Below the pieces are notes generated by a model. The model did no database searches. It saw nothing but the letters and a program-made list of their open reading frames with translations, and was not told the DNA's origin. A stretch of DNA of 35,586 bases from a virus. The translations under genes and the position numbers were made by a program. This document shows positions 1 through 35,586 of this stretch, in pieces. Numbering within the stretch: position 1 is the first letter of the stretch; every line of letters begins with the position of its first letter. The stretch lies in IMG/VR virus record IMGVR_UViG_3300033066_002009, positions 72,961 through 108,546 of that record; one strand, written 5' to 3'.

Positions 1-1997
1 GCCGTGTCGTTTCCGTTGTTAACAATCTGGAGACGATTGTCGGACAACACACTCGCTACCGTGTACTTGAGCAGTGTCCCAGTTTCGTAATCAGGACTCG
101 CGTCGTTGGGGGCCTGTGGGATTTCAAGGACGTCTCCGGCCTTCACACCGGACTGGATGAACGTGGCGTTAGCGTCCTTGAGGATGAGGAACAGGTCGTC
201 AAGCGCGCCGGATACCGCGGAAACTACTGCCGTAGATGCAATAATTTCCGCGCCTGCCGCGTTCCTTACTTTGATAGTTACGTTGGCGGTGGCGGCAGCT
301 GGAATCGTCTCAGCCACTTCAACAACCGTTTCGCTACGTAGATGCACAACGGTGTAAGTCCCGTTGCGGCTGACGCCGTTGACGTCCGCAGATACCTCGA
401 TTGTGTAGCCCGGCTTTACACCGGCAGTTAGAAGCGTTTTAGCCGGGAACGTCCATAGGCGTGTACCCGCCGGGGCAGACGCAGAAAGCTGGATGGTGTA
501 GCCTGTTACGGATGGTCCAGCCACCACTGAGGTGGTGATGAGCGACCCGGAGCCGATGACTACACGGAAGCGCTGAGGCCGCCCCTTCGATTCGTCGGGA
601 AGTGCAAGACCGACGCAATCGGCGTTCCACATGGCAATTACACCAGTGGTGTCGGTTGACAGCGGTACGATGGCGTAAACATCATCCCTGCTCGAGATGG
701 TGTCACGACATGCTTCGTGCCCCGCGAGATTGTCAGACGGAACGCCGAAGAATTGTACCGGTGTTGTAGTGTTCGCTAGTGCAACGCTGAGGCCGACTGC
801 AAGGGGGTTTCGAGCGTCGATCCGTCCAACCTTCGCCGAGATATCGGTCGACGAGGTAACAGTGTCCAGGTTCTGCAAGTCTTGCCGCAGTGCGCGATAC
901 GCCACGTACACGCGCGCATAGCTTACGGTCTTCGCTGCACCGTTTGCCGAAAGTGTAACGCTTCCGGCGATGCTAACTGCGTTGCTAGACACTGTTACAA
1001 AACTAGCGTCTACGAGCTGATCCACTAGCTTGCGTTCGATACGCCATTCGTAGCCAGTGCCCGTTGCAACGAATCCGCCTTCCGCCGTAACATCAGACGT
1101 GAGCTGGAGTTCAGTGTCGCTGACCACCGAGAGTACAGTGCGAACAATTGTGTGGGCCGCACCATCAGTGATGATCAGTCGATCGCCCGGGAGAACCTTT
1201 GTAGCTCCCGTAGCCATCGTACCTGCTGCCGAGCCAACAACAGCATCGGCGCCGTCATGAAACGCCGTTGTTCCGAAATGTGCGCCGAGGTCCAGGACCG
1301 TAGCGCCAGTTCCTGGCGAACTGACATGGATGACAGCGGCAACAGGGCCGGCTGCGGCAATGGCGGCATTTGCATTCGTTACGGTGCAAGCAGCATCGCC
1401 TGCCTTGTAGGTTACCGTAATAGCGGTGCCTACAATGGTTGCTACGGGCGGGGTTGTAACACCATCGTTAACGAGGGCGATGGTGTAACTGTTCCCTGCG
1501 GCGCCGGCAACCAGTACTTCAAGCGTTGCGTCCCACTTTCCGTTAGTTCCTGCCGGGTCTACGCCGCAATCAACAGACGCCTTTACCGCGGCAGACGAGT
1601 TTACGAGAGGGAAATCAACGATGCTAGAGTCCAGCGTTGTCGACGCGTTACCTAGTGTGGTGCGTGAGTCGATGATGACCCGCGCCTGGTCGAAATAGAC
1701 CTTTACACTATCCGTGTCGAGCAAAGCTCCGGCGACGTTGTTCGGCGGCTCCAAGGCCACAACGGCGTCGGCGCCTGTAGGAGTCGCAGCGTCGGCTGGC
1801 GTGGCTTCTAGCGCGCCATAGTCGTCACTGAGGCGGATATCGGCCTTGTCGGTTGACCCAGTCCCGTTGACGTCCAGGTAATCCTGGAGCCAATATGCAG
1901 GCCCAACGACAAGGCAATTGAGGTCAGGCGATACCGACGTGAACGTCGGGGTCGCAAATTCCTGATATACAAGTACTACGGGCCGGATTAGCGCCAT
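1..1997 (-). CDS. Tail-fibre-like/structural protein. The N-terminus is at 1997 and the frame is open to position 1, so the C-terminus lies outside the window (>660 codons).
   Basis: Hand translation of the minus strand shows an ATG at 1997 preceded by GGAGAG. I see no in-frame stop down to position 1. The product is T/V/A/G-rich and beta-like (MALIRPVVLVYQEF...TVTYKAGDAACTVTNANAA...). It is absent from the ORF track only because it has no stop inside the window. Confidence 0.55.
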   Translation of the reverse strand, partial: MALIRPVVLVYQEFATPTFTSVSPDLNCLVVGPAYWLQDYLDVNGTGSTDKADIRLSDDYGALEATPADAATPTGADAVVALEPPNNVAGALLDTDSVKVYFDQARVIIDSRTTLGNASTTLDSSIVDFPLVNSSAAVKASVDCGVDPAGTNGKWDATLEVLVAGAAGNSYTIALVNDGVTTPPVATIVGTAITVTYKAGDAACTVTNANAAIAAAGPVAAVIHVSSPGTGATVLDLGAHFGTTAFHDGADAVVGSAAGTMATGATKVLPGDRLIITDGAAHTIVRTVLSVVSDTELQLTSDVTAEGGFVATGTGYEWRIERKLVDQLVDASFVTVSSNAVSIAGSVTLSANGAAKTVSYARVYVAYRALRQDLQNLDTVTSSTDISAKVGRIDARNPLAVGLSVALANTTTPVQFFGVPSDNLAGHEACRDTISSRDDVYAIVPLSTDTTGVIAMWNADCVGLALPDESKGRPQRFRVVIGSGSLITTSVVAGPSVTGYTIQLSASAPAGTRLWTFPAKTLLTAGVKPGYTIEVSADVNGVSRNGTYTVVHLRSETVVEVAETIPAAATANVTIKVRNAAGAEIIASTAVVSAVSGALDDLFLILKDANATFIQSGVKAGDVLEIPQAPNDASPDYETGTLLKYTVASVLSDNRLQIVNNGNDT

Positions 1998-2082
1998 TGT
2001 GCTCTCCAGCGGCGGGGGGACCCAGCCGATGCTTTGCGCGTTATTATAGGCTAGCCCCGCAGCGCGTCCCCACAAGGACGCG

Positions 2083-2775
2083 TTACGGCGATCTTAGCGC
2101 GATTTCTTGAAAGTAATCCGTCGCTGAGCCAGTACCTGACGCTTTGAATTCGGAGAGAATCTCGCGAATGATGGGTGTCGTAGGGGCGTTTGACCAGCGT
2201 GTAGGGATTTGAATGCTAAACGTCACGGCTGTAATCCACTGCCCTTTGTCGCGTTCATAGGGCTGCGTACGCCCTAGGTTGACGGGGGTCATCTCATGTA
2301 GCCCGAATTGCGCTTGGATCAAATCACTAGAGGCGTGCAGGAACATTTGAAGCAGATCCGCGATGATCATGCTCTCGCCTTTTTTAGCCGCAACACACTC
2401 AATTAAGATCGGGACTGTATTAAGACCCCAAAACCCTTTTTGACCGGTCGCAAGATTCTGGCCGACGAAGTCACCTGTTACCGTTCGTCCAATGGCGGAT
2501 TCGTCTTTATCGACGTAAATGGCGGGACGAAAATTCCGATGCGCATCGTCCTCATTGTAGGCGCTTTCGATGGCGATCTTAGTTTTCTTAATATCCCCGT
2601 CATAGAACCACGGCATGCCGTAACTGCGGTCAAATCGCCCACGAATCATTTCTACAAAAAGGCCGATAACGGCCAACGGAGACCCCGGGCGAATAATTGC
2701 GAGCTGGTCCCCGATAGGCGCAGGCCCCTGGGGGTTTGGTACCAAAAGAGGTTCTGGTGCGAGGGTCTCGGCCAT
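2083..2775 (-). CDS. Hypothetical virion/tail-associated protein (230 aa)
   Basis: Long ORF in the leftward operon with coding-like codon usage. A hairpin and a TATAAT-like element lie downstream of its stop, before the next gene. Confidence 0.6.
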   Translation of the reverse strand: MAETLAPEPLLVPNPQGPAPIGDQLAIIRPGSPLAVIGLFVEMIRGRFDRSYGMPWFYDGDIKKTKIAIESAYNEDDAHRNFRPAIYVDKDESAIGRTVTGDFVGQNLATGQKGFWGLNTVPILIECVAAKKGESMIIADLLQMFLHASSDLIQAQFGLHEMTPVNLGRTQPYERDKGQWITAVTFSIQIPTRWSNAPTTPIIREILSEFKASGTGSATDYFQEIALRSP

Positions 2776-2778
2776 GGC

Positions 2779-3618
2779 TTAGTATAGTGATGGGGTCGTG
2801 TTTGGGTCTACCAGAATTCCGTACTCTGCCGCACTCCGTGTAATCAGCGAGCACGCCAGTTTCTGGTGAACCATCACTGATTTTAAGGTTGTTGACGAAA
2901 CGGTTTTTACAAACCAGCGCTCATTTTGTCTAAGGTCAACAAGGACATCACCATACTCTAGGTGTGGATAGTCCATGACCGTAAACGCTGTAACCTTCAT
3001 GTCGGATTCACCGTGCCCCGTAACTTGAGTTTGAACGGGTGCAGGCTCTTCACGGCCTCTAATCGAAATTGGCGGCCAGAAACCACCAACAAACGTAGTT
3101 CCAAAACAACTTTCGCAATGTTCCAATGTCCCGTCTTTTGTTGTCGGGTCCCAGCAAACAGGGCAGCGGGTACCCCATCGCATTTTTTTCAGGACAACTA
3201 ATTCAATTCCGTTGAGTACTTTTAGGCCAGTGCCCAGGTCTCGTAGCATTTTCCGCTTAAGGAGGCGGGTGCGCATGTCGAGACCCGGCTCGATCGCGCG
3301 AGCAGGGCTTACCACGACTGCGCTTGAAGGCAGTATTGCGGTTACTCGATAATAAACTTGACGGCTTAACGCGAACAGATTGGTACCTTCTTTTACCGAC
3401 GCCAAGTCTGTCACGGCTGGGCTGTTGAAGTCGTTGTCTAGATAGTTGTAGGCGTTCGTTAAACCGGAAGCTACGGTTTCCCAATCACCGTCAGGGGCTC
3501 CCGCACGTTCCACCGTTACAGTGATGGAGCCGGATTCATCGCTTACGATGTCCCATTGAACAAAAACGGCGTCAGGGTAAAGCGCCGTCGTTCGCGTGAT
3601 TTCTACCGACGTGCTCAT
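2779..3618 (-). CDS. Hypothetical structural protein with a CxxC-x12-CxxC zinc-ribbon (279 aa)
   Basis: Contains RCPVCWDPTTKDGTLEHCESC. Overlaps both neighbours by 4 nt, which fits operon coupling. Confidence 0.6.
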   Translation of the reverse strand: MSTSVEITRTTALYPDAVFVQWDIVSDESGSITVTVERAGAPDGDWETVASGLTNAYNYLDNDFNSPAVTDLASVKEGTNLFALSRQVYYRVTAILPSSAVVVSPARAIEPGLDMRTRLLKRKMLRDLGTGLKVLNGIELVVLKKMRWGTRCPVCWDPTTKDGTLEHCESCFGTTFVGGFWPPISIRGREEPAPVQTQVTGHGESDMKVTAFTVMDYPHLEYGDVLVDLRQNERWFVKTVSSTTLKSVMVHQKLACSLITRSAAEYGILVDPNTTPSLY

Positions 3619-4757
3619 GCGAACGGGTAAGGGCCGTCCATGGCCCCCGACATGTCATTTTCGATGTTCACCGAATCTGTATTTCCGGTGGAATCGAATG
3701 CCCGCCACGCCGACATTGGGGTTTGAGGCCCGGCGCCTAATGGAGGGCTTTTCCGTTGAGACCGTTCTGCGTAAGGGTTTCGAGTTGTCGGACCTGCCCC
3801 GTCGACGATAACGCCTGCACGCCCGAAGCTATCCATTAACGACGCACCGATCTTTTGGCCGTGCGCCTGCATGATCTGGGCGATTTGCGCCTGAGACAGA
3901 CCGGGGAACATGTTTGGATGGACGGCGCCTAGGTTTGGATTGGTGTTGTGTACAGGTCCGCCGTGGATGTTTGAAACGCTTCCAGGCGCCACGGTCTTTC
4001 CGTAAGCTTCTGCGCCGTGAGGATTCATGCGCGGTGCTGGCGAAGGCATCGCCATCCTGCCATTCGGCATACGTCGCGCCATCAATTGCTCAGACATAGC
4101 CTTCCAAGCTTGGTCTTCTGACAAGCCGCTAGCCATGTGGTCAAGCAACGTCATCGGCTTCGCCGACACGGCTCGGAGCATACCTGGCAATGCGTTAATG
4201 CCCGAAACTTTTGCCAGCCCGCCGGTGTTCTGATCAGACTGATTCGCTAGATATTTGTCATCTGCGTTTGCGAGCTGGCTAAACGCGCTAGAGGCTTGGA
4301 TGCCCGGAGGAAGCGTAGAACGCGCACGACTCAGGGCACTGTCAGCTACCGTTGCACTGTGATAGTACGGACTAAGGTGGCTGTCTCCTTTCGACGAAAG
4401 GGAGTCTCTACCGTCTCCGTACATTCCTTGGTTGAAGCCCGCCATTTTTTTTCCGGGCGGCGGCGTTTTCACAGGGCGTGAACAAGCGCCGTAGTGTTTT
4501 GACCTACGACACGTCGTACATAGTTCTTCCGCTAGTTTCCGCGGCTGTGCTACAGCCCCTTGTTGAAGTGAATCGATAGCAGACTCGGTTAACCCCGGTT
4601 TCATAGAGGTTTCCATAGCCTTCGTCGCTTCCGAAGCCGCTCCACCTAGGAGTGGCGACGTCTTTGCTGTTGGGTGTAGACCCCCCAGTGCGACTGACAC
4701 CTTGAAACGGGAGAGGCCCACGATCATGCCCCTCTCGTAAGATTTAACTAGGGTCAT
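3615..4757 (-). CDS. Disordered (G/A/P/M-rich) protein carrying the shared N-terminal motif (380 aa)
   Basis: N-terminus is MTLVKSYERGMIVGLSRFKVSVAL. ATGA overlap with the upstream gene. The rest is low-complexity. Confidence 0.6.
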   Translation of the reverse strand: MTLVKSYERGMIVGLSRFKVSVALGGLHPTAKTSPLLGGAASEATKAMETSMKPGLTESAIDSLQQGAVAQPRKLAEELCTTCRRSKHYGACSRPVKTPPPGKKMAGFNQGMYGDGRDSLSSKGDSHLSPYYHSATVADSALSRARSTLPPGIQASSAFSQLANADDKYLANQSDQNTGGLAKVSGINALPGMLRAVSAKPMTLLDHMASGLSEDQAWKAMSEQLMARRMPNGRMAMPSPAPRMNPHGAEAYGKTVAPGSVSNIHGGPVHNTNPNLGAVHPNMFPGLSQAQIAQIMQAHGQKIGASLMDSFGRAGVIVDGAGPTTRNPYAERSQRKSPPLGAGPQTPMSAWRAFDSTGNTDSVNIENDMSGAMDGPYPFA

Positions 4758-5143
4758 GGAGCCACCGATCCAGGGTTTCCAGTATCCGAGGTTGCAAAGT
4801 TACTATCATTCGCGGTGAACGCTCGGGCAATCGTACTACGTTGCCGTACGCCAGCGTCGGCGGGGTCTCCCCTGACAGCCCCGGCCCCGCCAGTAAATCC
4901 GGCGCCCGCCATGCCTTCCTGTGCTGCCATTTTACCGATTGACGGCAGTTTCATGCTGGCTGACGCGGTGAGCGGATTTTTAGGTATGGCGGCGCCCATA
5001 CCCGACGTAGCCGGGGCTTTAGGCATACTGGCAGGGGGCGGTAGGCCCTGAGTGTTGATTCCGACGCCCTTAAGCGACGGGGCCGCCAGACCAAACTTAC
5101 TTAGGACGTCTACTGCGGCCGCCTCATAGGAGTTCCGCAGCAC
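4754..5143 (-). CDS. G/A-rich small protein with the shared N-terminal motif (129 aa)
   Basis: N-terminus is MLRNSYEAAAVDVLSKFGLAAPSL. Confidence 0.5.
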   Translation of the reverse strand: MLRNSYEAAAVDVLSKFGLAAPSLKGVGINTQGLPPPASMPKAPATSGMGAAIPKNPLTASASMKLPSIGKMAAQEGMAGAGFTGGAGAVRGDPADAGVRQRSTIARAFTANDSNFATSDTGNPGSVAP

Positions 5144-5146
5144 AGC

Positions 5147-5344
5147 TTACTTGCGGAGCTTAGCCGCCAGTGAAGACAGTGAAGACGGGTCTACTGTTGC
5201 GGCCTTCTCAGCGGGGGCGGGCGGCGCGTCAAATAGCCCAAGTTCCGCCGCGGCCTTCTCAACTTCTTCGGCGCTTCCGTAGCCATAGTGCTTGAGAGCC
5301 GCGTTTACACCGCGCTGGTGAGCGATTTCAATCGGAGTTGCCAT
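5147..5344 (-). CDS. Small protein (65 aa) with a diverged copy of the N-terminal motif
   Basis: Carries ...AHQRGVNAALKHYGYGSA. Confidence 0.4.
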   Translation of the reverse strand: MATPIEIAHQRGVNAALKHYGYGSAEEVEKAAAELGLFDAPPAPAEKAATVDPSSLSSLAAKLRK

Positions 5345-5356
5345 TGTCTTACTCTC

Positions 5357-5641
5357 CTATCCAAAGTTCTGTTCACTATAACCGCCAGCCAATCCTGGGG
5401 CTAGATGATCGATGTCTGAAAGATTCCAAAGGTCATCGACAGCGCCCTTGGCCTTTGCTTGAGCGGCCGGGTCTGTCGGGCTCATTGACGGCCTTCCAGC
5501 GTACGGAATCAACGCCGTTCCACTGGAAAGTGTATCACCCGGCGGCTGGACGCCATGGCGGGCACCGAGCACGGCGTCAGCCATTTTATAGCGTACCAGA
5601 GCTGTCATAGCCCCTGTATTATAGGCTTGATTGAGCGTCAT
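5357..5641 (-). CDS. Small protein with the shared N-terminal motif (94 aa)
   Basis: N-terminus is MTLNQAYNTGAMTALVRYKMADAV. ATGA overlap with the upstream gene. Confidence 0.5.
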   Translation of the reverse strand: MTLNQAYNTGAMTALVRYKMADAVLGARHGVQPPGDTLSSGTALIPYAGRPSMSPTDPAAQAKAKGAVDDLWNLSDIDHLAPGLAGGYSEQNFG

Positions 5642-6108
5642 CGATTGAACCTTGCAACGCTACGATATCCGGATCCGAGACTGTTGTACGCCGCTTCCAT
5701 GTTGTTCTGCGTCTTGATCCCGCGTACCAGCTCATCCCATTCTTCCTTGAGAAGGCGGGCAAGCTGGGCATACGCCGCTTGCTTGTCATCAATACCGATT
5801 GGCGCAATGTCTCCATCTTGATACGTCGCTTGGTTCCGGATCTGAAGGAACGTTTCCGACATCATCAAGAATCGACAAGTCCCAAGTAGGAGGACGTACT
5901 TGTTTGGAAACGTGGAGGCTGTAAAGCGCGTCTGAGGCGTAACGGCGTTGAACGCTTCCGCGGCCATCTCTGCCGCGAGGTTTAGCTCGCTGTCGGTGAA
6001 TTGAACGTTCGCCAGGAGGATGTTGTTCTCCGCCTTGTCACGGAGAAACATGCGCACTTGGTCATTGGTAACGACAACTGGAGTCGTTGGAGTGCCGGTG
6101 ACAGGCAT
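5638..6108 (-). CDS. Hypothetical protein (156 aa)
   Basis: ORF in the operon, overlap-coupled to both neighbours. Confidence 0.55.
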   Translation of the reverse strand: MPVTGTPTTPVVVTNDQVRMFLRDKAENNILLANVQFTDSELNLAAEMAAEAFNAVTPQTRFTASTFPNKYVLLLGTCRFLMMSETFLQIRNQATYQDGDIAPIGIDDKQAAYAQLARLLKEEWDELVRGIKTQNNMEAAYNSLGSGYRSVARFNR

Positions 6109-7592
6109 TACTTGGTCTCCTGATTCTGCTGTTCCATAAGTGCCCTGAATTGCTGAATCAGTGATTCCTTGTCAGCACCAAGTTGCGCCAGGTACTCATC
6201 AACTGATTCTCCTGGCTTCTTCCAGCCCCAATTCTCGAGCGTTCCTTTTGGCGGCCGAGTTGCTAGGTATCGTTCAATCTTAACAGACCGCTCGTTTTCC
6301 GGAAGGCTGTCGTGGCTCTTAAAACGGATTCCACGCCCCTCTACCTGCTTGATCTTCTCTTCGTTCCAGTGCGGCTCAAGCATCTGCATTAGCCGCGTTC
6401 CCTTGAGGTCTAGGCCCTCGCCGCCCGCCGATGAAAGTAGTAGCGCCCGTAGCTTGCCCGCGTTGTAGTCCTTTACGAGCTGATCCCGCTCACCGTGCGG
6501 CATCTGACCTGTAAATTCGCCATATGGGATATTTGCTTCCTGTAGTCGCCGCTTGTATGGATTGATTCCGGCGTCTAGGAAGTTCGAATAGATTACGGCC
6601 CGCATGTTCGGGTTGGTTTTGATGCCTTGCTGCAGGTGGTTGAACGCTTCTTGAATTTTCGGCTCCTCGGGTGAGCCTTCAGAAATGTAGGGCCCCGTGG
6701 AGTTCGCGCTTTGACGAGCGCCTGACAAAAATGCGTTCAACTGTTTTGCTTCTCGCTTAGACGGAGGTAGGCCGTGCTTGACCTTGTAAGCGACCCACCA
6801 AGGCGCTTTGTGAAAGAGCGTGTCGTAAACATCGAGCTGCTCCGCTGACATCGGAACTTTAACGTCTTCCCGCTCAACAGTTGGGAAGCCTTCCGTCGAT
6901 CCCGGGTGAAAGTCGACCCACTTGTCGAAGACAGACTTTAGCTCTTTGGTCCGCTTCGGATTGATCTCTGGCCGGACACCCGGGTCCGCGCCAAGCAGGG
7001 ATCCGATAAAGCCAGGGGAGACTGGTTTGTCTACAATGTAGCGGCTGCTAAATACCGCGGGATCTAGGGGTAGTACGTTATCGTGCGCGGCAAGGTCGAC
7101 GAGTGCCGAGATGTCGGAAGGGTGGTTGTAAAACGGTGACGCGGTAAGCAGCAGACGCTTTCCTGCTTGAGATTTTGCCAGCGCCTGAAAGGTGGCCGAC
7201 GACGGATCCCTGGCGCGGTGTGCTTCGTCAACAATCGTAAGAGGCGTCTTGAAGGGCTTACCTTTCATGGCAACATCTTGCATTGAACGTACGTTCAATT
7301 GCTGTCCGCCTCGAATGTGGTTGTCTTGTTCCTTCTTTAGATTGGCCTTGAGAGCCGCTGGAACGATGGCCGTACCTGCCATGCCCAGATCATCCTGGGC
7401 GCCAAGAGCGGTTAGTGTCTTCCCTGATCCTAGTCCGTGGACGACGACCAATCCGGGTTGATCTGGTTGGCGAATACGGTCAGAGACACGAAGCTGGTGA
7501 GGCTTGCGTTCTGTTGTTACGTCGGCAAGCTTGACTAGCCCTAAACGAGATAGGCTAGCCGCGTATCCGTCGTTGTACGAGGCGCGAAGCAT
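6108..7592 (-). CDS. SNF2/DEAH-box superfamily-2 ATPase/helicase with the shared N-terminal motif (494 aa)
   Basis: Walker A GLGSGKT, DEAH box VDEAHR, motif III LLLTASP, and helicase-C motifs SAGGEGLDL and QVEGRGIR. N-terminus is MLRASYNDGYAASLSRLGLVKLAD. Confidence 0.75.
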   Translation of the reverse strand: MLRASYNDGYAASLSRLGLVKLADVTTERKPHQLRVSDRIRQPDQPGLVVVHGLGSGKTLTALGAQDDLGMAGTAIVPAALKANLKKEQDNHIRGGQQLNVRSMQDVAMKGKPFKTPLTIVDEAHRARDPSSATFQALAKSQAGKRLLLTASPFYNHPSDISALVDLAAHDNVLPLDPAVFSSRYIVDKPVSPGFIGSLLGADPGVRPEINPKRTKELKSVFDKWVDFHPGSTEGFPTVEREDVKVPMSAEQLDVYDTLFHKAPWWVAYKVKHGLPPSKREAKQLNAFLSGARQSANSTGPYISEGSPEEPKIQEAFNHLQQGIKTNPNMRAVIYSNFLDAGINPYKRRLQEANIPYGEFTGQMPHGERDQLVKDYNAGKLRALLLSSAGGEGLDLKGTRLMQMLEPHWNEEKIKQVEGRGIRFKSHDSLPENERSVKIERYLATRPPKGTLENWGWKKPGESVDEYLAQLGADKESLIQQFRALMEQQNQETK

Positions 7593-7604
7593 CCCCCGAC
7601 AACA

Positions 7605-8051
7605 TCACTTGTACATGGAGCGTTCAAGGTGCCCGACAACCCTGGCGACCTGCGCGCCACCTCCGGCCGAGGTAACCAATTTTAGCCCCTGATTGGTGAG
7701 AAGCGTCATTCGGAATGACGCGCCGTCTAGGTGTACATAAAGAACACCAGTTTGCGCATTAATGAGTATGGTCTCTGCCGTAATCTCGGCGCCATTTGCG
7801 TCTAGGTTCACTAGATATAGACTTACGTCGCTTGCTGCGCCTAGTGAGACACTGAATTCGGTTACAAGTACGGGCTCTCCGGTTTGCCACTTGAACAAAC
7901 CGCCACCGTTTCCACCGGGAACCGGGTATTTGTACGTACCATTAGCAAATGTCGGTGTCCCGCTTGGCGCTGCCCCTGTGAAGTGAGATGCGGCGGCTAC
8001 CCGCTGTTGGATTGCAGTTGAGATCGAACCTGAGTCAAGAGTTACGGCCAT
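7605..8051 (-). CDS. Hypothetical beta-rich virion protein (148 aa)
   Basis: ORF in the structural operon. Confidence 0.55.
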   Translation of the reverse strand: MAVTLDSGSISTAIQQRVAAASHFTGAAPSGTPTFANGTYKYPVPGGNGGGLFKWQTGEPVLVTEFSVSLGAASDVSLYLVNLDANGAEITAETILINAQTGVLYVHLDGASFRMTLLTNQGLKLVTSAGGGAQVARVVGHLERSMYK

Positions 8052-8058
8052 GTGCTCC

Positions 8059-8340
8059 TCATGCGATTACTTCCCGTGTATCCGGGCCGTAGTAGTTTGG
8101 TAATTCAAATCGGATTGTGTACGTAAATCCAGGTTCTACCAATGCTGCGTCTTGCCAACGCCCATCCGCCTTCGTCATTGTAAACGCTACAGGTGTCCCC
8201 AAGTTCCGAGCGTCATAGTCGGACTTGCGATAGATGCGCACCTGAGCACCTGAGATGGGGCTTCCACCCGGTGTCAGGTATCGCAGAGCGTCGATCGACC
8301 CGTAGTCGTGGTCGATTTGTACGGTGTTGGTGAACGGCAT
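8059..8340 (-). CDS. Hypothetical small virion protein (93 aa)
   Basis: ORF in the operon. Confidence 0.5.
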   Translation of the reverse strand: MPFTNTVQIDHDYGSIDALRYLTPGGSPISGAQVRIYRKSDYDARNLGTPVAFTMTKADGRWQDAALVEPGFTYTIRFELPNYYGPDTREVIA

Positions 8341-8364
8341 TCCACCGTAATTATAGACTAGCCA

Positions 8365-8685
8365 TTATTTTTTTCTCGAGGTCTTTGGGTCCGTCGTACC
8401 CTTGACGCCTGCGTCAACGGGCTCTTTGGCAACCGTTGGTGGAGATTCTACGACAGGTTTTGGCACCACTACAATTGGTTGAACTGGCCGGCTATCGAGC
8501 CATGCGGGCGGTCCTGCCGTCATGAACTTGTTAACTAGTGGATGTGCAAGTACCGATTCACTGCATTCTCGCTCACACCCGGGCATGCCTTCTGGATAGA
8601 GTATGACACGAACGTCGTTGACATCCTTTACATCGTAAAGATCCATCATTCCGCGAGTTTTATTGACGAGGATAACGTTTCCCAA
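8365..8685 (-). CDS. Hypothetical protein with a P/V-rich C-terminal half (106 aa)
   Basis: First ORF downstream of the capsid-gene terminator. Confidence 0.5.
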   Translation of the reverse strand: MGNVILVNKTRGMMDLYDVKDVNDVRVILYPEGMPGCERECSESVLAHPLVNKFMTAGPPAWLDSRPVQPIVVVPKPVVESPPTVAKEPVDAGVKGTTDPKTSRKK

Positions 8686-8696
8686 GTTTAGCTCCT

Positions 8697-8725
8697 TTGC
8701 GGCATCTTATCACTTTTCATATTAG
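8697..8725 (+). promoter_or_regulatory. Sigma70-like promoter candidate for the opposite-strand cassette: TTGCGG, 17-nt spacer, TATTAG
   Basis: Read directly: -35-like box at 8697-8702 and -10-like box at 8720-8725. The fit to consensus is imperfect. Confidence 0.3.
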
Positions 8726-8747
8726 GTACAAGTATGTAGGAGGCCCC

Positions 8748-9122
8748 ATGCTGCCCGATTTCAACGAACTTGGAGTGTTCCAGAAGTTGCCTGCAGACGT
8801 GCAACATCAGATGGCCCTGATGTGGCGGGCATTCGAGCGGTCCCGCGGACCCGTCGTACGGTTCGTGATTGGGCATTATTTCAAGAAACATGTCTTCGCG
8901 GATGGAAGTAGATGCGCTGTTTGCGTCTGCCCGCCCCACAGGAACCCCGAGGACTGGGCGCAGCACCATGTCGACAGCTACTTCCTGGACCTGTTTGCGG
9001 AGCAGGACGACGGCATGTCCTCCTGCTTCGAGCAGTTCCCCTGGGAACACGCACAGTGGGAATATCGGAACCGAAGGTCGTTCGACGTCCACAAGACGGT
9101 GAGTGGTTGGACGACGTTTTGA
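8748..9122 (+). CDS. Opposite-strand accessory ORF, Cys/His-rich, function unknown (124 aa)
   Basis: Perfect SD AGGAGG lies 5 nt before the ATG at 8748. Contains CAVCVCPPH...HH. Ends 4 nt before the bidirectional terminator. This is the only rightward gene inside the leftward block. Confidence 0.55.
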   Translation: MLPDFNELGVFQKLPADVQHQMALMWRAFERSRGPVVRFVIGHYFKKHVFADGSRCAVCVCPPHRNPEDWAQHHVDSYFLDLFAEQDDGMSSCFEQFPWEHAQWEYRNRRSFDVHKTVSGWTTF

Positions 9123-9126
9123 ACAA

Positions 9127-9164
9127 GAAAAAGGGCGGCCCCGTGGAGGGCCGCCCTTTTTTTA
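9127..9164. terminator. Bidirectional rho-independent terminator
   Basis: AAAAA, then GGGCGGCC, then an 8-nt loop, then GGCCGCCC, then TTTTTTT. The 8-bp GC stem is perfect, with an A-run on one side and a T-run on the other. It terminates both the leftward capsid gene and the rightward cassette. Confidence 0.75.
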
Positions 9165-9176
9165 GTCAGTAGGCGA

Positions 9177-10097
9177 TTAGACTGGGAAGTCGACGCGCGC
9201 AACTGCCTTGTTGTTACCGAACCCGATACCGTTCACGGAGTAACCGTGGAACTCGATGATATCGGCTTCCTGCTTAATGAACAGCGTGGCGTCCTGGAGA
9301 AGGAAGAAGACGCCAAGGTAGTTCTGCGGCGCGAAGAGATAGGCCGAGCGACGGGTGTCGTCGTTAACGATCTCTTCCTTAATCGTGGTGATGACCGGGA
9401 TGCCCCATAGCTTCTCTTCCGCCTCGATACCTAGATCGTAGTGGCGAGAAGCGACGTCGTTACCGACGCTGGTAGCGGCCAGGTCAAGGGCCTCGTAATA
9501 GAGCCCCTTAGACATTAGGAGCTTGCCGATCGGCTGGCGGCGGCTGACCATACCCTGGAAGGCCGTCTTGAAGGCGCTCGAGGAGAAGGCGCCAGCGGCC
9601 TGCACCTGTGTCGGGAACAGCGCCAGGATGTCGTTCACGGTGTCCGTGAACTTCTGGTCTTCCTGGTCTGCCATGTCCTTTACCGAGTTGTCCGAGAGGA
9701 TCTTCCTGATGTCGTTCTGGTACGTCATCAGCTCGAACTTCGACTTAGTAAAGCGCTGCGACTCCACCTTGCCGAAAAATACGGCGAAGCGTCCACCCTT
9801 GAACCAGGTGCGCTGTCCCGTGCCGTGGAAAGGCACGAACGTGGCAAGGGAGTCAGGCTCCTTCTCCACAATGCGCTTCGGCTGGTCCGTGTTCTCATCA
9901 CGATCGATCTCGTCGTCCGCCAACATCACGGGCTCGATAATCTCTCGCGCGAAGGACTCCTGGCGCATCTTCTGACGGATGAACGCCGTTCCTTCTGCCT
10001 CCGCTTCCTTCGTCCGCCCCTCATCCAACTTGCGGACAAAGTTGGAGTTAATGAACTGGGCGGACACCTGCTGCGTCTGGGTCCTGTAGTTCGCCAT
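9177..10097 (-). CDS. Major capsid protein candidate (306 aa)
   Basis: The call rests on position and size, not on a recognised fold motif. The gene follows the scaffold-like and protease-like genes, has an SD (GGGAGA), and is followed by the strongest terminator in the window. Confidence 0.5.
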   Translation of the reverse strand: MANYRTQTQQVSAQFINSNFVRKLDEGRTKEAEAEGTAFIRQKMRQESFAREIIEPVMLADDEIDRDENTDQPKRIVEKEPDSLATFVPFHGTGQRTWFKGGRFAVFFGKVESQRFTKSKFELMTYQNDIRKILSDNSVKDMADQEDQKFTDTVNDILALFPTQVQAAGAFSSSAFKTAFQGMVSRRQPIGKLLMSKGLYYEALDLAATSVGNDVASRHYDLGIEAEEKLWGIPVITTIKEEIVNDDTRRSAYLFAPQNYLGVFFLLQDATLFIKQEADIIEFHGYSVNGIGFGNNKAVARVDFPV

Positions 10098-10182
10098 TGT
10101 TCGAATCTCCCGTTTCCTTTTGGTGTCAGCCGACCATTATTGGGGCGGACTTTTAAGTCATCTTAGCCCTATTAGGCTAAAA

Positions 10183-10650
10183 TTAAAGCTTCGCTTCGCC
10201 CGTGTTCTGGAAGCGCACAACGATCGTGCCGTCCACCGAAGTATCGTCGCGTTCAACAGTGCCGATGATCTGGTTGCCAGCGGCGGCGATAATCCACAGT
10301 CCCGAGCTGAATGATAGGGGGGCGCCCGGTACCATGCCAGCGTTGTACGTGAAGTTATCCGGGTCTAGGCGGAACACCGCGTTATCGCGGAGAACAACGG
10401 CCTTCTTTACGTATTGTGCAGAGAAGTCATCGTTGCCCTCGATTACGACAAACACCTGCTTCGAGTTCGCCGCAGCGCGGTTTGGGGTTGTCGCAGCGGT
10501 AATGGCGCCGGGATCAGCTCCTCCTGCGTCATACTGCACGACCTCTCCTGAGATAACGGTCTCGCTTGCCTTGATGGGCAGAGACTCGTCGAGGGAGCCT
10601 TCGCGCGGCCAGCCCCTGAGGATGTCGAACTTACTATTGAGCATTGCCAT
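10183..10650 (-). CDS. Beta-rich virion protein, possibly a head decoration/auxiliary protein (about 155 aa from the internal start MAMLNSK)
   Basis: The ORF track begins at 10707, but GAGGGAGA sits 9 nt upstream of the ATG at 10650, and the longer form would overlap the upstream gene. Confidence 0.5.
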   Translation of the reverse strand: MAMLNSKFDILRGWPREGSLDESLPIKASETVISGEVVQYDAGGADPGAITAATTPNRAAANSKQVFVVIEGNDDFSAQYVKKAVVLRDNAVFRLDPDNFTYNAGMVPGAPLSFSSGLWIIAAAGNQIIGTVERDDTSVDGTIVVRFQNTGEAKL

Positions 10651-10666
10651 GGTCAGGTCTCCCTCG

Positions 10667-11023
10667 TCACGAAACGATCCAATTGACGAATCGGTCTTCT
10701 GCCGCATCTGCGGCTTCTTTTACGGTTGAGGGCGCCGAGGAATCATTCCTCTGGGACGGCCCACCAAGAGCAGGTACTTCACCTGCGGTCTTCTCTACAG
10801 TCTGACGCAGAAGCTCAAGGACGTCCTTGTCGCTTGTCGCCAATTTTTGACGGAGGGTGTCTGGCAGTTCTTCTCCAGTTGCCGCCGCATACTTGTCAGA
10901 CAGCTCGGTAATCTGAGCATTCCGCGCATCTCGAAGAGCCGTCTTTTCACGGTTCTCGATTTCGTCCACATATGCGGCAGTCTTTTCAAGCACTTCCGCT
11001 ACGTGTATTAATAGTTGATTCAT
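10667..11023 (-). CDS. Acidic coiled-coil protein (118 aa)
   Basis: Helical, E/K-rich ORF. Confidence 0.5.
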   Translation of the reverse strand: MNQLLIHVAEVLEKTAAYVDEIENREKTALRDARNAQITELSDKYAAATGEELPDTLRQKLATSDKDVLELLRQTVEKTAGEVPALGGPSQRNDSSAPSTVKEAADAAEDRFVNWIVS

Positions 11024-11165
11024 CGCCCGACTCCCAACTTCCGGCGCAGGATTTCTAGGCCGCTAGCCGCCTCAACGATTTGTGCACACTTTACACGCTT
11101 CGTTTCAGCTTGGTGTTCGGCTTCTCGTCGAACCTCTGTGGCAAGCTTTCTAAGAGACTCGCCGG

Positions 11166-11393
11166 TCATCGCGATGCCTTTAGGTAGTCGTTCAAATCTG
11201 CGTAAGACACTCGAGACTCAACAGACGATAGCTCGGCCGCAAGCTTAAACAACAGCTCACCAATTTCGCCTTGCGGATGGGTCGACGCGGTCTTTACAAT
11301 GGCGCGTTCCGCCGAACGACGATTATCTGCCGCTGTCACGGTTGCAATAGCATCATCAGCCAGTTGACTGAGTGACCGTGCGTTACGTGCCAT
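11166..11393 (-). CDS. Small hypothetical protein (75 aa)
   Basis: ORF in the operon. Confidence 0.4.
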   Translation of the reverse strand: MARNARSLSQLADDAIATVTAADNRRSAERAIVKTASTHPQGEIGELLFKLAAELSSVESRVSYADLNDYLKASR

Positions 11394-11776
11394 TATAGGC
11401 CTCCACCGCCGGGAAGGATCCCATAGGACTGAAGGGCCGGAACCATTTGACGGCCAATTGCAGGCAGAGCAACACCAGCACCCATGCCAGCGCCAAACGC
11501 GCGATTACGGGTCTTGAGACGCTCTTCCTCGTCCTTCTTAGCCTGGAGGTGCTGGCCGATTAGACCGCCACCGCCAAGACCAAGAGCCAACGGCGCGGCC
11601 ATCAACCCCGTTGTAAATGCCGGATTCCGCCCCAGCAACCCCGGCAAAGTCTTCAATCCTCGCCCCATCCCCGCAAGAGTTCCAGACAGGCTCGCGATCT
11701 TTCCGTTGGAAAGAACGTCCGCATGTGCGGCCTTGAAGAGCTGCCCATATCGGGCAATGTTGGTGGCCGAGTACAT
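11393..11776 (-). CDS. Gly-rich small protein (127 aa)
   Basis: G-rich segments that look like membrane/GxxxG packing. Confidence 0.5.
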   Translation of the reverse strand: MYSATNIARYGQLFKAAHADVLSNGKIASLSGTLAGMGRGLKTLPGLLGRNPAFTTGLMAAPLALGLGGGGLIGQHLQAKKDEEERLKTRNRAFGAGMGAGVALPAIGRQMVPALQSYGILPGGGGL

Positions 11777-11778
11777 GG

Positions 11779-12426
11779 TTATCGAGCAGCAGCCGCCTTT
11801 AGAATTTCAAAGGTGTCGCCATATCCACGCAGGTACGTATCGTGAGCGGTCTTAAATACCCACTCAGTGGCGTCCTTTTCACCCTTCGCGGCGGCAACCT
11901 TGTGCAACTGGTCGAGCTGCATTGAGGTGGTACTAAAGCCGACTTCCGCAGCCTGCTTGATTAGCTCAGGGTTCTCATGCGCAAACTTGTCGAAATCATT
12001 CGACACAGCGGCAGTCTTAGAAGCGGGCGTACGCTCGATCGCGCCCTGATATTGCGCAGCGCGGGCAACTAGTCCGTCATATACGGCAGCACCGAAAAGC
12101 TGAGCACGCTTCACTAGCGCCTCGTGTTCTGCGTTAGCAACTTCCGCAGCGACCTTTTCAAGGTCCTTCTGCGGGTCGGCCGTTGACGCGGTCTTGGTCT
12201 GCCCCGCAGATACTTCTGCAAGGGTATCCTTTAGCGCGCTCTTGAGTGAGTCACTAACGGCAGCCGTCTTTTCGTTATTCACGGTGCCACGATCCACAGC
12301 GACCTTCTCGGCCGGCTGACGGAATGTCTTGAGTACGTCATCGAGCTTGGGCATTTGCCATTCTCCCTCAGTGAGGGCGCGTCTTGCCAAAATCATAGGC
12401 AACGCGCCGTTTAAAACCAAGTTCAC
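11779..12426 (-). CDS. Scaffold-like alpha-helical protein (215 aa)
   Basis: A/K/E-rich helical composition. Lies between the 594-aa gene and the capsid candidate. Confidence 0.45.
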   Translation of the reverse strand: MNLVLNGALPMILARRALTEGEWQMPKLDDVLKTFRQPAEKVAVDRGTVNNEKTAAVSDSLKSALKDTLAEVSAGQTKTASTADPQKDLEKVAAEVANAEHEALVKRAQLFGAAVYDGLVARAAQYQGAIERTPASKTAAVSNDFDKFAHENPELIKQAAEVGFSTTSMQLDQLHKVAAAKGEKDATEWVFKTAHDTYLRGYGDTFEILKAAAAR

Positions 12427-14207
12427 TTCGTTAGCAGTTCACCGATGCGCGCCGCAACTGAATCCATATCAATCACGGGTCCAACAACTTCGTCAATGAA
12501 GGCACTGTGCTTTACTGCACTGGCTACTTGAGCCCCTGCACACTTATCCATTTCTCTGTAGTCCTTGACCAGCTTTAGTACAAAGGCTGCAGTGCGTTCT
12601 TGTGCAGGCGCAAATTCTGTCTCAGCTGGAACATCACCACTGTCTGTTGGCGTCTTCTTCCAATCCCCCGGCTTTAGAGCCGCATAACCGCCGGCTGCCG
12701 CACCTACGCCAATAGGAAGTCGGAATTTGCGCAATGCGGGATTGGCGCTTGTCACCCCATACGCGGCGGACAGTAGCGCGGCACCCCCAAGCATTGTCAT
12801 CATTTGATCGCGGGCCCAACGATCGTGCGCTTCAACGGCAGCTCCGCGATCGGTAGCCATTGGTTGGCCCCCCGGTCCCCTTGCCGTAATCAAATCGGTT
12901 GTCGGTGATTCTTGAGGACGCAGGCCAATTGAATCTGGCACGAGATTACGGAACAAGGCCCCGCTGATGTTTGAATTCTTCTCACGCCTGGGGTCAATCT
13001 TCTCAGCAAGTTCTGGGTCCGCAGTTCCTTCGTCCAACATCCCTGTCGAAAGAACTTCGTCTAGCAACGCCGGAGACTCCGCAAACATCTCGAACAGCTT
13101 ACCCTGCATCGCAACAACTCGATCCGCAATTTGGTCGTCTACTTGCTGACCAGGACACATCATCGACAGCAGATAGTTGAGCATCTGCTTCGTTGTCAGG
13201 ATTACGCCCATAGACGAAAGCGTTGCCATGACGTCGGCGGGTTTACGACGCACCATGTCCGCAATGGGCAGTGGAGCATCTTGTGATACGCGAGGCGTGG
13301 CGTAGTCTTTGAACTTTCTAATTACGTCGGCGTCGGCATGTGGGAGGCTGCTAGACGCGACAGTGTCACCTCGGACGATCTTGTCGATATCCGACAACTT
13401 TCGGATAGCCGCACTCTTCCCTTGCGCGATGCTTGCCGCCTCGCCTAACGCGGCGCCAGAGATCAATTCATAAGGGCGTGAGAAAGCGACCTTTTTAAGG
13501 GTGTATCCCGTTTTGTCCGCGGGGCGGAACACGCGTGAGATATCAAAAAAATTGGGCGACGGATTGTGTACGTAAGCACGGCGACCATCCGGCATCAATT
13601 GGTTCATGCCGGGATCAAATTTTACGTGGTCGCAGTATTGCGCCCGTGACGGCGCCTTGTTTCCACAAATGGAGCACACATCATACTTGATGCGGCACCC
13701 CATGCTGACGGCAGGGAAGTCCCCGTCGTTTACACGGTTGACCCATTCCGGATCTTTTTTGTTGTCAACTACAATAAGGAGTTCAACCCGGTGCATCTTC
13801 GGATTCCAGAACGCCTTTTTCACATAGCCCGACGCCTTCGCTGGATCTTTGTTGACGTGATGCTGGAATACGTGTCCGTTTTCAAAACTGCGATAATGCT
13901 TTGGAAGTTCTTCCCCTGGAGAGATCCAGAAGCCATTGCCTCGACGTGCATTTACAGGGCGCTCTGGAAACCCGTCCCCGTTGCGATTCGGGCCATAGGC
14001 TTCTTCGGAACCGAGGGCCAAGACCAGCATGATCGTCTTGCCGGGCTCGGGCGTCACGTTCTTAACGTAATCCACCGCTTCAGAGGCGTGTTTTGATACG
14101 CCGCCATGTGCGTCCGTGAACGATTTGCCCCCGTGCCAGAGCAGTGCGGGTTGGATCGTTGCTTCCCCGGTCGGGAAGTAGTCATCAAGAAGGATCAGCT
14201 TACGCAT
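12423..14207 (-). CDS. Large morphogenesis protein, possibly a prohead protease (594 aa)
   Basis: The call is from synteny only (it precedes the scaffold-like gene). Contains VSMGCRIKYDVCSICGN...YCDH, a possible metal site. I recognise no catalytic motif. Confidence 0.4.
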   Translation of the reverse strand: MRKLILLDDYFPTGEATIQPALLWHGGKSFTDAHGGVSKHASEAVDYVKNVTPEPGKTIMLVLALGSEEAYGPNRNGDGFPERPVNARRGNGFWISPGEELPKHYRSFENGHVFQHHVNKDPAKASGYVKKAFWNPKMHRVELLIVVDNKKDPEWVNRVNDGDFPAVSMGCRIKYDVCSICGNKAPSRAQYCDHVKFDPGMNQLMPDGRRAYVHNPSPNFFDISRVFRPADKTGYTLKKVAFSRPYELISGAALGEAASIAQGKSAAIRKLSDIDKIVRGDTVASSSLPHADADVIRKFKDYATPRVSQDAPLPIADMVRRKPADVMATLSSMGVILTTKQMLNYLLSMMCPGQQVDDQIADRVVAMQGKLFEMFAESPALLDEVLSTGMLDEGTADPELAEKIDPRREKNSNISGALFRNLVPDSIGLRPQESPTTDLITARGPGGQPMATDRGAAVEAHDRWARDQMMTMLGGAALLSAAYGVTSANPALRKFRLPIGVGAAAGGYAALKPGDWKKTPTDSGDVPAETEFAPAQERTAAFVLKLVKDYREMDKCAGAQVASAVKHSAFIDEVVGPVIDMDSVAARIGELLTK

Positions 14208-14804
14208 TTACACCAGCTCACGTAGCAAGCTTACCCCGACTTCTCGATTGATGAGAAGGCATTCTTGTGCATTTGCGTCTTTGCTCGCGAGCGGTTCTAG
14301 CGCGTTATCAATGGCGATAACGGCGGCCAATTTTTCAATCAGGTTCTGGTCAGCGCTGACCTTCATTTGATTGAACACTCGGTACATGTCATCACTTGGA
14401 CGAGTCTCTTCTCGAAGTGACTCGAACTGACTCGGCGCGCTGTACCCGTGTGCGAACGCTTTTGCGCCACTACTAACAACATCGCCCATGGCCTTGGCGC
14501 CCCCTAGAAGCAGCGCCTGATTCCTTGCGTCATGGACGACATCCTTAACGTTGTCCCTTGCGTGATTCAGTAGGTAGTGCCCGCCAAGAACCGCGGGGGC
14601 TGCGAGACCCATTCCCCACCCTAGCCCCTTGGCGGCTGATCCTAGCGCTGGAGAAAGCTCTTGCTGCCAGCCACCCTTCTTGAAGTGCCCGAAAATAGCG
14701 TAATCAACCAGGGCCTTCTTCTCCCGGACACGGGGGTCCGTCTCGGCGCTTTTTTCTAGCGCACAAGACAGCTCCATCGCTTCCTGGAAGGTGAAGGATA
14801 GCAT
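14208..14804 (-). CDS. Hypothetical protein (198 aa)
   Basis: ORF in the operon. Confidence 0.5.
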   Translation of the reverse strand: MLSFTFQEAMELSCALEKSAETDPRVREKKALVDYAIFGHFKKGGWQQELSPALGSAAKGLGWGMGLAAPAVLGGHYLLNHARDNVKDVVHDARNQALLLGGAKAMGDVVSSGAKAFAHGYSAPSQFESLREETRPSDDMYRVFNQMKVSADQNLIEKLAAVIAIDNALEPLASKDANAQECLLINREVGVSLLRELV

Positions 14805-14807
14805 GGG

Positions 14808-15296
14808 TCACATGCTCCGGATCTGTTGTGCAATCTCGGATGCAGCTCCTGGCGCCCGGGACATACCCCTGAATAGCCCTGCTGCAGCACCACCAAGGAG
14901 GCCGGCGCCGCCCCCGATTGCTGTGTCTCGGTCCATTGTCTCTGGGTTATTGTTCATTGCACGAAGAAGAAGCGCACCACCGATGCCTGCGGGTAGCGCT
15001 CGCATTCCAGCGGCGCCTAGTGCGTCGAGGGCCGCGGCAGCATCGGCGACTTTTTCACCGCGAAGCGCTCTAAATGCACGAATCGCTGACGCAGTCTTCT
15101 TTGTCTCTTCCATGTGCATGTACGTCATCGCACCGAGAAGCTCTACAGCTTCCTTGATGTTTAACTCATCGACACCATACATCGCGCCAATGATCTTGTG
15201 AAGTCCGGCTTGCTTGATGCGCTCAACACTGTCGTTTGGCAGCAGGCGTTCCATTAGCGTTTCCATCGTTAACTCCTTAGCGGGAGAAGCTGCCAA
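14808..15296 (-). CDS. Hypothetical G/A-rich protein (162 aa)
   Basis: ORF in the operon. Confidence 0.5.
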   Translation of the reverse strand: MAASPAKELTMETLMERLLPNDSVERIKQAGLHKIIGAMYGVDELNIKEAVELLGAMTYMHMEETKKTASAIRAFRALRGEKVADAAAALDALGAAGMRALPAGIGGALLLRAMNNNPETMDRDTAIGGGAGLLGGAAAGLFRGMSRAPGAASEIAQQIRSM

Positions 15297-16497
15297 AGCC
15301 CGGGGGCTGTGAGCTGTTTACGGTCTTTTCAGCGTCAGCGATCAGGCGGATAGTGTTGAAGTCTACCCCACCGCCGCCCTGAACAGCAGTCCGGAGGAAT
15401 GACCTTACGGCGTTCTTGTCCGACGCCAAGGTCGGAGCGAATTTTACCATCGTGTGGTATGCGTCCATGAGCGTCTGCTCATTTACTGATGTCTGCGACA
15501 AGATTGGGTCGTTCTTACGCAGCTCCTGTAGAATGGCTTTACGGGCCGACCCAGCGCCTAGACCGCCAGCTGCGGTGATGGCCTTGGAGACAATATCCTT
15601 GAGGAGCGAGCCGCCAATATCTCCTACACTCTTTCCGAATTCGCGAACCGCTTCGGTGCCGCCCATTGACAGCGGGTCCTTCTTCTCGCCTAGAGACTTT
15701 TCTGGACCGAATTTATGCAGCGCGTGCTCCTCGAGCACCTTGCTAAGCGCATTCGCAGGAGCGGCGAAAGCGGGTTCAATGGTCTTCTGCAGAAGCTGTC
15801 GACCCATGTTTTCTGTCGGCTTGTCGCCCTTGAGGGTCTTCCAGAAATCCCCAAAGACGGACCCACTGTCCATCAGGTCCTTGGCGCTCTGTACGCGTTT
15901 GTTAAAGGCGTGGTCAGCCATTTCACGGTCAAACCGCGCATCTTCTGGCGTCAGCGCCGCGATCATGTCCTGGAGCTTCATTTGGTGCTTCGCGGAGTCC
16001 ACACCTTGCTGAAGCCGCTGGTCTTCGGTCATGTACTTGCTTGCGGCGTCGAAGATGCTTGAAACGTATTTTTCGTCACGATCGTCAAATCGTGAATTGC
16101 CGCGTTGGTCTCTCCCGATAGAAGACCCACCATTCATGCGGCCACCTGACTCACCAGATGGTAGACGCGTTCCACCGCCCTTGCCCGGCCTAAATCCCCC
16201 GCCACCACCGCCACCGCCACTGCCACTGCTTCGCTGGGGTGGCAAACCACCACCATTGCCGTAAACGCCAGTTCTTGGGTCATAATACTTCTTATCGGCC
16301 GCAGTCTTAGGGCCCGTCGCCGCATCCAGCTTTCCAAGAATGGCGTGGTAGCGCTGAAGGTCCTGGGGCGCCATTGCCGCCGACTGGAATGCGGTTCCCA
16401 TTAGCGCAGACTGTACCGGAGTAAATGCCGTCTTCTCGACGTAAAGTCGAGCGGCATACCCGATAACTAGGTCCTTGATGTCGTTTAGATCTTCCAT
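15277..16497 (-). CDS. Protein with a poly-Gly/RGG-like low-complexity tract (406 aa)
   Basis: Contains GSGGGGGGGGFRPGKGGGTRLPSGESGGRMNGG. The underlying DNA near 16196-16230 is a GGN microsatellite. The N-terminus (DLVIGYAARLYVEKTAF) weakly resembles the shared motif. Confidence 0.55.
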   Translation of the reverse strand: MEDLNDIKDLVIGYAARLYVEKTAFTPVQSALMGTAFQSAAMAPQDLQRYHAILGKLDAATGPKTAADKKYYDPRTGVYGNGGGLPPQRSSGSGGGGGGGGFRPGKGGGTRLPSGESGGRMNGGSSIGRDQRGNSRFDDRDEKYVSSIFDAASKYMTEDQRLQQGVDSAKHQMKLQDMIAALTPEDARFDREMADHAFNKRVQSAKDLMDSGSVFGDFWKTLKGDKPTENMGRQLLQKTIEPAFAAPANALSKVLEEHALHKFGPEKSLGEKKDPLSMGGTEAVREFGKSVGDIGGSLLKDIVSKAITAAGGLGAGSARKAILQELRKNDPILSQTSVNEQTLMDAYHTMVKFAPTLASDKNAVRSFLRTAVQGGGGVDFNTIRLIADAEKTVNSSQPPGFGSFSR

Positions 16498-17408
16498 TCG
16501 GCCCTTACCGTCCTTGCGCTCTGTTCACAGCGAAATGCCGCGTTGGCGATCTTAACAAGCTCTTCGAGCTGTCTCAATTCCGGTGTTGAAATAGATACGT
16601 GCCGGTCCCTCTCTGCCGCCACCTTTTCCGAAGGGCGGACATCCAGGGGTTCAAGGCGACGCTCTGCCCGCAAAAGATTTAATACGTTTACGGTGATGGG
16701 GTCATCGCCGTATTCGGCCATGGCGTCTTTTTCTAGATTTGCGAATCCAGTCCCATAGATACGCCGTAGAGACGTTGACAACTCAGCAAATTTTTCTTCG
16801 AAGGCGTAGTTTGCTTGCAGCCTCTCGTCGTCCAGAATTGCGGCAAGCTTCCTCGCCCGCATGTACTCCGCTTCCTTCTTCTTGTCAGGGAGCGGGCCAT
16901 TCTCCGTCTTTTTTGTCTTAATGCCGGGCGGATCAAGCTTTTCGTGGCACTTCTCTTCGCACTCCTCAACCTCTGGAGAGTCTTCGTGACCAGGCTCGCC
17001 CTCAGCAGGATTCAGTTGTTGACCCGCCATTTCATCAGGGACTTCTCCGACGCCTTCGCCGCCCATGGCGCCCATTGGGCTCATTCCATCAGAAGCGTCA
17101 CCCATAGGGTGAGGGCCGTCTACGTGCACACCATTTTGGTCAATGAGAATCTTGATGATTTGTCGAGAGTCCACGGGGTCAAATTCGTGCATAAGGTCCC
17201 CCGCGCCTTGCTCTTTCCTCTGGTCCATCATCCGCTGGAAAGTTTGAACGTTGGCCGCCTGCACCATTCTTTCGATCTGGTCAGGGTTTAGTTCTCCTGT
17301 GCGGGCTTCATCTGCTGCGGCGTCGGCGAGTTTAGAGCTACCAGACAGGTATCGGTCGACAACCCGTGTCGCCATTCCTTCAAAATCCCTGTCGTTATAG
17401 AAAGCCAT
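16485..17408 (-). CDS. Acidic protein with a low-complexity centre (307 aa)
   Basis: Carries an EEC/EKCHEK segment. N-terminus is FEGMATRVVDRYLSGSSKLADAA. Confidence 0.55.
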   Translation of the reverse strand: MAFYNDRDFEGMATRVVDRYLSGSSKLADAAADEARTGELNPDQIERMVQAANVQTFQRMMDQRKEQGAGDLMHEFDPVDSRQIIKILIDQNGVHVDGPHPMGDASDGMSPMGAMGGEGVGEVPDEMAGQQLNPAEGEPGHEDSPEVEECEEKCHEKLDPPGIKTKKTENGPLPDKKKEAEYMRARKLAAILDDERLQANYAFEEKFAELSTSLRRIYGTGFANLEKDAMAEYGDDPITVNVLNLLRAERRLEPLDVRPSEKVAAERDRHVSISTPELRQLEELVKIANAAFRCEQSARTVRAEWKI

Positions 17409-17420
17409 CTTGTCAGTCTC

Positions 17421-18110
17421 CTAGCTGAGGTACTGCGCCTTTTCTTTCGCCGGAACTTGGTCAGTGCCGTCCTTGTGGAGCAATCGGATAAGAAGGCCGT
17501 GTACACCTTCTTTACTCTTCCCGGTGCTCAAAGCCCGCGCCGCGTCCAACGCAGTTTTGAAATACTTGTGGGTTTCCTTGGCTTCTGCAGCAGTTACGCC
17601 ATAGAACTTATTTGACTTACCGCGGTAGAACGCTTCAGCAGCGATGTACCGCTGAATATCAGACGGGTCAACGTCTCCATAGTCGCCAAAGTAAAACCAC
17701 ATCAGCCATGTAATGCCGTGCATGAAAGCCTGTTTCATACCCATGGCTCCGACTGCCCGGCTTTCGTAGCTTGAAATCCATTCCATCAATTGAAGCCGAT
17801 TCTTAAACACCCCTTCGTCAAAAAAAAGCCGCCGATACGCGTCGACGAATTCAGGACTCACTCCTAGGTATTTATGAATCTGTTCGTCGGTAGTGCGGGA
17901 CAAAAGCCACATGTACATCGTGTCTCGACTGAAATCGCTATTGAAGCTTTCCCACGCGTCTTGGAGCGTCTCGTCAGCGGCAACAGCGCGGCCCGCAAGC
18001 AGGCGGTGGAGAGCAACTTCTAGCTCTCCCGACCAATCCGGCAGTGGTTCATTTCGCTTGTAGGCATTGATAACTGCGTGAGCCCGCCAAGCAGGGTCAC
18101 GACCGCGCAT
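17421..18110 (-). CDS. Hypothetical protein (229 aa)
   Basis: ORF in the operon, W/Y/F-rich. Confidence 0.55.
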   Translation of the reverse strand: MRGRDPAWRAHAVINAYKRNEPLPDWSGELEVALHRLLAGRAVAADETLQDAWESFNSDFSRDTMYMWLLSRTTDEQIHKYLGVSPEFVDAYRRLFFDEGVFKNRLQLMEWISSYESRAVGAMGMKQAFMHGITWLMWFYFGDYGDVDPSDIQRYIAAEAFYRGKSNKFYGVTAAEAKETHKYFKTALDAARALSTGKSKEGVHGLLIRLLHKDGTDQVPAKEKAQYLS

Positions 18111-21024
18111 TGCCGCTCATACCCTTGAGGACGTTAGCGTTCTGGCTCAGACGGAGAACCAGATCACCCATGTCTCGGTGAGTTGTCAGAAGCTTGTCTT
18201 CAAGCTCTGAATAGCCCTCTTCACCAATTTCAGTCTTAAGGGCACTCTCCTGCATCCACATTGTGAGAATAATTCTCGCGAGGTTGTCTAGGGCCTTTTC
18301 AAGGTTCGGAACGTACTGACTGACGAGTTCCTTGACCATAGGAGACTGCGCCAAAGCGGAGACCGCAGCTGCGTCGAATACGTCTCCGTTTGCCAGCTGT
18401 GCAGCTTGTCCCAAGAATTGCGGATTAATCTGCTGCTCGAGCATGTGGTTGTTAAATCCATCCTCCGACATCATGGCCTGCGGCGGCCCGCCCATCATCG
18501 ATGGATCCTGGCCCATTCCAGACATTCCGCCGCCCATGCCCATCGAAGGATCGGCACCCATCGGGCCAATCGGACTCTGGGACATATTTGGGTCCATCAT
18601 GCTGCCCATCTGAGGCATCTGCATGCCAGGAGCACCCCCCATCATCGAAGGGTCCATGCTTCCCTGCGGGGGCATTCCACCCATCGTCGACGGGTCCATA
18701 CCGCCCATTTGCGGAGAAGGACCTGGGTACATCGGCTGACCCATGCCCGATGGTTGCTGCGGCTGTCCCATAGGGGCGCCAGTCGCCATGTTAACCGACG
18801 GAGGCGGGGCACCCATGGCTTGGGTTTGAACGGACGGCATAGGCGCCGCACCACCCGCAATTTCCTGAGATCTGGCAGCGATCTGCTGCACAAGCATCAT
18901 CTTCTCAGTGAGCTTTTGGATTTCCTGCTCAATCTGCTGAGACGCTTCCATAGCTGCTAGGTCAGTGGGAGAGGGTGGCGGAGGCGCCATTGGAGCACCG
19001 CCCATCATTGATGGATCACCGCCCATTGACGGGTCCATGGAAGGGTCTCCTCCCATGGAAGGATCATCACCGCCCGCCATAGGGTCACCGCCGCCGCTAC
19101 CAGGAGGTCCATCCTTCTTCGGAGGAGCCTTCTTCTTGTCCCCCCCACTATCCTTCTTCTTCGAAGAATCCTCGTCCCCCGCTCGTTTTTCGAGCTTGGT
19201 CCGCGCCATCCGGATTTGATATGGCGCAGCGACGATAAACTGCGCGATGCCGTCAGAGGCTGCCTTTTCGAGGATGGCTTCTGATTCTTCAACCGTCAAA
19301 TTGAGGCCGCCTGCTAGGTAGCGAAGGGCCGAAATCTTATCGACAGCCTGAGTTCCATTGACAGAGAACTGTCCGTGGCCGGCATTCTTTACTGCGGACT
19401 TCTGTGCACCAACAGACAGCAAAGACGAGACTGTCGCGTGTGTTAGATCCATCGCAGAAGTGAACAGGTCACGGGCGTAGACCCGGTCTTTTAGTGGCAC
19501 CCACGCGAAATCGGCGGGTACGTAAGTGATGTTAGAGAACTGCGGCATCCAGATAGAGCCGAACGCGTTCGCAGGATCGGTTACCAGGGTCTTCTCTTCT
19601 CCCCAGCCTTCTGCGCTCGTGGCCAAGATGCGGCGTACGCCGTCTGAGCCTGTCGTAACTGATTTGATGTTGAGAGGGCAAGTGGCCTGAAATGACGTGC
19701 CCTTTGCGCGAACAAAGAAGCCAAGTCCCGTCTTTGGTGCCGCTCCGTCCGTCACACCGAACAGTGAAGAGTAGAGCTTTCCGCCGGAAAGATCATCTGC
19801 AATTGATGCGCGGCCAACAAGGCGGTCGACCATTGAATAATCGCCGTTGCCGAAAACCGCCATGTAACGCGGAGTATCGTGGGGGGTAAGCTCGTCTGCG
19901 AGATTCGGGCGGCCCTCCGGATATACGCGAGTGTTGACACGGCCATGAACCTCGTGATCGTGATGGTCAACACCTCCCGGGGTTGGATCTGTATAGGAAT
20001 TGTCAACCATCGGATTGCGCGCCGGAACGACCGGCTTTCGGCCGTAGCGGGTCGCATGGCCAAACAGGTTCACCGGGTTCGGCATTACAAATGCCGTAGC
20101 CTCGCTCATGTCTGTTTTGTAGAGGTTGTACACACCGGGCGTGGTGGGTTCTACGTATTGCTCGTACGGCTGCACCTTCATAGCCACATTGTGAAACGCC
20201 CGCTCGTCTTTCGCCGCGTACCCCTTCAGCTTCACACCAGAGTACGCCTCGCCGGAACGTTCTCCGAAGATGCGCTTAAACTCGGAAGGCTTTGTGTCCT
20301 TGTCCGCAATCCAAAGAGCGCCGCCATAATTCTGCTTTGCGGCAACCTTCTCTTGTCGAAGAACTACAGCATCTCGAAGTGCTGAAATACCGTAGATCGC
20401 AACAGCGGTCTTCAGAAGGTCTGGGTTCCGCTCGAGAGTATTCACGAACGCTTGCTTAACGCGATTCGGGGCGCGGTCAAGAAACCCTAGAAGCATTGGA
20501 CGGTACTCTTGCGCCGTTTTTTCAATGCCGCCGATGTATGCCGCGTAGGAGAACCTTCCAGTGACGGGAGGCACTACGACGTTTCGAATGTCTACATCGG
20601 AGTAAAGGGTTTCGGGAGTCTTTACGCCCTTGCCCAATTCTCCCATAGACATCTTATCAATCTCGTCCAGCCACCCCTTTGTAAGGGGCAAAAAGACGTT
20701 TAGCGACTTGTGGTAGACAATCTCTAGGGGCTTGGTGTTGTTGTCCGCCATCACGACGGGGATGTACAGTGTCTGGCCCTGGCGCTGGATAATAAACGCA
20801 CCTACGCCACTGCCTTCATCGATGTCAGTGTTGATCACCCTGAACGTGACCACGTTTTCGACAAGGTCCGGCAGCTTAGAAAGAAGAAGGTTGTAGGCGG
20901 CCTGTGAAAACCCCTGCTCAAACAGGGCGGTTACCTGGTCGGGGCCCGCGTCCTGTTGCATCTGCATCTGCTGGGTCTTCGGCGACATCGCCATGGGCCC
21001 CATCTGCGGCATCGGCATCGTCAA
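18097..21024 (-). CDS. Large virion protein with a ~290-aa M/G/P/Q-rich low-complexity domain (975 aa). It could be a portal or an internal-core protein.
   Basis: The N-terminal ~620 aa look globular. MGGDPSM-type repeats follow, then a helical C-terminal tail. It sits just downstream of an intrinsic terminator and has a GAGG SD. Confidence 0.65.
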   Translation of the reverse strand: MTMPMPQMGPMAMSPKTQQMQMQQDAGPDQVTALFEQGFSQAAYNLLLSKLPDLVENVVTFRVINTDIDEGSGVGAFIIQRQGQTLYIPVVMADNNTKPLEIVYHKSLNVFLPLTKGWLDEIDKMSMGELGKGVKTPETLYSDVDIRNVVVPPVTGRFSYAAYIGGIEKTAQEYRPMLLGFLDRAPNRVKQAFVNTLERNPDLLKTAVAIYGISALRDAVVLRQEKVAAKQNYGGALWIADKDTKPSEFKRIFGERSGEAYSGVKLKGYAAKDERAFHNVAMKVQPYEQYVEPTTPGVYNLYKTDMSEATAFVMPNPVNLFGHATRYGRKPVVPARNPMVDNSYTDPTPGGVDHHDHEVHGRVNTRVYPEGRPNLADELTPHDTPRYMAVFGNGDYSMVDRLVGRASIADDLSGGKLYSSLFGVTDGAAPKTGLGFFVRAKGTSFQATCPLNIKSVTTGSDGVRRILATSAEGWGEEKTLVTDPANAFGSIWMPQFSNITYVPADFAWVPLKDRVYARDLFTSAMDLTHATVSSLLSVGAQKSAVKNAGHGQFSVNGTQAVDKISALRYLAGGLNLTVEESEAILEKAASDGIAQFIVAAPYQIRMARTKLEKRAGDEDSSKKKDSGGDKKKAPPKKDGPPGSGGGDPMAGGDDPSMGGDPSMDPSMGGDPSMMGGAPMAPPPPSPTDLAAMEASQQIEQEIQKLTEKMMLVQQIAARSQEIAGGAAPMPSVQTQAMGAPPPSVNMATGAPMGQPQQPSGMGQPMYPGPSPQMGGMDPSTMGGMPPQGSMDPSMMGGAPGMQMPQMGSMMDPNMSQSPIGPMGADPSMGMGGGMSGMGQDPSMMGGPPQAMMSEDGFNNHMLEQQINPQFLGQAAQLANGDVFDAAAVSALAQSPMVKELVSQYVPNLEKALDNLARIILTMWMQESALKTEIGEEGYSELEDKLLTTHRDMGDLVLRLSQNANVLKGMSGNARS
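18440..19200. repeat. Imperfect short tandem repeats that encode the M/G/P/S/Q low-complexity tract
   Basis: Repeated ccgcccat/ccatcgatgg-like units. This also explains the long His/Arg-rich antisense ORFs in the track. Confidence 0.5.
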
Positions 21025-21037
21025 TCCTCGTATCGTT

Positions 21038-21092
21038 CAAAAAACTAAAACGCCTCCGGCGCGTGGCCACCGGCCCTCGCGAACGGAGGCGT
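21038..21092 (-). terminator. Rho-independent terminator on the minus strand
   Basis: ACGCCTCCG and CGGAGGCGT form a 9-bp stem around a GC-rich loop, followed by TTTTAGTTTTTT. Only 13 nt separate it from the next start codon, so readthrough is likely. Confidence 0.55.
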
Positions 21093-21115
21093 CATTCAAC
21101 CTCTTGAGCCGTTGT

Positions 21116-22411
21116 TTAGGCGCGAGAGGCTGCAGCGTTTACGATTGCCCTAAGCCGGAGGCCTAGGTCACTCGCCTCCTTCTTGTCATCGTCCTTCTTG
21201 CACTCACAAGGCGACTTACCACACTTCTCGCACTTGTCGTCCTTCTTCTCGGAGTCCTTCTTCTCAGGCTCCTTCTCACTCATGTTGGCCATGAAGGCCG
21301 GGAGTCCGCCGTCCTCCGCCTTCTTCTGATTGGCCTTGGCGCCATCATAGCCCGAGTATCCACTGGTGTACTTCGGGGAGCCTGGAACGAACTCCGGATT
21401 TGCGTTAGCAGCGGTCTTCGACGCGATCTTCTGGTGGAGCCCGTGGATGTAGTGGGCCTTCTCAGCAACGTCTAGATCCATCATCGCCTGAATGTGACCG
21501 ATCTTCTCGTCTTCACCTAGACCATTGGGAAGATACGGCACGATTTCCCGGGCAGCCTTGCGGAACACTTCAACATATCCCGCGGCCTTGGCCGAATGCT
21601 GTGTCAACGAGTTGCTGCCGTCGACGGAGCGGCTGGGCCCGTTGGGCATCGCCATTTCCTTGCCCACGATGGCAGGGCCGGTGACGAGGCCCGGAATTGC
21701 GCCGGGTGCACCCTGATGCGGCAGAACCGCGTAACCAGCTGGGCGGGCAGCCAGGTCCATCTTGCCTTCGGCAGTGGTGGGCTCCTTGTTGCCCTTGTCG
21801 CCCCCTTCAATGTTCGAGCCCATTGCAATCTTGCGCAGGGCCTCAGCAAGTGAAGAGGTCTTGGACGCGTCAATCACCGTGTTATCGCCAGACGGCGAAT
21901 TAGCGGGTGCCGCAGGATGGGGCTCTTCCTTGCCGACGGCGCCAGGGCGCGTGTCGACCTCAGTCTTGCCCGCACCGCCAGCTCCGTTCTCGCCCTGTGC
22001 GGCGTAGCCGTCCGGACGTGCCTTCTCGTCCATCTTGCCTTCCGCGGTAGTGCGCTCGGTGTTGCCCTTGTCGCCGCCTTCATAGTTCGAGCCCTCAGCG
22101 AGCTTCATCAAGTGGAGCGCATGAACCTGCGCAACCTTTGACAGATCCTGCTGAGACGCAACCTTAGCGGTCGGGCCCGGCCGGTAGCCCTGCTGGGCCA
22201 GTTCCGCCGAAGCGTCGATAAGGTGCTCGGCGATCTTGGCCGTCACTTCACGTGACACACTGGCCGCCTGGAAGCCGTTCATTACATCAAAATCGACGTT
22301 GTCGGCGATGTAATCCGCGATCTTCGCGGCTGAATCTTCGTCGGGGTATGCAGCGTGCCCGGCCTGTACCAGCGCACCCTGAATTCCGCGAACGTATGCC
22401 TTCTTGAACAT
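21116..22411 (-). CDS. N-motif protein with a ~91-aa internal tandem duplication and a Lys/Cys-rich tail (about 431 aa from MFKKAY)
   Basis: The repeat units are GSNYEGGDKGNTERTTAEGKMD... and GSNIEGGDKGNKEPTTAEGKMD.... The C-terminus carries CEKCGKSPCECK. SD GGGAGA precedes the ATG at 22411. Confidence 0.6.
   Translation of the reverse strand: MFKKAYVRGIQGALVQAGHAAYPDEDSAAKIADYIADNVDFDVMNGFQAASVSREVTAKIAEHLIDASAELAQQGYRPGPTAKVASQQDLSKVAQVHALHLMKLAEGSNYEGGDKGNTERTTAEGKMDEKARPDGYAAQGENGAGGAGKTEVDTRPGAVGKEEPHPAAPANSPSGDNTVIDASKTSSLAEALRKIAMGSNIEGGDKGNKEPTTAEGKMDLAARPAGYAVLPHQGAPGAIPGLVTGPAIVGKEMAMPNGPSRSVDGSNSLTQHSAKAAGYVEVFRKAAREIVPYLPNGLGEDEKIGHIQAMMDLDVAEKAHYIHGLHQKIASKTAANANPEFVPGSPKYTSGYSGYDGAKANQKKAEDGGLPAFMANMSEKEPEKKDSEKKDDKCEKCGKSPCECKKDDDKKEASDLGLRLRAIVNAAASRA
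21646..22111. repeat. Intragenic tandem duplication of about 275 bp, two copies
   Basis: The DNA copies cccttgtcgcccccttcaatgttcgagcc (~21781) and cccttgtcgccgccttcatagttcgagcc (~22061) lie ~280 bp apart. Confidence 0.5.
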
Positions 22412-22492
22412 GTCGTATCTCCCGTTCAACCGCGGTTATGGTCGGTCAACGCGTTGCTGGAAATAATAGTCCAGTATCACGCGATGCACAAA

Positions 22493-22699
22493 TTATAGAA
22501 TAGGCTTCGCATTTGGGGCGATCGGAGCGCTCATAGCATGCACAGGATTCCCTGACGATCCTGCTGCGGCTCCTGGTGCCGGTGTCGGCCCCGCATTGAT
22601 GGATTTCATTGGAAATTGCCCTACGCCAATAGCAGCGCTTCCTAGTTTAAATCGAGCAATCTTGGCGTTCCAGCCGGTGATATACGCGTCTTGAATCAT
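22493..22699 (-). CDS. Small protein with the shared N-terminal motif (68 aa)
   Basis: N-terminus is MIQDAYITGWNAKIARFKLGSAA. TGATG overlap with the upstream gene. Confidence 0.45.
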   Translation of the reverse strand: MIQDAYITGWNAKIARFKLGSAAIGVGQFPMKSINAGPTPAPGAAAGSSGNPVHAMSAPIAPNAKPIL

Positions 22700-23346
22700 C
22701 AGTAAGAACTCACTTGGCCGTAGGGTTGATAAGGAATTTCTTCCTGGAGCGGCGCTTGCTGCGCCGCGAATTGTTCTTGAGCCAGTTGGGGCCGGGGCTT
22801 ACTGCCCAGGAGATGGCCAACACCGCGACCAAGGCGCTCTCCGGCTCCACCGCCAAAATGTGCTCCTACCATGCCCCCCATGCCGAACCCGACGAGGTTT
22901 CCGGCCTCCCGGCCTGCCGTGCTAAGAACATTCGTCATGGTGCCCTCGTTAGGGTCCCCTTGTCCGAGCGCCGCGCCACCAATTGCCATCGCAGGCAGCC
23001 CTACGCCTAGTCCCCGCCATAGCCATTTCCCTGCGCGTTGGTGGAGCTTGTCGGGTGGCATAAGTGACCCGTTAAGCATGTGCGGGGCGTTGTGGATCGT
23101 CGGCCATAGCGCTTCCCGTACAGCACCGCCGCGCCGGAATGCGTCGCCAGACACTAAATGAGAGATGCCTTCGGCCGGATTTCTCATGCGGCCGACCGCC
23201 ATGTTTATCCCGCCGTCCAAAAGCCCTTTCCCCCATCCCATAGCTTTTTGGCCAAGGGATGCCGCTGCCGCAGAGGGAGCGGCTGTCTTTACGCCATAGC
23301 GCGAAAGACTGCGGTTAAAAGAGGCGTTGTAAACGGTTTGTAGCAT
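22699..23346 (-). CDS. G/A-rich protein with the shared N-terminal motif (215 aa)
   Basis: N-terminus is MLQTVYNASFNRSLSRYGVKTAA. TAATG overlap with the beta'-C gene. Confidence 0.55.
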   Translation of the reverse strand: MLQTVYNASFNRSLSRYGVKTAAPSAAAASLGQKAMGWGKGLLDGGINMAVGRMRNPAEGISHLVSGDAFRRGGAVREALWPTIHNAPHMLNGSLMPPDKLHQRAGKWLWRGLGVGLPAMAIGGAALGQGDPNEGTMTNVLSTAGREAGNLVGFGMGGMVGAHFGGGAGERLGRGVGHLLGSKPRPQLAQEQFAAQQAPLQEEIPYQPYGQVSSY

Positions 23347-25151
23347 TAGTACGTTCCGGTAGGCCCTTCACCGAATTCTCCGCCAAACGCATATGCGGGA
23401 ACAGGGTTAGTTCCGTGAACCTTACTTGAATCAGAACGGTGAGCGCCCGCAAGAAGGCCCTCTCCGAGGAACCGGTGTGCGAGCCGCGCCATCCAGTCCG
23501 GATTTAGTAGCGGAGTGCGTTCAGCAGGGCGCATGAAGGGCTCTACAAGTGGCGCTTTGTGGGCAATGTGAACGCGCGTCACGTGATTCCGTTTTAAGTC
23601 GTCCTCAACGCTCTTAGTGATTCGGGTGCCCGCTGTGAAGTGGAGCACGTCATCCGCTAGGGTTTCCCCGAGAGCGTCCTCAAGTGGCAACTCTTTTCGC
23701 GAGCCGGCCAAGAACGTTTTATATTTATTGTAGTCGATGATGTCACCGCGCGTGAGCCCATTATCCTCGTCATCCCCTGTATCTACTACACGGACGTGGT
23801 TCAGAATCGATTTAGCCATTGTTTCAAAGTGGCGCTTGTCGATCTCAATTCCCTGGCTTTTGTAGATGTTGAACATTGCATCGGTGAGGTACTTGCGGCC
23901 CGCACCAAGGCCTTTGTATTGAACTACTTCATTTGGGCGAGGGATTCCATCGGAAAGGGCGTCACCGGACTCTACTTTCTGCCCCATTGATACAACGACA
24001 TCTAGGCTTGGCTCGATATAGTGTCTCTCACTGTCAACCCAAACGTAGTGTCCGCCTTGCGGTGCGGTTTCAATCTTCGTTACGGTTCCGTCGTGGAAGG
24101 CCAAGGCCGCCGCATGAAGAAATGACTTCGGAATCTGAAGCATCTGCTCCACACCCTTAACGCCTTCAACGGTCTTTTCTTTTTTAAGCTTGGCAAGATC
24201 CTTCGCGTGCTTGGCGCCTAGTGCGAACTGCGTCAAGGGTTCCGCCATGGACTGCGCGGCTCGGACACCAATATTGGTACCAATCGCGTGCAGGCGACCA
24301 TACGGATCTAGCCCTTCGCACTTCTGACAAAGGCCGTCATTCATCTCACATGTCATTGGCGAGCGAACGATCACGTCACCGCCAAGTGCTTTCAATTCAG
24401 AGGCAATATGTGGAGTAACCATGGTGCCCGCTTTGACGGTTCCCTTGTCATGTGCGGTGTACCGGTCGATGATGTGCGGGTCGTCCGTGTGCATCGCAAG
24501 GCCGTTGCGTGTCCCGCAATCGTTTTGGACGATCAACTTGTCAGCCATGTTGTTGACCAGGATCTTTCCGAGGTCTCCCGGTTCCGAGACGGCTGTTCGC
24601 GTCTTAATTTCGTTTACTCGAGCCTCTGTCATGGCGGCCCACGCCTCTGAAGGGCGAAGACCCTCCGCATAGCTTCGAATAATCGGCCACGGAATAACTT
24701 GGTCTTTGTCGCCAGACGCGAGTACGGGAGCAGCAACACTTCGCATCAACTGCGGAAAATTTCCTCGGCCGCCGGATCGGGCCATCTCACCCATCGAGCC
24801 TGGATGGCGCTTTGTCAACTCAATCATCGGGGCGAGGCCTTTGATCAAAGCCTGTTGCTTGTCGACTACAGACTTTGCCTTATGAAAATCCGCTAGAATT
24901 GGCTTCATAATGGCGTCACGCTGCTCATACATTGGCGTGATGTCATCGATACCCACAGAGATCCCCTCCAACGTGGAGATTTCGTCGCCTAGGCGCTTGA
25001 GGGAAGAGACGATCCCTGGGTACTCATCAGGCTTGGTTCGGGCCAAGTCGACAAGGATGTCCCGCATGCGGCCCTTCGTCAGGGGGCCCTTCCCGTCATA
25101 TTCTTTTGGGAGAACGTCGTAGACAAGGCGCTCCCCGAGAGAAGTCGCCAT
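23346..25151 (-). CDS. RNA polymerase beta' subunit, C-terminal half (rpoC2/A''-like split subunit, 601 aa)
   Basis: The segment RSPMTCEMNDGLCQKCEG...HAIGTNIGVRAAQSMAEPLTQFALGAKH matches the bacterial beta' region around the trigger loop (VRSxxTCE..GxCxKCYG..GxxxGxIAAQSIGEPGTQ). Confidence 0.85.
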   Translation of the reverse strand: MATSLGERLVYDVLPKEYDGKGPLTKGRMRDILVDLARTKPDEYPGIVSSLKRLGDEISTLEGISVGIDDITPMYEQRDAIMKPILADFHKAKSVVDKQQALIKGLAPMIELTKRHPGSMGEMARSGGRGNFPQLMRSVAAPVLASGDKDQVIPWPIIRSYAEGLRPSEAWAAMTEARVNEIKTRTAVSEPGDLGKILVNNMADKLIVQNDCGTRNGLAMHTDDPHIIDRYTAHDKGTVKAGTMVTPHIASELKALGGDVIVRSPMTCEMNDGLCQKCEGLDPYGRLHAIGTNIGVRAAQSMAEPLTQFALGAKHAKDLAKLKKEKTVEGVKGVEQMLQIPKSFLHAAALAFHDGTVTKIETAPQGGHYVWVDSERHYIEPSLDVVVSMGQKVESGDALSDGIPRPNEVVQYKGLGAGRKYLTDAMFNIYKSQGIEIDKRHFETMAKSILNHVRVVDTGDDEDNGLTRGDIIDYNKYKTFLAGSRKELPLEDALGETLADDVLHFTAGTRITKSVEDDLKRNHVTRVHIAHKAPLVEPFMRPAERTPLLNPDWMARLAHRFLGEGLLAGAHRSDSSKVHGTNPVPAYAFGGEFGEGPTGTY

Positions 25152-25153
25152 GG

Positions 25154-25540
25154 TTAACCGAACATCCCCCCGAGGTCATGCTTCATGCGCGCTGTGTTGA
25201 TGTAGGGCATGTCGTTTTGGTCCGGGGCGGTGGCGCGGCCAAGCATGCCCGCGCCAAGAAGGGCGCCACCGCCTAGGGCCATGCTGGGCAATAGACCTTT
25301 TGCGGCCCCCATCGCCTGGCTACGGCCAAGCGCTCTCACGCCTTCTTGAACACCTGGGACTCCCGACGAGTGCATCATCCCGTTGATTCCGGTGCCAAGA
25401 TCGCGCATGTGGCTGCCTTGACCCCCTAGGAAACGACCAACAGCGCTGCCCATGTTTCCGAGGGAAAACGCTTCCTTCTTGATGCCGTAGCGGTGTAGCG
25501 CCGCGGTCATACCAACTTCGTAGGCTTGCTTGATGGTCAT
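25154..25540 (-). CDS. Small protein with the shared N-terminal motif (about 128 aa from MTIKQAYEV)
   Basis: N-terminus is MTIKQAYEVGMTAALHRYGIKKEAF. TAATG overlap with the upstream ORF. The longer track ORF (from 25630) would overlap its neighbour by 90 nt. Confidence 0.5.
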   Translation of the reverse strand: MTIKQAYEVGMTAALHRYGIKKEAFSLGNMGSAVGRFLGGQGSHMRDLGTGINGMMHSSGVPGVQEGVRALGRSQAMGAAKGLLPSMALGGGALLGAGMLGRATAPDQNDMPYINTARMKHDLGGMFG

Positions 25541-25965
25541 TAGAACACAGCTCCATTGGATGCGCCGCCTGCCGGATTTCCTAGGACGTCTCCAGAGTTT
25601 CCGGCGGCAGGGTGGGTAGCAGGGCCCCATGACGTTGAGCGGTCAAGGGGATCTTTCTTCGCGCTTGGGTCGATAGTTCCTGGCGGCTGGGGCAGCGACT
25701 GAAGAAACGCGGCCAACGCTTCCGCTGGAAGGTGATCGTCTGCCTGTGGCTCTAACGGAGCGAGCCCATGTTCCGCGCTCTTTCCGGCACCTTTTTCAGA
25801 GACGTTCCGTAGGGTTCCGTCCATCCCATGGAATCCGCGAAATGGCCGAATCTTCAGACGGACTTCGTCTGACGCCGCAGTCTTTACCCCAAAACGGGAA
25901 AGAGCAGCCCACGCCGCAACCTTGTAGATGTGGGTGATGGAGCAATTATTTGGCATGTACGGCAC
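25540..25965 (-). CDS. Small protein with the shared N-terminal motif (141 aa)
   Basis: Carries ...ITHIYKVAAWAALSRFGVKTAA. It lies 8 nt downstream of the RNAP fusion gene. Confidence 0.5.
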   Translation of the reverse strand: MPYMPNNCSITHIYKVAAWAALSRFGVKTAASDEVRLKIRPFRGFHGMDGTLRNVSEKGAGKSAEHGLAPLEPQADDHLPAEALAAFLQSLPQPPGTIDPSAKKDPLDRSTSWGPATHPAAGNSGDVLGNPAGGASNGAVF

Positions 25966-25972
25966 GTTCTAA

Positions 25973-28900
25973 TTATAGTTCGCTCTTCTTGTTAATGTCG
26001 ATCGGGTCGGAGAGGTTGATTTCTCCTCGGTGGTACGCCGCAAGAGCATGGCCCTGTGATTCAAAGCTCTTTGAAGCCATGGTGCCCGCAGGCTGTGTTG
26101 CACGGTGAAGCCCGATAACTGCTTCCATGTCGGGGGCCACGTTAAGTGGGTCTGACTTCTTCTCGCTAAAAATAAGCTTTGATAGCGTCATGTTCTTGAC
26201 GTCTTCAATGCCCTTGAGGGTTACAGGCGCGTGCACTTGAATTGCGTCACCATCGTAGTCCGCGTTCATCCCGCGCTCTGCGAACGGATTCAGGCGAATG
26301 GTCTTGCCCGACGTCAACTTGGGATACGCGCCAATTACTCCGAACCGATGTAGTGTAGGCGCGCGGTTAACGACGACCGGGCGCTCTTTCGTTTCGATCA
26401 GAAGCTCTTCTCGCGCCAAGGGGTTCTTTTCCTCGACCATGCGCTGTGCGTCAAGAGCAGGGTAGCCCTTCCGTACAAGACGCCCGATCAAGAACTTAGA
26501 GTACATCTTCCAGAGCATGTCCTCCGGGATTCCGATCTCATCCATGTCTAGTGTCGGGTCTGGGGCGATCGTTGCGCGCCCCGATACGTCCTGTTGCCGC
26601 ATCATAATTTTCGACTGGAAGAACCCGTTCTTTGGCCGAGTACCGTTAATCTGCATCAAGAAGCCTTGAGCGTTTCGCTTCTTCGCTTTGGGGCTCTGCG
26701 GCTCTTCCGTTCCAAACACGGACCCAACGGCCTTGTAGACGTGCATACGAATTGGTGCTAGCTCTGTGTTAGGCAGTCCAGCTTCGTCTAGTTCTTGAAG
26801 CTTCTTATTCGCCAAGAAGGCGTCTGTGTAGAGCAGATTCACGGGCTGTGTCAGTAGTCGCCCATCCTTCAGGGGCACAATCTGCCGCATGATAGGCGGG
26901 ATTACCGGAACCTTACTGAGGATGTACGCCTTATCAGGCGTTAACCCTTGGGACTTTAGCGCCGTCAGATACTTGATCTGCTTTACGGCACTGTCGAGGC
27001 TAGGGCCTTTCAACGTCTTACTCTGAGCCTTCAGCTCTTCGATTTTCTTGTCCATGTCGATTTTAGACAAGGCGTCTTTGAAATAAGCCCCTCCCTGCTG
27101 GGAATGGAAATCCTCGAATTGCCGCTGTGTTAGGCTCAATAGACGCCGAACAGGCTCCTCAAATACCGGGTTGACGATCGGCTCGTGAAGCTGCATGTGT
27201 GCCCACTTCGTCCCGGTCAAACCTCCGGTCAATACCGGGTCGAAGAGACCGCCCTTTTCAGGCATCAGGTTTTTAGCCTTGATGTGGTAGGCATTTTCTA
27301 CAGGACCAGATGACATCTTTTCAATGTCAGCGTCCGTCATCGGTCCCAGCGTCAACCGTTGACCGTCTTTGTTCACTTTGACGCCGGCACCTTCCAGCAT
27401 TGTCAGGAATTTGTCATACGCGAATGTCGTTTTAGGCGACGGCACCGGCAGCCCCAGCTGAATAGCTCGCCAGAATTCGTCGTTCTTTTGGCTCTTAATT
27501 GACGCGGCTTCCCGCAAAACGTTTCTCGCGTTGTGTGCGACAAGTGCATCAAACTCCATCTTACCGATGCCCTTCGCACCCTCGTCGCCGCCTCGGCTAG
27601 GTTGCTGGTTAATGTCGTATTTTTCGGGACCGTGCGCAGACCAGTTAGTGTAGGCGCTCTTGAACAGCTTAAGAATGTAAGAACGGCCCACGAATACACC
27701 GGGGATGCTTTTCCCCGTAATCGGGTCGTAGACTGTCTCCTTGTCCTTAAGGCCGTGTTCCTTGAGCAGCCCCTTTACCCATTTCACATTGTCGCGGTCT
27801 TCAAAATTATCGATGGCGATAGGCTTGCCGGTTTTTTCTGCAACCTTGCCCAGTGCCGCTTCGAGAACCTGCGCCGGGTTTACACGGCTAATGATGCCGG
27901 CAGAGGTGAAGAGCACGTCAATGGGATTGCCCTTTTCATCCTTCACCATCTGCGCGTCAGGTACGATTTTTGCGATTACTCCCTTGTTGCCGAAGCGTCC
28001 TGAGAGCTTGTCACCGACATTGATGGTTTCCCATGTCTTAACCGTTACGGAGATGACGTGAGGCGTCTTGACCACGTCAATTACTTCTCCAGGTGTTTCA
28101 TGGTGCCAGTCTTCAACCTCTTCCCTGTAAGGCGTCACAAGAGAGCGCGACAGCTTACCGAGCAACGCCGCGTCTCCGGTGATCTGGCCTTTCCGCGCAG
28201 CCACAATAACGGGGTCACCGGGCTCGATCTTTGTTCCCGGCTTAACAACGCCTTCGGAGTCCAGATTGTCATACTGACGAGCCTTGTAGCGCATTCCGAA
28301 GTACGTACGGTGAAGCTCTTTGTCGTTTAGGATGTCGTTATCCCGCCGCATATCAATACGATACATGTGCTCGGAAACGAGTTTATCTGCAGCACCTTGT
28401 GAAACGACAATTCCGTCGTTGGAGTTAAGCCCCCGATAGGCCATATATCCAACGGACATATTCTTGCCGAGGCACAGGGTATCGTTCTTGGTGAAGTTAG
28501 ACTCCGCCAGGGGTTGACCCGCTTTTACATCTTCACCCGCCCGCACCTTGATGGTGTTGTGCAGGTAGGTCTTCGCGGCGAGCGGGAAGTGGTCGTCATA
28601 GTGGAGCTTGATCAGCCCGCTATCCGCCGCTGCATATTTATCTACGTGATCGTTGTAGAACCACTCCCCGTCTCGATCGGAAGATGCCTTCGTGGCTTTC
28701 GGACGGATGTAAATCCAGTCATCGTCAATTCGCTCGATAGTCCCGTCCACTGGAGATGTAGGCACCACCTTTAGCGCCATTTCCTGCTCTACCGTGGTCC
28801 CCGGCCACCAGGACTTGACCTGTACGTGCGGGGGCTCCCGGTGAACCAGCGGCAGCGCCTGCGACTGGTGCTTGGAAGCCATGACGATGCGGTTACCCTG

Positions 28901-30445
28901 CATGCCGTTGAGGAACGGCAAGAGGTTCGTCGTTGGGCCGAAGAGATTGGCTACATGGGGAACCTGATAGTCAACTTCATGCGGGCCGACGTCTACGATC
29001 TCTCCGTCTTTCATCGCGTGAACAACAGGGAGGCCCGGGGCGCCATTTCCGACCTTTTCCGTCGGAAAAGCCACTACTTTTTCAGCGACCTCGTTTGGCC
29101 GCAAGTATTCAATTTCACCGGTCTTCACGTTTCGAAGAGGGGTGTATAGATTTCCCTTATCGTCTCGCCGGGTTGCCAATGCAGTTCGAATATCGATGCC
29201 CGTCTTGAAGCTCTCTGGCGTTCTTGACGGATCCATGATTGCGAAGTGCGTAGGGTGCAGCTGCCGCGCTTCCATTGGAACGGCACGCTCACTTGAAATA
29301 CCGCCCTCACCCATGGGAGTGACCTTGCACATCTGGTCCATCAATTCCATGGGGTTGATCTGCTCGGGCTTCTGAGCACGCTTTGAAGTAGACAGGAACG
29401 TGATTACTCCGCGCGTAAACGGCGAGGCTGGTACTGCCTTTCTCATGTCACCACGAGACGCCTCCAGCTTAATGCCGATCTTCGTCTTCAGGGCCTTGGC
29501 ATCGAGGCCAATACGCTCTTTGATAGAGTCGTCTACACCGTGGAAGGTCTTGAACTCGAGGCTATCTCTATCGTCAGTGTCGATGGCATTACGGTGAACA
29601 TCTAGCAATTTCTTGGCCGCGATCAATAAAGCCATCGGTGTAACGTGGTCAAACGCCTGCCCCAACGTGCGCTTCGTGACGTCGGGGTCCATCCGCGTCA
29701 TTTCATAGTAACGATGAAGCTGCCGAACGCGTTCTTCGTGAGTAGCAGCAGGGGCTGCACCTGCCGGCTGAATCCAGTAACCCAGCTTGTCGTACAGTTT
29801 TTGTACGTGGCGCTCCGTATTTTTTTCCGTTGCTACCTTATTTACGTCAGCCACCTGGCTACCCCACTGAGTAGAAATGTCTTGGTGGGGGACGCCAAGC
29901 GCCCGCAACACAGGGTACAACGGGATCTTTGTAGTCTTGTGTTCCAGCCGCAGCACGCCCTCTTCCGGATCCATTGCAATTCGGAAGTTGTCACCGCGCG
30001 CCAGGTTGAACGCCGCTTCTAGATCTTCATTGCCGCGCTTTCGTGTGTAGACGCCCGGCTTTGTACGAATCTGATTTGCGATGTTGTATTCGTTGCCGTC
30101 AATGATGAACGTATGCCGCGGTGTAAAGTACGGCAGGTGCATCAAGGTAAAGTTCTTTGCCTGCGATACAACAGCGCCCTGTGTGTCCTTTACGAGGATG
30201 TCTCCGACCACACGTTCGTGGAGCGTCCGAGCTTCAAGGATTGCGCGCTTTTGGTCGCGGGACGAAAACGACTCCTCCTGGACGCGCGGGTTCGTCAATT
30301 CCACCGTGAAGTTTCTCGACTTCATAGGGAAAGCAGCTTGTACGCCCTCTAGGGCCTTGCGTCGGATGTGCGCTCGGTGGTCTGTGGCGTCCATAAGGAC
30401 TGGTCGGATGCCGGCGGACTCCGCGTCACGTTCTGAAATTGGCAT
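25973..30445 (-). CDS. Fused RNA polymerase subunit (1490 aa): a beta-like N-terminal ~950 aa joined to the N-terminal ~540 aa of beta'
   Basis: Beta-like motifs are FIIDGNEYNIANQIRTKPGVY and GRFGNKGVIAKIVPD...NPAQVLEAALGK. Beta'-N motifs are AHMQLHEPIVNPVF, VPVIPPIMRQIVPLKDGR, GRATIAPDP, NRAPTLHRFGV and NADYDGDAIQVHAPV. The beta' N-terminal zinc-finger cysteines are not visible. Confidence 0.9.
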   Translation of the reverse strand: MPISERDAESAGIRPVLMDATDHRAHIRRKALEGVQAAFPMKSRNFTVELTNPRVQEESFSSRDQKRAILEARTLHERVVGDILVKDTQGAVVSQAKNFTLMHLPYFTPRHTFIIDGNEYNIANQIRTKPGVYTRKRGNEDLEAAFNLARGDNFRIAMDPEEGVLRLEHKTTKIPLYPVLRALGVPHQDISTQWGSQVADVNKVATEKNTERHVQKLYDKLGYWIQPAGAAPAATHEERVRQLHRYYEMTRMDPDVTKRTLGQAFDHVTPMALLIAAKKLLDVHRNAIDTDDRDSLEFKTFHGVDDSIKERIGLDAKALKTKIGIKLEASRGDMRKAVPASPFTRGVITFLSTSKRAQKPEQINPMELMDQMCKVTPMGEGGISSERAVPMEARQLHPTHFAIMDPSRTPESFKTGIDIRTALATRRDDKGNLYTPLRNVKTGEIEYLRPNEVAEKVVAFPTEKVGNGAPGLPVVHAMKDGEIVDVGPHEVDYQVPHVANLFGPTTNLLPFLNGMQGNRIVMASKHQSQALPLVHREPPHVQVKSWWPGTTVEQEMALKVVPTSPVDGTIERIDDDWIYIRPKATKASSDRDGEWFYNDHVDKYAAADSGLIKLHYDDHFPLAAKTYLHNTIKVRAGEDVKAGQPLAESNFTKNDTLCLGKNMSVGYMAYRGLNSNDGIVVSQGAADKLVSEHMYRIDMRRDNDILNDKELHRTYFGMRYKARQYDNLDSEGVVKPGTKIEPGDPVIVAARKGQITGDAALLGKLSRSLVTPYREEVEDWHHETPGEVIDVVKTPHVISVTVKTWETINVGDKLSGRFGNKGVIAKIVPDAQMVKDEKGNPIDVLFTSAGIISRVNPAQVLEAALGKVAEKTGKPIAIDNFEDRDNVKWVKGLLKEHGLKDKETVYDPITGKSIPGVFVGRSYILKLFKSAYTNWSAHGPEKYDINQQPSRGGDEGAKGIGKMEFDALVAHNARNVLREAASIKSQKNDEFWRAIQLGLPVPSPKTTFAYDKFLTMLEGAGVKVNKDGQRLTLGPMTDADIEKMSSGPVENAYHIKAKNLMPEKGGLFDPVLTGGLTGTKWAHMQLHEPIVNPVFEEPVRRLLSLTQRQFEDFHSQQGGAYFKDALSKIDMDKKIEELKAQSKTLKGPSLDSAVKQIKYLTALKSQGLTPDKAYILSKVPVIPPIMRQIVPLKDGRLLTQPVNLLYTDAFLANKKLQELDEAGLPNTELAPIRMHVYKAVGSVFGTEEPQSPKAKKRNAQGFLMQINGTRPKNGFFQSKIMMRQQDVSGRATIAPDPTLDMDEIGIPEDMLWKMYSKFLIGRLVRKGYPALDAQRMVEEKNPLAREELLIETKERPVVVNRAPTLHRFGVIGAYPKLTSGKTIRLNPFAERGMNADYDGDAIQVHAPVTLKGIEDVKNMTLSKLIFSEKKSDPLNVAPDMEAVIGLHRATQPAGTMASKSFESQGHALAAYHRGEINLSDPIDINKKSEL

Positions 30446-30465
30446 GCGTAAGTAATAACACGTAG

Positions 30466-30480
30466 TTGGTAAAAGAGAAT
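30466..30480 (+). promoter_or_regulatory. Promoter-like motif copy A: TTGGTAAAAGAGAAT
   Basis: One of four plus-strand copies of GGTAAAAGA, all intergenic. It lies 21 nt from the divergent RNAP start codon. Confidence 0.45.
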
Positions 30481-30885
30481 GGAGTCGTCGCTGTCGTGCA
30501 CGCTACACCTGTCTTTCACTCGAGGTAAACCCTCGAGGGACGTGGTGGCGGCCGGCGGGGAACAGGAGGTGCGCCTTAGGAAGGTTTGACGGTGCGCCGC
30601 CACTCCTGGGATTGCTGATCCCAGGAGGGCGGTGAGCGGAATGAATCTCGGCCCCTTCCGCGGCCTGTAGTCCACCGTCAGGAGGGGCGTTAAGACGGAC
30701 CGAGAGCGCCCATGAAAACTGAACGCGAACAACAGGCCCCTCAGGGAGGGGTCAAGAGGGCACCGCGAAGATGGTGCCCAGGGCCAACAGCGCCCTCGCC
30801 TTGTGCAGCACAGGGGTCCATCCCAAAACACCCAAGCGGCCCCCTAGAGGGCTCAGACCCACGGCTAGGTCAGGGCCGCTTTTTT
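30481..30885 (+). ncRNA. Candidate structured non-coding RNA of about 400 nt, class unknown
   Basis: Bracketed by motif A and an intrinsic terminator. Perfect hairpins include CTCGAGG/CCTCGAG, CTCCTGGGA/TCCCAGGAG and GGGCACC/GGTGCCC. Stops occur in all frames, and the only 59-codon ORF has poor codon usage and no properly spaced SD. Confidence 0.4.
30835..30885 (+). terminator. Rho-independent terminator on the plus strand
   Basis: AGCGGCCC and GGGCCGCT form an 8-bp stem with an inner CCTAG/CTAGG pairing, followed by TTTTTT. Confidence 0.6.
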
Positions 30886-30898
30886 GGGTAAAAGAGGG
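30884..30898 (+). promoter_or_regulatory. Promoter-like motif copy B: TTGGGTAAAAGAGGG
   Basis: Lies immediately after the terminator and 24 nt before the SD/ATG of a small TM-protein gene. Confidence 0.45.
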
Positions 30899-30918
30899 AA
30901 ACTACATGGAGGCCACCC

Positions 30919-31074
30919 ATGCGCGTGCAGCTCTGGAAGAAGAAACCACAGCACCCGGCTGTTTCGCTGATCACGAGCTTCCTGCTGCTGGCAGCGGTGC
31001 TCGTGATCGCGAAAGAAGTGGGGGAGACCCTTCGACATGCGCTTGATGTCTGGTCCGAAGAGGAGCAGCAGTGA
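30919..31074 (+). CDS. Small single-pass membrane protein (51 aa)
   Basis: Found by hand translation: MRVQLWKKKPQHPAVSLITSFLLLAAVLVIAKEVGETLRHALDVWSEEEQQ. SD GGAGG lies 6 nt upstream. GTGA overlap with the next gene. Its frame and start differ from the track ORF 30771-31046. Confidence 0.5.
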   Translation: MRVQLWKKKPQHPAVSLITSFLLLAAVLVIAKEVGETLRHALDVWSEEEQQ

Positions 31075-31385
31075 TCTCCGCGGCCTCCAAGGAGATCCTC
31101 CTCAACGGAGCGGTATCGGGCGCCCTGGCCGTGCTCACAAGCAGGCCGGGGGACGGCCGGAAGGGCTACAAGAAAGGGCGCGCAACGGGAGTAATTATGG
31201 GGGTCGCAGGAACCCTGGTTCTCTTCGGCGTGCTGCGGTACGTCGCCCTCAACACCCAGATCGGACAGAAGGTTGTTCGCGCGGTTCAGCGGGAGCGGGA
31301 GATATACCGCGAGTTTCGCGCCGAATGGCTCCGGGAAGCACGTCTCCGTGAGGTTCTTCTCCAGGAGGAGACCGAGGCGGCGTGA
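31071..31385 (+). CDS. Small membrane protein with two predicted TM helices and a charged C-terminus (104 aa)
   Basis: GTG start with SD GAGGAG. Hydrophobic segments are LLNGAVSGALAVLTS and GVIMGVAGTLVLFGVLRYVAL. GC3 is very high. Confidence 0.6.
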   Translation: MISAASKEILLNGAVSGALAVLTSRPGDGRKGYKKGRATGVIMGVAGTLVLFGVLRYVALNTQIGQKVVRAVQREREIYREFRAEWLREARLREVLLQEETEAA

Positions 31386-31406
31386 CCCGCCGTTCACCTG
31401 CTAGAG

Positions 31407-31441
31407 GCACTCCGCGGTGGGGAGGGGGAGTGCTTCTTTTT
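31407..31441. terminator. Intrinsic terminator between convergent genes
   Basis: GCACTCC, a 12-nt loop, GGAGTGC, then TTCTTTTTA. The T-tract is on the plus strand. Confidence 0.6.
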
Positions 31442-31865
31442 AGCGTCGACGTCCCCTTGGTGGGGCATCTGCATCGCGCTCTTCTTCTGCCAGCCGGGCT
31501 TCTCGTTCAGGATTTCTACGCCGGGTCAGCCATGTTAGGAGGATTCGATACTCTCCCGTGAGGGGTGTGAAGCTCCTTTCTTCCGCCCGAGGCAGCGCGT
31601 CTCCTCGAAGGCACTGGTCCTGAACAGCGTTGTAAGCCTCTTCATCACCCGGCAAGGTGAACACCTGACAGTGGTGTGAATAGTCCCATTCAACAGGTGT
31701 TGCCTTGCCTTCGACGTCCATGTCTACAAGACGGTGATTCCCGAGTGGCGGTTGGCCCCCTGTGCCAAAGGCGCTTCCAGCGTCGGCTCCTCGCGCGCCG
31801 CTGAAAAGATTTGGCATGCTGTTGACCTTCTCGAGCAGCTCAGTGAAGGATTCGTCCTTTGCCAT
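31440..31865 (-). CDS. Hypothetical protein (141 aa)
   Basis: AAGGA SD upstream of the ATG. Ordinary codon usage. Confidence 0.5.
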   Translation of the reverse strand: MAKDESFTELLEKVNSMPNLFSGARGADAGSAFGTGGQPPLGNHRLVDMDVEGKATPVEWDYSHHCQVFTLPGDEEAYNAVQDQCLRGDALPRAEERSFTPLTGEYRILLTWLTRRRNPEREARLAEEERDADAPPRGRRR

Positions 31866-31884
31866 CTTTATGAGTCCTTATCCA

Positions 31885-33684
31885 TTACATCGGGCCCGCA
31901 GCCGCAGGTGCTGCACCAGCTTCCCCGCCACCGCCAGTAGGGTCACCACTCATTTCACTTCGCCCCGCTGTCAGAGCCGCGTGGTTTTGTTGCGTCTGCA
32001 TATCCTTCATTCGATCAACAACAACGGCATACATTACCTTGTCCTCGACTTCAAGAGCGTGCAGCTGCGATTGCCTTGACCCGGGATCGAGGCCCATCAT
32101 TTGCTGAACGATGCCATCGGCTTGACCGATAACGGCTTGCTGGTCGTATTGAAGGGTGTTCTGTCCCATGGCCGCTTGCGCTTGTACGCGTTGTGCAAGC
32201 GTGTTCTGCAATTTAGCAGTTTCCACCTGAAGCTCTTGCTGGAAACGAACTTCATCGAGAGCCTCTTGCTTACGCTTCTCCCGCTCTTCCTGCAAATCAA
32301 TATCAAAGGTATCGGCGATTGTGGTGTTTGAAACAAACGGTCCGGTCGGGCTTGTCTGATTAAGCTGCAGCAACAAGGTCTTCTGCTGAACGTCGTCGAT
32401 GAACTTGAACGGCGCCAAGTCGACTTCGACCTCACCCCATCCCAGCAGTCGGCCAACTTTGTCAGTAATCCACTGAAGCATTTCCACAAGTTCGCTCGTG
32501 TGGGGCAGAAGCTGGTTCTCAAGGATACGCAATGTGATGGCGGACCCGGTGAAAGACAGCCCGCCATAGAGGAACTCCTTAGGAATTCCCAGAGCCGCAA
32601 TGATATTGTCCTCGGCCATCTGGATTTCCTGCTGCACCATCAGGGCCCGAGCTTGACCGCCGAGATGCGTAACCTCTGTGGGGATTGGAGACCACATCAT
32701 GTGCAACGGGTCTCGACGCCACTTCTTGACGTTCTGCTTCATTTCGCTAGCCCAGCGCTCTAGCGAAATGGAGATGACAGGATCACCGTTAGGGTTCCCC
32801 TGCTTCGGTGAGATAATTCGGAATGGCACGACATAGTCAAGGCCAATAGCCTCGTTGGCCTTACGCAACACAGCAACATAGAAGAAGAGCTTAATTGTAG
32901 AGGCGAGTGGCGGGAATCCCCACTGCGCTTCGATGCCGGCGGGAGCATCCATCTTCAGGTGGAAGATCTGGCCCTCGGCAAACTCGAAGGTCTTGTCGTC
33001 CTTGATGGTCTTTAGAAACTCAACAGGAAGGGTGTTAATGAGGTGCTTGTTGCCCTTATTGATGCGTTCCTTCATTTCCTTCGGAACGGTGTAGTAGTAA
33101 ATGCTGTGTCCCGTCACCGGATTGTAATCAATATCCATCAGCTTCGGATCCCATCGGATAATGGCGACCTTGTCAGGGCGAACCAGGGGACGGTCAATAA
33201 TGTCCGCATCCGTGCTGATTGTTTCCCGTGTACAGGCTGGACACCGATACCGGAATTCCATCTTTTTCAACTTGAACTTGTAATCAAGTGTCGCAATGTT
33301 GGCGAGGCTCTTGCAATCACCGCATCGCAGGAATCGCACGAACGGTGAATAGATGGAATAGAAGCCGTTTCCGTATACAAACTTGTCGATAGCTGCGCGA
33401 ATAAGATGGCGCTTCGTTTTCAGGCGTTTGTCGTGAAGAGTCTTGTAGCGGTCCTTCAGCGCCTCATTAGTCGTTGTGTAGACGATGTTGGTCACTGGGT
33501 AGATCGCAAACTTCTGCAACGCCGCGTAAATCTGTGACGAGTTGAAGTACAGGTACTCGCACAAACGGAATAGGTCTTTAAGCTTTCTCGGCGCGAACGC
33601 AGTTAGAAAGTCAAAAAGGGGAGAGCCGTGAGATGTTGAGTTGCGACCCATAAGGTCGCCAAGTTCAGGATCGAATTCAGACAT
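31885..33684 (-). CDS. Large protein with a CxxC-x25-CxxC zinc ribbon and a Q/A-rich coiled-coil tail (599 aa). A portal-like role is possible but unproven.
   Basis: Contains RCGDCKS...YRCPACTRE. No Walker A motif, so it is not a large terminase. It is an isolated leftward unit among rightward early genes. Confidence 0.55.
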   Translation of the reverse strand: MSEFDPELGDLMGRNSTSHGSPLFDFLTAFAPRKLKDLFRLCEYLYFNSSQIYAALQKFAIYPVTNIVYTTTNEALKDRYKTLHDKRLKTKRHLIRAAIDKFVYGNGFYSIYSPFVRFLRCGDCKSLANIATLDYKFKLKKMEFRYRCPACTRETISTDADIIDRPLVRPDKVAIIRWDPKLMDIDYNPVTGHSIYYYTVPKEMKERINKGNKHLINTLPVEFLKTIKDDKTFEFAEGQIFHLKMDAPAGIEAQWGFPPLASTIKLFFYVAVLRKANEAIGLDYVVPFRIISPKQGNPNGDPVISISLERWASEMKQNVKKWRRDPLHMMWSPIPTEVTHLGGQARALMVQQEIQMAEDNIIAALGIPKEFLYGGLSFTGSAITLRILENQLLPHTSELVEMLQWITDKVGRLLGWGEVEVDLAPFKFIDDVQQKTLLLQLNQTSPTGPFVSNTTIADTFDIDLQEEREKRKQEALDEVRFQQELQVETAKLQNTLAQRVQAQAAMGQNTLQYDQQAVIGQADGIVQQMMGLDPGSRQSQLHALEVEDKVMYAVVVDRMKDMQTQQNHAALTAGRSEMSGDPTGGGGEAGAAPAAAGPM

Positions 33685-33711
33685 GCGGCGACGTTAGCAT
33701 AGTCTTTAAGC

Positions 33712-33727
33712 TTTGGTAAAAGAGAAT
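33712..33727 (+). promoter_or_regulatory. Promoter-like motif copy C: TTTGGTAAAAGAGAAT
   Basis: Lies 28 nt upstream of the ATG of a rightward gene with SD AGGAGGG. Confidence 0.5.
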
Positions 33728-33752
33728 AGACAGCCGTGTAGGAGGGCAATTG

Positions 33753-34085
33753 ATGGTTGAAGTCGCGTTACGTGAAGCTGCTGAGGCTCTCGCTGATGCG
33801 AGGCAACCTGAAGTGCTGCGGCGCGTGTTGGGCTTTACGGGCTGGCACCCGAGGAGGGTGCGGTTCATAGACCACCACGATGGTTGCGATATACGCCGCG
33901 TACTCGCAACCTATACTCGGCTCTCCGTGGAGTACAAGCGCCGAACGAAAGGCAACCGCTCACGGGAATGGCTTCGGCGCGTTTACGAGCCGTACACCAC
34001 GTGTCAACTCGGCGAAGTATTGCAGAAGTTCCGAGAGGGGCTGGAAACCACCCGCTGTACCTGCACGATCAACCAGGAGGAGTGA
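33753..34085 (+). CDS. Small basic protein, possibly a DNA-binding/regulatory protein (110 aa)
   Basis: SD AGGAGGG. R/K-rich, with HPRRVRFIDHHDGCD...CTCTIN. Confidence 0.65.
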   Translation: MVEVALREAAEALADARQPEVLRRVLGFTGWHPRRVRFIDHHDGCDIRRVLATYTRLSVEYKRRTKGNRSREWLRRVYEPYTTCQLGEVLQKFREGLETTRCTCTINQEE

Positions 34086-34462
34086 TGTCCACGGATATTG
34101 CGAAGGAAGTTGCAGAGATGCTCGCTGCGCGGAGCGGTGAGGTCAAGAGGCGCGTCATCGAAAGCCTCGCCGAGGAGGAGCTGTCCTTCCGTGTGAAGCT
34201 CGTGCGTACGGGTCTCGACAAGCTGAGGGAGCTGAAGAGGGCCCTCGACAAGATCCGGCCCGACAACGTGAGCTACAACGGCGATGGGACACTCCACAAC
34301 GAGCTGTGGAGCAAGCCCAAGCTCGAGGAGAAGAAGAAGGCCACCGAGTCCTACGGCAAGCTCGACGCGGCGCTCGCCAAGGCGCTCGACGACAAGCCCG
34401 ACTACGAGCCGCTCAAGAAGCTGATCGGCAACGCCGGCAAGGAAGAGCCGCAGGCGGAATAG
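34084..34462 (+). CDS. Small helical charged protein, function unknown (126 aa)
   Basis: SD AGGAGGAG with a TGATG overlap. From codon ~15 onward, nearly every codon ends in G/C, unlike its neighbours. Confidence 0.65.
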
Positions 34463-34472
34463 CCCCGGATTC

Positions 34473-34486
34473 CGGGTAAAAGAATG
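34473..34486 (+). promoter_or_regulatory. Degenerate promoter-like motif copy D: GGGTAAAAGAATG
   Basis: Shares GGTAAAAGA but lacks the flanking TTGG and GAG. It lies directly upstream of the large hairpin. Confidence 0.3.
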
Positions 34487-34488
34487 TG

Positions 34489-34573
34489 CACGCCCACCCC
34501 CTTGATCGTACGCGTCTGCTCGACGAGGCTGGCCCGTGTGAGGGGGTGGGTGTGCTCTTCTTTTGGTGTTTAT
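34489..34573 (+). terminator. Long hairpin plus U-rich tract, read as an intrinsic terminator or attenuator
   Basis: CACGCCCACCCCCT and AGGGGGTGGGTGTG form a 14-bp stem with one G.U pair and a 38-nt loop, followed by CTCTTCTTTTGGTGTTTAT. It sits between the upstream operon and the SNF2 gene. Confidence 0.5.
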
Positions 34574-34597
34574 CCGGTAGACAAAGGAGGCGTTTCC

Positions 34598-34621
34598 ATG
34601 GTAAACGCGAAGAACTGATGG
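34598..34621 (+). CDS. Six-codon upstream ORF (MVNAKN) that overlaps the SNF2 start as TGATG
   Basis: SD AAAGGAGG lies 6 nt before this ATG and 26 nt before the SNF2 ATG. That spacing suggests coupled re-initiation. Confidence 0.25.
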
Positions 34622-35586
34622 CCTCCACGATGATCGCCCGAATCGGGGCAGATAACAACGGTACCCCCGTGTTTATCGTCGGCGGGCAGTCAGTGGAGCT
34701 TGAACGACCCTTCGGGGCTACACCAGAGCTGGAAGCGGGCGTATGGAAGTACCCGGCGTACTTTCCGGTGGGACAGATGGTCCTAGACGACTTCAAGGCG
34801 CTGGGGCTCAATATCCAACTGTCTGACAAAGCGAAGGATTATGTAGAAAGCATGACACGGCAGGCTGACGCCTGCCGTACCCTTACACTCCCCGAAGGAT
34901 TTCGTTTTGCCACCACACCCTACCCACATCAGGTGGAAGGGCTCTGTCATGTGTTTTACAAGCTGCGTGCCGCGCTATTTTATGCGCCGGGTCTCGGAAA
35001 GTCCAAGATTGCTATCGACTTGATCCGGCTTCTAAGGCATGTTGGTCAACCCCACAGGACGCTCATTCTAGGCCCCCTTGTAACGATACGGAATTGGGGT
35101 GCGGAGATCGACCGGCACTCCGCAGGAGAGCTTACGTGGCGGGCCATGCTTGGCGACCCGGAAGACAAAATCGCCGAAGTGATGGATGCGTCGGAAAACC
35201 CACCGGACATCTTCTTGGTAACCTACGACACTGCTAAACGGTATGTAGAACTTCTGGCGGAAAAGTTGCCCTATTCAAACGTGATTGCGGACGAAAGCCA
35301 CTATATCAAAGAAGCTTCCGCCGCTCGTACTAAGACAGCCATCGCGCTTGGGACTAAGGCTCGCCGCAAGGTCATCATGACAGGTACTCCAACGCTTGGA
35401 GACCCTGGAGACCTTTACGGACAGTTTAAGTTCTTGGGACACTACTTCATGCCGGAATCGGCATTCAAGTTTAAGCAAGTATTCTATGAGATATCGCCTA
35501 CAAATCGTTACGCAGTGTTGGGCTACAAAAATCTCGGAGTATTGAACAGGCGCGTCCAGCGCATCAGTTTGCGGCGTACAAAAGAA
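34618..35586 (+). CDS. SNF2-family helicase/ATPase, N-terminal part only (the ORF continues past the window edge)
   Basis: Found by hand translation, with no stop up to position 35586. Motifs: HQVEGL...FYAPGLGKSKIAIDLI (Q/Walker A), IADESHYIKE (DExH) and MTGTPTLGDP (motif III). Confidence 0.85.
   Translation, partial: MASTMIARIGADNNGTPVFIVGGQSVELERPFGATPELEAGVWKYPAYFPVGQMVLDDFKALGLNIQLSDKAKDYVESMTRQADACRTLTLPEGFRFATTPYPHQVEGLCHVFYKLRAALFYAPGLGKSKIAIDLIRLLRHVGQPHRTLILGPLVTIRNWGAEIDRHSAGELTWRAMLGDPEDKIAEVMDASENPPDIFLVTYDTAKRYVELLAEKLPYSNVIADESHYIKEASAARTKTAIALGTKARRKVIMTGTPTLGDPGDLYGQFKFLGHYFMPESAFKFKQVFYEISPTNRYAVLGYKNLGVLNRRVQRISLRRTKE

Follow-up and report, generated by a model that had tools for sequence, protein, structure and literature searches.

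Ten minus-strand open reading frames (ORFs) of a 35,586-nucleotide stretch of virus DNA (the window) started with a common motif, x3-4-[AS]-[YH]-x2-G-x3-A-L-x-[RK]-[FY]-[GK]-Φ-K. The motif, here called the tag, was real, conserved and modular, the bodies of the proteins that carried it were unrelated, and the tagged genes lay in a head and virion RNA polymerase (RNAP) module. The tag is a protein-level motif kept across a large clade of uncultured phages, with contigs of up to about 200 kb, distantly related to Salmonella phage Arash. It is built of a short helix, whose Y..G...AL face is conserved, and of [RK]-[FY]-G-Φ-K-x-A after the helix. By analogy with phage T4, the favoured reading is that the tag is a capsid-targeting sequence, apparently unrelated in sequence to that of T4, which would load proteins into the capsid for delivery to the host; in our judgement the chances for and against this reading are about equal.

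The sequence-only reading had listed nine ORFs with a shared N-terminal motif. All nine were present on the minus strand and motif-initiated, and leave-one-out HMMs, searched over the window's complete set of 1064 six-frame segments, concurred for most of them. Seven of the nine left-out members were the top non-seed match, with E-values from 1e-5 to 0.08. ORF 22493-22699 was borderline (E 0.44), and ORF 21116-22411 was missed within the window (E 72) and regained with an enlarged model (30.7 bits). Three weaker copies had also been proposed. One of them, in ORF 5147-5344, stood as the best non-seed match in five of nine runs (19.4 bits, iE 1e-3) and brought the tagged ORFs to ten, and the other two, ORFs 15277-16497 and 16485-17408, did not match the motif in the HMM search of the window (E > 50). 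In the related phages, the motif was found clade-wide. An iterated HMM gave 103 hits on the gene strand of 96 related loci against 0 reversed-sequence decoys. When only N-termini were searched, there were 138 hits and 0 decoys, and the motif started within residue 8 in 113 distinct ORFs.

Four of the tagged ORFs, at 3615-5641, were inserted between two genes that lie side by side in Vibrio phage D69, in keeping with an accessory cargo island. Protein 3615-4757, of 380 aa and low complexity, carried its tag at the N-terminus (4692-4757; MTLVKSYERGMIVGLSRFKV; leave-one-out E 0.0065, 21.3 bits), as did the 129-aa G/A/P-rich protein 4754-5143, which has a GTG start (5078-5143; VLRNSYEAAAVDVLSKFGLA; top non-seed match, E 0.082). 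The weaker tag of the 65-aa protein 5147-5344 occupied residues 4-23 (5270-5344; PIEIAHQRGVNAALKHYGYG) and was recovered as P0244, and that of the 94-aa protein 5357-5641 was N-terminal (5576-5641; MTLNQAYNTGAMTALVRYKM; E 1.7e-5). In the SNF2-family ATPase 6108-7592, the N-terminal tag (7527-7592; MLRASYNDGYAASLSRLGLV) preceded a helicase core that began at about residue 24. The 431-aa protein 21116-22411 (family D3) bore a variant tag (22346-22411; MFKKAYVRGIQGALVQAGHA), and this family was kept in more than 40 loci, throughout the clade, with the variant MFKxAYVRGxQxALVxxG. Furthermore, tags were found on the 68-aa protein 22493-22699 (22634-22699), which belongs to the orthologue family D2, on the 215-aa Gly-rich protein 22699-23346 of family D1 (23281-23346; ending GVKTAA; E 8e-5), and on the 128-aa Gly/Met-rich protein 25154-25540 of family U2 (25475-25540; E 1.3e-5). 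The tag of the family U1 protein 25540-25956 was placed at 25873-25938 (residues 7-28). The true start of this ORF, read as 25540-25965, is probably the ATG at 25956, which would put the tag at residues 7-25. Gly-zipper-like hydrophobic stretches were seen in several of the tagged proteins.

What follows the motif had been said to differ from protein to protein, and the comparison of the bodies agreed. Without their tags, the proteins showed no significant pairwise similarity (best E 0.008-0.018, in short low-complexity stretches only), so they are not paralogues and full-length paralogy was ruled out. Where two tags had an amino acid in common, the same codon was used in only 30% of cases; thus conservation acts at the protein level and not on a shared DNA or RNA element. 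A similarity arising from chance, recent paralogy or a nucleotide element was therefore effectively refuted. The motif is short and rich in the common residues A, L and G, which would favour chance, but there were 0 decoys against 103-138 true hits, the position at the start codon was conserved, and the motif persisted down to about 40% RNAP identity among the relatives.

An amphipathic membrane anchor had also been put forward, in which the tag would be a helix that localises proteins to the host inner membrane. The net charge of the tags in the window was positive (0 to +3, with +4 for the clade consensus), and Gly-zipper-like segments in several bodies would suit such a location. However, the helical hydrophobic moments (0.03-0.35) were no higher than those of shuffled tags, the conserved residues were small (G, A) instead of bulky hydrophobic, and the tag was also present on a soluble SNF2 ATPase. 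This explanation is highly improbable.

The idea of a transferable tag was borne out among the relatives, where bodies were unrelated, orthologues gained or lost the tag, and its placement varied. For instance, a LigD-like (phosphoesterase/ligase) protein was tagged in locus L103 and its homologue in L125 was untagged. The helicase gp217 of Arash lacked the tag of its orthologue in the window, and no tag was seen in the locus of Vibrio phage D69. In the helicase P0123, about 85 extra residues lay between tag and core. A strictly N-terminal motif, as originally described, did not hold: in most family U1 relatives the tag was internal, after an N-terminal domain of about 45 aa; in ORF 9064-9267 of L004 it was C-terminal; and P0246 was a natural protein with two tags.

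Three flavours of the tag were distinguished, AYxxGxxxALxRFG, FxDELxKIA and GYxxALxxLGLEK, and they switched genome-wide. Among helicase orthologues with 55-70% identical cores, AYxxGxxAALxRxGVK occurred in the closest relatives of the window and FxDELEKIA on most of the others. The latter was also found on one to three neighbouring proteins in L006, L007 and L009, and GYxxALxxLGLEK was found on at least three proteins of the genome sampled by L013 and L120. Judged from these sequences, the flavour follows the genome and not the protein family, as is predicted by co-evolution with a single shared receptor. Within the subclade of the window, the difference was only slight: tags of the same genome were 36.7% identical, compared with 34.9% between genomes (permutation p = 0.02). 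The tag thus appears to act as a modular peptide for docking, co-evolving with a single partner that all its carriers have in common. The genome-wide change of flavour would also be expected if the tags bound one another, in which case the helices of different proteins would need no separate receptor and would bundle through a G-x-x-x-A face to assemble an inner-core or ejection complex. The conserved small-residue face (G9, A13), typical of tight helix-helix packing, and the two-tag protein P0246 are in line with such bundling. No sign was found that the tag helix self-associates, the AlphaFold2 (AF2) confidence for the tag was low, and the tag on a soluble ATPase or a ligase-like enzyme would be left unexplained, and we consider self-association unlikely.

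All ten tagged genes lay between a portal-like gene and the region just past the capsid gene, interleaved with RNAP, protease and scaffold-like genes. The locus was syntenic with that of the myovirus Arash, whose genome is 180.8 kb. The minus-strand ORF 9177-10097 encoded a homologue of the major capsid protein, with 39% identity to Arash gp226, which is annotated as such. The RNAP was encoded on the same strand as two untagged subunits, a beta / beta' N-terminal fusion (25973-30445; PHROG RNAP hits and 35% identity to Arash gp206) and the beta' C-terminal subunit (23346-25151; Pfam RNA_pol_Rpb1_5, orthologue of Arash gp216). The portal-like protein (31885-33684, minus strand) was a homologue of Arash gp204, which is annotated as portal, and domain and family searches gave no independent family match for it. 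The orthologous module of Arash is virion-borne, and the RNAP and helicase are abundant there: in Arash virions, gp206 gave 3516 spectra, the most of any protein, gp216 gave 1210, and the helicase gp217 gave 1148, with 38 unique peptides.

The presence of an SNF2 ATPase among the motif carriers was confirmed by domain searches. ORF 6108-7592 had an SNF2-related N-terminal lobe (SNF2-rel_dom, PF00176, E 2.3e-8) and a helicase C-terminal domain (Helicase_C, PF00271, E 9e-15), both above the gathering scores. Its body (6108-7526, minus strand), which would be a cargo enzyme in the proposed model, was the orthologue of Arash gp217. The AF2 model had an overall pLDDT of 89.6 and exceeded 90 in the core. 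The tag stood apart from the helicase core in this model: residues 2-16 were helical at low confidence (pLDDT 46-60), with a linker before the core. The alignment with Arash gp217 began only at residue 30. Arash packages this helicase untagged, which shows that packaging in that phage can do without the tag.

The arrangement of these genes also bears on another explanation, that the tag docks as a helix on the virion RNAP and tethers the SNF2 ATPase and the small proteins of the RNAP operon to it, in the manner of RapA or NPH-I. The tagged genes U1, U2, D1, D2 and D3 flanked the beta' gene in all of the relatives that were compared. The Arash gene for the helicase directly followed that for beta', and the two proteins occurred at similar levels in Arash virions. 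SNF2 ATPases that bind RNAP are known, such as RapA on bacterial RNAP and NPH-I, which associates with the virion RNAP of poxviruses. However, each genome would have at least ten different proteins competing for a single site, and half of the tagged genes (3615-7592) were far from the RNAP genes and beside capsid-proximal ones. Moreover, most bodies were Gly/Ala/Pro-rich or hydrophobic, unlike transcription factors, and the same RNAP in Arash and D69, and the same helicase in Arash, occurred without the tag. RNAP docking is accordingly quite unlikely.

The module encoded a candidate processing enzyme or hub, a 594-aa protein with a prohead-protease-like N-terminal domain (12423-14207, minus strand). 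It matched phrog_18299, 'head maturation protease', with E-values of 3e-14 to 6e-15, as did all 14 of 14 orthologues. Candidates for the His/Ser catalytic pair of an HK97-like prohead serine protease (herpesvirus-assemblin fold) were H116/H117 and S168-M-G, which were invariant or nearly so; S168 paired with Ser114 of HK97 gp4 in a non-significant hhalign alignment (E 0.35). Pfam and PDB searches with this protein gave no match, including none to a gp21-like Pfam model, and its single-sequence AF2 model (pLDDT 31) was too poor to use. Directly downstream of the protease gene was a 215-aa protein (11779-12426, minus strand), for which the gene order suggests a scaffold role. It contained seven K-[TVI]-A motifs, compared with 0.6 expected. 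A second motif, L-E-K-[TVI]-A-[AS], was about four times commoner than expected in the head-module proteins and closed about half of the tags. For K-[TVI]-A, the excess was likewise about fourfold (z = 9), and only head-module proteins showed this enrichment. This second motif is a candidate site of the maturation protease. Among unique tags, 40 of 84 ended in K-x-A against 9.9 expected, which resembles T4, where a targeting sequence is coupled to a cleavage site (PMC5694885). In no orthologue alignment were the tags followed by a conserved x-x-E site like those of T4 or phiKZ, and no cleavage site common to all tags was found downstream of them, about half being without K-x-A. The Arash proteins gp220-gp225 contained many K-x-A motifs, yet had 80-100% coverage in virions, which disagrees with simple degradation and expulsion.

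The enrichment of K-x-A, seen both in head proteins and at tag ends, together with the prohead-protease homologue encoded in the module, might also suggest that the tag is a mere recognition or propeptide element, marking proteins for processing or activation with no role in targeting. However, K-x-A was missing from half of the tags, and the conserved Y..G...AL lay upstream of it and was missing from other motif-rich head proteins. Furthermore, the prohead interior is where such a protease normally works, and its substrates would have to be brought there in any case (PMC5694885). A purely protease-related role is thus decidedly unlikely.

The capsid-targeting reading was favoured partly because the tagged genes belong to the head and virion-RNAP module and the orthologous module of Arash is virion-borne. 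As proposed earlier from the sequence, in the form of a capsid-targeting sequence or propeptide, it was supported by the gene context, including the prohead-protease homologue, and was weakened by the lack of a conserved x-x-E after the tags and by the packaging of an untagged helicase in Arash. What we infer is that the tag binds a partner, that its carriers are encapsidated, that it is cleaved and that the carriers are ejected into the host. In such a scheme, the docking peptide of about 20 residues would bring varied, otherwise unrelated proteins to one partner in the assembling prohead. Candidates for this partner are the scaffold or core, the protease-scaffold protein and the inside surface of the capsid. 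Packaged beside the virion RNAP, the tagged proteins would exit the capsid together with the DNA. The cargo would comprise the SNF2 ATPase, small Gly-rich hydrophobic proteins, low-complexity proteins and, in a relative, a LigD-like enzyme. About half of the tags have a C-terminal K-x-A-[AS], which might be a prohead protease site that frees the cargo. Several observations count against capsid targeting. The RNAP subunits themselves were untagged, the internal and C-terminal placements were unlike the T4 sequence, and the closest cultured relatives offered no example, Arash being untagged and no tag being seen in the D69 locus. In addition, the Gly-zipper-like proteins could be membrane proteins active within the infected cell.

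In T4, the capsid-targeting sequence is a short peptide on diverse internal head proteins (IPI-III, Alt, gp24) that sends these proteins to the scaffolding core; the peptide is coupled to a prohead-protease site and is transferable to foreign proteins (PMC3012670, PMC5694885). Similarly, the tag was a short peptide common to unrelated proteins of a head module, on ten ORFs. The T4 sequence has 10-20 residues, is strictly N-terminal and ends in L/I-x-E, which is cut by gp21, whereas the tag had about 20 residues, could be internal or C-terminal and was not followed by x-x-E. Unlike gp21, the protease here was of the HK97 type by PHROG annotation. By eye, the tag has no apparent sequence resemblance to the T4 peptide. 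In phage P1, fewer than 30 residues at the N-terminus of DarB are enough to bring about the packaging of a large enzyme, or of a reporter, in the capsid (PMC9024508). The DarB signal was described for one protein, compared with ten for the motif here, and the two have no known sequence relation. The phages phiKZ, 201phi2-1 and SPN3US likewise have a multisubunit RNAP in the virion, together with numerous ejection proteins, whose N-terminal regions were proposed to target the prohead; in phiKZ-like phages, a recurrent protease motif marks many head proteins, and the paralogues gp53 and gp54 have an identical 15-residue N-terminus (PMC5694885). Their propeptides are mostly longer than 100 residues, are cut at S/A/G-x-E by a T4 gp21-like protease and are common to paralogues only. 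In contrast, the tag was found on unrelated proteins and in a different lineage with smaller genomes.

Similar arrangements exist outside phages. The cargo-loading peptide of encapsulins is short, conserved and modular, may be terminal, occurs on unrelated enzymes and attaches to the inside of an HK97-fold shell. These shells are cellular compartments that have no portal, tail, DNA or protease; their cargo is encoded next to a stand-alone shell gene, with no packaging genes, and the cargo motif is of the GSL type. The locus studied here differed in being the head module of a tailed phage, in which genes for a portal-like protein, a protease, a capsid protein and the RNAP sit together, and the tag was unrelated to the GSL-type motif. 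In poxviruses, the virion contains a multisubunit RNAP together with NPH-I, an SNF2-family ATPase, and likewise the RNAP and the orthologous helicase were both abundant in Arash virions. However, poxvirus hosts are eukaryotic, no homology is known beyond the superfamily, and poxviruses are not known to have a common tag system.

A further proposal, possible but doubtful in our view, is a two-part sorting code, in which a genome-specific docking helix and the K-[TVI]-A protease motif would load a changeable repertoire into the capsid and release it for co-injection. This repertoire would consist of enzymes and membrane-active proteins beside the virion RNAP, with the SNF2 ATPase and, in relatives, a LigD-like ligase. 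If true, the code would be unlike the T4 capsid-targeting sequence in sequence, protease type and architecture. It would also be a naturally programmable protein-delivery system, because the helix would work N-terminally, internally and C-terminally and co-evolve with its receptor.

A peptide of about 20 residues, referred to here as the tag, was found on ten otherwise unrelated minus-strand ORF products of the window. The sequence-only reading had listed nine ORFs beginning with a common motif (3615-4757, 4754-5143, 5357-5641, 6108-7592, 21116-22411, 22493-22699, 22699-23346, 25154-25540 and 25540-25965), and this was confirmed by the ORF translations and by HMMs, the nine starting with the pattern x3-4-[AS]-[YH]-x2-G-x3-A-L-x-[RK]-[FY]-[GK]-Φ-K. 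When leave-one-out HMMs were searched against every segment of the window's six-frame translation, seven of the nine left-out members ranked above the non-members (E 1e-5 to 0.08), 22493-22699 was borderline and 21116-22411 failed. Clade-wide, the orthologues of 21116-22411 retained a variant, MFKxAYVRGxQxALVxxG, which scored 30.7 bits under an enlarged model. Weaker copies had also been proposed; the one in 5147-5344 was borne out by HMM as a tenth, weaker member, and those in 15277-16497 and 16485-17408 were not members. An iterated HMM gave 103 sites in 96 related loci, searched on the gene strand, against 0 reversed-sequence decoys, and a search limited to ORF N-termini gave 138 matches against 0 decoys, the motif starting within residue 8 in 113 distinct ORFs. 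A chance origin of the tag was rejected on these counts. Full-length paralogy, named beforehand as the finding that would count against a tag, was rejected as well, the ten proteins having no significant mutual similarity once their tags were removed. Residues common to two tags used the same codon in only 30% of cases; therefore, the constraint acts on the peptide, and a DNA-level element was rejected. Another explanation was that the tag targets the membrane as an amphipathic anchor. However, the hydrophobic moments (0.03-0.35) did not exceed those obtained with shuffled tags, so that the tag was not a classical amphipathic helix and membrane targeting was largely excluded.

All credible genes of the window were on the minus strand. 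Matches to protein families and to the proteins of cultured phages showed that they encode a portal-like protein (31885-33684), homologous to gp204 of Salmonella phage Arash, which is annotated as portal; a fused beta/beta'-N subunit of RNA polymerase (RNAP; 25973-30445); the beta'-C subunit (23346-25151; Pfam RNA_pol_Rpb1_5); a 594-aa protein whose N-terminal domain matched a PHROG head-maturation protease family (12423-14207); a major capsid protein homologue (9177-10097); and a SNF2-family ATPase (6108-7592). The gene order was that of Arash gp204-gp226 and of Vibrio phage D69, with protein identities of 25-39%. In Arash virions, RNAP gp206 (3516 spectrum counts), gp216 (1210) and the orthologous helicase gp217 (1148) were among the most abundant proteins, and gp218 and gp220-226 were also present (PMC10585845). 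These virion proteins and the matching gene order mark the window as a head module that includes a virion RNA polymerase. Arash gp217, an untagged SNF2 helicase orthologue (31112-32530 of the Arash locus, L001), was about equal to RNAP beta' in number of spectra (1148 vs 1210), which suggests a packaged RNAP-helicase pair in Arash and recalls the poxvirus RNAP with NPH-I.

Over 500 homologues of the beta' subunit were present in metagenomes, many of them on 150-200 kb contigs; the window derives from a 108.5-kb contig, and searches for sequence extending it yielded only short contigs. When GTDB genomes were scanned for clues to the host, the matches were mostly bacterial rpoC genes, apart from two mis-binned phage contigs, and no host was assignable. 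No match to the protease, the 975-aa protein, the portal-like protein or the capsid protein was obtained in PDB sequence and profile searches, and Rfam matched nothing in the whole window. In addition, a gap of about 1 kb (30446-31439) with raised GC (about 0.60) separated the RNAP gene from the small gene 31440-31865, at a position where relatives have only about 50 nt. It had no Rfam or Pfam match, its ORFs were all without a family match, and the gene calls of a near-identical contig put two of them on the opposite strand.

The earlier view of a transferable tag was supported by the unrelated protein bodies and by the gain, loss and movement of the tag among orthologues. Arash gp217 starts directly at the helicase core without a tag, the window helicase aligned to it in tblastn only from residue 30, and no tag was seen in the D69 proteins inspected. 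The AlphaFold2 model of the window helicase (30 orthologues) showed a helix at residues 2-16 (pLDDT 46-60), then a disordered linker, and a confident core (pLDDT >90) from about residue 24; one helicase orthologue had about 85 extra residues between tag and core. In most relatives, the tag of family U1 (orthologues of 25540-25965) stood behind a domain of about 45 residues, PFKSEAQRRKFYAMANRGEIS...TPKGKKLPE, and in the related locus L004 this domain formed a 67-aa protein of its own, tagged at the C-terminus. Two tags were found on one database protein, P0246. Furthermore, the 491-aa product of L103 7252-8727, which combines domains of a LigD 3'-phosphoesterase and an ATP-dependent DNA ligase, started with the tag-like MDASAFKIGGRLAALADLGLLK; its gene lay in the RNAP operon just upstream of the RNAP beta'-C gene, and its homologue in L125 had no tag-like start. 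Locus L168 carried the tag on proteins of 434 and 488 aa, otherwise unannotated. Four tagged ORFs of the window (3615-5641) lay between the genes 5638-6108 and 2779-3618, whose homologues in D69 adjoin (L165 36763-38184), which suggests from gene arrangement that the four form a clade-specific accessory island.

Pfam and PHROG searches gave no match for the tag itself or for the small tagged proteins. A C-terminal motif common to the tagged proteins was also sought, and the motif found was specific to family U1. The U1 domain, MPFKSEAQRRKFYAMANRGEIS..EWE..TPKGKKLPE, was conserved (L003 9189-9330, L004 9064-9267, L168 1359-1480), was missing from window 25540-25965, and had no Pfam or PHROG match. 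The tagged 431-aa product of 21116-22411 had two copies of a repeat of about 35 residues, GSN[YI]EGGDKGN.E.TTAEGKMD..ARP.GYA, and a highly charged, Cys-rich C-terminus (CEKCGKSPCEC) that might bind metal. The products of 22699-23346 and 25154-25540, whose genes flank RNAP beta', shared with their orthologues conserved Gly-zipper-like hydrophobic ends (e.g., ALGALGGLAGSMYG..LGAPILG), which suggest membrane insertion or channel formation after ejection.

The tag occurred in different genome-wide versions, or flavours. Helicase orthologues with 55-70% core identity differed in their tag, AYxxGxxAALxRxGVK in the closest relatives of the window versus FxDELEKIAxIKT in most others. The FxDELEKIA flavour was also present on one to three neighbouring proteins in the loci L006, L007 and L009; in the L013/L120 genome, at least three proteins bore the shorter form GYxxALxxLGLEK. 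We read the flavours as alignable on D-x-L-x-[KR]-Φ-[GA]-Φ. Inside the subclade to which the window belongs, tags mainly tracked protein family, and tag identity was only marginally higher within than between genomes (36.7% vs 34.9%, permutation p = 0.02). The large-scale switches of flavour across genomes point, qualitatively, to co-evolution with one shared partner. Such a partner might be a common site of the assembling prohead, where the tag would dock the variable cargo proteins; rival explanations are that the tag docks to the RNAP or that tags bundle with one another. Judged from sequence, capsid targeting is the best available hypothesis for the tag.

The putative prohead protease (12423-14207) was examined together with its orthologues, of which 14/14 matched phrog_18299, and among which H116, H117 and S168-M-G were invariant or nearly so. 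It had no Pfam or PDB match, and the single-sequence AF2 model of its protease domain was unusable (pLDDT 31). In an hhalign alignment without statistical significance, S168 was opposite Ser114 of HK97 gp4, which we take to be the catalytic residue of that protease. The orthologues L089 20953-21777 and L102 20616-21809 diverged directly after the invariant S-M-G-C, continuing CFLAGAKVTMADG... or CVCADTYIHTPAG..., and this continuation resembles the beginning of an intein inserted at the putative active site.

LEKTAA-like strings, with the motif L-E-K-[TVI]-A-[AS], recurred in proteins neighbouring the tagged ones. In the window proteins, K-[TVI]-A was found 39 times compared with 10.1 expected from per-protein shuffles (z = 9), an about fourfold excess, and EK[TVIS]A 12 times compared with 0.8; KTA was the second most over-represented tripeptide of the head-module proteins (15 vs 1.07). 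The K-[TVI]-A excess lay only in those head-module proteins whose genes are found between RNAP and capsid (window 10667-22411), and no such enrichment was seen in the portal-like protein, the capsid protein, the helicase core or the RNAP. Seven sites each were present in 11779-12426 (215 aa, directly after the protease gene and likely the scaffold) and 21116-22411, and three in 10667-11023; further concentrations were in 14808-15266, 15277-16497, 16485-17408 and the N-terminal part of the 975-aa protein. Similarly, Arash had 17 occurrences of [LIVMFGT][EDTQSKN]K.A[AGS] where 2.7 were expected, concentrated in gp220, gp223, gp225 and the protease gp222, and D69 (L165 29749-33456) had 18 where 2.4 were expected; in D69, the protein after the protease had ten K.A[AS] sites in 269 aa. 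Moreover, K-x-A fell at positions 16-25 in 40/84 unique tags (9.9 expected), and in the FxDELEKIA flavour it lay inside the tag itself. The distribution resembled that of the maturation-protease motifs of T4 (L/I-x-E) and of phiKZ and SPN3US (S/A/G-x-E) (PMC5694885). By this analogy, K-x-A is a candidate cleavage motif of the prohead protease; it might equally be a short docking motif. If it is cleaved, the K-x-A at the end of many tags might be a release site; a further rival is that the tag serves for protease recognition only. Arash gp220-225 were detected at high coverage in virions (PMC10585845), and complete degradation and expulsion of these K-x-A-bearing proteins is therefore unlikely.

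A word-indexed tag-profile search of 5.8 billion proteins gave 139 candidates and five matches, all from the same clade. When a 26-position HMM profile was run exhaustively against 1.84 billion representative proteins, it gave five matches at E <= 1e-3, two of which were genuine and from the same clade and three were repeat proteins. Thus, the tag was not detected outside the clade among the 1.84 billion representatives, a search to which so short a motif gives little sensitivity. In the literature library searched, no description of this phage clade or of the tag was found.

In its proposed function, the tag was likened to the capsid-targeting sequence of T4 internal proteins and to the N-terminal signal of P1 DarB (PMC3012670, PMC9024508). 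However, the T4 sequence is strictly N-terminal and the tag is not, and the tag has no T4-type x-x-E site. Therefore, the tag was not called a member of the T4 family, and it would be a variant of the capsid-targeting kind set apart from it. We give about an even chance to the proposal that the tag is a docking peptide acting as a capsid-targeting sequence and that the cargo enters the host with the virion RNAP; for the tagged proteins we infer a receptor, encapsidation, cleavage and ejection.

Experimentally characterised capsid-targeting signals, as cited, are from a few phages only (T4, P1 and the phiKZ group), and none of those found has been described as one sequence family spanning hundreds of genomes. 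The specificity of a hitherto uncharacterised prohead protease may be readable from the K-x-A motif. If capsid targeting is correct, a receptor co-varying with tag flavour is predicted, and foreign proteins could be loaded into capsids by means of a short peptide that tolerates different positions. Capsid targeting would also explain how a SNF2 ATPase reaches the host together with the virion RNA polymerase, and the ejected-protein repertoire of a whole uncultured clade would be readable from sequence.

Follow-up and report, generated by a model that had tools for sequence, protein, structure and literature searches.

Only for a few models, T4 for example, is it known in detail how large phages select the enzymes (polymerases, helicases, anti-defence proteins) that they package and inject. 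In phage P1 the Dar anti-restriction proteins are packaged in the head, with N-terminal targeting of DarB: here a large helicase-type enzyme and its small partners enter the capsid via N-terminal determinants. T4 brings its internal and ejected proteins (IPI-III, Alt) into the prohead core by means of capsid-targeting sequences, N-terminal peptides of about 10–20 residues that are carried by otherwise unrelated proteins (PMC7411985); the genes are grouped with head morphogenesis genes, a prohead protease is present, and the cargo is delivered with the DNA. The phiKZ-like giant phages, SPN3US among them, carry a multisubunit RNA polymerase in the head (five subunits in SPN3US) with many small ejected proteins, and N-terminal propeptides of 100–130 residues have been proposed as prohead-targeting elements (PMC7411985). 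Among non-virion phage RNA polymerases, those of phiKZ and AR9 have a fifth, sigma-like subunit (gp68 and gp226, respectively), which is specific to phages and belongs to a multisubunit enzyme that is split. Nearest to the phage described here are the isolates Salmonella phage Arash and Vibrio phage D181. Mass spectrometry of Arash virions gave the polymerase protein gp206 the top spectral count and also detected gp216 and the helicase gp217 (PMC10585845); the list of 116 'virion' proteins contains metabolic enzymes, and sample purity is therefore uncertain (PMC10585845). Arash encodes a separate sigma-like protein, gp10 (PMC10585845).

The window – the whole stretch of 35,586 nucleotides analysed here – carries the same module, in the same order, as Arash and D181: a beta–beta'N fusion and beta'C, an SNF2 helicase, a protease, a capsid protein and several virion proteins. 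The large polymerase subunit, a 1490-aa fusion of beta with the N-terminal portion of beta' (25973–30445, minus strand, as are all features below), was identified by Pfam Rpb2_6, Rpb2_2/3 and Rpb1_1/2 and by PHROG RNAP beta families, and the 601-aa beta' C-terminal subunit (beta'C; 23346–25151) by Pfam Rpb1_5. The latter is 31% identical to Arash gp216 and its D181 homologue; from its gene position the polymerase appears to be packaged in the virion here too, detection in virions being confined to Arash at that distance. Unlike the window, Arash and D181 lack the tag described below, as well as a 431-aa protein and four small genes, O1–O4, which were not found near their polymerase genes; in Arash the helicase lies directly downstream of beta'C.

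A sequence-only reading had placed O1–O4 on the minus strand among polymerase genes; they are found at those sites, an independent gene caller returned the same four, and the Pfam matches above bear out the identity of the neighbours. That reading joined every gene to the next by a stop–start overlap, which is so for three junctions (TAATG at O1/O2 and at beta'C/O3, TGATG at O3/O4) but not for two, where short gaps occur: the beta–beta'N stop lies 7 nt before O1 if this begins at GTG and 16 nt before it if at ATG, and 2 nt separate O2 from beta'C (TAAccATG). A further 81-nt spacer lies downstream of O4. Across the minus-strand array in the window 24 of 30 junctions overlap or are at most 20 nt apart; the overlaps are thus nothing special to O1–O4. 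The co-directional array is structural, encoding the capsid protein, homologues of virion proteins and a head maturation (prohead) protease-domain protein (12423–14207; phrog_18299, E 3e-14) homologous to Arash virion protein gp222. By position, O1–O4 are encoded with the head assembly genes and the prohead protease, and would presumably share their timing of expression.

O1 (138 aa, 25540–25956) was called as the same gene on an independent contig and is supported by its family alignment. The sequence-only reading began it at GTG 25965 (ORF 25540–25965); ATG 25956 is the more likely start, because it was the independent gene caller's pick on the Logan contig and fits the family alignment. Its tag, at residues about 6–28 (SITHIYKVAAWAALSRFGVKTAA; 25873–25941), was recovered by tag searches and is helical in the AF2 model; it is followed by an RLKI-x-P/FHG motif, an acidic linker and a DRSTSWG...GD motif. 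The model (pLDDT 60) is ordered only in the tag helix (7–21) and a helix at 78–87. Two linear motifs, EELRLKIPxRxFHG and DPLDRxTxWG, are strongly conserved in the family alignment. O2 (128 aa, 25154–25540), supported by its family alignment, takes as its start an ATG inside a longer, mechanically called ORF, and lies directly upstream of beta'C in relatives too. It contains 20% Gly and runs from tag (MTIKQAYEVGMTAALHRYGIKKEAF; 25466–25540; at 30.5 bits the top tag-profile match of the window) through a Gly-rich region and a hydrophobic segment to a polar tail. The hydrophobic segment, GLLPSMALGGGALLGAGML (25241–25297; Kyte-Doolittle maximum 1.43), is of glycine-zipper type and is conserved across the family as LKTLAPSLLAGGxLY.

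O3 (215 aa, 22699–23346), defined with its family alignment, has homologues directly downstream of beta'C in 92 loci. Its tag (MLQTVYNASFNRSLSRYGVKTAA; 23278–23346; found in tag searches) forms helix 2–16 in an AF2 model of overall pLDDT 71, and is followed by a disordered linker, a conserved GDPNEG motif and a helical hairpin, again of glycine-zipper type (residues 100–179, 22810–23049; helices 100–126 and 136–179, pLDDT 83–92). In the O2 segment and in both O3 helices a small-xxx-small spacing is repeated; hydrophobicity of these segments is moderate (Kyte-Doolittle 1.26–1.43), under classical transmembrane thresholds. Against the Pfam glycine-zipper models no match exceeded threshold (one of 38 O3 family members at E 0.033, no member for O2). 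The hairpin has a weak profile match (E 0.1) to the N-terminal Gly-zipper of the gene-transfer-agent protein 6tba, and Foldseek gave no match to the O3 model. O4 (68 aa, 22493–22699), whose family occurs in 47 loci and always downstream of O3, consists of a tag (MIQDAYITGWNAKIARFKLGSAA; 22631–22699; 26.3 bits against the tag profile), an Ala/Pro/Gly-rich tail and a conserved C-terminal ...APNAKPIL; its sequence is of low complexity and largely disordered. Beyond it lies the 431-aa protein (21116–22411), whose N-terminus resembles the tag (MFKKAYVRGIQGALVQAG) and which contains two internal repeats; it has homologues in 91 loci and keeps its place between O4 and a large structural gene.

The shared N-terminal motif noticed in all four is genuine: 158–183 ORFs matched at E≤0.01 compared to none in a reversed-sequence control. 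The tag extends over about 22 residues, with consensus M-[LIV]-x2-A-[YH]-x2-G-x2-[DA]-A-L-x-R-F-[GK]-[LIV]. Matches to a profile built from O2–O4 N-termini of relatives all fall on the beta'C strand, and outside the O1 family 148 of 152 (E≤0.05) begin at the start codon. The segment LSR[FY]GVKTAA, correctly read as common to two of the four, is that of O1 and O3; its DNA differs at 7 of 30 bases, and six of the seven differences are synonymous, which argues for conservation at the protein level rather than a recent copy. Conservation is greatest at G9 (98%), A13 (94%), L14 (84%) and F17 (73%). The tag is a helix in both AF2 models (O1 and O3), with a small-residue face formed by A5-G9-A13-F17; its hydrophobic moment is low (0.03–0.17), which points to a specific helix-packing face rather than a lipid-binding amphipathic helix. 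Beyond the tag, conservation is no more than moderate at position 20 (K 38%) and position 22 (A 44%); [VIL]-K-E is frequent after the tag in O3 relatives and absent from the window copies, and no clearly conserved protease cleavage site past the tag was found in the alignment of relatives. Outside the tag, the tagged proteins share no detectable similarity with one another.

At least nine ORFs of the window are tagged, all within the co-directional structural array, and they include the SNF2-type helicase (6108–7592; Pfam SNF2-rel_dom and Helicase_C), which carries the tag match MLRASYNDGYAASLSRLGLVKLA at its N-terminus. Helicase homologues on other contigs carry the tag or a variant of it; the Arash homologue, gp217, lacks the tag extension of about 25 residues. 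Four further tagged ORFs (94, 65, 129 and 380 aa; 3615–5641; tag-profile matches) lie about 17–20 kb further along the array from O1–O4, where their insertion separates the homologues of gp233 and gp234, virion proteins encoded by neighbouring genes in Arash. Neither polymerase subunit, beta–beta'N or beta'C, bears the tag. Given its presence on the helicase and on these four ORFs, the tag does not, on its distribution, belong specifically to the polymerase. Arash itself apparently packages its polymerase and helicase untagged (subject to the purity of the virion list), which suggests that the lineage at large can do without the tag.

Synteny with the polymerase genes, proposed earlier as a check, is found in many relatives: O1 and O2 lie upstream and O3 and O4 downstream of beta'C, with tight junctions kept. 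These positions are held in dozens of uncultivated phage contigs whose beta'C is 41–59% identical. Among 87 loci, all four genes were detected in 34 and none of them in 11; O1 lies on the same strand upstream of beta'C in 50 of the 87. The 1-nt overlap of the beta'C stop with the O3 start persists in 63 of 85 loci, even where the O3 homologue is most divergent. Slot content nevertheless varies: L095 lacks O3 and O4, a LigD-like enzyme occupies the slot between the polymerase genes in L103 and L122, and a holin-like gene does so in L084 and L168. The small proteins also diverge faster than the enzyme (52% and 35% identity, against 81% for beta'C). In the O1 family the tag is often internal, preceded by an N-terminal extension; the holin-like insertion of L084 and L168 splits O1 into halves that each have their own tag; short forms consist of tag plus C-terminal half only; and a fusion of the O1 C-terminal half to O2 (O1C–O2) retains both tags. 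Found on the helicase, on each half of O1 and twice in the fusion, the tag is, by its occurrence, a modular element. The phage, uncultivated and of about 110–200 kb, has a two-gene multisubunit RNA polymerase, and O1–O4 are small, lineage-specific products of its head (late structural) gene array.

We think it about an even chance that O1–O4 belong inside the head, as cargo, ejection or core proteins, and that the tag is a helix for incorporation into the prohead. On this hypothesis the tag helix would be a modular protein-docking signal, recruiting to the head, as it assembles, proteins that otherwise have nothing in common. Its partner would be a core, scaffold or portal component, or else the tag-like N-terminus of the conserved 431-aa protein, with which it would form a bundle. 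O2 and O3 might act on the host membrane after ejection, a possibility suggested by their glycine-zipper segments; O1 and O4 would be disordered proteins assembled from short linear motifs. The polymerase itself would be a head-packaged enzyme of this array, hence the place of O1–O4 among its genes – a place that does not make them catalytic or promoter-specificity subunits. The sequence-only reading had favored accessory or specificity subunits of sigma-like type, comparable to gp68 of phiKZ or gp226 of AR9, with capsid-loading adaptors as the alternative; judged on sequence, adaptors or cargo fit better. In favor of sigma-like subunits are the conserved place within the polymerase gene pair and the tight coupling. 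However, we consider that reading highly improbable: O1–O4 resemble no sigma factor, no Pfam or PHROG family and no solved chain (family profiles of O1, O2 and O3 gave only chance-level matches against all PDB chain sequences); at 68–215 aa they are much smaller than gp68 or gp226 and mostly disordered or a simple hairpin, with no folded multi-domain architecture able to contact polymerase and promoter in O1 or O3 (AF2) or in O4; and the tag is common to proteins unrelated to the polymerase. Nor do they occur wherever the cognate polymerase does: Arash and D181 have the same polymerase without them (and Arash has the separate gp10), the slot varies within the clade (L095, L103, L122), and outside one clade they are not conserved with the enzyme.

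Three further readings, and one extension, touch on the same data. At least one of O1–O4 could be a packaging adaptor that binds the untagged polymerase by motifs outside the tag and docks it in the prohead by means of the tag, translational coupling setting the stoichiometry. This would be a special case of the head-cargo explanation, not a contradiction of it, and agrees with the untagged state of both subunits, the placement of O2 directly before and O3 directly after beta'C with the 1-nt overlap kept in 63 of 85 loci, the restriction of canonical tags near the polymerase to flanking ORFs and the strongly conserved linear motifs of O1; we nonetheless regard it as unlikely, for the orthologous polymerases of Arash and D181 (virion-associated in Arash) manage without O1–O4, L095 lacks O3 and O4 and the LigD-like enzyme takes the slot in L103 and L122, sequence change is much faster in the small proteins than in beta'C, and tight junctions are the norm for the array. 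In an extension that we judge rather less likely, the tag is the handle of a dedicated enzyme-loading system: O1–O4, as small adaptors co-translated with the untagged polymerase, would bind it and dock it in the prohead core, the SNF2 helicase would enter alongside by its own tag, and the 431-aa tag-like protein would be the dock. To a similar degree it is doubtful that O1–O4 are core or scaffold components which are later degraded or expelled, and so absent from mature virions, with the shared helix as an oligomerisation element: disordered or low-complexity composition, the maturation protease of the array, the 431-aa protein conserved beside the large structural gene in 91 loci and a small-residue face suited to helix bundling all speak for this, but a helicase bearing the same tag is unlikely as scaffold, a coiled-coil signature is absent from O1–O4 and no cleavage site was seen after the tag. 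Still less probable are membrane proteins of the infected cell (for lysis control, superinfection exclusion or a membrane-bound site of replication or transcription) with the tag as localisation signal; the glycine-zipper segments of O2 and O3 and the holin-like gene in the same slot of L084 and L168 speak for this, but hydrophobic segments are lacking from O1, O4 and the tagged helicase, the hydrophobic moment of the tag is low, and the O2 and O3 segments fall under the usual transmembrane thresholds and leave the Pfam glycine-zipper families unmatched (one of 38 members, E 0.03).

Returning to the head-cargo explanation, the likeness to T4 lies in a short N-terminal peptide on otherwise unrelated proteins whose genes accompany head genes and a prohead protease; delivery with the DNA is a prediction for the window phage. 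In contrast to the T4 sequences the tag is longer (about 22 residues), has a GxxxA-type face and no recognisable T4-type cleavage motif, and sits on a helicase and on glycine-zipper proteins; its function is a candidate one. Compared to SPN3US, the polymerase is encoded by two genes (beta–beta'N fusion and beta'C) and has no N-terminal extension; the tag differs from the phiKZ-like propeptides in being short and conserved in sequence, and the lineage is a different one. The Dar system of P1 shows no homology, and no anti-restriction role is indicated for the tagged proteins.

A sequence-defined, modular N-terminal motif thus occurs on a helicase and about nine small proteins in a widespread clade of uncultivated phages. 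If it is a loading signal, then the injected proteome of these phages would be predictable from sequence alone, and the motif would provide a second, independent example of peptide-directed loading of capsid cargo and a candidate handle for packaging foreign proteins. Were the enzyme-loading extension true, a defined peptide of about 22 residues would programme which enzymes are injected; the system would be portable and engineerable, and would have no sequence relationship to T4 capsid targeting. Genes between polymerase genes need not, in any case, be polymerase subunits. In relatives, the ORFs that flank beta'C are the only ones within 10 kb of it in either direction to carry canonical tags; together with the kept 1-nt overlap (63/85), this is also compatible with a polymerase-linked role.

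The four small minus-strand ORFs that the sequence-only reading placed around the RNA polymerase genes – O1 (25540-25965), O2 (25154-25540), O3 (22699-23346) and O4 (22493-22699) – are indeed present: an independent gene caller agrees, and on a Logan contig of the same sequence calls them as proteins of 138, 128, 215 and 68 aa. The preferred start of O1 is the ATG at 25956, which the gene caller chose and which lines up with the MPE/MPQ starts of relatives. Stop-start overlaps had been claimed throughout. These exist, as 1-nt overlaps, at O1/O2 (TAATG), at the junction of O3 with the gene for the C-terminal part of beta' (beta'C; TAATG) and at O3/O4 (TGATG); at the remaining junctions the genes are separated: O1 begins 7-16 nt after the first polymerase gene, O2 ends 2 nt before beta'C, and O4 is followed by an 81-nt gap. 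Of the 30 array junctions in the window, 24 overlap or are ≤20 nt apart; such coupling characterizes the array as a whole, and the polymerase genes do not stand out in it.

That array, tightly packed and on the minus strand, holds nearly all genes of the window. Both polymerase genes are identified by Pfam and PHROG: a fusion of 1490 aa (RNA polymerase beta plus the N-terminal part of beta', hereafter beta-beta'N; 25973-30445, minus strand) and beta'C (23346-25151, minus strand). Downstream of them lie homologues of proteins of Salmonella phage Arash – the virion protein gp218, gp219, gp222 (homologue at 12423-14207; it carries the domain of a head maturation protease, phrog_18299), gp226 (the major capsid protein; homologue at 9177-10097) and gp233-235 – which places the polymerase genes inside an array of head/structural genes. 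Scaffold candidates occupy 10667-12426. A comparison with 50,697 phage records found no close relatives of the window at the DNA level; the isolates nearest to it are Vibrio phage D181 and Arash, with beta'C identity of about 31%. The gp218 homologue, a protein of 973-975 aa (18097-21018, minus strand), has a very long low-complexity region rich in Met, Gly and Pro, with repeats of the kind GGDPSM and MGGxPxM (roughly residues 600-850), which the 615-aa gp218 of Arash lacks.

O1-O4 share an N-terminal tag of about 22 residues, M-[LIV]-x2-A-[YH]-x2-G-x2-[DA]-A-L-x-R-F-[GK]-[LIV], in which G9 (98%), A13 (94%), L14 (84%) and F17 (73%) are the conserved residues. A5, G9, A13 and F17 fall on one helix face, the hydrophobic moment is low (0.03-0.17), and both AF2 models show the tag as a helix, with moderate to good confidence: a pattern that suggests sequence-specific helix-helix docking as opposed to lipid binding. 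An amphipathic membrane-binding helix was rejected on account of the low moment. The segment LSR[FY]GVKTAA, noted earlier as common to two of the ORFs, is found in O1 and O3; at the DNA level 7 of the 30 bases differ between the two, 6 of these differences being synonymous, and selection has thus acted on the peptide. For the same reason a nucleotide-level signal or a recent duplication was rejected as the source of the shared motif.

A tag profile was built solely from N-terminal sequences of the O2-O4 proteins of relatives. It also matches the window's helicase (6108-7592) and all but one of the four small ORFs at 3615-5641, each at its predicted start; in the remaining one (380 aa) the motif is recognizable by inspection, below the profile threshold. 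Over all related loci the profile gave 158-183 matches at E≤0.01 against 0 in reversed sequences, and every match is on the beta'C strand. Of the 152 non-O1 matches at E≤0.05, 148 begin no more than three codons from a start codon; 13 of the 31 O1 matches do not, an N-terminal extension preceding the tag. These counts are lower bounds, since the canonical profile misses divergent variants such as YxxGxxxxLxxLGLxKxA and FxxELEKIA. A tag-only profile, too short for statistical power, gave seven matches among 1.84 billion representatives, six of which are proteins of the window itself.

The tag is modular. The SNF2 helicase of the window (Pfam) is clearly homologous to Arash gp217 (E 3e-87) and has some 25 extra residues at its N-terminus, which are the tag. 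Helicase homologues elsewhere have the canonical tag (L138), the variant FxxELEKIAKVK, or none (the Arash-like group). In the helicases of loci L131, L132, L136 and L152 a related motif, [FW]xxELEKxAKVK, replaces the canonical tag; that several homologues start in this way suggests that different sub-clades use different tag versions. In L084 and L168 a holin-like gene splits O1 in two and the tag heads both halves, and a sizeable group of O1 relatives, 99 aa long, has nothing but the tag and the C-terminal half. In L168 (591-1283, protein P0057) the C-terminal half of O1 is fused in frame to O2 with both tags kept, on a single 1.3-kb contig that contains a run of N, so that the fusion is possibly an assembly artefact. 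Between the homologues of gp233 and gp234, neighboring genes in Arash, the window has four inserted tagged ORFs. Pairwise BLAST among the window proteins found no similarity outside the tags; beyond the tag itself O1-O4 are therefore not recognizable as paralogues of one another. The tag behaves like a portable N-terminal address label, carried only by genes of the head/structural array, even by an enzyme.

A scan of viral contigs with beta'C as a single protein returned no matches, and relatives were recovered only once the scan used an alignment: 40 metagenome loci and 79 IMG/VR loci (99 unique sequences; contigs up to 198 kb), in nearly all of which beta'C is 41-59% identical. O3 homologues are 32-52% identical, and each stands directly after a beta'C gene, followed by an ORF of 65-75 aa and then by a gene of about 420-440 aa. 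Iterated local profiles placed the O1 family upstream of beta'C on the same strand (56 loci), the O2 family immediately upstream (34 loci, first round), the O3 family immediately downstream (92 loci) and the O4 family after O3 (47 loci). Among 87 loci with enough flanking sequence, all four families are present in 34, O3 only in 26, O1 and O3 in 7, O1 only in 9, and none is detectable in 11. The junctions are likewise kept: the 1-nt overlap of beta'C and O3 in 63/85 loci, a 4-nt overlap of O3 and O4 in 31/46, and the 1-nt overlap of O1 and O2 in 22/26. Even the most divergent O3 homologues keep their place at the stop codon of beta'C. Sequence change is faster in the small proteins than in beta'C (identities to locus L004: beta'C 81%, O3 52%, O4 35%).

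Neither single proteins nor family profiles of O1-O4 gave anything meaningful in Pfam, PHROG, PDB chains or Foldseek. The sole leads, a weak tape-measure match (E 0.08) and a gene-transfer-agent N-terminal Gly-zipper match to O3 (E 0.1), were treated as compositional. In O1 the tag is followed by EELRLKIPxRxFHG, an acidic linker, a LAxxLxxL helix and DPLDRxTxWG...GD, the whole being mostly disordered by prediction (pLDDT 60, pTM 0.23). Many O1 relatives (L055 9116-9574; L008 318-773; L095 9646-9999; L084 8992-9315) have an extra conserved element before the tag, MPFKSxAQRRxxFAxxPExAKEWxxxTPxGKKLPE, absent from the window's O1 and without a match in Pfam. O2 comprises the tag, a Gly-rich region, the conserved hydrophobic LKTLAPSLLAGGxLY and a basic Gln-rich tail; O3, the tag, a disordered linker, GDPNEG and a hairpin of helices, modelled with confidence and with many small-xxx-small repeats (no Foldseek match); and O4, the tag, an Ala/Pro/Gly-rich tail and a conserved C-terminus. 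O2 and O3 have a glycine-zipper character in common.

What these proteins do bears on two earlier suggestions. The first, a sigma-like subunit of the polymerase, fails in every test applied here, whether of similarity, of fold, of size or of co-occurrence with the polymerase. We favor instead, at about an even chance, a reading in which O1-O4 belong inside the head, as cargo, ejection or core proteins, with the tag serving to incorporate them into the head. This preference is based on the behavior of the tag as an array-confined address label, on the enzymes detected in Arash virions and on a precedent in T4. Mass spectrometry of Arash virions gave beta-beta'N the highest spectral count and also detected beta'C and the helicase, although the authors note that abundant enzymes were possibly carried over as contaminants (PMC10585845). 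The precedent is that of the T4 N-terminal capsid targeting sequences, about 10-20 residues long, which bind to the core of the prohead and through which internal and ejected proteins are loaded (PMC7411985).

The other suggestion, that O1-O4 are adaptors that package the untagged polymerase, is compatible with head cargo, and the strict flanking of beta'C speaks for it. However, no homologue of O1-O4 or of the neighboring 431-aa protein is detectable near the polymerase genes of Arash and D181, and slot contents vary among divergent clade members: L108 has other small tagged or Gly-rich ORFs at the O1-O4 positions, L084 has its holin-like gene there, L095 wholly lacks O3/O4, and a LigD-type primase-polymerase/3'-phosphoesterase protein (474-512 aa) lies between the two polymerase genes in L103 (8448-9986), L122 (8566-9990) and the P0027 contig. 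Under the head-cargo reading, the 431-aa protein (21116-22411, minus strand), kept in 91 related loci, is a candidate docking or bundling partner of the tag, given its tag-like N-terminus and its presence in the tagged clade only.

Within the 431-aa protein the repeat LxKxAxGSNxEGGDKGNxExTTAEGKMDxxARPxGYA occurs twice, and the Lys/Asp-rich tail has a CEKCGKSPCEC cysteine cluster. Small Gly-zipper-type ORFs (51-59 aa) occur near the polymerase genes of the tag-less relatives (L002 8576-8755 in D181; L001 7196-7351, gp212, in Arash), with no detectable homology to O2 or O3. Promoter and terminator scans of the region gave counts at chance level. A near-consensus sigma-70-type match (25972-26001, minus strand; TCGACA, 18-nt spacer, TATAAT; 11/12) overlaps the beta-beta'N stop codon just upstream of O1 and, such sites being at chance level regionally, may mean nothing. 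The 97 nt that separate the 431-aa gene from the 975-aa structural gene include a weak hairpin with a T-run behind it, resembling a terminator (21050-21062, minus strand); a genuine terminator there would make the polymerase genes, O1-O4 and the 431-aa gene one transcription unit. The LigD-type protein of L103 starts with a MPYSSPAQRAAIW motif. In some relatives inteins with LAGLIDADG endonuclease domains enlarge beta-beta'N, which then reaches 1900-2300 aa (L129 1-5334; P0027 contig), and in D181 genes for homing endonucleases stand next to and among those for the polymerase.

Follow-up and report, generated by a model that had tools for sequence, protein, structure and literature searches.

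The catalytic core of a bacterial-type, two-barrel RNA polymerase (RNAP) is made up in this phage of two polypeptides, encoded by two ORFs of the window (the whole stretch of DNA analysed, 35,586 nt, positions 72,961 to 108,546 of IMG/VR record IMGVR_UViG_3300033066_002009). One chain joins beta to the N-terminal part of beta' (beta'N), and the other carries the remainder of beta' (beta'C). The layout is standard in a large clade of phages that has cultured members and comprises hundreds of related viruses. We found no published description of a beta-beta'N fusion with a separate beta'C, and this two-protein layout has apparently never been described before.

Table 1. RNAP genes, sequence motifs and neighbouring genes in the window.
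Feature	Position (nt)	Strand	Residues or size	Remarks
Fused RNAP large-subunit gene	25973..30445	(-)	1490 aa	ATG start
Beta part of fused gene	~27359-30445	(-)	~aa 1-1029	E. coli mapping
Beta'N part of fused gene	25976-27358	(-)	~aa 1030-1490 (~460 aa)	Joined directly to beta
Beta'C gene	23346..25151	(-)	601 aa	ATG start; Pfam Rpb1_5, PDB matches
FIIDGNEY	30086-30109	(-)	Fused ORF aa 113-120	Motif search
Beta flap-tip-helix equivalent DAALLGKLSRSL	28139..28174	(-)	aa 758-769	Aligns with E. coli beta EEKLLRAIFGEKA
Beta active-site motif GRFGNKGVIAKI	27965..28000	(-)	Fused ORF aa 816-827	Aligns with E. coli beta GRHGNKGVISKI
Deleted beta' N-terminal zinc ribbon site GLFDPVLTGGLTGTKW	27203..27250	(-)	aa 1066-1081	E. 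coli alignment
AHMQLHEPIVNPVF	27161-27202	(-)	Fused ORF aa 1082-1095	Motif search
Beta' clamp-helix equivalent AVKQIKYLTALK	26954..26989	(-)	aa 1153-1164	Aligns with E. coli beta' TKRIKLLEAF
NRAPTLHR	26345-26368	(-)	Fused ORF aa 1360-1367	Motif search
NADYDGD, catalytic Mg-binding loop of beta'	26246..26266	(-)	Fused ORF aa 1394-1400	Inside Pfam Rpb1_2
Retained second beta' zinc site	24312..24524	(-)		NDCGT (C212); MTCEMNDGLCQKCEG (C268, C275, C278)
RSPMTCE	24345-24365	(-)	601-aa ORF aa 263-269	Motif search
AAQSMAEP	24237-24260	(-)	601-aa ORF aa 298-305	Motif search
Portal protein gene	31885..33684	(-)	599 aa	Start of the head module containing the RNAP genes
Conserved ORF between portal and RNAP gene	31440..31865	(-)	141 aa	76 six-frame homologues
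Small conserved ORF s1	25540..25965	(-)	141 aa (GTG) or 138 aa (ATG at 25956)	Between the RNAP genes
Small ORF s2	25154..25540	(-)	~128 aa from MTIKQAY	Gly-rich s1 paralogue
p215	22699..23346	(-)		Third Gly-rich paralogue, sharing N-terminal motif SLSRYGVKTAA; directly after beta'C
SNF2-family helicase gene	6108..7592	(-)	494 aa	Arash Gp217 homologue; Pfam SNF2-rel_dom and Helicase_C

Assignment to the RNAP beta and beta' families

The initial annotation had read the two ORFs as a beta-to-beta'N fusion plus a separate beta'C. Both were found on the minus strand at the positions it gave, all the motifs it quoted were located in them (Table 1), and profile, sequence and structure searches place both in the RNAP beta and beta' families. 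Pfam detects RNA_pol_Rpb2_6 (1.2e-44, aa 644-952), Rpb2_3 and Rpb2_2 in the beta part of the 1490 aa protein, Rpb1_1 (3.4e-12) and Rpb1_2 (5e-21, aa 1352-1420) in its beta' part, and Rpb1_5 (2.9e-18) in the 601 aa protein. Sequence searches of the PDB returned bacterial beta at 1e-66, and bacterial beta' at ~1e-45 for the N-terminal part and 2e-34 for the C-terminal part. Modelled with AlphaFold (pLDDT 71), aa 946-1490 match bacterial beta' chains in Foldseek (E ~1e-28). The NCBIfam models for rpoB (TIGR02013, 281 bits, curated cut-off 801) and rpoC (TIGR02386, 201 bits for the fused ORF and 177 for beta'C, cut-off 963) are matched below their cut-offs, and the enzyme is ~25% identical to bacterial subunits.

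Catalytic motifs are invariant over 19-25 relatives at 35-69% identity, and D1396, Y1397, D1398, G1399 and D1400 of the Mg-binding loop are invariant in a 19-sequence alignment. The active-site lysine motif (GRxGNKG) is present as GRFGNKGV, opposite GRHGNKGV of E. coli. The trigger loop keeps its His but lacks the canonical Arg (LTQFALGAKH versus LTMRTFH in E. coli), so the kinetics of the enzyme may differ, and the SI3 insertion is absent.

Architecture and size of the two chains

Aligned with E. coli, the family profile of the fused protein spans residues 53-1338 of beta and ~20-550 of beta'. This chain is a complete, insertion-free beta that runs on, without a linker, at about aa 1029/1030 into a beta' portion holding the clamp helices, the lid/rudder region and the Mg-binding loop. 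The second chain supplies beta' from ~570 to the end (its family profile covers E. coli residues 572-941 and 1152-1320), with bridge helix, second zinc site and trigger loop as well as the clamp/jaw region at the C-terminus. Relative to E. coli, the losses are limited to SI1, SI2, SI3 and the zinc ribbon. The gap between the two ORFs falls at E. coli beta' ~552-570 and is a clean point of gene fission or fusion in a surface loop. The single ~2,050 aa chains of related phages cross this break without interruption.

By the mapping on E. coli, beta has ~1030 aa and the two parts of beta' together ~1060 aa, which corrects the earlier estimates of ~950 and ~1140 aa. The two ORFs sum to 2091 aa, 24% less than the 2749 aa of E. 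coli beta plus beta'. The enzyme had been called far smaller than bacterial RNAP; it is indeed smaller, but "far" is too strong, as the pair falls short of the smallest solved bacterial subunits (beta 1100-1119 aa, beta' 1161-1199 aa; PDB) by only ~7-10%.

Zinc sites and sigma-docking surfaces

The fused protein has two cysteines in all (373 and 658). Because none lies within beta'N, the N-terminal zinc ribbon has been deleted, and the segment now at this site stands in place of ~38 E. coli beta' residues bearing C70/C72/C85/C88. The beta' zinc-finger cysteines had been reported as apparently absent, which is true of this ribbon but not of the second site: beta'C has exactly four cysteines (212, 268, 275 and 278), and they align with E. 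coli C814/C888/C895/C898.

In bacterial RNAP, the flap-tip helix of beta is the docking site of sigma region 4 and the clamp helix of beta' that of sigma region 2. Equivalents of both are present in the fused protein, with L762, G763 and L769 of the flap tip and K1155, K1158 and Y1159 of the clamp helix invariant in the 19-sequence alignment, and we infer that they probably serve as docking surfaces in the phage enzyme as well.

Other subunits and sigma factors

As in the initial annotation, no alpha or omega homologue was seen. Pfam detected neither domain in any window ORF, and phmmer searches with E. coli queries against the six-frame translated window, the complete genome of Salmonella phage Arash and 80 related loci gave nothing below E = 0.39; these searches, by Pfam for the window ORFs and with single sequences elsewhere, would not pick up a subunit that is very divergent or only structurally analogous. 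There is no sigma gene within the window, the end of which lies 5.1 kb upstream of the fused gene. A protein with sigma-70 regions 2 and 4 (above Pfam cut-offs) is encoded further out, at a conserved position 8-9.5 kb upstream of RNAP, in ~43 related loci, among them close relatives at 61-66% identity, and in Arash. Extrapolating from this synteny, the phage of the window should carry its own just beyond the window.

Genomic context

The window comes from the genome of an Arash-like phage, with the RNAP genes situated between the portal and head genes. That they are phage-encoded, as first proposed, is evident from the flanking portal, head-protease-like and capsid-like genes and from the synteny with phage Arash and Vibrio phage D69. 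Among relatives, near-complete contigs are as long as ~150-200 kb. The portal protein shares 29-31% identity over ~545 aa with the Arash portal (gp204) and its D69 homologue. A portal gene lies upstream of RNAP on the same strand in 78/80 loci, and structural-protein homologues are found downstream of the RNAP genes in 45-50 loci. Homologues of the ORF between the portal and RNAP genes hold the same position and include D69_0260 of the Vibrio phage; it has no match in Pfam or PHROG.

The RNAP genes form one tightly coupled operon in the head-morphogenesis module, since, all the way from the fused gene to p215, the stop codon of one gene overlaps or adjoins the start codon of the next. The start of s1 is 8-17 nt past the fused-gene stop, that of s2 overlaps the s1 stop (TAATG), s2 ends 2 nt ahead of the beta'C start, and the p215 start overlaps the beta'C stop (TAATG). 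The operon thus also encodes three small conserved proteins. Homologues of s1 occur in ~50 related loci at the same position and strand (jackhmmer), s2 is conserved in 15 close loci, and p215 has 47 six-frame homologues downstream of beta'C in relatives.

The SNF2-family helicase encoded elsewhere in the window is 36% identical to Arash gp217, the gene for which directly follows that for beta'C and the product of which was detected in virion preparations about as strongly as Gp216, the Arash beta'C (PMC10585845). It may possibly be an RNAP-associated ATPase.

Distribution of the layout

Relatives with the fused, full-length architecture are encoded at 315 IMG/VR loci, and also occur in more than 100 protein clusters. 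Beta and beta'N domains lie within one protein in all 120 best protein clusters, and all three parts are in one ~2,050 aa chain in 28 of the 150 nearest representatives. At every locus with enough sequence, beta'C is downstream of the fused gene on the same strand, at a distance of 555-5729 bp. The combination of an rpoB-rpoC fusion with an rpoC split on a virus, as originally noted, is therefore real but not unique to this contig.

Among cultured members, Salmonella phage Arash (proposed "Arashvirus", OQ632216; PMC10585845) has an identical architecture, with a 1525 aa beta-beta'N (Gp206) and a 606 aa beta'C (Gp216). Each aligns colinearly with its window counterpart in a single alignment, at 35% identity over 98% of the length for the fused protein and at 30% over 97% for beta'C. 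The order of genes is likewise that of the window (portal, small ORF, RNAP, then structural genes), but the RNAP genes of Arash are separated by nine others, of which some run in the opposite direction, and those of the window by two. The Arash paper labels the proteins just "beta" and "beta'", with fusion and split unmentioned (PMC10585845). Vibrio phages D69, D148 and D181 encode unannotated full-length homologues of both window proteins. Arash and the Vibrio phages each carry a single RNAP locus per genome.

Comparison with known RNA polymerases

Compact, bacterial-like subunits resembling those of the window (beta ~900-1020 aa, beta' ~1000-1390 aa, NADxDGD) occur in tailed phages of ~40-300 kb, namely the multimeric-RNAP-encoding Caudovirales (mReC; Weinheimer & Aylward 2020, PMC7481178), Cobetia phage Carin-5 and Rhizobium phage RHph_Y65. 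In this type, beta and beta' are each encoded whole by a gene of their own (beta' before beta in Carin-5), whereas the window has a fused beta and a beta'C of 601 aa. The mReC filter specified two matches of >=800 aa each, and the supplementary table gives distinct subunit genes (PMC7481178); it is by this described gene layout that the metagenomic mReC enzymes are set apart from that of the window. The beta'N profile gives the cultured Carin-5/RHph_Y65-type examples 70-156 bits, compared with 228-236 bits for bacterial beta'.

The RNAPs of phiKZ and AR9 are also phage two-barrel enzymes without alpha or omega, with one of the two enzymes in the virion, as proposed below for the window. Their beta' is broken at the cyanobacterial-type position, just past the catalytic barrel (PMC7598289). 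The distinction from them that was drawn at the outset is upheld: their beta is in 2-3 polypeptides that are unfused to beta', while that of the window is one uninterrupted module, and each of their genomes has two paralogous enzyme sets and no sigma-70 homologues, in contrast to the one locus of Arash and the Vibrio phages and to the sigma genes conserved in relatives of the window. They are also much more divergent from bacterial RNAP. In PHROG, the families of jumbo type reach 57-89 bits, while the unannotated ~1200 aa families phrog_24349 and phrog_25354 reach 160-217. The crAss-like single-chain virion RNAP (gp66 type) and YonO are phage two-barrel enzymes of few chains as well, the crAss-like one virion-delivered, but are too divergent for beta/beta' sequence models (PMC7481178), whereas the window ORFs match bacterial beta and beta' strongly (Pfam, NCBIfam, PDB), in keeping with the initial annotation.

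The likeness to an rpoC1/rpoC2-type split was borne out in position. The break agrees within ~10-20 residues with that of cyanobacterial and plastid RpoC1 (gamma)/RpoC2: residue 15 of RpoC2 from Synechocystis lies opposite aa 25 of beta'C, and gamma chains are among the Foldseek matches too. Cyanobacteria and plastids differ in having a separate beta, alpha and omega, and a very large RpoC2 insertion. Common descent of the split is not supported, because the cyanobacterial models score below generic rpoC (TIGR02387, 137 bits, cut-off 976, versus 201; TIGR02388, 95 bits, cut-off 467, versus 177). The rpoB-rpoC fusions of Helicobacter and Wolbachia (PRK09603/PRK14844) similarly join the beta C-terminus to the beta' N-terminus, but are ~2,840-2,890 aa long, include a complete beta' and work with alpha and omega in the cell; with 309 and 254 bits, the window protein stays below their cut-offs (5372 and 4632, respectively). 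The phage relatives that have everything in a single chain of ~2,050 aa, such as P0182, are nearer to these cellular fusions but, at 539 bits, also far under the cut-off.

Virion association and proposed mode of action

Virion preparations of Arash yielded 3516 spectra for Gp206, the most of any protein, along with 1210 for Gp216, 1148 for the helicase Gp217 and 467 for the sigma Gp10 (PMC10585845). Calculated from that table, spectra per residue are 2.3 for Gp206, 2.0 for Gp216 and 1.5 for the portal. Since these preparations contained both RNAP proteins and a sigma, it is likely, if unproven, that the enzyme depends on sigma and is delivered in the capsid; the data come from one proteomic study of one relative, the RNAP of which is only ~35% identical to that of the window.

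The best explanation, to which we assign a probability of about 0.6, is a two-chain, tether-assembled, sigma-using phage RNAP that is packaged in the capsid. The covalent beta-beta' tether would replace the alpha-dimer assembly platform and omega, neither of which appears to be encoded, and promoters would be recognised through phage sigma-70-family factors docking on the retained flap-tip and clamp helices. The enzyme, possibly with sigma and the SNF2 ATPase, would be packaged, injected, and read early genes without the host. As there is a single RNAP gene set per genome, the same enzyme probably transcribes later genes too, with a second phage sigma.

The Arash particle signal could instead be carry-over of a non-virion RNAP serving middle and late genes only, with early genes left to host RNAP. 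The virion proteome of 116 proteins does include clearly non-structural enzymes, such as ribonucleotide reductases and ligases, and its authors raise carry-over (PMC10585845); moreover, the genes of single-chain relatives such as P0182 have other neighbours, and the 6 kb upstream of P0182 contain no portal gene. We consider this unlikely, given that Gp206 has the highest spectral count, that both RNAP proteins exceed the portal per residue, and that the RNAP genes lie between portal and head genes in 78/80 loci. Less probable still is a sigma-free phage core, the phage sigmas redirecting host RNAP as T4 gp55 does, and an unrelated factor, which could be s1, s2 or p215, recognising promoters. 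Co-transcription of small conserved proteins with the RNAP genes, deletion of the zinc ribbon (a neighbour of the RNA exit and the sigma linker) and the non-sigma factors used by jumbo-phage multisubunit RNAPs (phiKZ gp68 and AR9 gp226; PMC7598289) would fit such a core. Against it stand the family-wide invariance of flap-tip and clamp-helix residues, the co-detection of sigma with RNAP in Arash virion preparations (PMC10585845) and the sigma gene directly ahead of the beta'-beta genes in the more distant phage Carin-5.

An artefact, whether a chimeric host rpoB-rpoC, a merging frameshift or a decaying pseudogene with insertions, has in its favour just the generic risk of metagenomic assemblies and merits practically no credence. 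The conservation data rule it out: the layout is present in cultured phages, one with peptide coverage of both proteins (PMC10585845), at the 315 IMG/VR loci and in >100 independent clusters, and the catalytic residues are invariant. The flanking genes are phage structural genes, and NCBIfam scores are far under every bacterial equivalog cut-off. The two phage chains might also assemble on a host alpha dimer and omega, perhaps with host sigma, and would then not be a minimal enzyme. The phmmer result for alpha and omega is compatible with such a hybrid, and alpha-binding surfaces could be retained, as the beta and beta' modules are nearer to bacterial subunits than to other phage RNAPs by the bit scores given above. 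We regard the hybrid as improbable, more so than a sigma-free core, in view of the diverse hosts of cultured members (Salmonella, Vibrio) and the low identity to bacterial subunits. Enzymes of the phiKZ/AR9 type function without alpha or omega, and tethering beta to beta' aids assembly.

Identity and Anatomy of the Two RNAP Chains

The minus strand of the window carries a long series of co-directional genes that includes both RNAP ORFs (see table). All motifs quoted in the initial annotation were found at their expected positions by direct reading of the sequence. In the 1490-aa ORF, Pfam detects Rpb2_2, Rpb2_3 and Rpb2_6 (1.2e-44) over aa 154–952 and Rpb1_1 plus Rpb1_2 (5e-21) over aa 1130–1420, and the 601-aa ORF matches Rpb1_5 (2.9e-18). 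A sequence search of the PDB matched bacterial chains of both kinds (beta at 1e-66, beta' at ~1e-45 and ~1e-34), and an AlphaFold model of aa 946–1490 of the fused ORF (pLDDT 71) retrieved bacterial beta', cyanobacterial gamma and plastid RpoC1 in Foldseek (E ~1e-26 to 1e-29). Pfam, PDB and Foldseek agree in placing the ORFs in the beta and beta' families, and the catalytic segment does not belong to an unrelated fold. The initial annotation was right in reading a beta-beta'N fusion and a separate beta'C; its statements on size and zinc sites needed correction.

Table. Features of the window and their positions
Feature	Position	Strand	Remarks
Capsid-like protein	9177-10097
Head-protease-like protein	12423-14207		PHROG
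Homologue of Arash 'structural protein'	18097-21024
p215	22699-23346	-	Gly-rich paralogue flanking beta'C
beta'C ORF	23346-25151	-	601 aa
s2	25154-25540	-	Gly-rich paralogue flanking beta'C
s1	25540-25965	-	Gly-rich paralogue flanking beta'C
Sigma-70-like motif	25972-26001	-	TCGACA-18-TATAAT
Fused RNAP ORF (beta-beta'N)	25973-30445	-	1490 aa
Interval before RNAP start codon	30446-31439		doubtful ORFs only
Conserved small ORF	31440-31865	-	141 aa
Portal	31885-33684
SNF2-family helicase 1	6108-7592	-	homologue of Arash Gp217
SNF2-family helicase 2	34486-35586	+	runs off window end

The anatomy was derived by mapping a family profile onto E. coli RNAP, together with direct sequence reading. The beta part is complete, covering E. 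coli beta 53–1338 of 1342, and is without the lineage-specific insertions SI1 (~228–423) and SI2 (~933–1050). It passes into beta' without a linker: '...GVKVNKDGQ' is followed directly by 'RLTLGPMTDADIEKMS', which aligns to E. coli beta' ~20–34, and the junction therefore lies at about aa 1029/1030. A ten-residue loop stands in place of the N-terminal beta' zinc ribbon, and the fused protein has only two cysteines, none of them in beta'N. The beta'N part ends at the equivalent of E. coli ~552 and the 601-aa protein starts at ~570. This protein contains the bridge helix and the four cysteines that make up the second zinc site; its trigger loop is uninterrupted (SI3 absent) and its region H degenerate. 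The proposed absence of zinc-finger cysteines thus holds for the N-terminal ribbon but not for the second site. With a beta part of ~1030 aa and a beta' of ~1060 aa, the total of 2091 aa (2749 aa in E. coli) justifies the term minimal; the enzyme is not far smaller than its bacterial counterparts, however, since the smallest solved bacterial subunits found in the PDB search (beta 1100–1119 aa, beta' 1161–1199 aa) are only slightly larger.

The catalytic core is intact and strongly conserved. The trigger loop (beta'C aa 306–315, nt 24207–24236) reads 'LTQFALGAKH', in which the catalytic His is present and the Met-Arg of bacterial 'LTMRTFH' is missing; single-chain relatives have 'MRTFH' or similar. 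By hand alignment of aa 349–378, the residues equivalent to the rifampicin pocket of E. coli are changed (F514 to K, H526 to Q, S531 to T), and because of these differences we would expect the enzyme to be insensitive to rifampicin.

Phage Relatives with the Same Layout

The window comes from a phage, and the same gene order is found in it, in Salmonella phage Arash and in Vibrio phage D69 (tblastn against two fetched genome stretches): portal, small ORF, fused RNAP gene, beta'C, a homologue of the Arash 'structural protein', a head-protease-like protein and a capsid-like protein. In a phage database search, the fused protein gave a single alignment with Arash gp206 and with D69 over 97–98% of its length (34–35% identity), and a two-piece alignment with Vibrio phages D148 and D181, where a homing endonuclease splits the gene. 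Arash gp216 and its Vibrio counterparts match beta'C. In D181 and D148 (OZ196140, OZ196545; ~144150–149570) the homing endonuclease is annotated and the RNAP pieces appear as several 'hypothetical proteins'; in D69 there is one ORF. The best PHROG matches, phrog_24349 and phrog_25354, are unannotated families of ~1200 aa.

Beta and beta'N Pfam domains occur in one protein in all of the best 120 clusters (120/120) from a collection of 5.8 billion proteins; these proteins are ~1450–1500 aa, or longer with insertions, and lie on contigs of up to 197 kb. Relatives are encoded at 315 loci in IMG/VR, as found by an alignment-based scan (an alignment was needed as the query, the single fused protein giving no match). 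Wherever a fetched locus extends far enough downstream, beta'C lies on the same strand, 555–5729 bp after the beta-beta'N gene, and is never adjacent to it or fused with it. The portal gene precedes the RNAP genes, also on the same strand, in 78 of 80 loci, and two structural-gene homologues follow them in 45–50. A metagenome contig from NCBI, with independent gene calls, has the same order, preceded by genes for a sigma-70 factor and an SNF2 helicase. Such a spread rules out an oddity of one contig: the pairing of beta-beta'N with beta'C characterises a large clade of ~150–200-kb phages, mostly uncultivated and with some cultured members, to which the single-chain enzymes described below are a sister set.

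In the window, the conserved 141-aa ORF and the start codon of the RNAP gene lie ~1 kb apart. One gene call places two small opposite-strand genes there, followed by ~480 nt that have GC-rich hairpins and no convincing ORF. The equivalent genes are 17 nt apart in a related locus (L091). No Shine-Dalgarno-like sequence was seen before the RNAP ATG in the window, and Rfam and tRNA scans of the window gave no match.

Comparison with Known RNAP Families

Neither ORF has equivalog membership in NCBIfam; bacterial models score higher than archaeal ones, and generic rpoC higher than cyanobacterial rpoC1 and rpoC2. The beta' of cyanobacteria is split at the same position to within ~10–20 residues; the sequences do not point to a cyanobacterial descent of the split. 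Jumbo-phage beta' subunits have also been reported to be split at this site (PMC7598289), and the break uses the same permissive loop as in cyanobacteria, plastids and jumbo phages. The jumbo-phage enzymes (phiKZ/AR9) have a split beta as well, are present as two sets per genome and are sigma-less. Membership in the multimeric-RNAP-encoding Caudovirales (mReC), which Weinheimer and Aylward (2020; PMC7481178) defined by two matches of at least 800 aa each, was considered and rejected on architecture, since their supplementary table lists separate beta and beta' genes, whereas the window has the fusion and beta'C.

The mReC-type layout is seen in Cobetia phage Carin-5, with sigma followed by beta' (1083 aa) and beta (927 aa), and in Rhizobium phage RHph_Y65 beta' is unsplit (1127 aa). 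The family beta'N profile scores Carin-5 at 70 bits, RHph_Y65 at 156 bits and bacterial beta' at 228–236 bits. Carin-5 is a cultured 154-kb phage (L097, PV155638; cluster at 1041–7866, sigma of 196 aa). A full-text literature search (including PMC7598289, PMC7824862 and PMC13282480) found no description of a phage beta-beta'N fusion with a separate beta'C, and the Arash paper names Gp206 'beta' and Gp216 'beta'' (PMC10585845). The enzyme belongs to the phage-encoded bacterial-type RNAPs, and its fused and split organisation appears to be new, a third one beside the fragmented, sigma-less phiKZ/AR9 enzymes and the two separate subunits of mReC phages.

Single-Chain Variants and Direction of Change

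An exhaustive HMMER search of 1.84 billion representatives was made with beta'N alone as the query, and the best 150 matches (E < 1e-80) were classed by BLAST against the two window proteins. They comprise 94 beta-beta'N proteins, 28 complete single chains (beta-beta'N-beta'C, ~2,000–2,090 aa), two C-terminal pieces containing beta'N-beta'C, and 26 fragments. One single chain, P0182 (2077 aa), combines Rpb2 domains with Rpb1_2 to Rpb1_5. No unfused beta'N was found among these best 150; P0136, a candidate for a stand-alone form, is part of a fused ORF cut off by the contig end, and no stop codon precedes it. In the single-chain proteins, the sequence reads without interruption across the place where the window's fused ORF stops ('...INKKSEL*') and beta'C starts ('MATSLGERL...'). 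This marks the split as a clean point of fission or fusion in a surface loop; the E. coli loop is 13 residues longer there.

The family is monophyletic relative to bacterial and Rhizobium-phage beta' in 50/50 bootstrap replicates. In the observed NJ tree, single-chain forms make up a basal grade, with a single-chain Fitch root state, and split forms, including the window, Arash and the Vibrio phages, make up essentially one clade. A single-chain root was recovered in only 24/40 replicates and the opposite in 14/40, and split forms were strictly monophyletic in just 3/50. Support for the root state is low, and the change may have been a gene fission or a gene fusion; both versions coexist in one monophyletic family, which looks like such an event in progress.

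The locus of P0182 (L092, ENA contig k141_2074676; 1556–1765 and 6103–12336) differs in context, with many small same-strand genes upstream of the RNAP, one of which has a Pfam Acb5 match, and no portal within 6 kb. In single-chain lineages, the RNAP may lie outside the head module.

Sigma Factors, Assembly and Possible Virion Delivery

Searches with E. coli alpha and omega (phmmer) found no homologue in the window, the full Arash genome or 80 related loci, nor did Pfam in the window, and Pfam and PHROGs detected no sigma, alpha or omega among the ~36 window ORFs tested. The C-terminus of beta and the N-terminus of beta' adjoin each other in the clamp, and rpoBC fusions, natural and engineered, are functional; for these reasons, and with no alpha or omega found, the covalent beta-beta' tether probably replaces the alpha-dimer platform. 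In bacteria, the flap-tip helix docks sigma region 4 and the clamp helices dock region 2, and both elements are among the invariant positions of the family alignment.

In ~43 related loci, close relatives among them, a gene 8–9.5 kb upstream of the RNAP gene encodes a sigma-70-family protein whose regions 2 and 4 both pass the Pfam cut-offs; the Arash counterpart is gp196. Since only 5.1 kb of sequence precedes the RNAP gene in the window, the sigma gene of this phage is expected just outside, ~3–4 kb past the right end. For Gp10, the sigma detected in Arash virion preparations, a search of the window and the fetched flanks gave no homologue apart from one weak match. Arash and the Vibrio phages each have only one RNAP locus and Arash has two sigmas, making a single enzyme with sigma switching the simplest reading; such an enzyme would run the transcription programme by exchanging its sigma factors.

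In Arash virion preparations, Gp206 gave more spectra than any other protein, and Gp216, the SNF2 helicase Gp217 and Gp10 were also detected (PMC10585845). Spectra per residue are similar for Gp206, Gp216 and Gp217 (2.0–2.4) and above those of the portal (1.5). The preparation also held many non-structural enzymes, and possible carry-over was noted by the authors (PMC10585845). The constant position of the RNAP gene between portal and head genes fits packaging. We put at roughly one in three the chance that this alpha- and omega-free core of one or two chains is the first sigma-70-dependent virion RNAP, packaged in the capsid with sigma and an SNF2 ATPase, co-injected with the DNA and serving the whole transcription programme through two sigmas, with the tether in place of the alpha platform.

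If so, it would be the smallest natural sigma-dependent RNAP, and its delivery with sigma a new early-infection strategy. A bacterial-like enzyme that keeps the sigma-docking elements, lacks alpha, omega and the zinc ribbon, and has its largest subunits tethered is a natural test of assembly, and would thereby show the minimal needs of a sigma-dependent RNAP. If delivery with sigma is confirmed, it would offer structural work and synthetic biology a compact, promoter-specific and possibly rifampicin-insensitive RNAP. The most interesting claims, virion delivery together with sigma and alpha-independent assembly, are both directly testable in Arash, and the cultured members (Arash, D69, D148 and D181) make the clade experimentally tractable.

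Of the two SNF2-family helicases in the window, one is a homologue of Arash Gp217, the gene of which comes after beta'C in Arash; the other adjoins the portal, as in relatives (L053:5714–7654, L091:5794–7749). In jumbo phages, too, a Swi2/Snf2 helicase has been reported in linkage with the RNAP genes (PMC7824862).

Operon Structure and Small Co-encoded Proteins

From the fused gene through s1, s2 and beta'C to p215, successive genes abut or overlap (TAATG), which points to one translationally coupled operon. An N-terminal helix motif, 'Y..G...AL.R(F/Y)G(V/I)K.AA', is common to the three small proteins; s1 has a further motif, 'D(R/K)...WG', at its C-terminus. The three are conserved in 15–50 related loci, translationally coupled to the RNAP genes, and may be accessory subunits of the RNAP or proteins inside the capsid. 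At L022:14349–15935 (also in L019, L036 and L037), an s1-like tail forms the C-terminus of a ~490–540-aa protein between the RNAP genes, with putative LigD-like primase-polymerase and 3'-phosphoesterase motifs read by eye ('HYDLRLV...HSWALPK'). The sigma-70-like motif in the table matches the consensus at 11/12 positions and lies over the fused-gene stop, just upstream of s1; in a promoter and terminator scan of 20000–35586, counts were not above those of shuffled controls.

Domain Insertions and Inteins in Homologues

In some family members, an inorganic pyrophosphatase domain (Pfam InPase, 1.6e-32 to 2.6e-52) is inserted in the beta module, and in others a GNAT acetyltransferase domain occupies the same variable loop (homologues P0105–P0116 and P0017/P0022/P0029/P0036/P0075; insertion point at window aa ~589, nt ~28680). 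An RNAP with a built-in pyrophosphatase would be unusual. Inteins of ~340–500 aa lie exactly within the catalytic motifs DPxRTPES, GDKLSGRFGNKG and NADYDGD in homologues P0030 (window aa ~412), P0002 (aa ~815) and P0104 (aa ~1400), bounded by Cys at the N-terminal side and 'GN|S' or 'SN|T' at the C-terminal side. Those of P0002, which is 80% identical to the window protein, and P0104 contain LAGLIDADG endonuclease domains.

Follow-up and report, generated by a model that had tools for sequence, protein, structure and literature searches.

The motif TTGGTAAAAGAG, which recurs in a window of 35,586 nucleotides of viral DNA, most likely forms the -10-type core of a promoter class belonging to phages with a bacterial-type RNA polymerase (RNAP) and sigma factors of their own. 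Its general form, GGTAnAAG, is probably the -10-region core of a two-part, family-specific promoter whose reader would be a phage sigma factor, most likely together with the phage RNAP. An upstream element tCnwAAnt would occupy positions -22 to -15, which is the -35 position with a spacer of ~17 bp if TAnAAG is taken as the -10 hexamer. Positions -5 to -1 would be T-rich, followed by the core GGTAnAAG and then AA, and initiation would take place at a purine after a pyrimidine, 5–6 nt beyond the core. The sigma factor would be of the sigma-70 family and would most likely act on the phage RNAP, which consists of a beta-beta'N fusion and beta'C. In the window, the promoter would head five short plus-strand units comprising a structured RNA, small ORFs, and an SNF2 helicase, each delimited by an intrinsic terminator; all five lie opposite the block of structural and RNAP genes, and the genes driven would probably be non-structural. 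The preliminary description had proposed a promoter for the phage RNAP or for a phage sigma-like factor, and this proposal is supported by the placement, the flanks, and the final G of the motif, and by sigma genes in relatives. The promoter role, start positions, sigma factor and core enzyme used, and timing are proposed here from sequence features.

The 9-mer GGTAAAAGA starts at 30468, 30887, 33715, and 34475 on the plus strand, which are the positions first described, and all four copies are in non-coding DNA. Counting both strands, the window contains five matches where 0.22 would be expected, a number that none of 100 shuffles attained. Sites 1 (30468) and 3 (33715) have the 15-mer TTGGTAAAAGAGAAT in common, site 2 (30887) reads TGGGTAAAAGAGGGA and site 4 (34475) reads CGGGTAAAAGAATGT, and the DNA around the copies is unrelated beyond the motif itself. 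The four plus-strand copies stand as originally reported; the conserved unit is really an 8-mer, GGTAnAAG, whose fifth base is free, and a fifth plus-strand copy of the core, GGTACAAG at 8725, outside 30466–34486, had been overlooked. The 8-mer is found six times in the window versus 2.4 expected, only mildly above chance (3 of 100 shuffles give at least that count); its significance comes from placement. All five plus-strand copies fall in non-coding DNA, which makes up ~3% of the window, and each is located just upstream of a plus-strand unit with a hairpin and U-run at its end. The minus-strand copy is most likely a chance copy outside the system, since it has neither a T-rich stretch upstream nor a gene start downstream (Table 1).

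Table 1. Candidate promoters, their putative units, and associated features of the window
Feature	Position	Strand	Details
Off-system copy GGTAAAAG	3390..3397 (9-mer GGTAAAAGA at 3389)	-	inside ORF 2779..3618
Candidate promoter P5	8703..8738	+	core GGTACAAG 8725-8732, then TATG, Shine-Dalgarno AGGAGG, ATG 8748
P5 unit	8748..9163	+	124-aa Cys-rich ORF (8748..9122); predicted two-way terminator (9126-9163)
Phage RNAP, C-terminal part of beta' (601 aa)	23346..25151	-	Pfam Rpb1_5, E = 2.9e-18; PHROG 25354
Phage RNAP, beta fused to N-terminal part of beta' (1490 aa)	25973..30445	-	Pfam Rpb2_6, Rpb2_2, Rpb2_3, Rpb1_1, Rpb1_2
Candidate promoter P1	30446..30481	+	core GGTAAAAG 30468-30475; upstream element GCGTAAGT 30447-30454; predicted start T30480/G30481
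P1 product	30481..30884	+	~400-nt structured stretch, apparently non-coding; hairpin and U-run at 30850-30884
Candidate promoter P2	30865..30900	+	core GGTAAAAG 30887-30894, directly 3' of the P1 terminator
P2 unit	30919..31385	+	51-aa membrane-type ORF (30919..31074); 104-aa ORF (31071..31385); L200 gene calls among the basis
Candidate promoter P3	33693..33728	+	core GGTAAAAG 33715-33722; predicted start near A33728; divergent from 599-aa portal-like gene
P3 unit	33753..34462	+	110-aa ORF (33753..34085); 125-aa ORF (34085..34462)
Candidate promoter P4	34453..34488	+	core GGTAAAAG 34475-34482; predicted start G34488
Long hairpin, then UCUUCUUUU	34486..34564	+	energy -44.9 kcal/mol, z-score -4.3
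6-codon ORF and SNF2-family helicase gene	34598..35586	+	ORF 34598-34618 overlaps helicase ATG; helicase from 34618, runs off window

P1 abuts the RNAP start codon of the opposite strand, with 22 nt between the motif and the RNAP ATG (30445, minus strand), and 30 nt separate site 3 from the start codon of the 599-aa gene (ATG 33684, minus strand); both distances, re-measured here, agree with the earlier ones. The spacers holding P1 and P3 are only 35 and 68 nt long with divergent gene starts adjoining, and thus leave little room for another promoter. Control in both directions at these divergent sites is a speculation. The structured stretch downstream of P1 has 82 predicted pairs, 17 of them compensatory, is conserved only in the closest relative, L121, had no match in a search against Rfam, and ends in a terminator of -14.5 kcal/mol. 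The core of P2, whose orthologue in L121 is GGGTATAAG, ends 24 nt before its ATG (30919), and the P2 unit is closed by a terminator at 31400–31441 (-23.3 kcal/mol). The corresponding distance at P3 is 30 nt (ATG 33753), and no family match was found for the 110-aa and 125-aa ORFs. At P4 the core end is 115 and 135 nt from the downstream ATGs (34598 and 34618), and the helicase matches Pfam SNF2-rel_dom (E = 1.4e-21). The long hairpin beyond P4 would be the terminator of the P3 unit and also the first stretch that P4 would transcribe. P4 has a stop codon on one side and a terminator on the other, and transcription from it is predicted to begin with the first base of a strong terminator hairpin. 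This arrangement would be unusual for a productive promoter and counts against the proposal. The P5 unit lies reversed within the minus-strand structural block; its terminator has an energy of -30.9 kcal/mol and a z-score of -5.1, and its 124-aa Cys-rich ORF had no match in Pfam.

The relatives comprise 44 non-redundant loci with an RNAP at least 47% identical and a GC content of 44–68%. In 38 of the 44, the strand opposite RNAP carries an exact GGTAnAAG copy no more than ~160 nt from the RNAP start; this copy is the positional orthologue of P1 (as is a copy in L121). The count rises to 42 if the pattern is relaxed to G[GT]TAn[AC]AG, and in none of the 44 is the RNAP-proximal copy on the same strand as RNAP. 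Under a crude masking of ORFs of at least 100 aa, 46 of 122 copies fall within the 6.8% of the DNA left unmasked, and after duplicate removal 38 of 39 unmasked copies are on the strand opposite RNAP. Some conserved copies in relatives are coding (SNF2 motifs G-Y-K-N-L and A-V-K-E) and were removed. The same core is found across phages of 44–68% GC, whose hosts are presumably unrelated. The preliminary description had named loss of the motif from relatives that keep the genes as evidence against it, and this is seen at one site: L121 retains a homologue of the 110-aa gene, and its P3 motif is gone. In relatives of the L144 type and in those of high GC, no gene follows the RNAP-proximal copy, which is directed antisense into the 134-aa gene and the portal gene.

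The position and strand of the motif are kept across these diverged relatives and also in two cultured phages. The RNAP of Salmonella phage Arash is 35% identical. All 26 copies of GGTATAAG in the 144.5 kb of Arash are aimed at the next gene or tRNA, 25 of them at a distance of 12–60 nt from the next start and one at 147 nt, where chance would give ~0.65 per 50 kb. A tRNA gene begins 12 nt after one of the copies, and thus the signal is not translational. Arash has an analogue of P3 ahead of gp203c, with the portal gene gp204 in the divergent orientation, and an analogue of P4 33 nt before the helicase gene gp197c. In Vibrio phage D69, GTTATAAG-N4-ATGTA precedes at least six genes. A TATAAT-type motif, separate from GGTAnAAG, is also found on the other strand; two sigma genes are present in Arash, and the structural strand may carry a second promoter class, TAGnCTATAAT (CTAAAATA in Arash).

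The phage family is large and mostly uncultured, with its own bacterial-type RNAP and sigma factors; the RNAP family includes 1741 proteins at E <= 1e-10, and genomes are ~110–197 kb. Homologues of the Arash sigma factor gp196 are encoded in 19 relatives, ~7–10 kb upstream of the RNAP gene and on the same strand, and score above the Pfam thresholds of Sigma70_r2 and Sigma70_r4 as well as the TIGR02937 superfamily cut-off. Their closest solved structures are RpoS and SigA, and by sequence they are nearest to RpoS, SigA, and RpoH, not to SigB/F/G. Sigma-70-family genes are also present in Arash (gp10, gp196) and D69. No sigma gene was found within the 35,586-nt window, and the gene order in relatives, with sigma-70-family genes ~8–9 kb from RNAP, would place one in the window's own genome beyond the window end. 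Mass spectrometry of Arash virions found abundant RNAP beta and beta', and sigma Gp10 was also detected (PMC10585845). Virion delivery of the phage RNAP is supported only indirectly, by this proteome and by the location of the RNAP genes among structural genes.

Phage-encoded sigma factors redirect the host RNAP core in other systems, and there is a modest chance that a phage sigma reads the present motif in the same manner, with the host core in place of the phage RNAP. The sigma homologues are ordinary sigma-70-family proteins, their sequence gives no sign of which core enzyme they bind, and jumbo phages with a sigma factor and without RNAP are thought to recruit the host core (PMC7824862). 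On the other hand, the phages' own beta-beta' genes always accompany the sigma genes in this family, RNAP subunits and sigma occur together in Arash virions (PMC10585845), and 38 of 44 relatives have the motif beside their RNAP gene, all of which argue against the host core as the partner.

Flank statistics were obtained from 36 intergenic sites, with positions counted from the first G of the core as 0. The upstream element, tC(-21)nwA(-18)A(-17)nT(-15), is situated where a -35 hexamer would sit. Its position -18 is A at 24 of the 36 sites (p = 9e-9), and its position -21 is C at 22. The element is weak (0.4–0.7 bit per position), and its form in Arash is not that of the window clade. A T-rich stretch directly precedes the core, and a T is often found ahead of GG, giving a TG step at -15/-14. 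Downstream, T is present at +12 in 24 and a purine at +13 in 34 of the 36 sites; in Arash, T is at +13 in 12 of 15 and a purine at +14 in 15 of 15. This pyrimidine-purine step, 5–6 nt past the core, is the predicted start site. Within the core, T-12 and A-11 are invariant, and among intergenic copies lying opposite RNAP in the window clade, the last base is G in 45, T in 1, A in 2, and C in 1. In Arash, GGTATAAG occurs 26 times versus once for GGTATAAT, and each other single-base variant at most 6 times. The -7 G in place of T fails the housekeeping consensus, not necessarily that of an alternative sigma.

Early genes of many phages are driven by promoters of the host housekeeping holoenzyme, and the motif might be an unusual extended -10 promoter (TGnTAnAAG) for host sigma-70/sigma-A. 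TAnAAG keeps T-12, A-11, A-9, and A-8 of TATAAT, the Arash form is TATAAG, and the TG step is frequent within an overall sigma-70-like geometry. The preliminary description had held that the motif does not resemble a sigma-70 -10/-35 pair, and the sequence does depart from the sigma-70 consensus, with a geometry that is nevertheless sigma-70-like: a second conserved element is present ~17 bp above the -10 hexamer, and its sequence is unlike TTGACA. Against the host holoenzyme, which is an unlikely reader, the specific final G outnumbers T by 45:1 in the window clade and 26:1 in Arash, and sigma-70 needs a flipped-out T-7 (PMC7598289). A TTGACA-like -35 element is absent, the same core is shared by phages of presumably unrelated hosts, and the TATAAT-type motif is a separate one on the other strand. 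A search for TTGACA-N16-18-TATAAT (at least 9 of 12 positions) in the spacers of 30200–35586 gave no consensus promoter, and this region contains two consensus-like sigma-70 sites, both minus-strand and inside genes, versus 1.9 expected.

It is very improbable that the motif is a binding site of a phage regulator, or a signal for RNA processing or stability, that lies near gene starts by chance. The location of P4 and, in some relatives, the RNAP-proximal copies lacking a downstream gene would fit such a role. In contrast, the motif is asymmetric and strictly oriented to the next gene, a tRNA gene and a non-coding RNA follow it in some places besides ORFs, P1 and P3 have no upstream same-strand transcription on which an RNA signal could act, and the -35-positioned element and the pyrimidine-purine step keep fixed distances. 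A functionless chance repeat or remnant of local duplication, to which the merely ~2.5-fold excess of the 8-mer might point, has a negligible probability and is refuted by the comparative data, namely position and strand conserved in dozens of diverged genomes, in addition to the shuffles of the 9-mer and the unrelated surroundings of its copies.

The promoter proposed for phage sigma and RNAP can be compared with several known systems. T7-type promoters serve a single-subunit RNAP and are conserved over ~23 bp across the start site; this type is rejected, the RNAP here being multisubunit and conservation being restricted to an 8-nt core and weak flanks. N4 virion-RNAP promoters form a small DNA hairpin with a 5–7 bp stem and a 3-nt loop, and they are likewise rejected, an inverted repeat being absent from the motif and its immediate flanks. 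In the sigma cascades of SPO1 (gp28 and gp33/34) and T4 (gp55), phage sigmas act on the host core enzyme. The present system is similar in that a phage-encoded sigma would define a promoter class distinct from that of the host, and differs in that the SPO1 and T4 sigmas work with the host core. A further likeness would be the possible second promoter class on the structural strand, along with the two sigma genes of Arash. GGGTA may also resemble the start of the -10 element of group-3 sigmas such as sigma-B/sigma-F (GGGTAT).

Early promoters of jumbo-phage virion RNAPs (phiKZ/AR9 type) have a ~10-nt motif near -10, upstream of early operons, in phages with a multisubunit RNAP (PMC7598289), and a sigma homologue is absent from Group 1 jumbo phages (PMC7824862). 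The candidate promoters resemble them in their short, highly conserved A/T-rich motif near -10 ahead of non-structural operons, recognizable from the sequence, in RNAP genes located among structural genes, and in the presence of RNAP in the virion (Arash). In contrast, beta and beta' are each split in the phiKZ/AR9 type, which lacks sigma, whereas a beta-beta'N fusion and sigma-70-family genes are present here; moreover, the motif sequence is unrelated, and the genomes are ~110–197 kb versus >200 kb.

Two-part promoters of the sigma-70 family, among them the extended -10 promoters, consist of a -35 element, ~17 bp, a -10 element, and a start at a purine 6–8 nt downstream. The likeness includes the -10-like TAnAAG with T and A in the first two positions, an element at the -35 position, a T-rich/TG stretch before the core, a pyrimidine-purine step where the start would be expected, and genes in the phage family for sigma-70-family proteins with regions 2 and 4. 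On the contrary, the hexamer ends in G and not in the near-universal T-7, the upstream GG is invariant, the -35-positioned tCnwAA differs from TTGACA, and the sigma would be phage-encoded, as the core enzyme probably is too.

The 9-mer GGTAAAAGA occurs four times on the plus strand of the window, as the preliminary description had claimed with a chance expectation of about 0.2. Its five matches on both strands compare with 0.22 expected, and none of 100 shuffles reached five. The minus-strand match placed at about 3388 inside a coding region is likewise real, and is the sole minus-strand copy in the window. The candidate promoters P1 and P3 share TTGGTAAAAGAGAAT, and P2 and P4 have only GGGTAAAAGA in common with each other. 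The earlier reading needs correction in the extent of the motif: its four sites stand, but the unit conserved among relatives is GGTAnAAG with a free fifth base, and a scan with this core gives one more plus-strand copy that had been overlooked (P5). All five plus-strand copies head a unit ending in a hairpin and a U-run. This confirms the observation and extends it. A scan of viral contigs with the exact 15-mer TTGGTAAAAGAGAAT was discarded as uninformative, since its more than 120 single, unrelated matches are chance.

Positions and strands of motif copies, candidate elements and genes in the window
Feature	Position	Strand	Remark
Motif copy P5, GGTACAAG	8725	+	predicted start near 8738
Motif copy P1, GGTAAAAGA	30468	+	predicted start near 30481
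Motif copy P2, GGTAAAAGA	30887	+	predicted start near 30900
Motif copy P3, GGTAAAAGA	33715	+	predicted start near 33728
Motif copy P4, GGTAAAAGA	34475	+	predicted start near 34488
Motif match, GGTAAAAGA	3389	-	within a gene
Plausible Cys-rich ORF of P5 unit, 124 aa	8748-9122	+	strong two-way terminator after; no family match
Unit-ending hairpin	9126-9163		
Unit-ending hairpin	30850-30884		
Unit-ending hairpin	31400-31441		
Unit-ending hairpin	34486-34564		
RNAP beta-beta'N fusion	25973-30445	-	
RNAP beta'C	23346-25151	-	
Second SNF2/Helicase_C protein, 494 aa	6108-7592	-	inside structural block
6-codon ORF MVNAKN	34598-34618	+	own Shine-Dalgarno
TAGnCTATAAT	2043-2053	-	putative promoter element
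TAGnCTATAAT	5618-5628	-	putative promoter element
TAGnCTATAAT	8350-8360	-	putative promoter element
TAGnCTATAAT	22492-22502	-	putative promoter element

The RNAP fusion belongs to a family of 1741 proteins (E <= 1e-10), almost all metagenomic, on contigs of up to ~197 kb; the window's own contig is 108.5 kb. A metagenome scan yielded 77 loci, and the comparison set comprises 44 non-redundant loci with an RNAP at least 47% identical and a GC content of 44-68%. Of the 44, 38 carry an exact GGTAnAAG opposite the RNAP strand and no more than ~160 nt from the RNAP start; the relaxed form G[GT]TAn[AC]AG raises this to 42, and no locus has a same-strand copy. This RNAP-adjoining copy is the positional orthologue of P1. 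The closest relative, L121 (80% identical), keeps P1 and P2, the latter as GGGTATAAG. The motif had been expected to persist wherever its genes do; this fails at P3, where L121 has lost the motif and retains a homologue of the 110-aa gene. Across all loci, 46 of 122 copies fall in the 6.8% of DNA outside ORFs of at least 100 aa, and after de-duplication 38 of 39 such copies are on the strand opposite RNAP. The 100-aa mask was used, as one of at least 50 aa covers 96% of the DNA and misclassifies real sites. Copies 3.4-5.6 kb from the RNAP gene were rejected as orthologues of P3 and P4 and excluded, since they encode SNF2 residues (G-Y-K-N-L, A-V-K-E), and relative L144 has no exact copy upstream of its SNF2 gene. 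Megablast of 25900-35586 against the phage collection gave no match, and a viral-contig scan for RNAP as one protein gave no relative. The 9603-nt Logan contig L200 (SRR32380195) is 100% identical to window positions 25984-35586 and thus represents the same phage sampled in a second sequencing run. Several RNAP fusions of relatives (P0017, P0022, P0029, P0036, P0075, P0104-P0116; 1570-2160 aa) carry inserted domains, namely a GNAT acetyltransferase (PF00583, PF13508), a LAGLIDADG-type element (PF14528) or PF18823.

Among cultured phages, tblastn places Salmonella phage Arash (35% identity) nearest, together with Vibrio phages D69, D148 and D181 (34%). In the 144.5 of 180.8 kb of Arash that were scanned, all 26 copies of GGTATAAG are aimed at the next annotated gene or tRNA, 25 at a distance of 12-60 nt from the start and one at 147 nt, with a chance expectation of ~0.65 per 50 kb. 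The downstream genes serve replication, nucleotide metabolism and tRNA or are small unknowns; the structural genes occupy the other strand. Arash has analogues of P3 (a copy divergent from the portal gene) and P4 (a copy between two helicase genes), and another copy stands directly before gp9-gp10, of which gp10 encodes a sigma factor. The signal is not translational, as one copy lies 12 nt before a tRNA gene. In D69 (44% GC), GTTATAAG-N4-ATGTA precedes at least six genes.

Alignment of 45 de-duplicated intergenic sites, with position 0 at the first G of the core, gives an upstream element t(-22) C(-21) n w A(-18) A(-17) n T(-15). Positions -5 to -1 are rich in T, AA directly follows the core, and a T at +12 precedes a purine at +13. 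Within a stricter set of 36 sites, 24 carry A at -18 (p = 9e-9), 24 carry T at +12 and 34 have a purine at +13. The pyrimidine-purine step comes one base later in Arash, where all 15 of 15 sites have their purine at +14. Read as a -10 hexamer, TAnAAG would place the upstream element at the -35 position with a 17-bp spacer and the purine at the expected start. A single-base variant scan found every core position to be specific. The Arash counts are 26 for GGTATAAG, one for GGTATAAT and at most six for each other variant, and in the window clade, intergenic copies opposite the RNAP strand end in G (45), T (1), A (2) or C (1).

The preliminary description had proposed a promoter for the phage's RNAP or a phage sigma-like factor, and the comparison with relatives supports this; the promoter reading as such is well supported by that comparison. 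Reading by the host housekeeping sigma is a less likely alternative. Recognition of the -10 element by sigma-70 relies on flipped-out A-11 and T-7 (PMC7598289), and the fixed G at the last position, kept across phages of 44% to 68% GC, argues against the host sigma; the relevant window spacers contain no sigma-70 consensus promoter. Sigma genes are present in Arash (gp10 and gp196) and D69 (VPHD69_0246), and 19 relatives encode a gp196 homologue on the RNAP strand, ~7-10 kb upstream of the RNAP gene. These family sigmas score above the Pfam cut-offs of Sigma70_r2 and Sigma70_r4 and that of TIGR02937, and align with most of RpoS (residues 56-324 of 331). The window gave no sigma by Pfam on 24 of its ORFs, by an HMM from 14 family sigmas, or by tblastn and phmmer with Arash gp10, which is explained by the expected position (~38-40 kb) beyond the window end at 35586. 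In mass spectrometry of Arash virions, RNAP beta ranked first in abundance, and beta' and Gp10 were detected as well (PMC10585845), which would fit a virion-delivered holoenzyme. The Arash helicase encoded beside the beta' gene is also abundant in virions. The motif is most likely read by a phage sigma, probably acting with the phage RNAP, and we hold this mechanism to be probable.

The gene map is consistent with the earlier gene description. The two RNAP genes lie in a long, tightly packed minus-strand block, followed on the same strand by a 141-aa and a 599-aa gene, the latter probably the portal gene by analogy with the gene order of Arash; the plus strand carries a non-coding stretch, small ORFs and an SNF2 helicase gene. 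The GC-rich stretch between P1 and its terminator (30481-30884, ~400 nt) has no convincing ORF and is conserved only in L121. The fold predicted for it contains 82 pairs, of which 17 are compensatory between just two sequences, and a closing helix that starts at the P1 predicted start. Rfam gave no match at either threshold, and the stretch is possibly a phage-encoded structured RNA. The P4 predicted start is the first base of a -44.9 kcal/mol hairpin followed by a U-run. P4 may yield a short RNA, attenuate transcription into the SNF2 gene or provide the transcript with a stabilising 5' hairpin. The terminal ATGA of the 6-codon ORF overlaps the SNF2 start codon, so the two may be translationally coupled. 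P5 is followed by TATG, the Shine-Dalgarno AGGAGG and an ATG; the 124-aa ORF runs backwards in the structural block with its own putative promoter and two-way terminator, and the overlapping minus-strand ORF 8688-9092 is probably antisense noise. The RNAP and 599-aa genes lack a Shine-Dalgarno (30446-30470 and 33685-33710, minus strand). TATTAC (TAATAC in L121) stands exactly 6 nt before the RNAP ATG, and TAACGT likewise before that of the 599-aa gene, which suggests leaderless mRNAs or very short leaders.

The position of the motif beside the RNAP start is conserved despite differing downstream content, which comprises the candidate structured RNA in the window and a 12-16-codon micro-ORF or antisense sequence elsewhere. 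In L144-type and high-GC relatives the copy occupies the short spacer that precedes the RNAP ATG; it is aimed into the 134-aa and portal genes and has no gene of its own. At least eight relatives (L131, L134, L137, L140, L166, L172, L182, L197) combine an RNAP-proximal putative promoter with a Shine-Dalgarno and a hydrophobic micro-ORF of 12-16 codons opposite the RNAP gene (e.g. MIITFIEILILIL, MVITFIEILLWTL, MVIQIALILAALLLK), where the window has its predicted RNA. That the RNAP-adjoining copy gates RNAP expression is possible but speculative.

A second element, TAGnCTATAAT, stands just upstream of minus-strand genes in the structural block, with five matches versus 0.51 expected, four of them on the minus strand. 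With two mismatches allowed, 17 of 23 matches in relatives are on the RNAP strand (21 of 27 including the window's own four). In Arash (L199, L201), CTAAAATA precedes plus-strand structural genes, and some copies stand back-to-back with a GGTATAAG in reverse complement. The element may be a late promoter class, and two classes would match the two Arash sigma genes.

A bacterial-type transcription system of this phage family could be imagined, in which a virion-delivered beta-beta' fusion RNAP would work with its own sigma-70-family factors. One phage sigma would read the G-ending -10 element GGTAnAAG, which host sigma-70 should not, the class TAGnCTATAAT (CTAAAATA in Arash) would serve the structural strand, and the RNAP-adjoining copy would act as a head-on or antisense gate delaying RNAP and structural gene expression. 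This self-contained system as a whole is a tentative proposal, somewhat on the improbable side. With this easily scanned core, non-structural modules and transcription units can be annotated in the family's metagenomic contigs, which number in the hundreds, and the two cultured members, Arash and D69, are open to direct experiment. A sigma preferring G where sigma-70 needs T, at the last -10 position, would bear on how region 2 reads the flipped base and on the construction of orthogonal expression systems.

The literature search found no paper describing this family's promoters, and searches for the 8-mers turned up nothing but primers and unrelated sequences. Multisubunit-RNAP jumbo phages have detectable ~10-nt motifs near -10 upstream of early operons (PMC7598289). 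The studied ones (phiKZ, AR9) have no recognisable sigma, and sigma-carrying jumbo phages have no RNAP (PMC7824862). The present family resembles the phiKZ/AR9-type phages in having a near -10 motif detectable by sequence. In contrast to jumbo phages, it carries RNAP and sigma genes together, and its motif sequence is unrelated to theirs.

Follow-up and report, generated by a model that had tools for sequence, protein, structure and literature searches.

The annotation of phage genomes deals almost exclusively with proteins, and phages rarely encode structured RNAs of several hundred nucleotides that stand alone; pRNA, put and GOLLD/ROOL do unusual things. Some orphan large structured RNAs, for example GOLLD and ROOL, are associated with phages. 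Candidates for such RNAs have been found in long GC-rich intergenic regions (for the general approach see PMC8723152, PMC5737381, PMC12286853). The locus described here (positions 30481–30886, + strand, of a 35,586-nt stretch of viral DNA from IMG/VR, hereafter the window) resembles GOLLD/ROOL-type candidates in its long, GC-rich intergenic setting, its covarying helices and conserved loops, its lack of coding and its phage context. It differs from GOLLD and ROOL in being smaller and in matching neither in sequence or structure (Rfam 15); it is known from no more than two phage contigs, and hairpins in a simple row make up its 3′ half, where an ornate fold might have been expected from GOLLD and ROOL. 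We consider it, with a probability of roughly one half, to be a self-contained gene for a structured non-coding RNA of ~404 nt that belongs to a previously undescribed family.

The pRNA of phage phi29 is a phage-encoded structured RNA that has its own promoter, lies beside the portal region and makes loop-loop contacts. The locus in the window likewise specifies a structured RNA near the portal gene, with a putative promoter of its own and complementary loops that could mediate loop-loop contacts. In contrast to pRNA, it is absent from most relatives, which still package DNA, and the phage types differ, the window deriving from a large relative of the myovirus Arash and not from a phi29-like podovirus. 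The Rfam library, which we take to include a phage pRNA model, gave no phi29-type pRNA match at an E-value of 10 or better.

In phage lambda, the promoter PR′ is followed by the '6S' leader, the terminator tR′ and the holin gene, and this leader is not known to need a conserved fold. The window shows a similar order of a (putative) promoter, a non-coding transcript of a few hundred nucleotides, a strong intrinsic terminator and small membrane-protein genes on the same strand. Unlike in lambda, neither a Q-like antiterminator nor a qut site was recognized, and a second promoter-like motif stands between the terminator and the ORF. The put RNAs of phage HK022, of ~70 nt with two stem-loops, act in cis and make RNA polymerase resistant to terminators. 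They share with our locus, as a matter of layout only, the position of a structured RNA directly 3′ of a phage promoter (putative here) and 5′ of a terminator, whereas the RNA in the window has ~400 nt and at least 11 helices. Arash packages its multisubunit RNA polymerase (RNAP) and a sigma factor in the virion (PMC10585845). Through Arash, the lineage of the window also has an unusual relationship with RNA polymerase, as in the comparison with put.

Morons are independent promoter-gene-terminator units inserted between conserved phage genes. The cassette that holds the RNA resembles them in having its own terminator and a putative promoter, in its insertion between genes that are adjacent in relatives, and in its deviant GC content. 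It differs in that its first unit encodes an RNA instead of a protein, and in that the promoter is an old resident of the insertion slot, not an import.

Boundaries, composition and coding content of the locus

The region between the RNAP gene and the oppositely oriented p141 gene contains the following features:

30446–30462, − strand: upstream region of the RNAP gene, without a Shine-Dalgarno (SD) sequence; the distance from the end of a TGTTATTAC box to the ATG at 30445 is 6 nt
30466–30477, + strand: promoter-like motif TTGGTAAAAGAG, of the extended −10 type (TGnTAAAAG)
30481–30886, + strand: predicted structured non-coding RNA, ~404 nt
30519–30525 / 30531–30537: perfect hairpin CTCGAGG/CCTCGAG
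30603–30612 / 30618–30627: perfect 10-bp hairpin CTCCTGGGAT/ATCCCAGGAG
30758–30764 / 30773–30779: hairpin GGGCACC/GGTGCCC
30834–30886, + strand: intrinsic terminator with a 9-bp GC-rich stem base, an irregular upper stem and U6
30885–30896, + strand: second promoter-like copy TGGGTAAAAGAG, directly after the U-tract of the terminator
30919–31074, + strand: small predicted membrane-protein gene, 51 aa, with SD GGAGG at 30909–30913
31071–31385, + strand: small predicted membrane-protein gene, 104 aa
31405–31443, + strand: cassette-closing terminator, hairpin GAGGCACUCC...GGAGUGCUUC followed by U5

The RNA lies in an intergenic region of 473 nt that is non-coding and rich in hairpins, with the promoter-like motif just 5′ and the terminator at its 3′ end. 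The hairpins and the terminator were found where the sequence-only reading had placed them, and its proposal of a phage-encoded, structured + strand RNA unit between motif and terminator is supported by the comparisons below. The terminator stem, AAGCGGCCC/GGGCCGCTT at 30834–30842 / 30873–30881, is followed by T6; the U-tract 3′ of the stem is present on the + strand only. The one distinct homolog of the RNA, on the metagenomic phage contig L001, also ends in an intrinsic terminator of its own at the equivalent position; the stem is different, and a segment of the loop (CCCACGGCU, 30858–30866) is an identical 9-nt block in both.

Transcription of the RNA is predicted to start at ~30481–30483. 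GGTAAAAGAG recurs without mismatch at 30468, 30887 and 33715; every copy is on the + strand and precedes a unit of that strand. The copy after the terminator is an exact 10-nt direct repeat of 30468–30477 and is conserved as GGGTATAAG in L001 and as TTTTTTGGGTAAAAGAAC in the related contig L002, which is without the RNA. The motif pointing away from RNAP is kept in many relatives, stands ahead of an opposite-strand gene in five of them (L036, L039, L059, L068 and L090), and relatives carry either promoter type alone, without the RNA. Position and conservation suggest that the TGGTAAAAG motif (30467–30475) may act as a promoter. A fourth copy, at 34475, was discarded in this respect, since it forms the A-tract of a long hairpin that resembles a bidirectional terminator and is followed by a U-tract; the motif is therefore not always a promoter. 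We also rejected the reading of the motif as a sense promoter for RNAP, with CTTTTACC as the −35 element, for three reasons: no more than 9–12 nt separate it from the −10-like box, the motif abuts the SD in contig L021, and it stands ahead of opposite-strand genes in several relatives. The TGTTATTAC box upstream of RNAP has the counterpart TGGTAATAC in L001, and lies back-to-back with the putative RNA promoter in a divergent layout; the RNAP mRNA may be leaderless.

The RNA has a GC content of 64.3%, against 55.7% for the window, and its homolog 57.7% against 45.5% for L001, in which the neighboring small ORF is genome-like; the excess over each genome is 9–12 points in both phages. The locus is the GC-richest stretch in its neighborhood (63–66%) and contains no AT-rich unwinding element. 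After correction for GC content, windows around 30241–30916 make up five of the eight most stable + strand windows in the 35.6 kb. Folding of the locus gave a z-score of −4.46 for the + strand and −3.56 for the − strand, and the corresponding values in L001 were −2.58 (sense) and −0.72 (antisense).

Three open reading frames touch the locus. In L001 the 36-aa ORF (30479–30589) is interrupted by a stop after 7 codons, and of the 59-aa ORF (30712–30891) only MKxE recurs, in agreement with the earlier view that no credible ORF is present. The 160-aa ORF on the minus strand (30349–30831), which had been suspected to be spurious, overlaps the start of RNAP; a comparison with 1.84 billion representative proteins yielded no true relative of it, the one match being false and driven by repeats. 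No reading frame is conserved between the RNA regions of the window and L001.

Whole-window comparison with Rfam 15 at the gathering threshold yielded no match, and RNase P, 6S and SRP RNA, group I and II introns, riboswitches, T-boxes, GOLLD, ROOL, OLE, HEARO and the other Rfam 15 families all stayed below it. At E-values up to 10, the locus and its L001 homolog gave only unrelated weak matches (PVT1, MIR1144, sbcD and others), none common to both. ARAGORN found no tRNA or tmRNA in the window, and no Rfam tmRNA match appeared even at E up to 10. The Rfam check that had been proposed therefore assigned no family to either sequence, and the earlier failure to recognize tmRNA, RNase P, SRP or 6S RNA by eye is borne out by these scans.

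The sequence-only reading had further listed four CAGGAGG(G) boxes and two GGTGCGCC boxes. CAGGAGG is present in three exact copies on the + strand (30563, 30622 and 30679), while the fourth box reads CAGGGAGG; in the window as a whole the motif is found 10 times, where 4.6 copies would be expected. Both GGTGCGCC boxes exist (30568 and 30591), in a number that equals the chance expectation for the window, so that only their closeness is noteworthy. At the equivalent sites L001 reads AAAGGGGG, CCGGAGAG and CCGTGTGG for CAGGAGG and GGTTCGCC / GGTGCACT for GGTGCGCC, and the number of GGA triplets is 11 in the window RNA and 6 in L001. Since the boxes are not conserved, nothing is left that favors the suggested ribosome binding by SD mimics or a role as iterons. 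A sponge of the CsrB/RsmZ type or an SD-mimic decoy likewise finds no support in boxes that are unconserved in L001 and in several cases lie within stems.

Conservation and helices shared with a second phage

The homolog in L001 (2781–3184, minus strand) has the same RNA length of ~404 nt; a further contig, L109, is identical to the window. A blastn comparison with 50,697 phage records returned no other homolog. In IMG/VR, five seed patterns gave chance matches only (checked by eye, nhmmer or covariance model), and one seed in GTDB genomes gave five matches at chance level. When 78 metagenomic loci with RNAP relatives were scanned by nhmmer and by covariance model R1, which covers only the 81-nt core of the full 429-column alignment, the RNA was detected in the window and in L001 only. 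Fragmentary close relatives were also sought with the N-terminus of RNAP as query, with none closer than 68%, and the 104-aa neighbor as query returned only the contig identical to the window.

The two RNAs are 55% identical overall and 79% identical in a core at 30588–30668; the mean column identity of 78% for the alignment is not a pairwise identity, the true pairwise value being 55%. Four-fold degenerate sites are saturated between the two phages, with 65 of 258 (25%) identical in RNAP and 60 of 216 (28%) in portal. Exactly conserved blocks of the RNA are GAGTCGTCGCTG, ACTCCTGGGAT, GCTGATCCC, TGAATCTCGGCCC and CCCACGGCT. The likeness of block ATGAATCTCGGCCCCTTC to a mini-ORF of L002 and to the RNAP start of L021 was not above noise in blastn-short and was treated as chance.

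Eleven helices are found at equivalent places in the window and L001. Besides hp2, described below, the elements in the window are:

30489–30594, + strand: helix H1, CGCUGUC (30489–30495) with GACGGUG (30588–30594)
30544–30549 / 30569–30575: helix H2b, GGUGGC with GUGCGCC
30595–30661, + strand: most conserved core, comprising H3, H4 and H5
30595–30601 / 30628–30634: helix H3
30603–30612 / 30618–30627: helix H4, with loop UUGCUGA
30636–30641 / 30656–30661: helix H5, with an invariant 13-nt loop UGAAUCUCGGCCC at 30642–30654
30685–30711, + strand: helix H6, GGGCG (30685–30689) with CGCCC (30707–30711)
30735–30815, + strand: four consecutive hairpins, hp7 (30735–30753), hp8 (30758–30779), hp9 (30780–30796) and hp10 (30799–30815)

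H1 closes a junction that contains hp2 (30519–30525 / 30531–30537) and H2b. Ten helices together comprise 60 base pairs, of which 41 are unchanged, three show one-sided wobble changes and 16 two-sided compensatory changes, a count without broken pairs that is biased by the partly manual registration of the helices; H2b, identical in both sequences, was left out of it. RNAalifold reported 17 pairs with both sides changed. Pairs are thus kept by compensatory substitutions, on two sequences and with partly manual registration, for which an R-scape-type statistic is impossible. The compensatory changes that had been called for in relatives do exist, 16 of them two-sided, although in a single distinct homolog. 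As only two distinct sequences exist for the comparison (window and L001), the structure is provisional, and the minimum free energy (MFE) folds of the two RNAs differ in detail.

The changes are spread along the RNA. H1 and hp2 carry two compensatory double changes each relative to L001, H3 and H5 one each, and H6, which reads GAUCG/CGAUC in L001, two. The helices contain nine G-U cells, with G-U pairs present in H1 and H2b. The loop of H6 (CCGAGA, 30700–30705) can pair with part of the H5 loop (UCUCGG, 30646–30651) in both sequences, which suggests a candidate loop-loop contact between H5 and H6. In the region of hp7 to hp10, L001 has hairpins at equal offsets from the CAUGAAAA anchor, built from unrelated stems (41% identity) and accounting for eight compensatory changes. 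All three MFE hairpins match in position, and a match as good was seen in 1 of 2000 shuffles.

The RNA as cargo of a promoter slot, and rival explanations

In L002, L003, ~25 metagenomic loci and the cultured Salmonella phage Arash, portal, the small gene p141 and RNAP follow one another without interruption, and none of these has the RNA at the syntenic site. The relatives keep the outward-pointing putative promoter in this slot, with other cargo or none; in the five contigs named above the slot is occupied by a gene for a protein of 200–300 aa, Cys-rich in these distant relatives. In the window, the terminator that closes the cassette lies directly against the stop codon of p141, a gene on the minus strand. 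The description of the locus as divergent from the RNAP operon was hence correct yet incomplete, since the unit is cargo that interrupts the portal-p141-RNAP string. The 51-aa and 104-aa proteins match no Pfam, PHROG or NCBIfam family and have no homologs except in the identical contig L109. At the equivalent place L001 carries a 42-aa hydrophobic ORF, and the small proteins beside the RNA are not homologous between the two phages; RNA and small hydrophobic ORF are together present in these two phages and together absent in relatives.

This co-occurrence is one of the points in favor of the main rival to a stand-alone RNA gene, a less probable but appreciable possibility, namely that the RNA is a cis-acting leader or attenuator of the genes at 30919–31385 whose terminator would be read through only under some condition, the trigger being a ligand, a protein or put-/Q-type processive antitermination of RNA polymerase. 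In both phages the RNA is co-oriented with and directly upstream of the small hydrophobic ORF, its terminator lies 34 nt before the downstream ATG, and the downstream proteins, which are short with one or two hydrophobic segments, might be holin-like or toxin-like. On inspection, both sequences have a UUGGGU immediately 3′ of the U-tract to which a conserved ACCCAAG (30830–30836) is complementary, so that read-through transcripts could fold differently. A leader is harder to reconcile with the conserved promoter-like motif between terminator and ORF (30885–30896 and its L001 equivalent), which would bypass attenuation, and with L002, where T-run and motif serve alone. A non-exhaustive inspection detected no conserved segment that could pair as an antiterminator with the terminator's 5′ arm, riboswitch and T-box models did not match, and the RNA is homologous between the two phages whereas the small proteins are not. 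The RNA's own promoter-like motif and terminator, together with the second motif ahead of the next ORF, suggest instead an independent unit.

It is unlikely that the cassette matters chiefly as an antisense or interfering transcription unit, running head-on against read-through from portal and p141 into RNAP and thereby uncoupling or tuning RNAP expression, for example by formation of dsRNA and cleavage by RNase III or by polymerase collision. The geometry would allow it: the three genes are contiguous and co-oriented in relatives, the cassette, flanked by p141 and RNAP, is on the opposite strand, the 31405–31443 hairpin has a U-tract on the + strand only, which makes minus-strand read-through plausible, and RNAP has apparently gained a promoter box of its own close to the ATG. 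Interference, however, would not require sequence or fold to be conserved, whereas the helices covary and the core has kept 79% identity despite saturation at neutral sites; moreover, the RNA terminator, with an A-rich run upstream, may also stop minus-strand transcription. Very improbable is a DNA-level element at the strand switch: an iteron origin or a packaging site, which the earlier reading had offered as its alternative, or a cluster of protein-binding palindromes. The location between divergent genes, the local repeats (three CAGGAGG, two GGTGCGCC), several perfect palindromic stems and a cumulative GC-skew minimum near 30 kb fit such an element, but the repeats are not conserved in L001, the G-U pairs of the helices would be A-C mismatches on the other strand, stability is strand-asymmetric, and this GC-richest stretch of the neighborhood has no AT-rich unwinding element. 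The element is also missing from ~25 relatives that must still replicate and package. The GC-skew analysis proposed as a check for an origin did give the minimum near 30 kb, but the turn coincides with the change of coding strand. Equally improbable is a small protein gene, or a relic of the Cys-rich slot gene of distant relatives, despite the ORFs of 36, 59 and 160 aa and the slot genes of the five contigs: no frame is kept between window and L001, no protein relatives were found, neither tblastn (E-values of at least 0.9) nor a profile search (at least 0.14) showed similarity of the locus to slot proteins of relatives, and a relic would not remain 79% identical while four-fold sites are saturated.

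Proposed function and meaning

In the reading that we prefer, a stand-alone RNA gene, transcription would start ~7 nt after the extended −10-type promoter TGGTAAAAG, of a class that the phage lineage appears to have retained in the slot, directed away from RNAP, and would end at the strong intrinsic terminator (30834–30885). The sequence-conserved 5′ domain (30481–30711), with the H1-closed junction, the long H3-H4 hairpin, H5 and H6, would carry the activity by binding either a protein or some other nucleic acid, and the RNA would presumably act in trans. The 3′ part, in which the four-hairpin string and terminator appear to be conserved in shape only, may provide a defined, nuclease-resistant RNA end. 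Together with the small membrane-protein gene or genes, the RNA would form accessory, moron-like cargo inserted opposite to the portal-p141-RNAP string.

We regard it as quite doubtful that the RNA is a partner of the phage transcription machinery, either as a large put-like cis element acting on RNA polymerase or as a trans-acting binder of polymerase or sigma factor; in the trans form its target might be the polymerase of the host, or else the multisubunit polymerase or the sigma factor of the phage itself. The conserved promoter slot back-to-back with RNAP, and the promoter class shared with + strand neighbors, are compatible with such a partnership and are not evidence for it. If it were true, the RNA would shift transcription during infection.

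The practical weight of the finding is limited, as the RNA comes from only two uncultivated phages. The value of the case lies in its clean boundaries and in strong constraint at the nucleotide level against a saturated background, as well as in a promoter slot that is itself conserved while its cargo changes, being a protein in some phages, an RNA in others, or nothing. The partner of the RNA, if found, could reveal a new RNA-based way in which phages handle the gene expression of their host or their own.

Gene organization around the non-coding stretch

The window comes from a phage-like contig. Between 2 kb and 30.4 kb, almost every gene lies on the minus strand. The last gene of this run encodes a 1490-aa fused beta/beta' RNA polymerase (RNAP), which is separated from a 141-aa gene (p141) by an island on the + strand:

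Genes and terminator around the + strand island
25973..30445, minus strand: RNAP gene, last of the minus-strand run
30446-30918: gap without credible ORF, 473 nt, first part of the + strand island
30919..31074, + strand: small hydrophobic ORF, 51 aa
31071..31385, + strand: small hydrophobic ORF, 104 aa
31405-31443: terminator at the end of the + strand island
31440..31865, minus strand: p141
31885..33684, minus strand: portal gene

Exact copies of the promoter-like motif GGTAAAAGAG are found on the + strand at 30468, 30887 and 33715, and a copy with one mismatch, also on the + strand, at 34475. The first two copies form an exact 10-nt direct repeat (30468-30477 and 30887-30896, 419 nt apart) flanking the RNA module; recombination between promoters of the same class may have inserted or exchanged the RNA gene. 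The copy at 34475 is the A-tract of a 17-bp GC-rich hairpin with a U-tract (34463-34565, z = -5.1), located between a 125-aa gene and an SNF2 helicase gene, and looks like a bidirectional terminator. At 34588-34621, a mini-ORF of 6 codons (34598-34618) comes after a strong Shine-Dalgarno (SD) sequence, AGGAGG. The TGA of the mini-ORF and the ATG (34619) of the SNF2-type helicase gene overlap, an arrangement that looks like translational coupling.

The RNAP gene has no SD sequence in the window (30443-30462, minus strand) or in L001, the contig of a close relative (3195-3223), and in both a TGnTATTAC / TGGTAATAC box ends 6 nt ahead of its ATG, which together suggest a leaderless RNAP mRNA. A similar -10-like box lies 6-7 nt ahead of the ATG in the portal genes of L001 and L002, another contig with an RNAP relative. 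Elsewhere, large minus-strand genes contain (18488-19018 and 21729-22105) a 21-nt unit in four copies and a 104-nt unit in two (76% identity), probably repeated protein modules of structural proteins.

Conservation and folding of the + strand

Among the many metagenomic relatives of the RNAP only one is close (P0002, 80% amino acid identity). Its contig, L001, has the same layout as the window: the RNAP start is followed on the opposite strand by the motif, a non-coding stretch of ~404 nt, a terminator and then a second motif; a hydrophobic ORF of 42 aa and another terminator complete the arrangement. Four-fold degenerate sites are saturated between the two (25% identity in RNAP, 28% in portal), and GC content is 10 points apart (55.7% in the window vs 45.5% in L001); the RNAP and portal proteins are 80-86% identical despite this saturation. 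Across the whole non-coding stretch identity is 55%, rising to 79% in the core (30588-30668) and falling to ~41% among the 3' hairpins; blocks of 9-13 nt are conserved exactly, and reading frames are not kept. The small hydrophobic proteins 3' of the RNA (window 30919-31385; L001 2617-2745) are non-homologous between the phages although the RNA is conserved, and relatives of these proteins were found nowhere; the 51-aa protein has an N-terminus weakly resembled by a 16-codon ORF of L002 (VLQLSKRR in L002 vs VQLWKKK). The L001 RNAP (3221-8755) is 1844 aa long; after '...INVGDKL' it has an insertion of ~350 aa, missing from the window RNAP, which resembles an intein containing a homing-endonuclease domain.

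Folding of the + strand beats that of shuffled sequences (z = -4.46), and after GC correction five of the eight most stable + strand windows in the 35.6 kb lie around 30241-30916. For eleven helices, homologous positions can be assigned in the window and in L001:

Proposed helices (H) and hairpins (hp), all on the + strand
30489-30495 / 30588-30594: H1
30519-30525 / 30531-30537: hp2
30544-30549 / 30569-30575: H2b, identical in both sequences
30595-30601 / 30628-30634: H3
30603-30612 / 30618-30627: H4
30636-30641 / 30656-30661: H5, its 3' strand set one base to the right of the coordinate read-out
30685-30689 / 30707-30711: H6
30735-30815 in all: hp7 to hp10

Leaving out the identical H2b, 60 pairs in 10 helices were compared between these two sequences, the only distinct ones, registered partly by hand and with MFE folds that differ in detail: 41 are unchanged, three differ in one partner and remain wobble-compatible, and in 16 both partners differ while pairing is kept. 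RNAalifold on an unedited MAFFT alignment gave 17 two-sided, pair-keeping changes, and a hand-anchored alignment recovers H1, hp2, H3-H4 and H5. The stems of the 3' hairpins are unrelated between the phages (e.g., GGGCACC/GGUGCCC vs GCCGAU/AUCGGC), their offsets from the conserved anchor agree within 2-3 nt, and when the L001 segment was dinucleotide-shuffled 2000 times, only one shuffle matched the three MFE hairpins of the window equally well. In both sequences UCUCGG of the H5 loop is complementary to CCGAGA of the H6 loop, making a loop-loop contact possible.

The + strand is indicated as the RNA strand by nine G-U cells in the helices (A-C mismatches on the opposite strand), the fold of L001 (z = -2.58 sense vs -0.72 antisense), the U-tract 3' of the terminator stem on the + strand only, and a GC content that exceeds that of the own genome by 9-12 points in both phages, which the adjacent small ORF of L001 does not. 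Conservation, compensatory pairs and strand asymmetry together support a functional, structured + strand RNA.

The structural part of the regulatory RNA proposed in the sequence-only reading is thereby supported, also by compensatory changes in one relative, a check it had put forward. Its three perfect hairpins, the terminator (stem 30834-30842 / 30873-30881, then T6) and two GGTGCGCC boxes are present where it had located them; three of its four CAGGAGG(G) boxes are exact CAGGAGG copies, and the fourth reads CAGGGAGG. Neither box is conserved in L001, which argues against both as functional elements.

The interval between p141 and RNAP

The TGGTA(A/T)AAG element occurs in the window (30446-30477) and in the p141-RNAP gaps of L002, L003, L021, L036, L039, L043, L047, L059, L068, L077 and L090. 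Many relatives without the RNA have the reverse complement, CTTTTACC, ahead of the RNAP start at a distance of 10-50 nt. In L036, L039, L059, L068 and L090 the motif is followed by a gene on the opposite strand that encodes a Cys-rich protein of 200-300 aa, and in L063 its variant GGTATAAG is followed by another protein; in L002 a strong SD and the 16-codon ORF follow it on the opposite strand, and in L021 it abuts the RNAP SD, leaving a sense-strand start no room. Because of these opposite-strand genes, the SD and ORF of L002 and the abutting SD of L021, its direction is settled in favour of a predicted extended -10-type promoter reading away from RNAP.

Motif direction and opposite-strand genes point to a conserved slot with an outward-pointing putative promoter and variable cargo. 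In one clade of distant relatives the cargo is the opposite-strand gene for the Cys-rich protein, which has no Pfam hit and shows no trace of similarity to the RNA. The slot of near relatives is empty or a stub (the promoter alone or the 16-codon stub), with portal, p141 and RNAP contiguous, as seen in ~25 loci and in the cultured Salmonella phage Arash, whose virions contain the RNAP subunits and a sigma factor in abundance (PMC10585845). In the window and L001 it holds the RNA and predicted small membrane protein(s).

Nature and distribution of the RNA

No further copy was found by blastn against phage records, and five seed patterns in IMG/VR and one in GTDB genomes gave chance-level matches only. 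When 78 metagenomic loci that carry relatives of the RNAP were scanned with nhmmer and with a covariance model built on the 81-nt core, the window and L001 alone were recovered, and a search with the 104-aa neighbour returned a 1212-nt contig identical to the window and nothing else. Two phages thus make up the whole known distribution of the RNA family. An intergenic-looking stretch in two orthologous loci of Actinomycetota MAGs (L097 1859-1879, L098 905-925) includes GGAGTGAATCTCGGCCCGTTCCC, nearly identical to the H5 loop region; the number of matches of this kind equals chance expectation, and nothing else aligns.

The reading with the best support is that a new structured RNA of ~404 nt has a gene to itself, which would be transcribed from the slot promoter as far as its own terminator. 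The sequence-conserved 5' domain (invariant H5 loop, H4 loop and 5' single strand) is likely the functional portion; the hairpins and terminator on the 3' side, of which the shape alone is conserved, would probably protect and define the 3' end; and we infer that the RNA would bind a partner. An independent gene is favoured because a second promoter-like motif, kept in L001, separates the terminator from the next ORF, and because each promoter type also occurs alone in relatives. That intervening motif weighs against the foremost rival by weight, a cis-acting leader gating read-through into the membrane-protein genes, for which inspection found no conserved antiterminator either; the layout does resemble PR' - 6S - tR' - holin of phage lambda, or put-type antitermination. 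Next in weight, an antisense or interference role against portal-to-RNAP read-through is possible, but leaves the conservation of sequence and fold unexplained.

The DNA-level element (iteron origin or pac site) that the sequence-only reading had offered as its alternative ranks third and is not supported; the stretch fails the test for iteron origins. Ranked last, a coding sequence or pseudogene is likewise not supported: in agreement with the earlier judgement that no credible ORF exists, in L001 a stop cuts the 36-codon ORF short after 7 codons and MKxE is all that is shared of the 59-codon ORF; the long minus-strand ORF, suspected to be spurious, has no relatives among 1.84 billion proteins.

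Consistent with the earlier failure to place it among known RNAs, the RNA matches no family in Rfam 15 and tested negative as a tmRNA, as a pRNA and as a sponge-type RNA with repeated motifs. It behaves similarly to orphan structured RNAs from long GC-rich intergenic regions, and its insertion pattern is like that of a moron. The RNA represents a new family, of a general kind that is already known, and its known distribution is very narrow. With two sequences only, the RNA signal is clean and the architecture of the slot informative.
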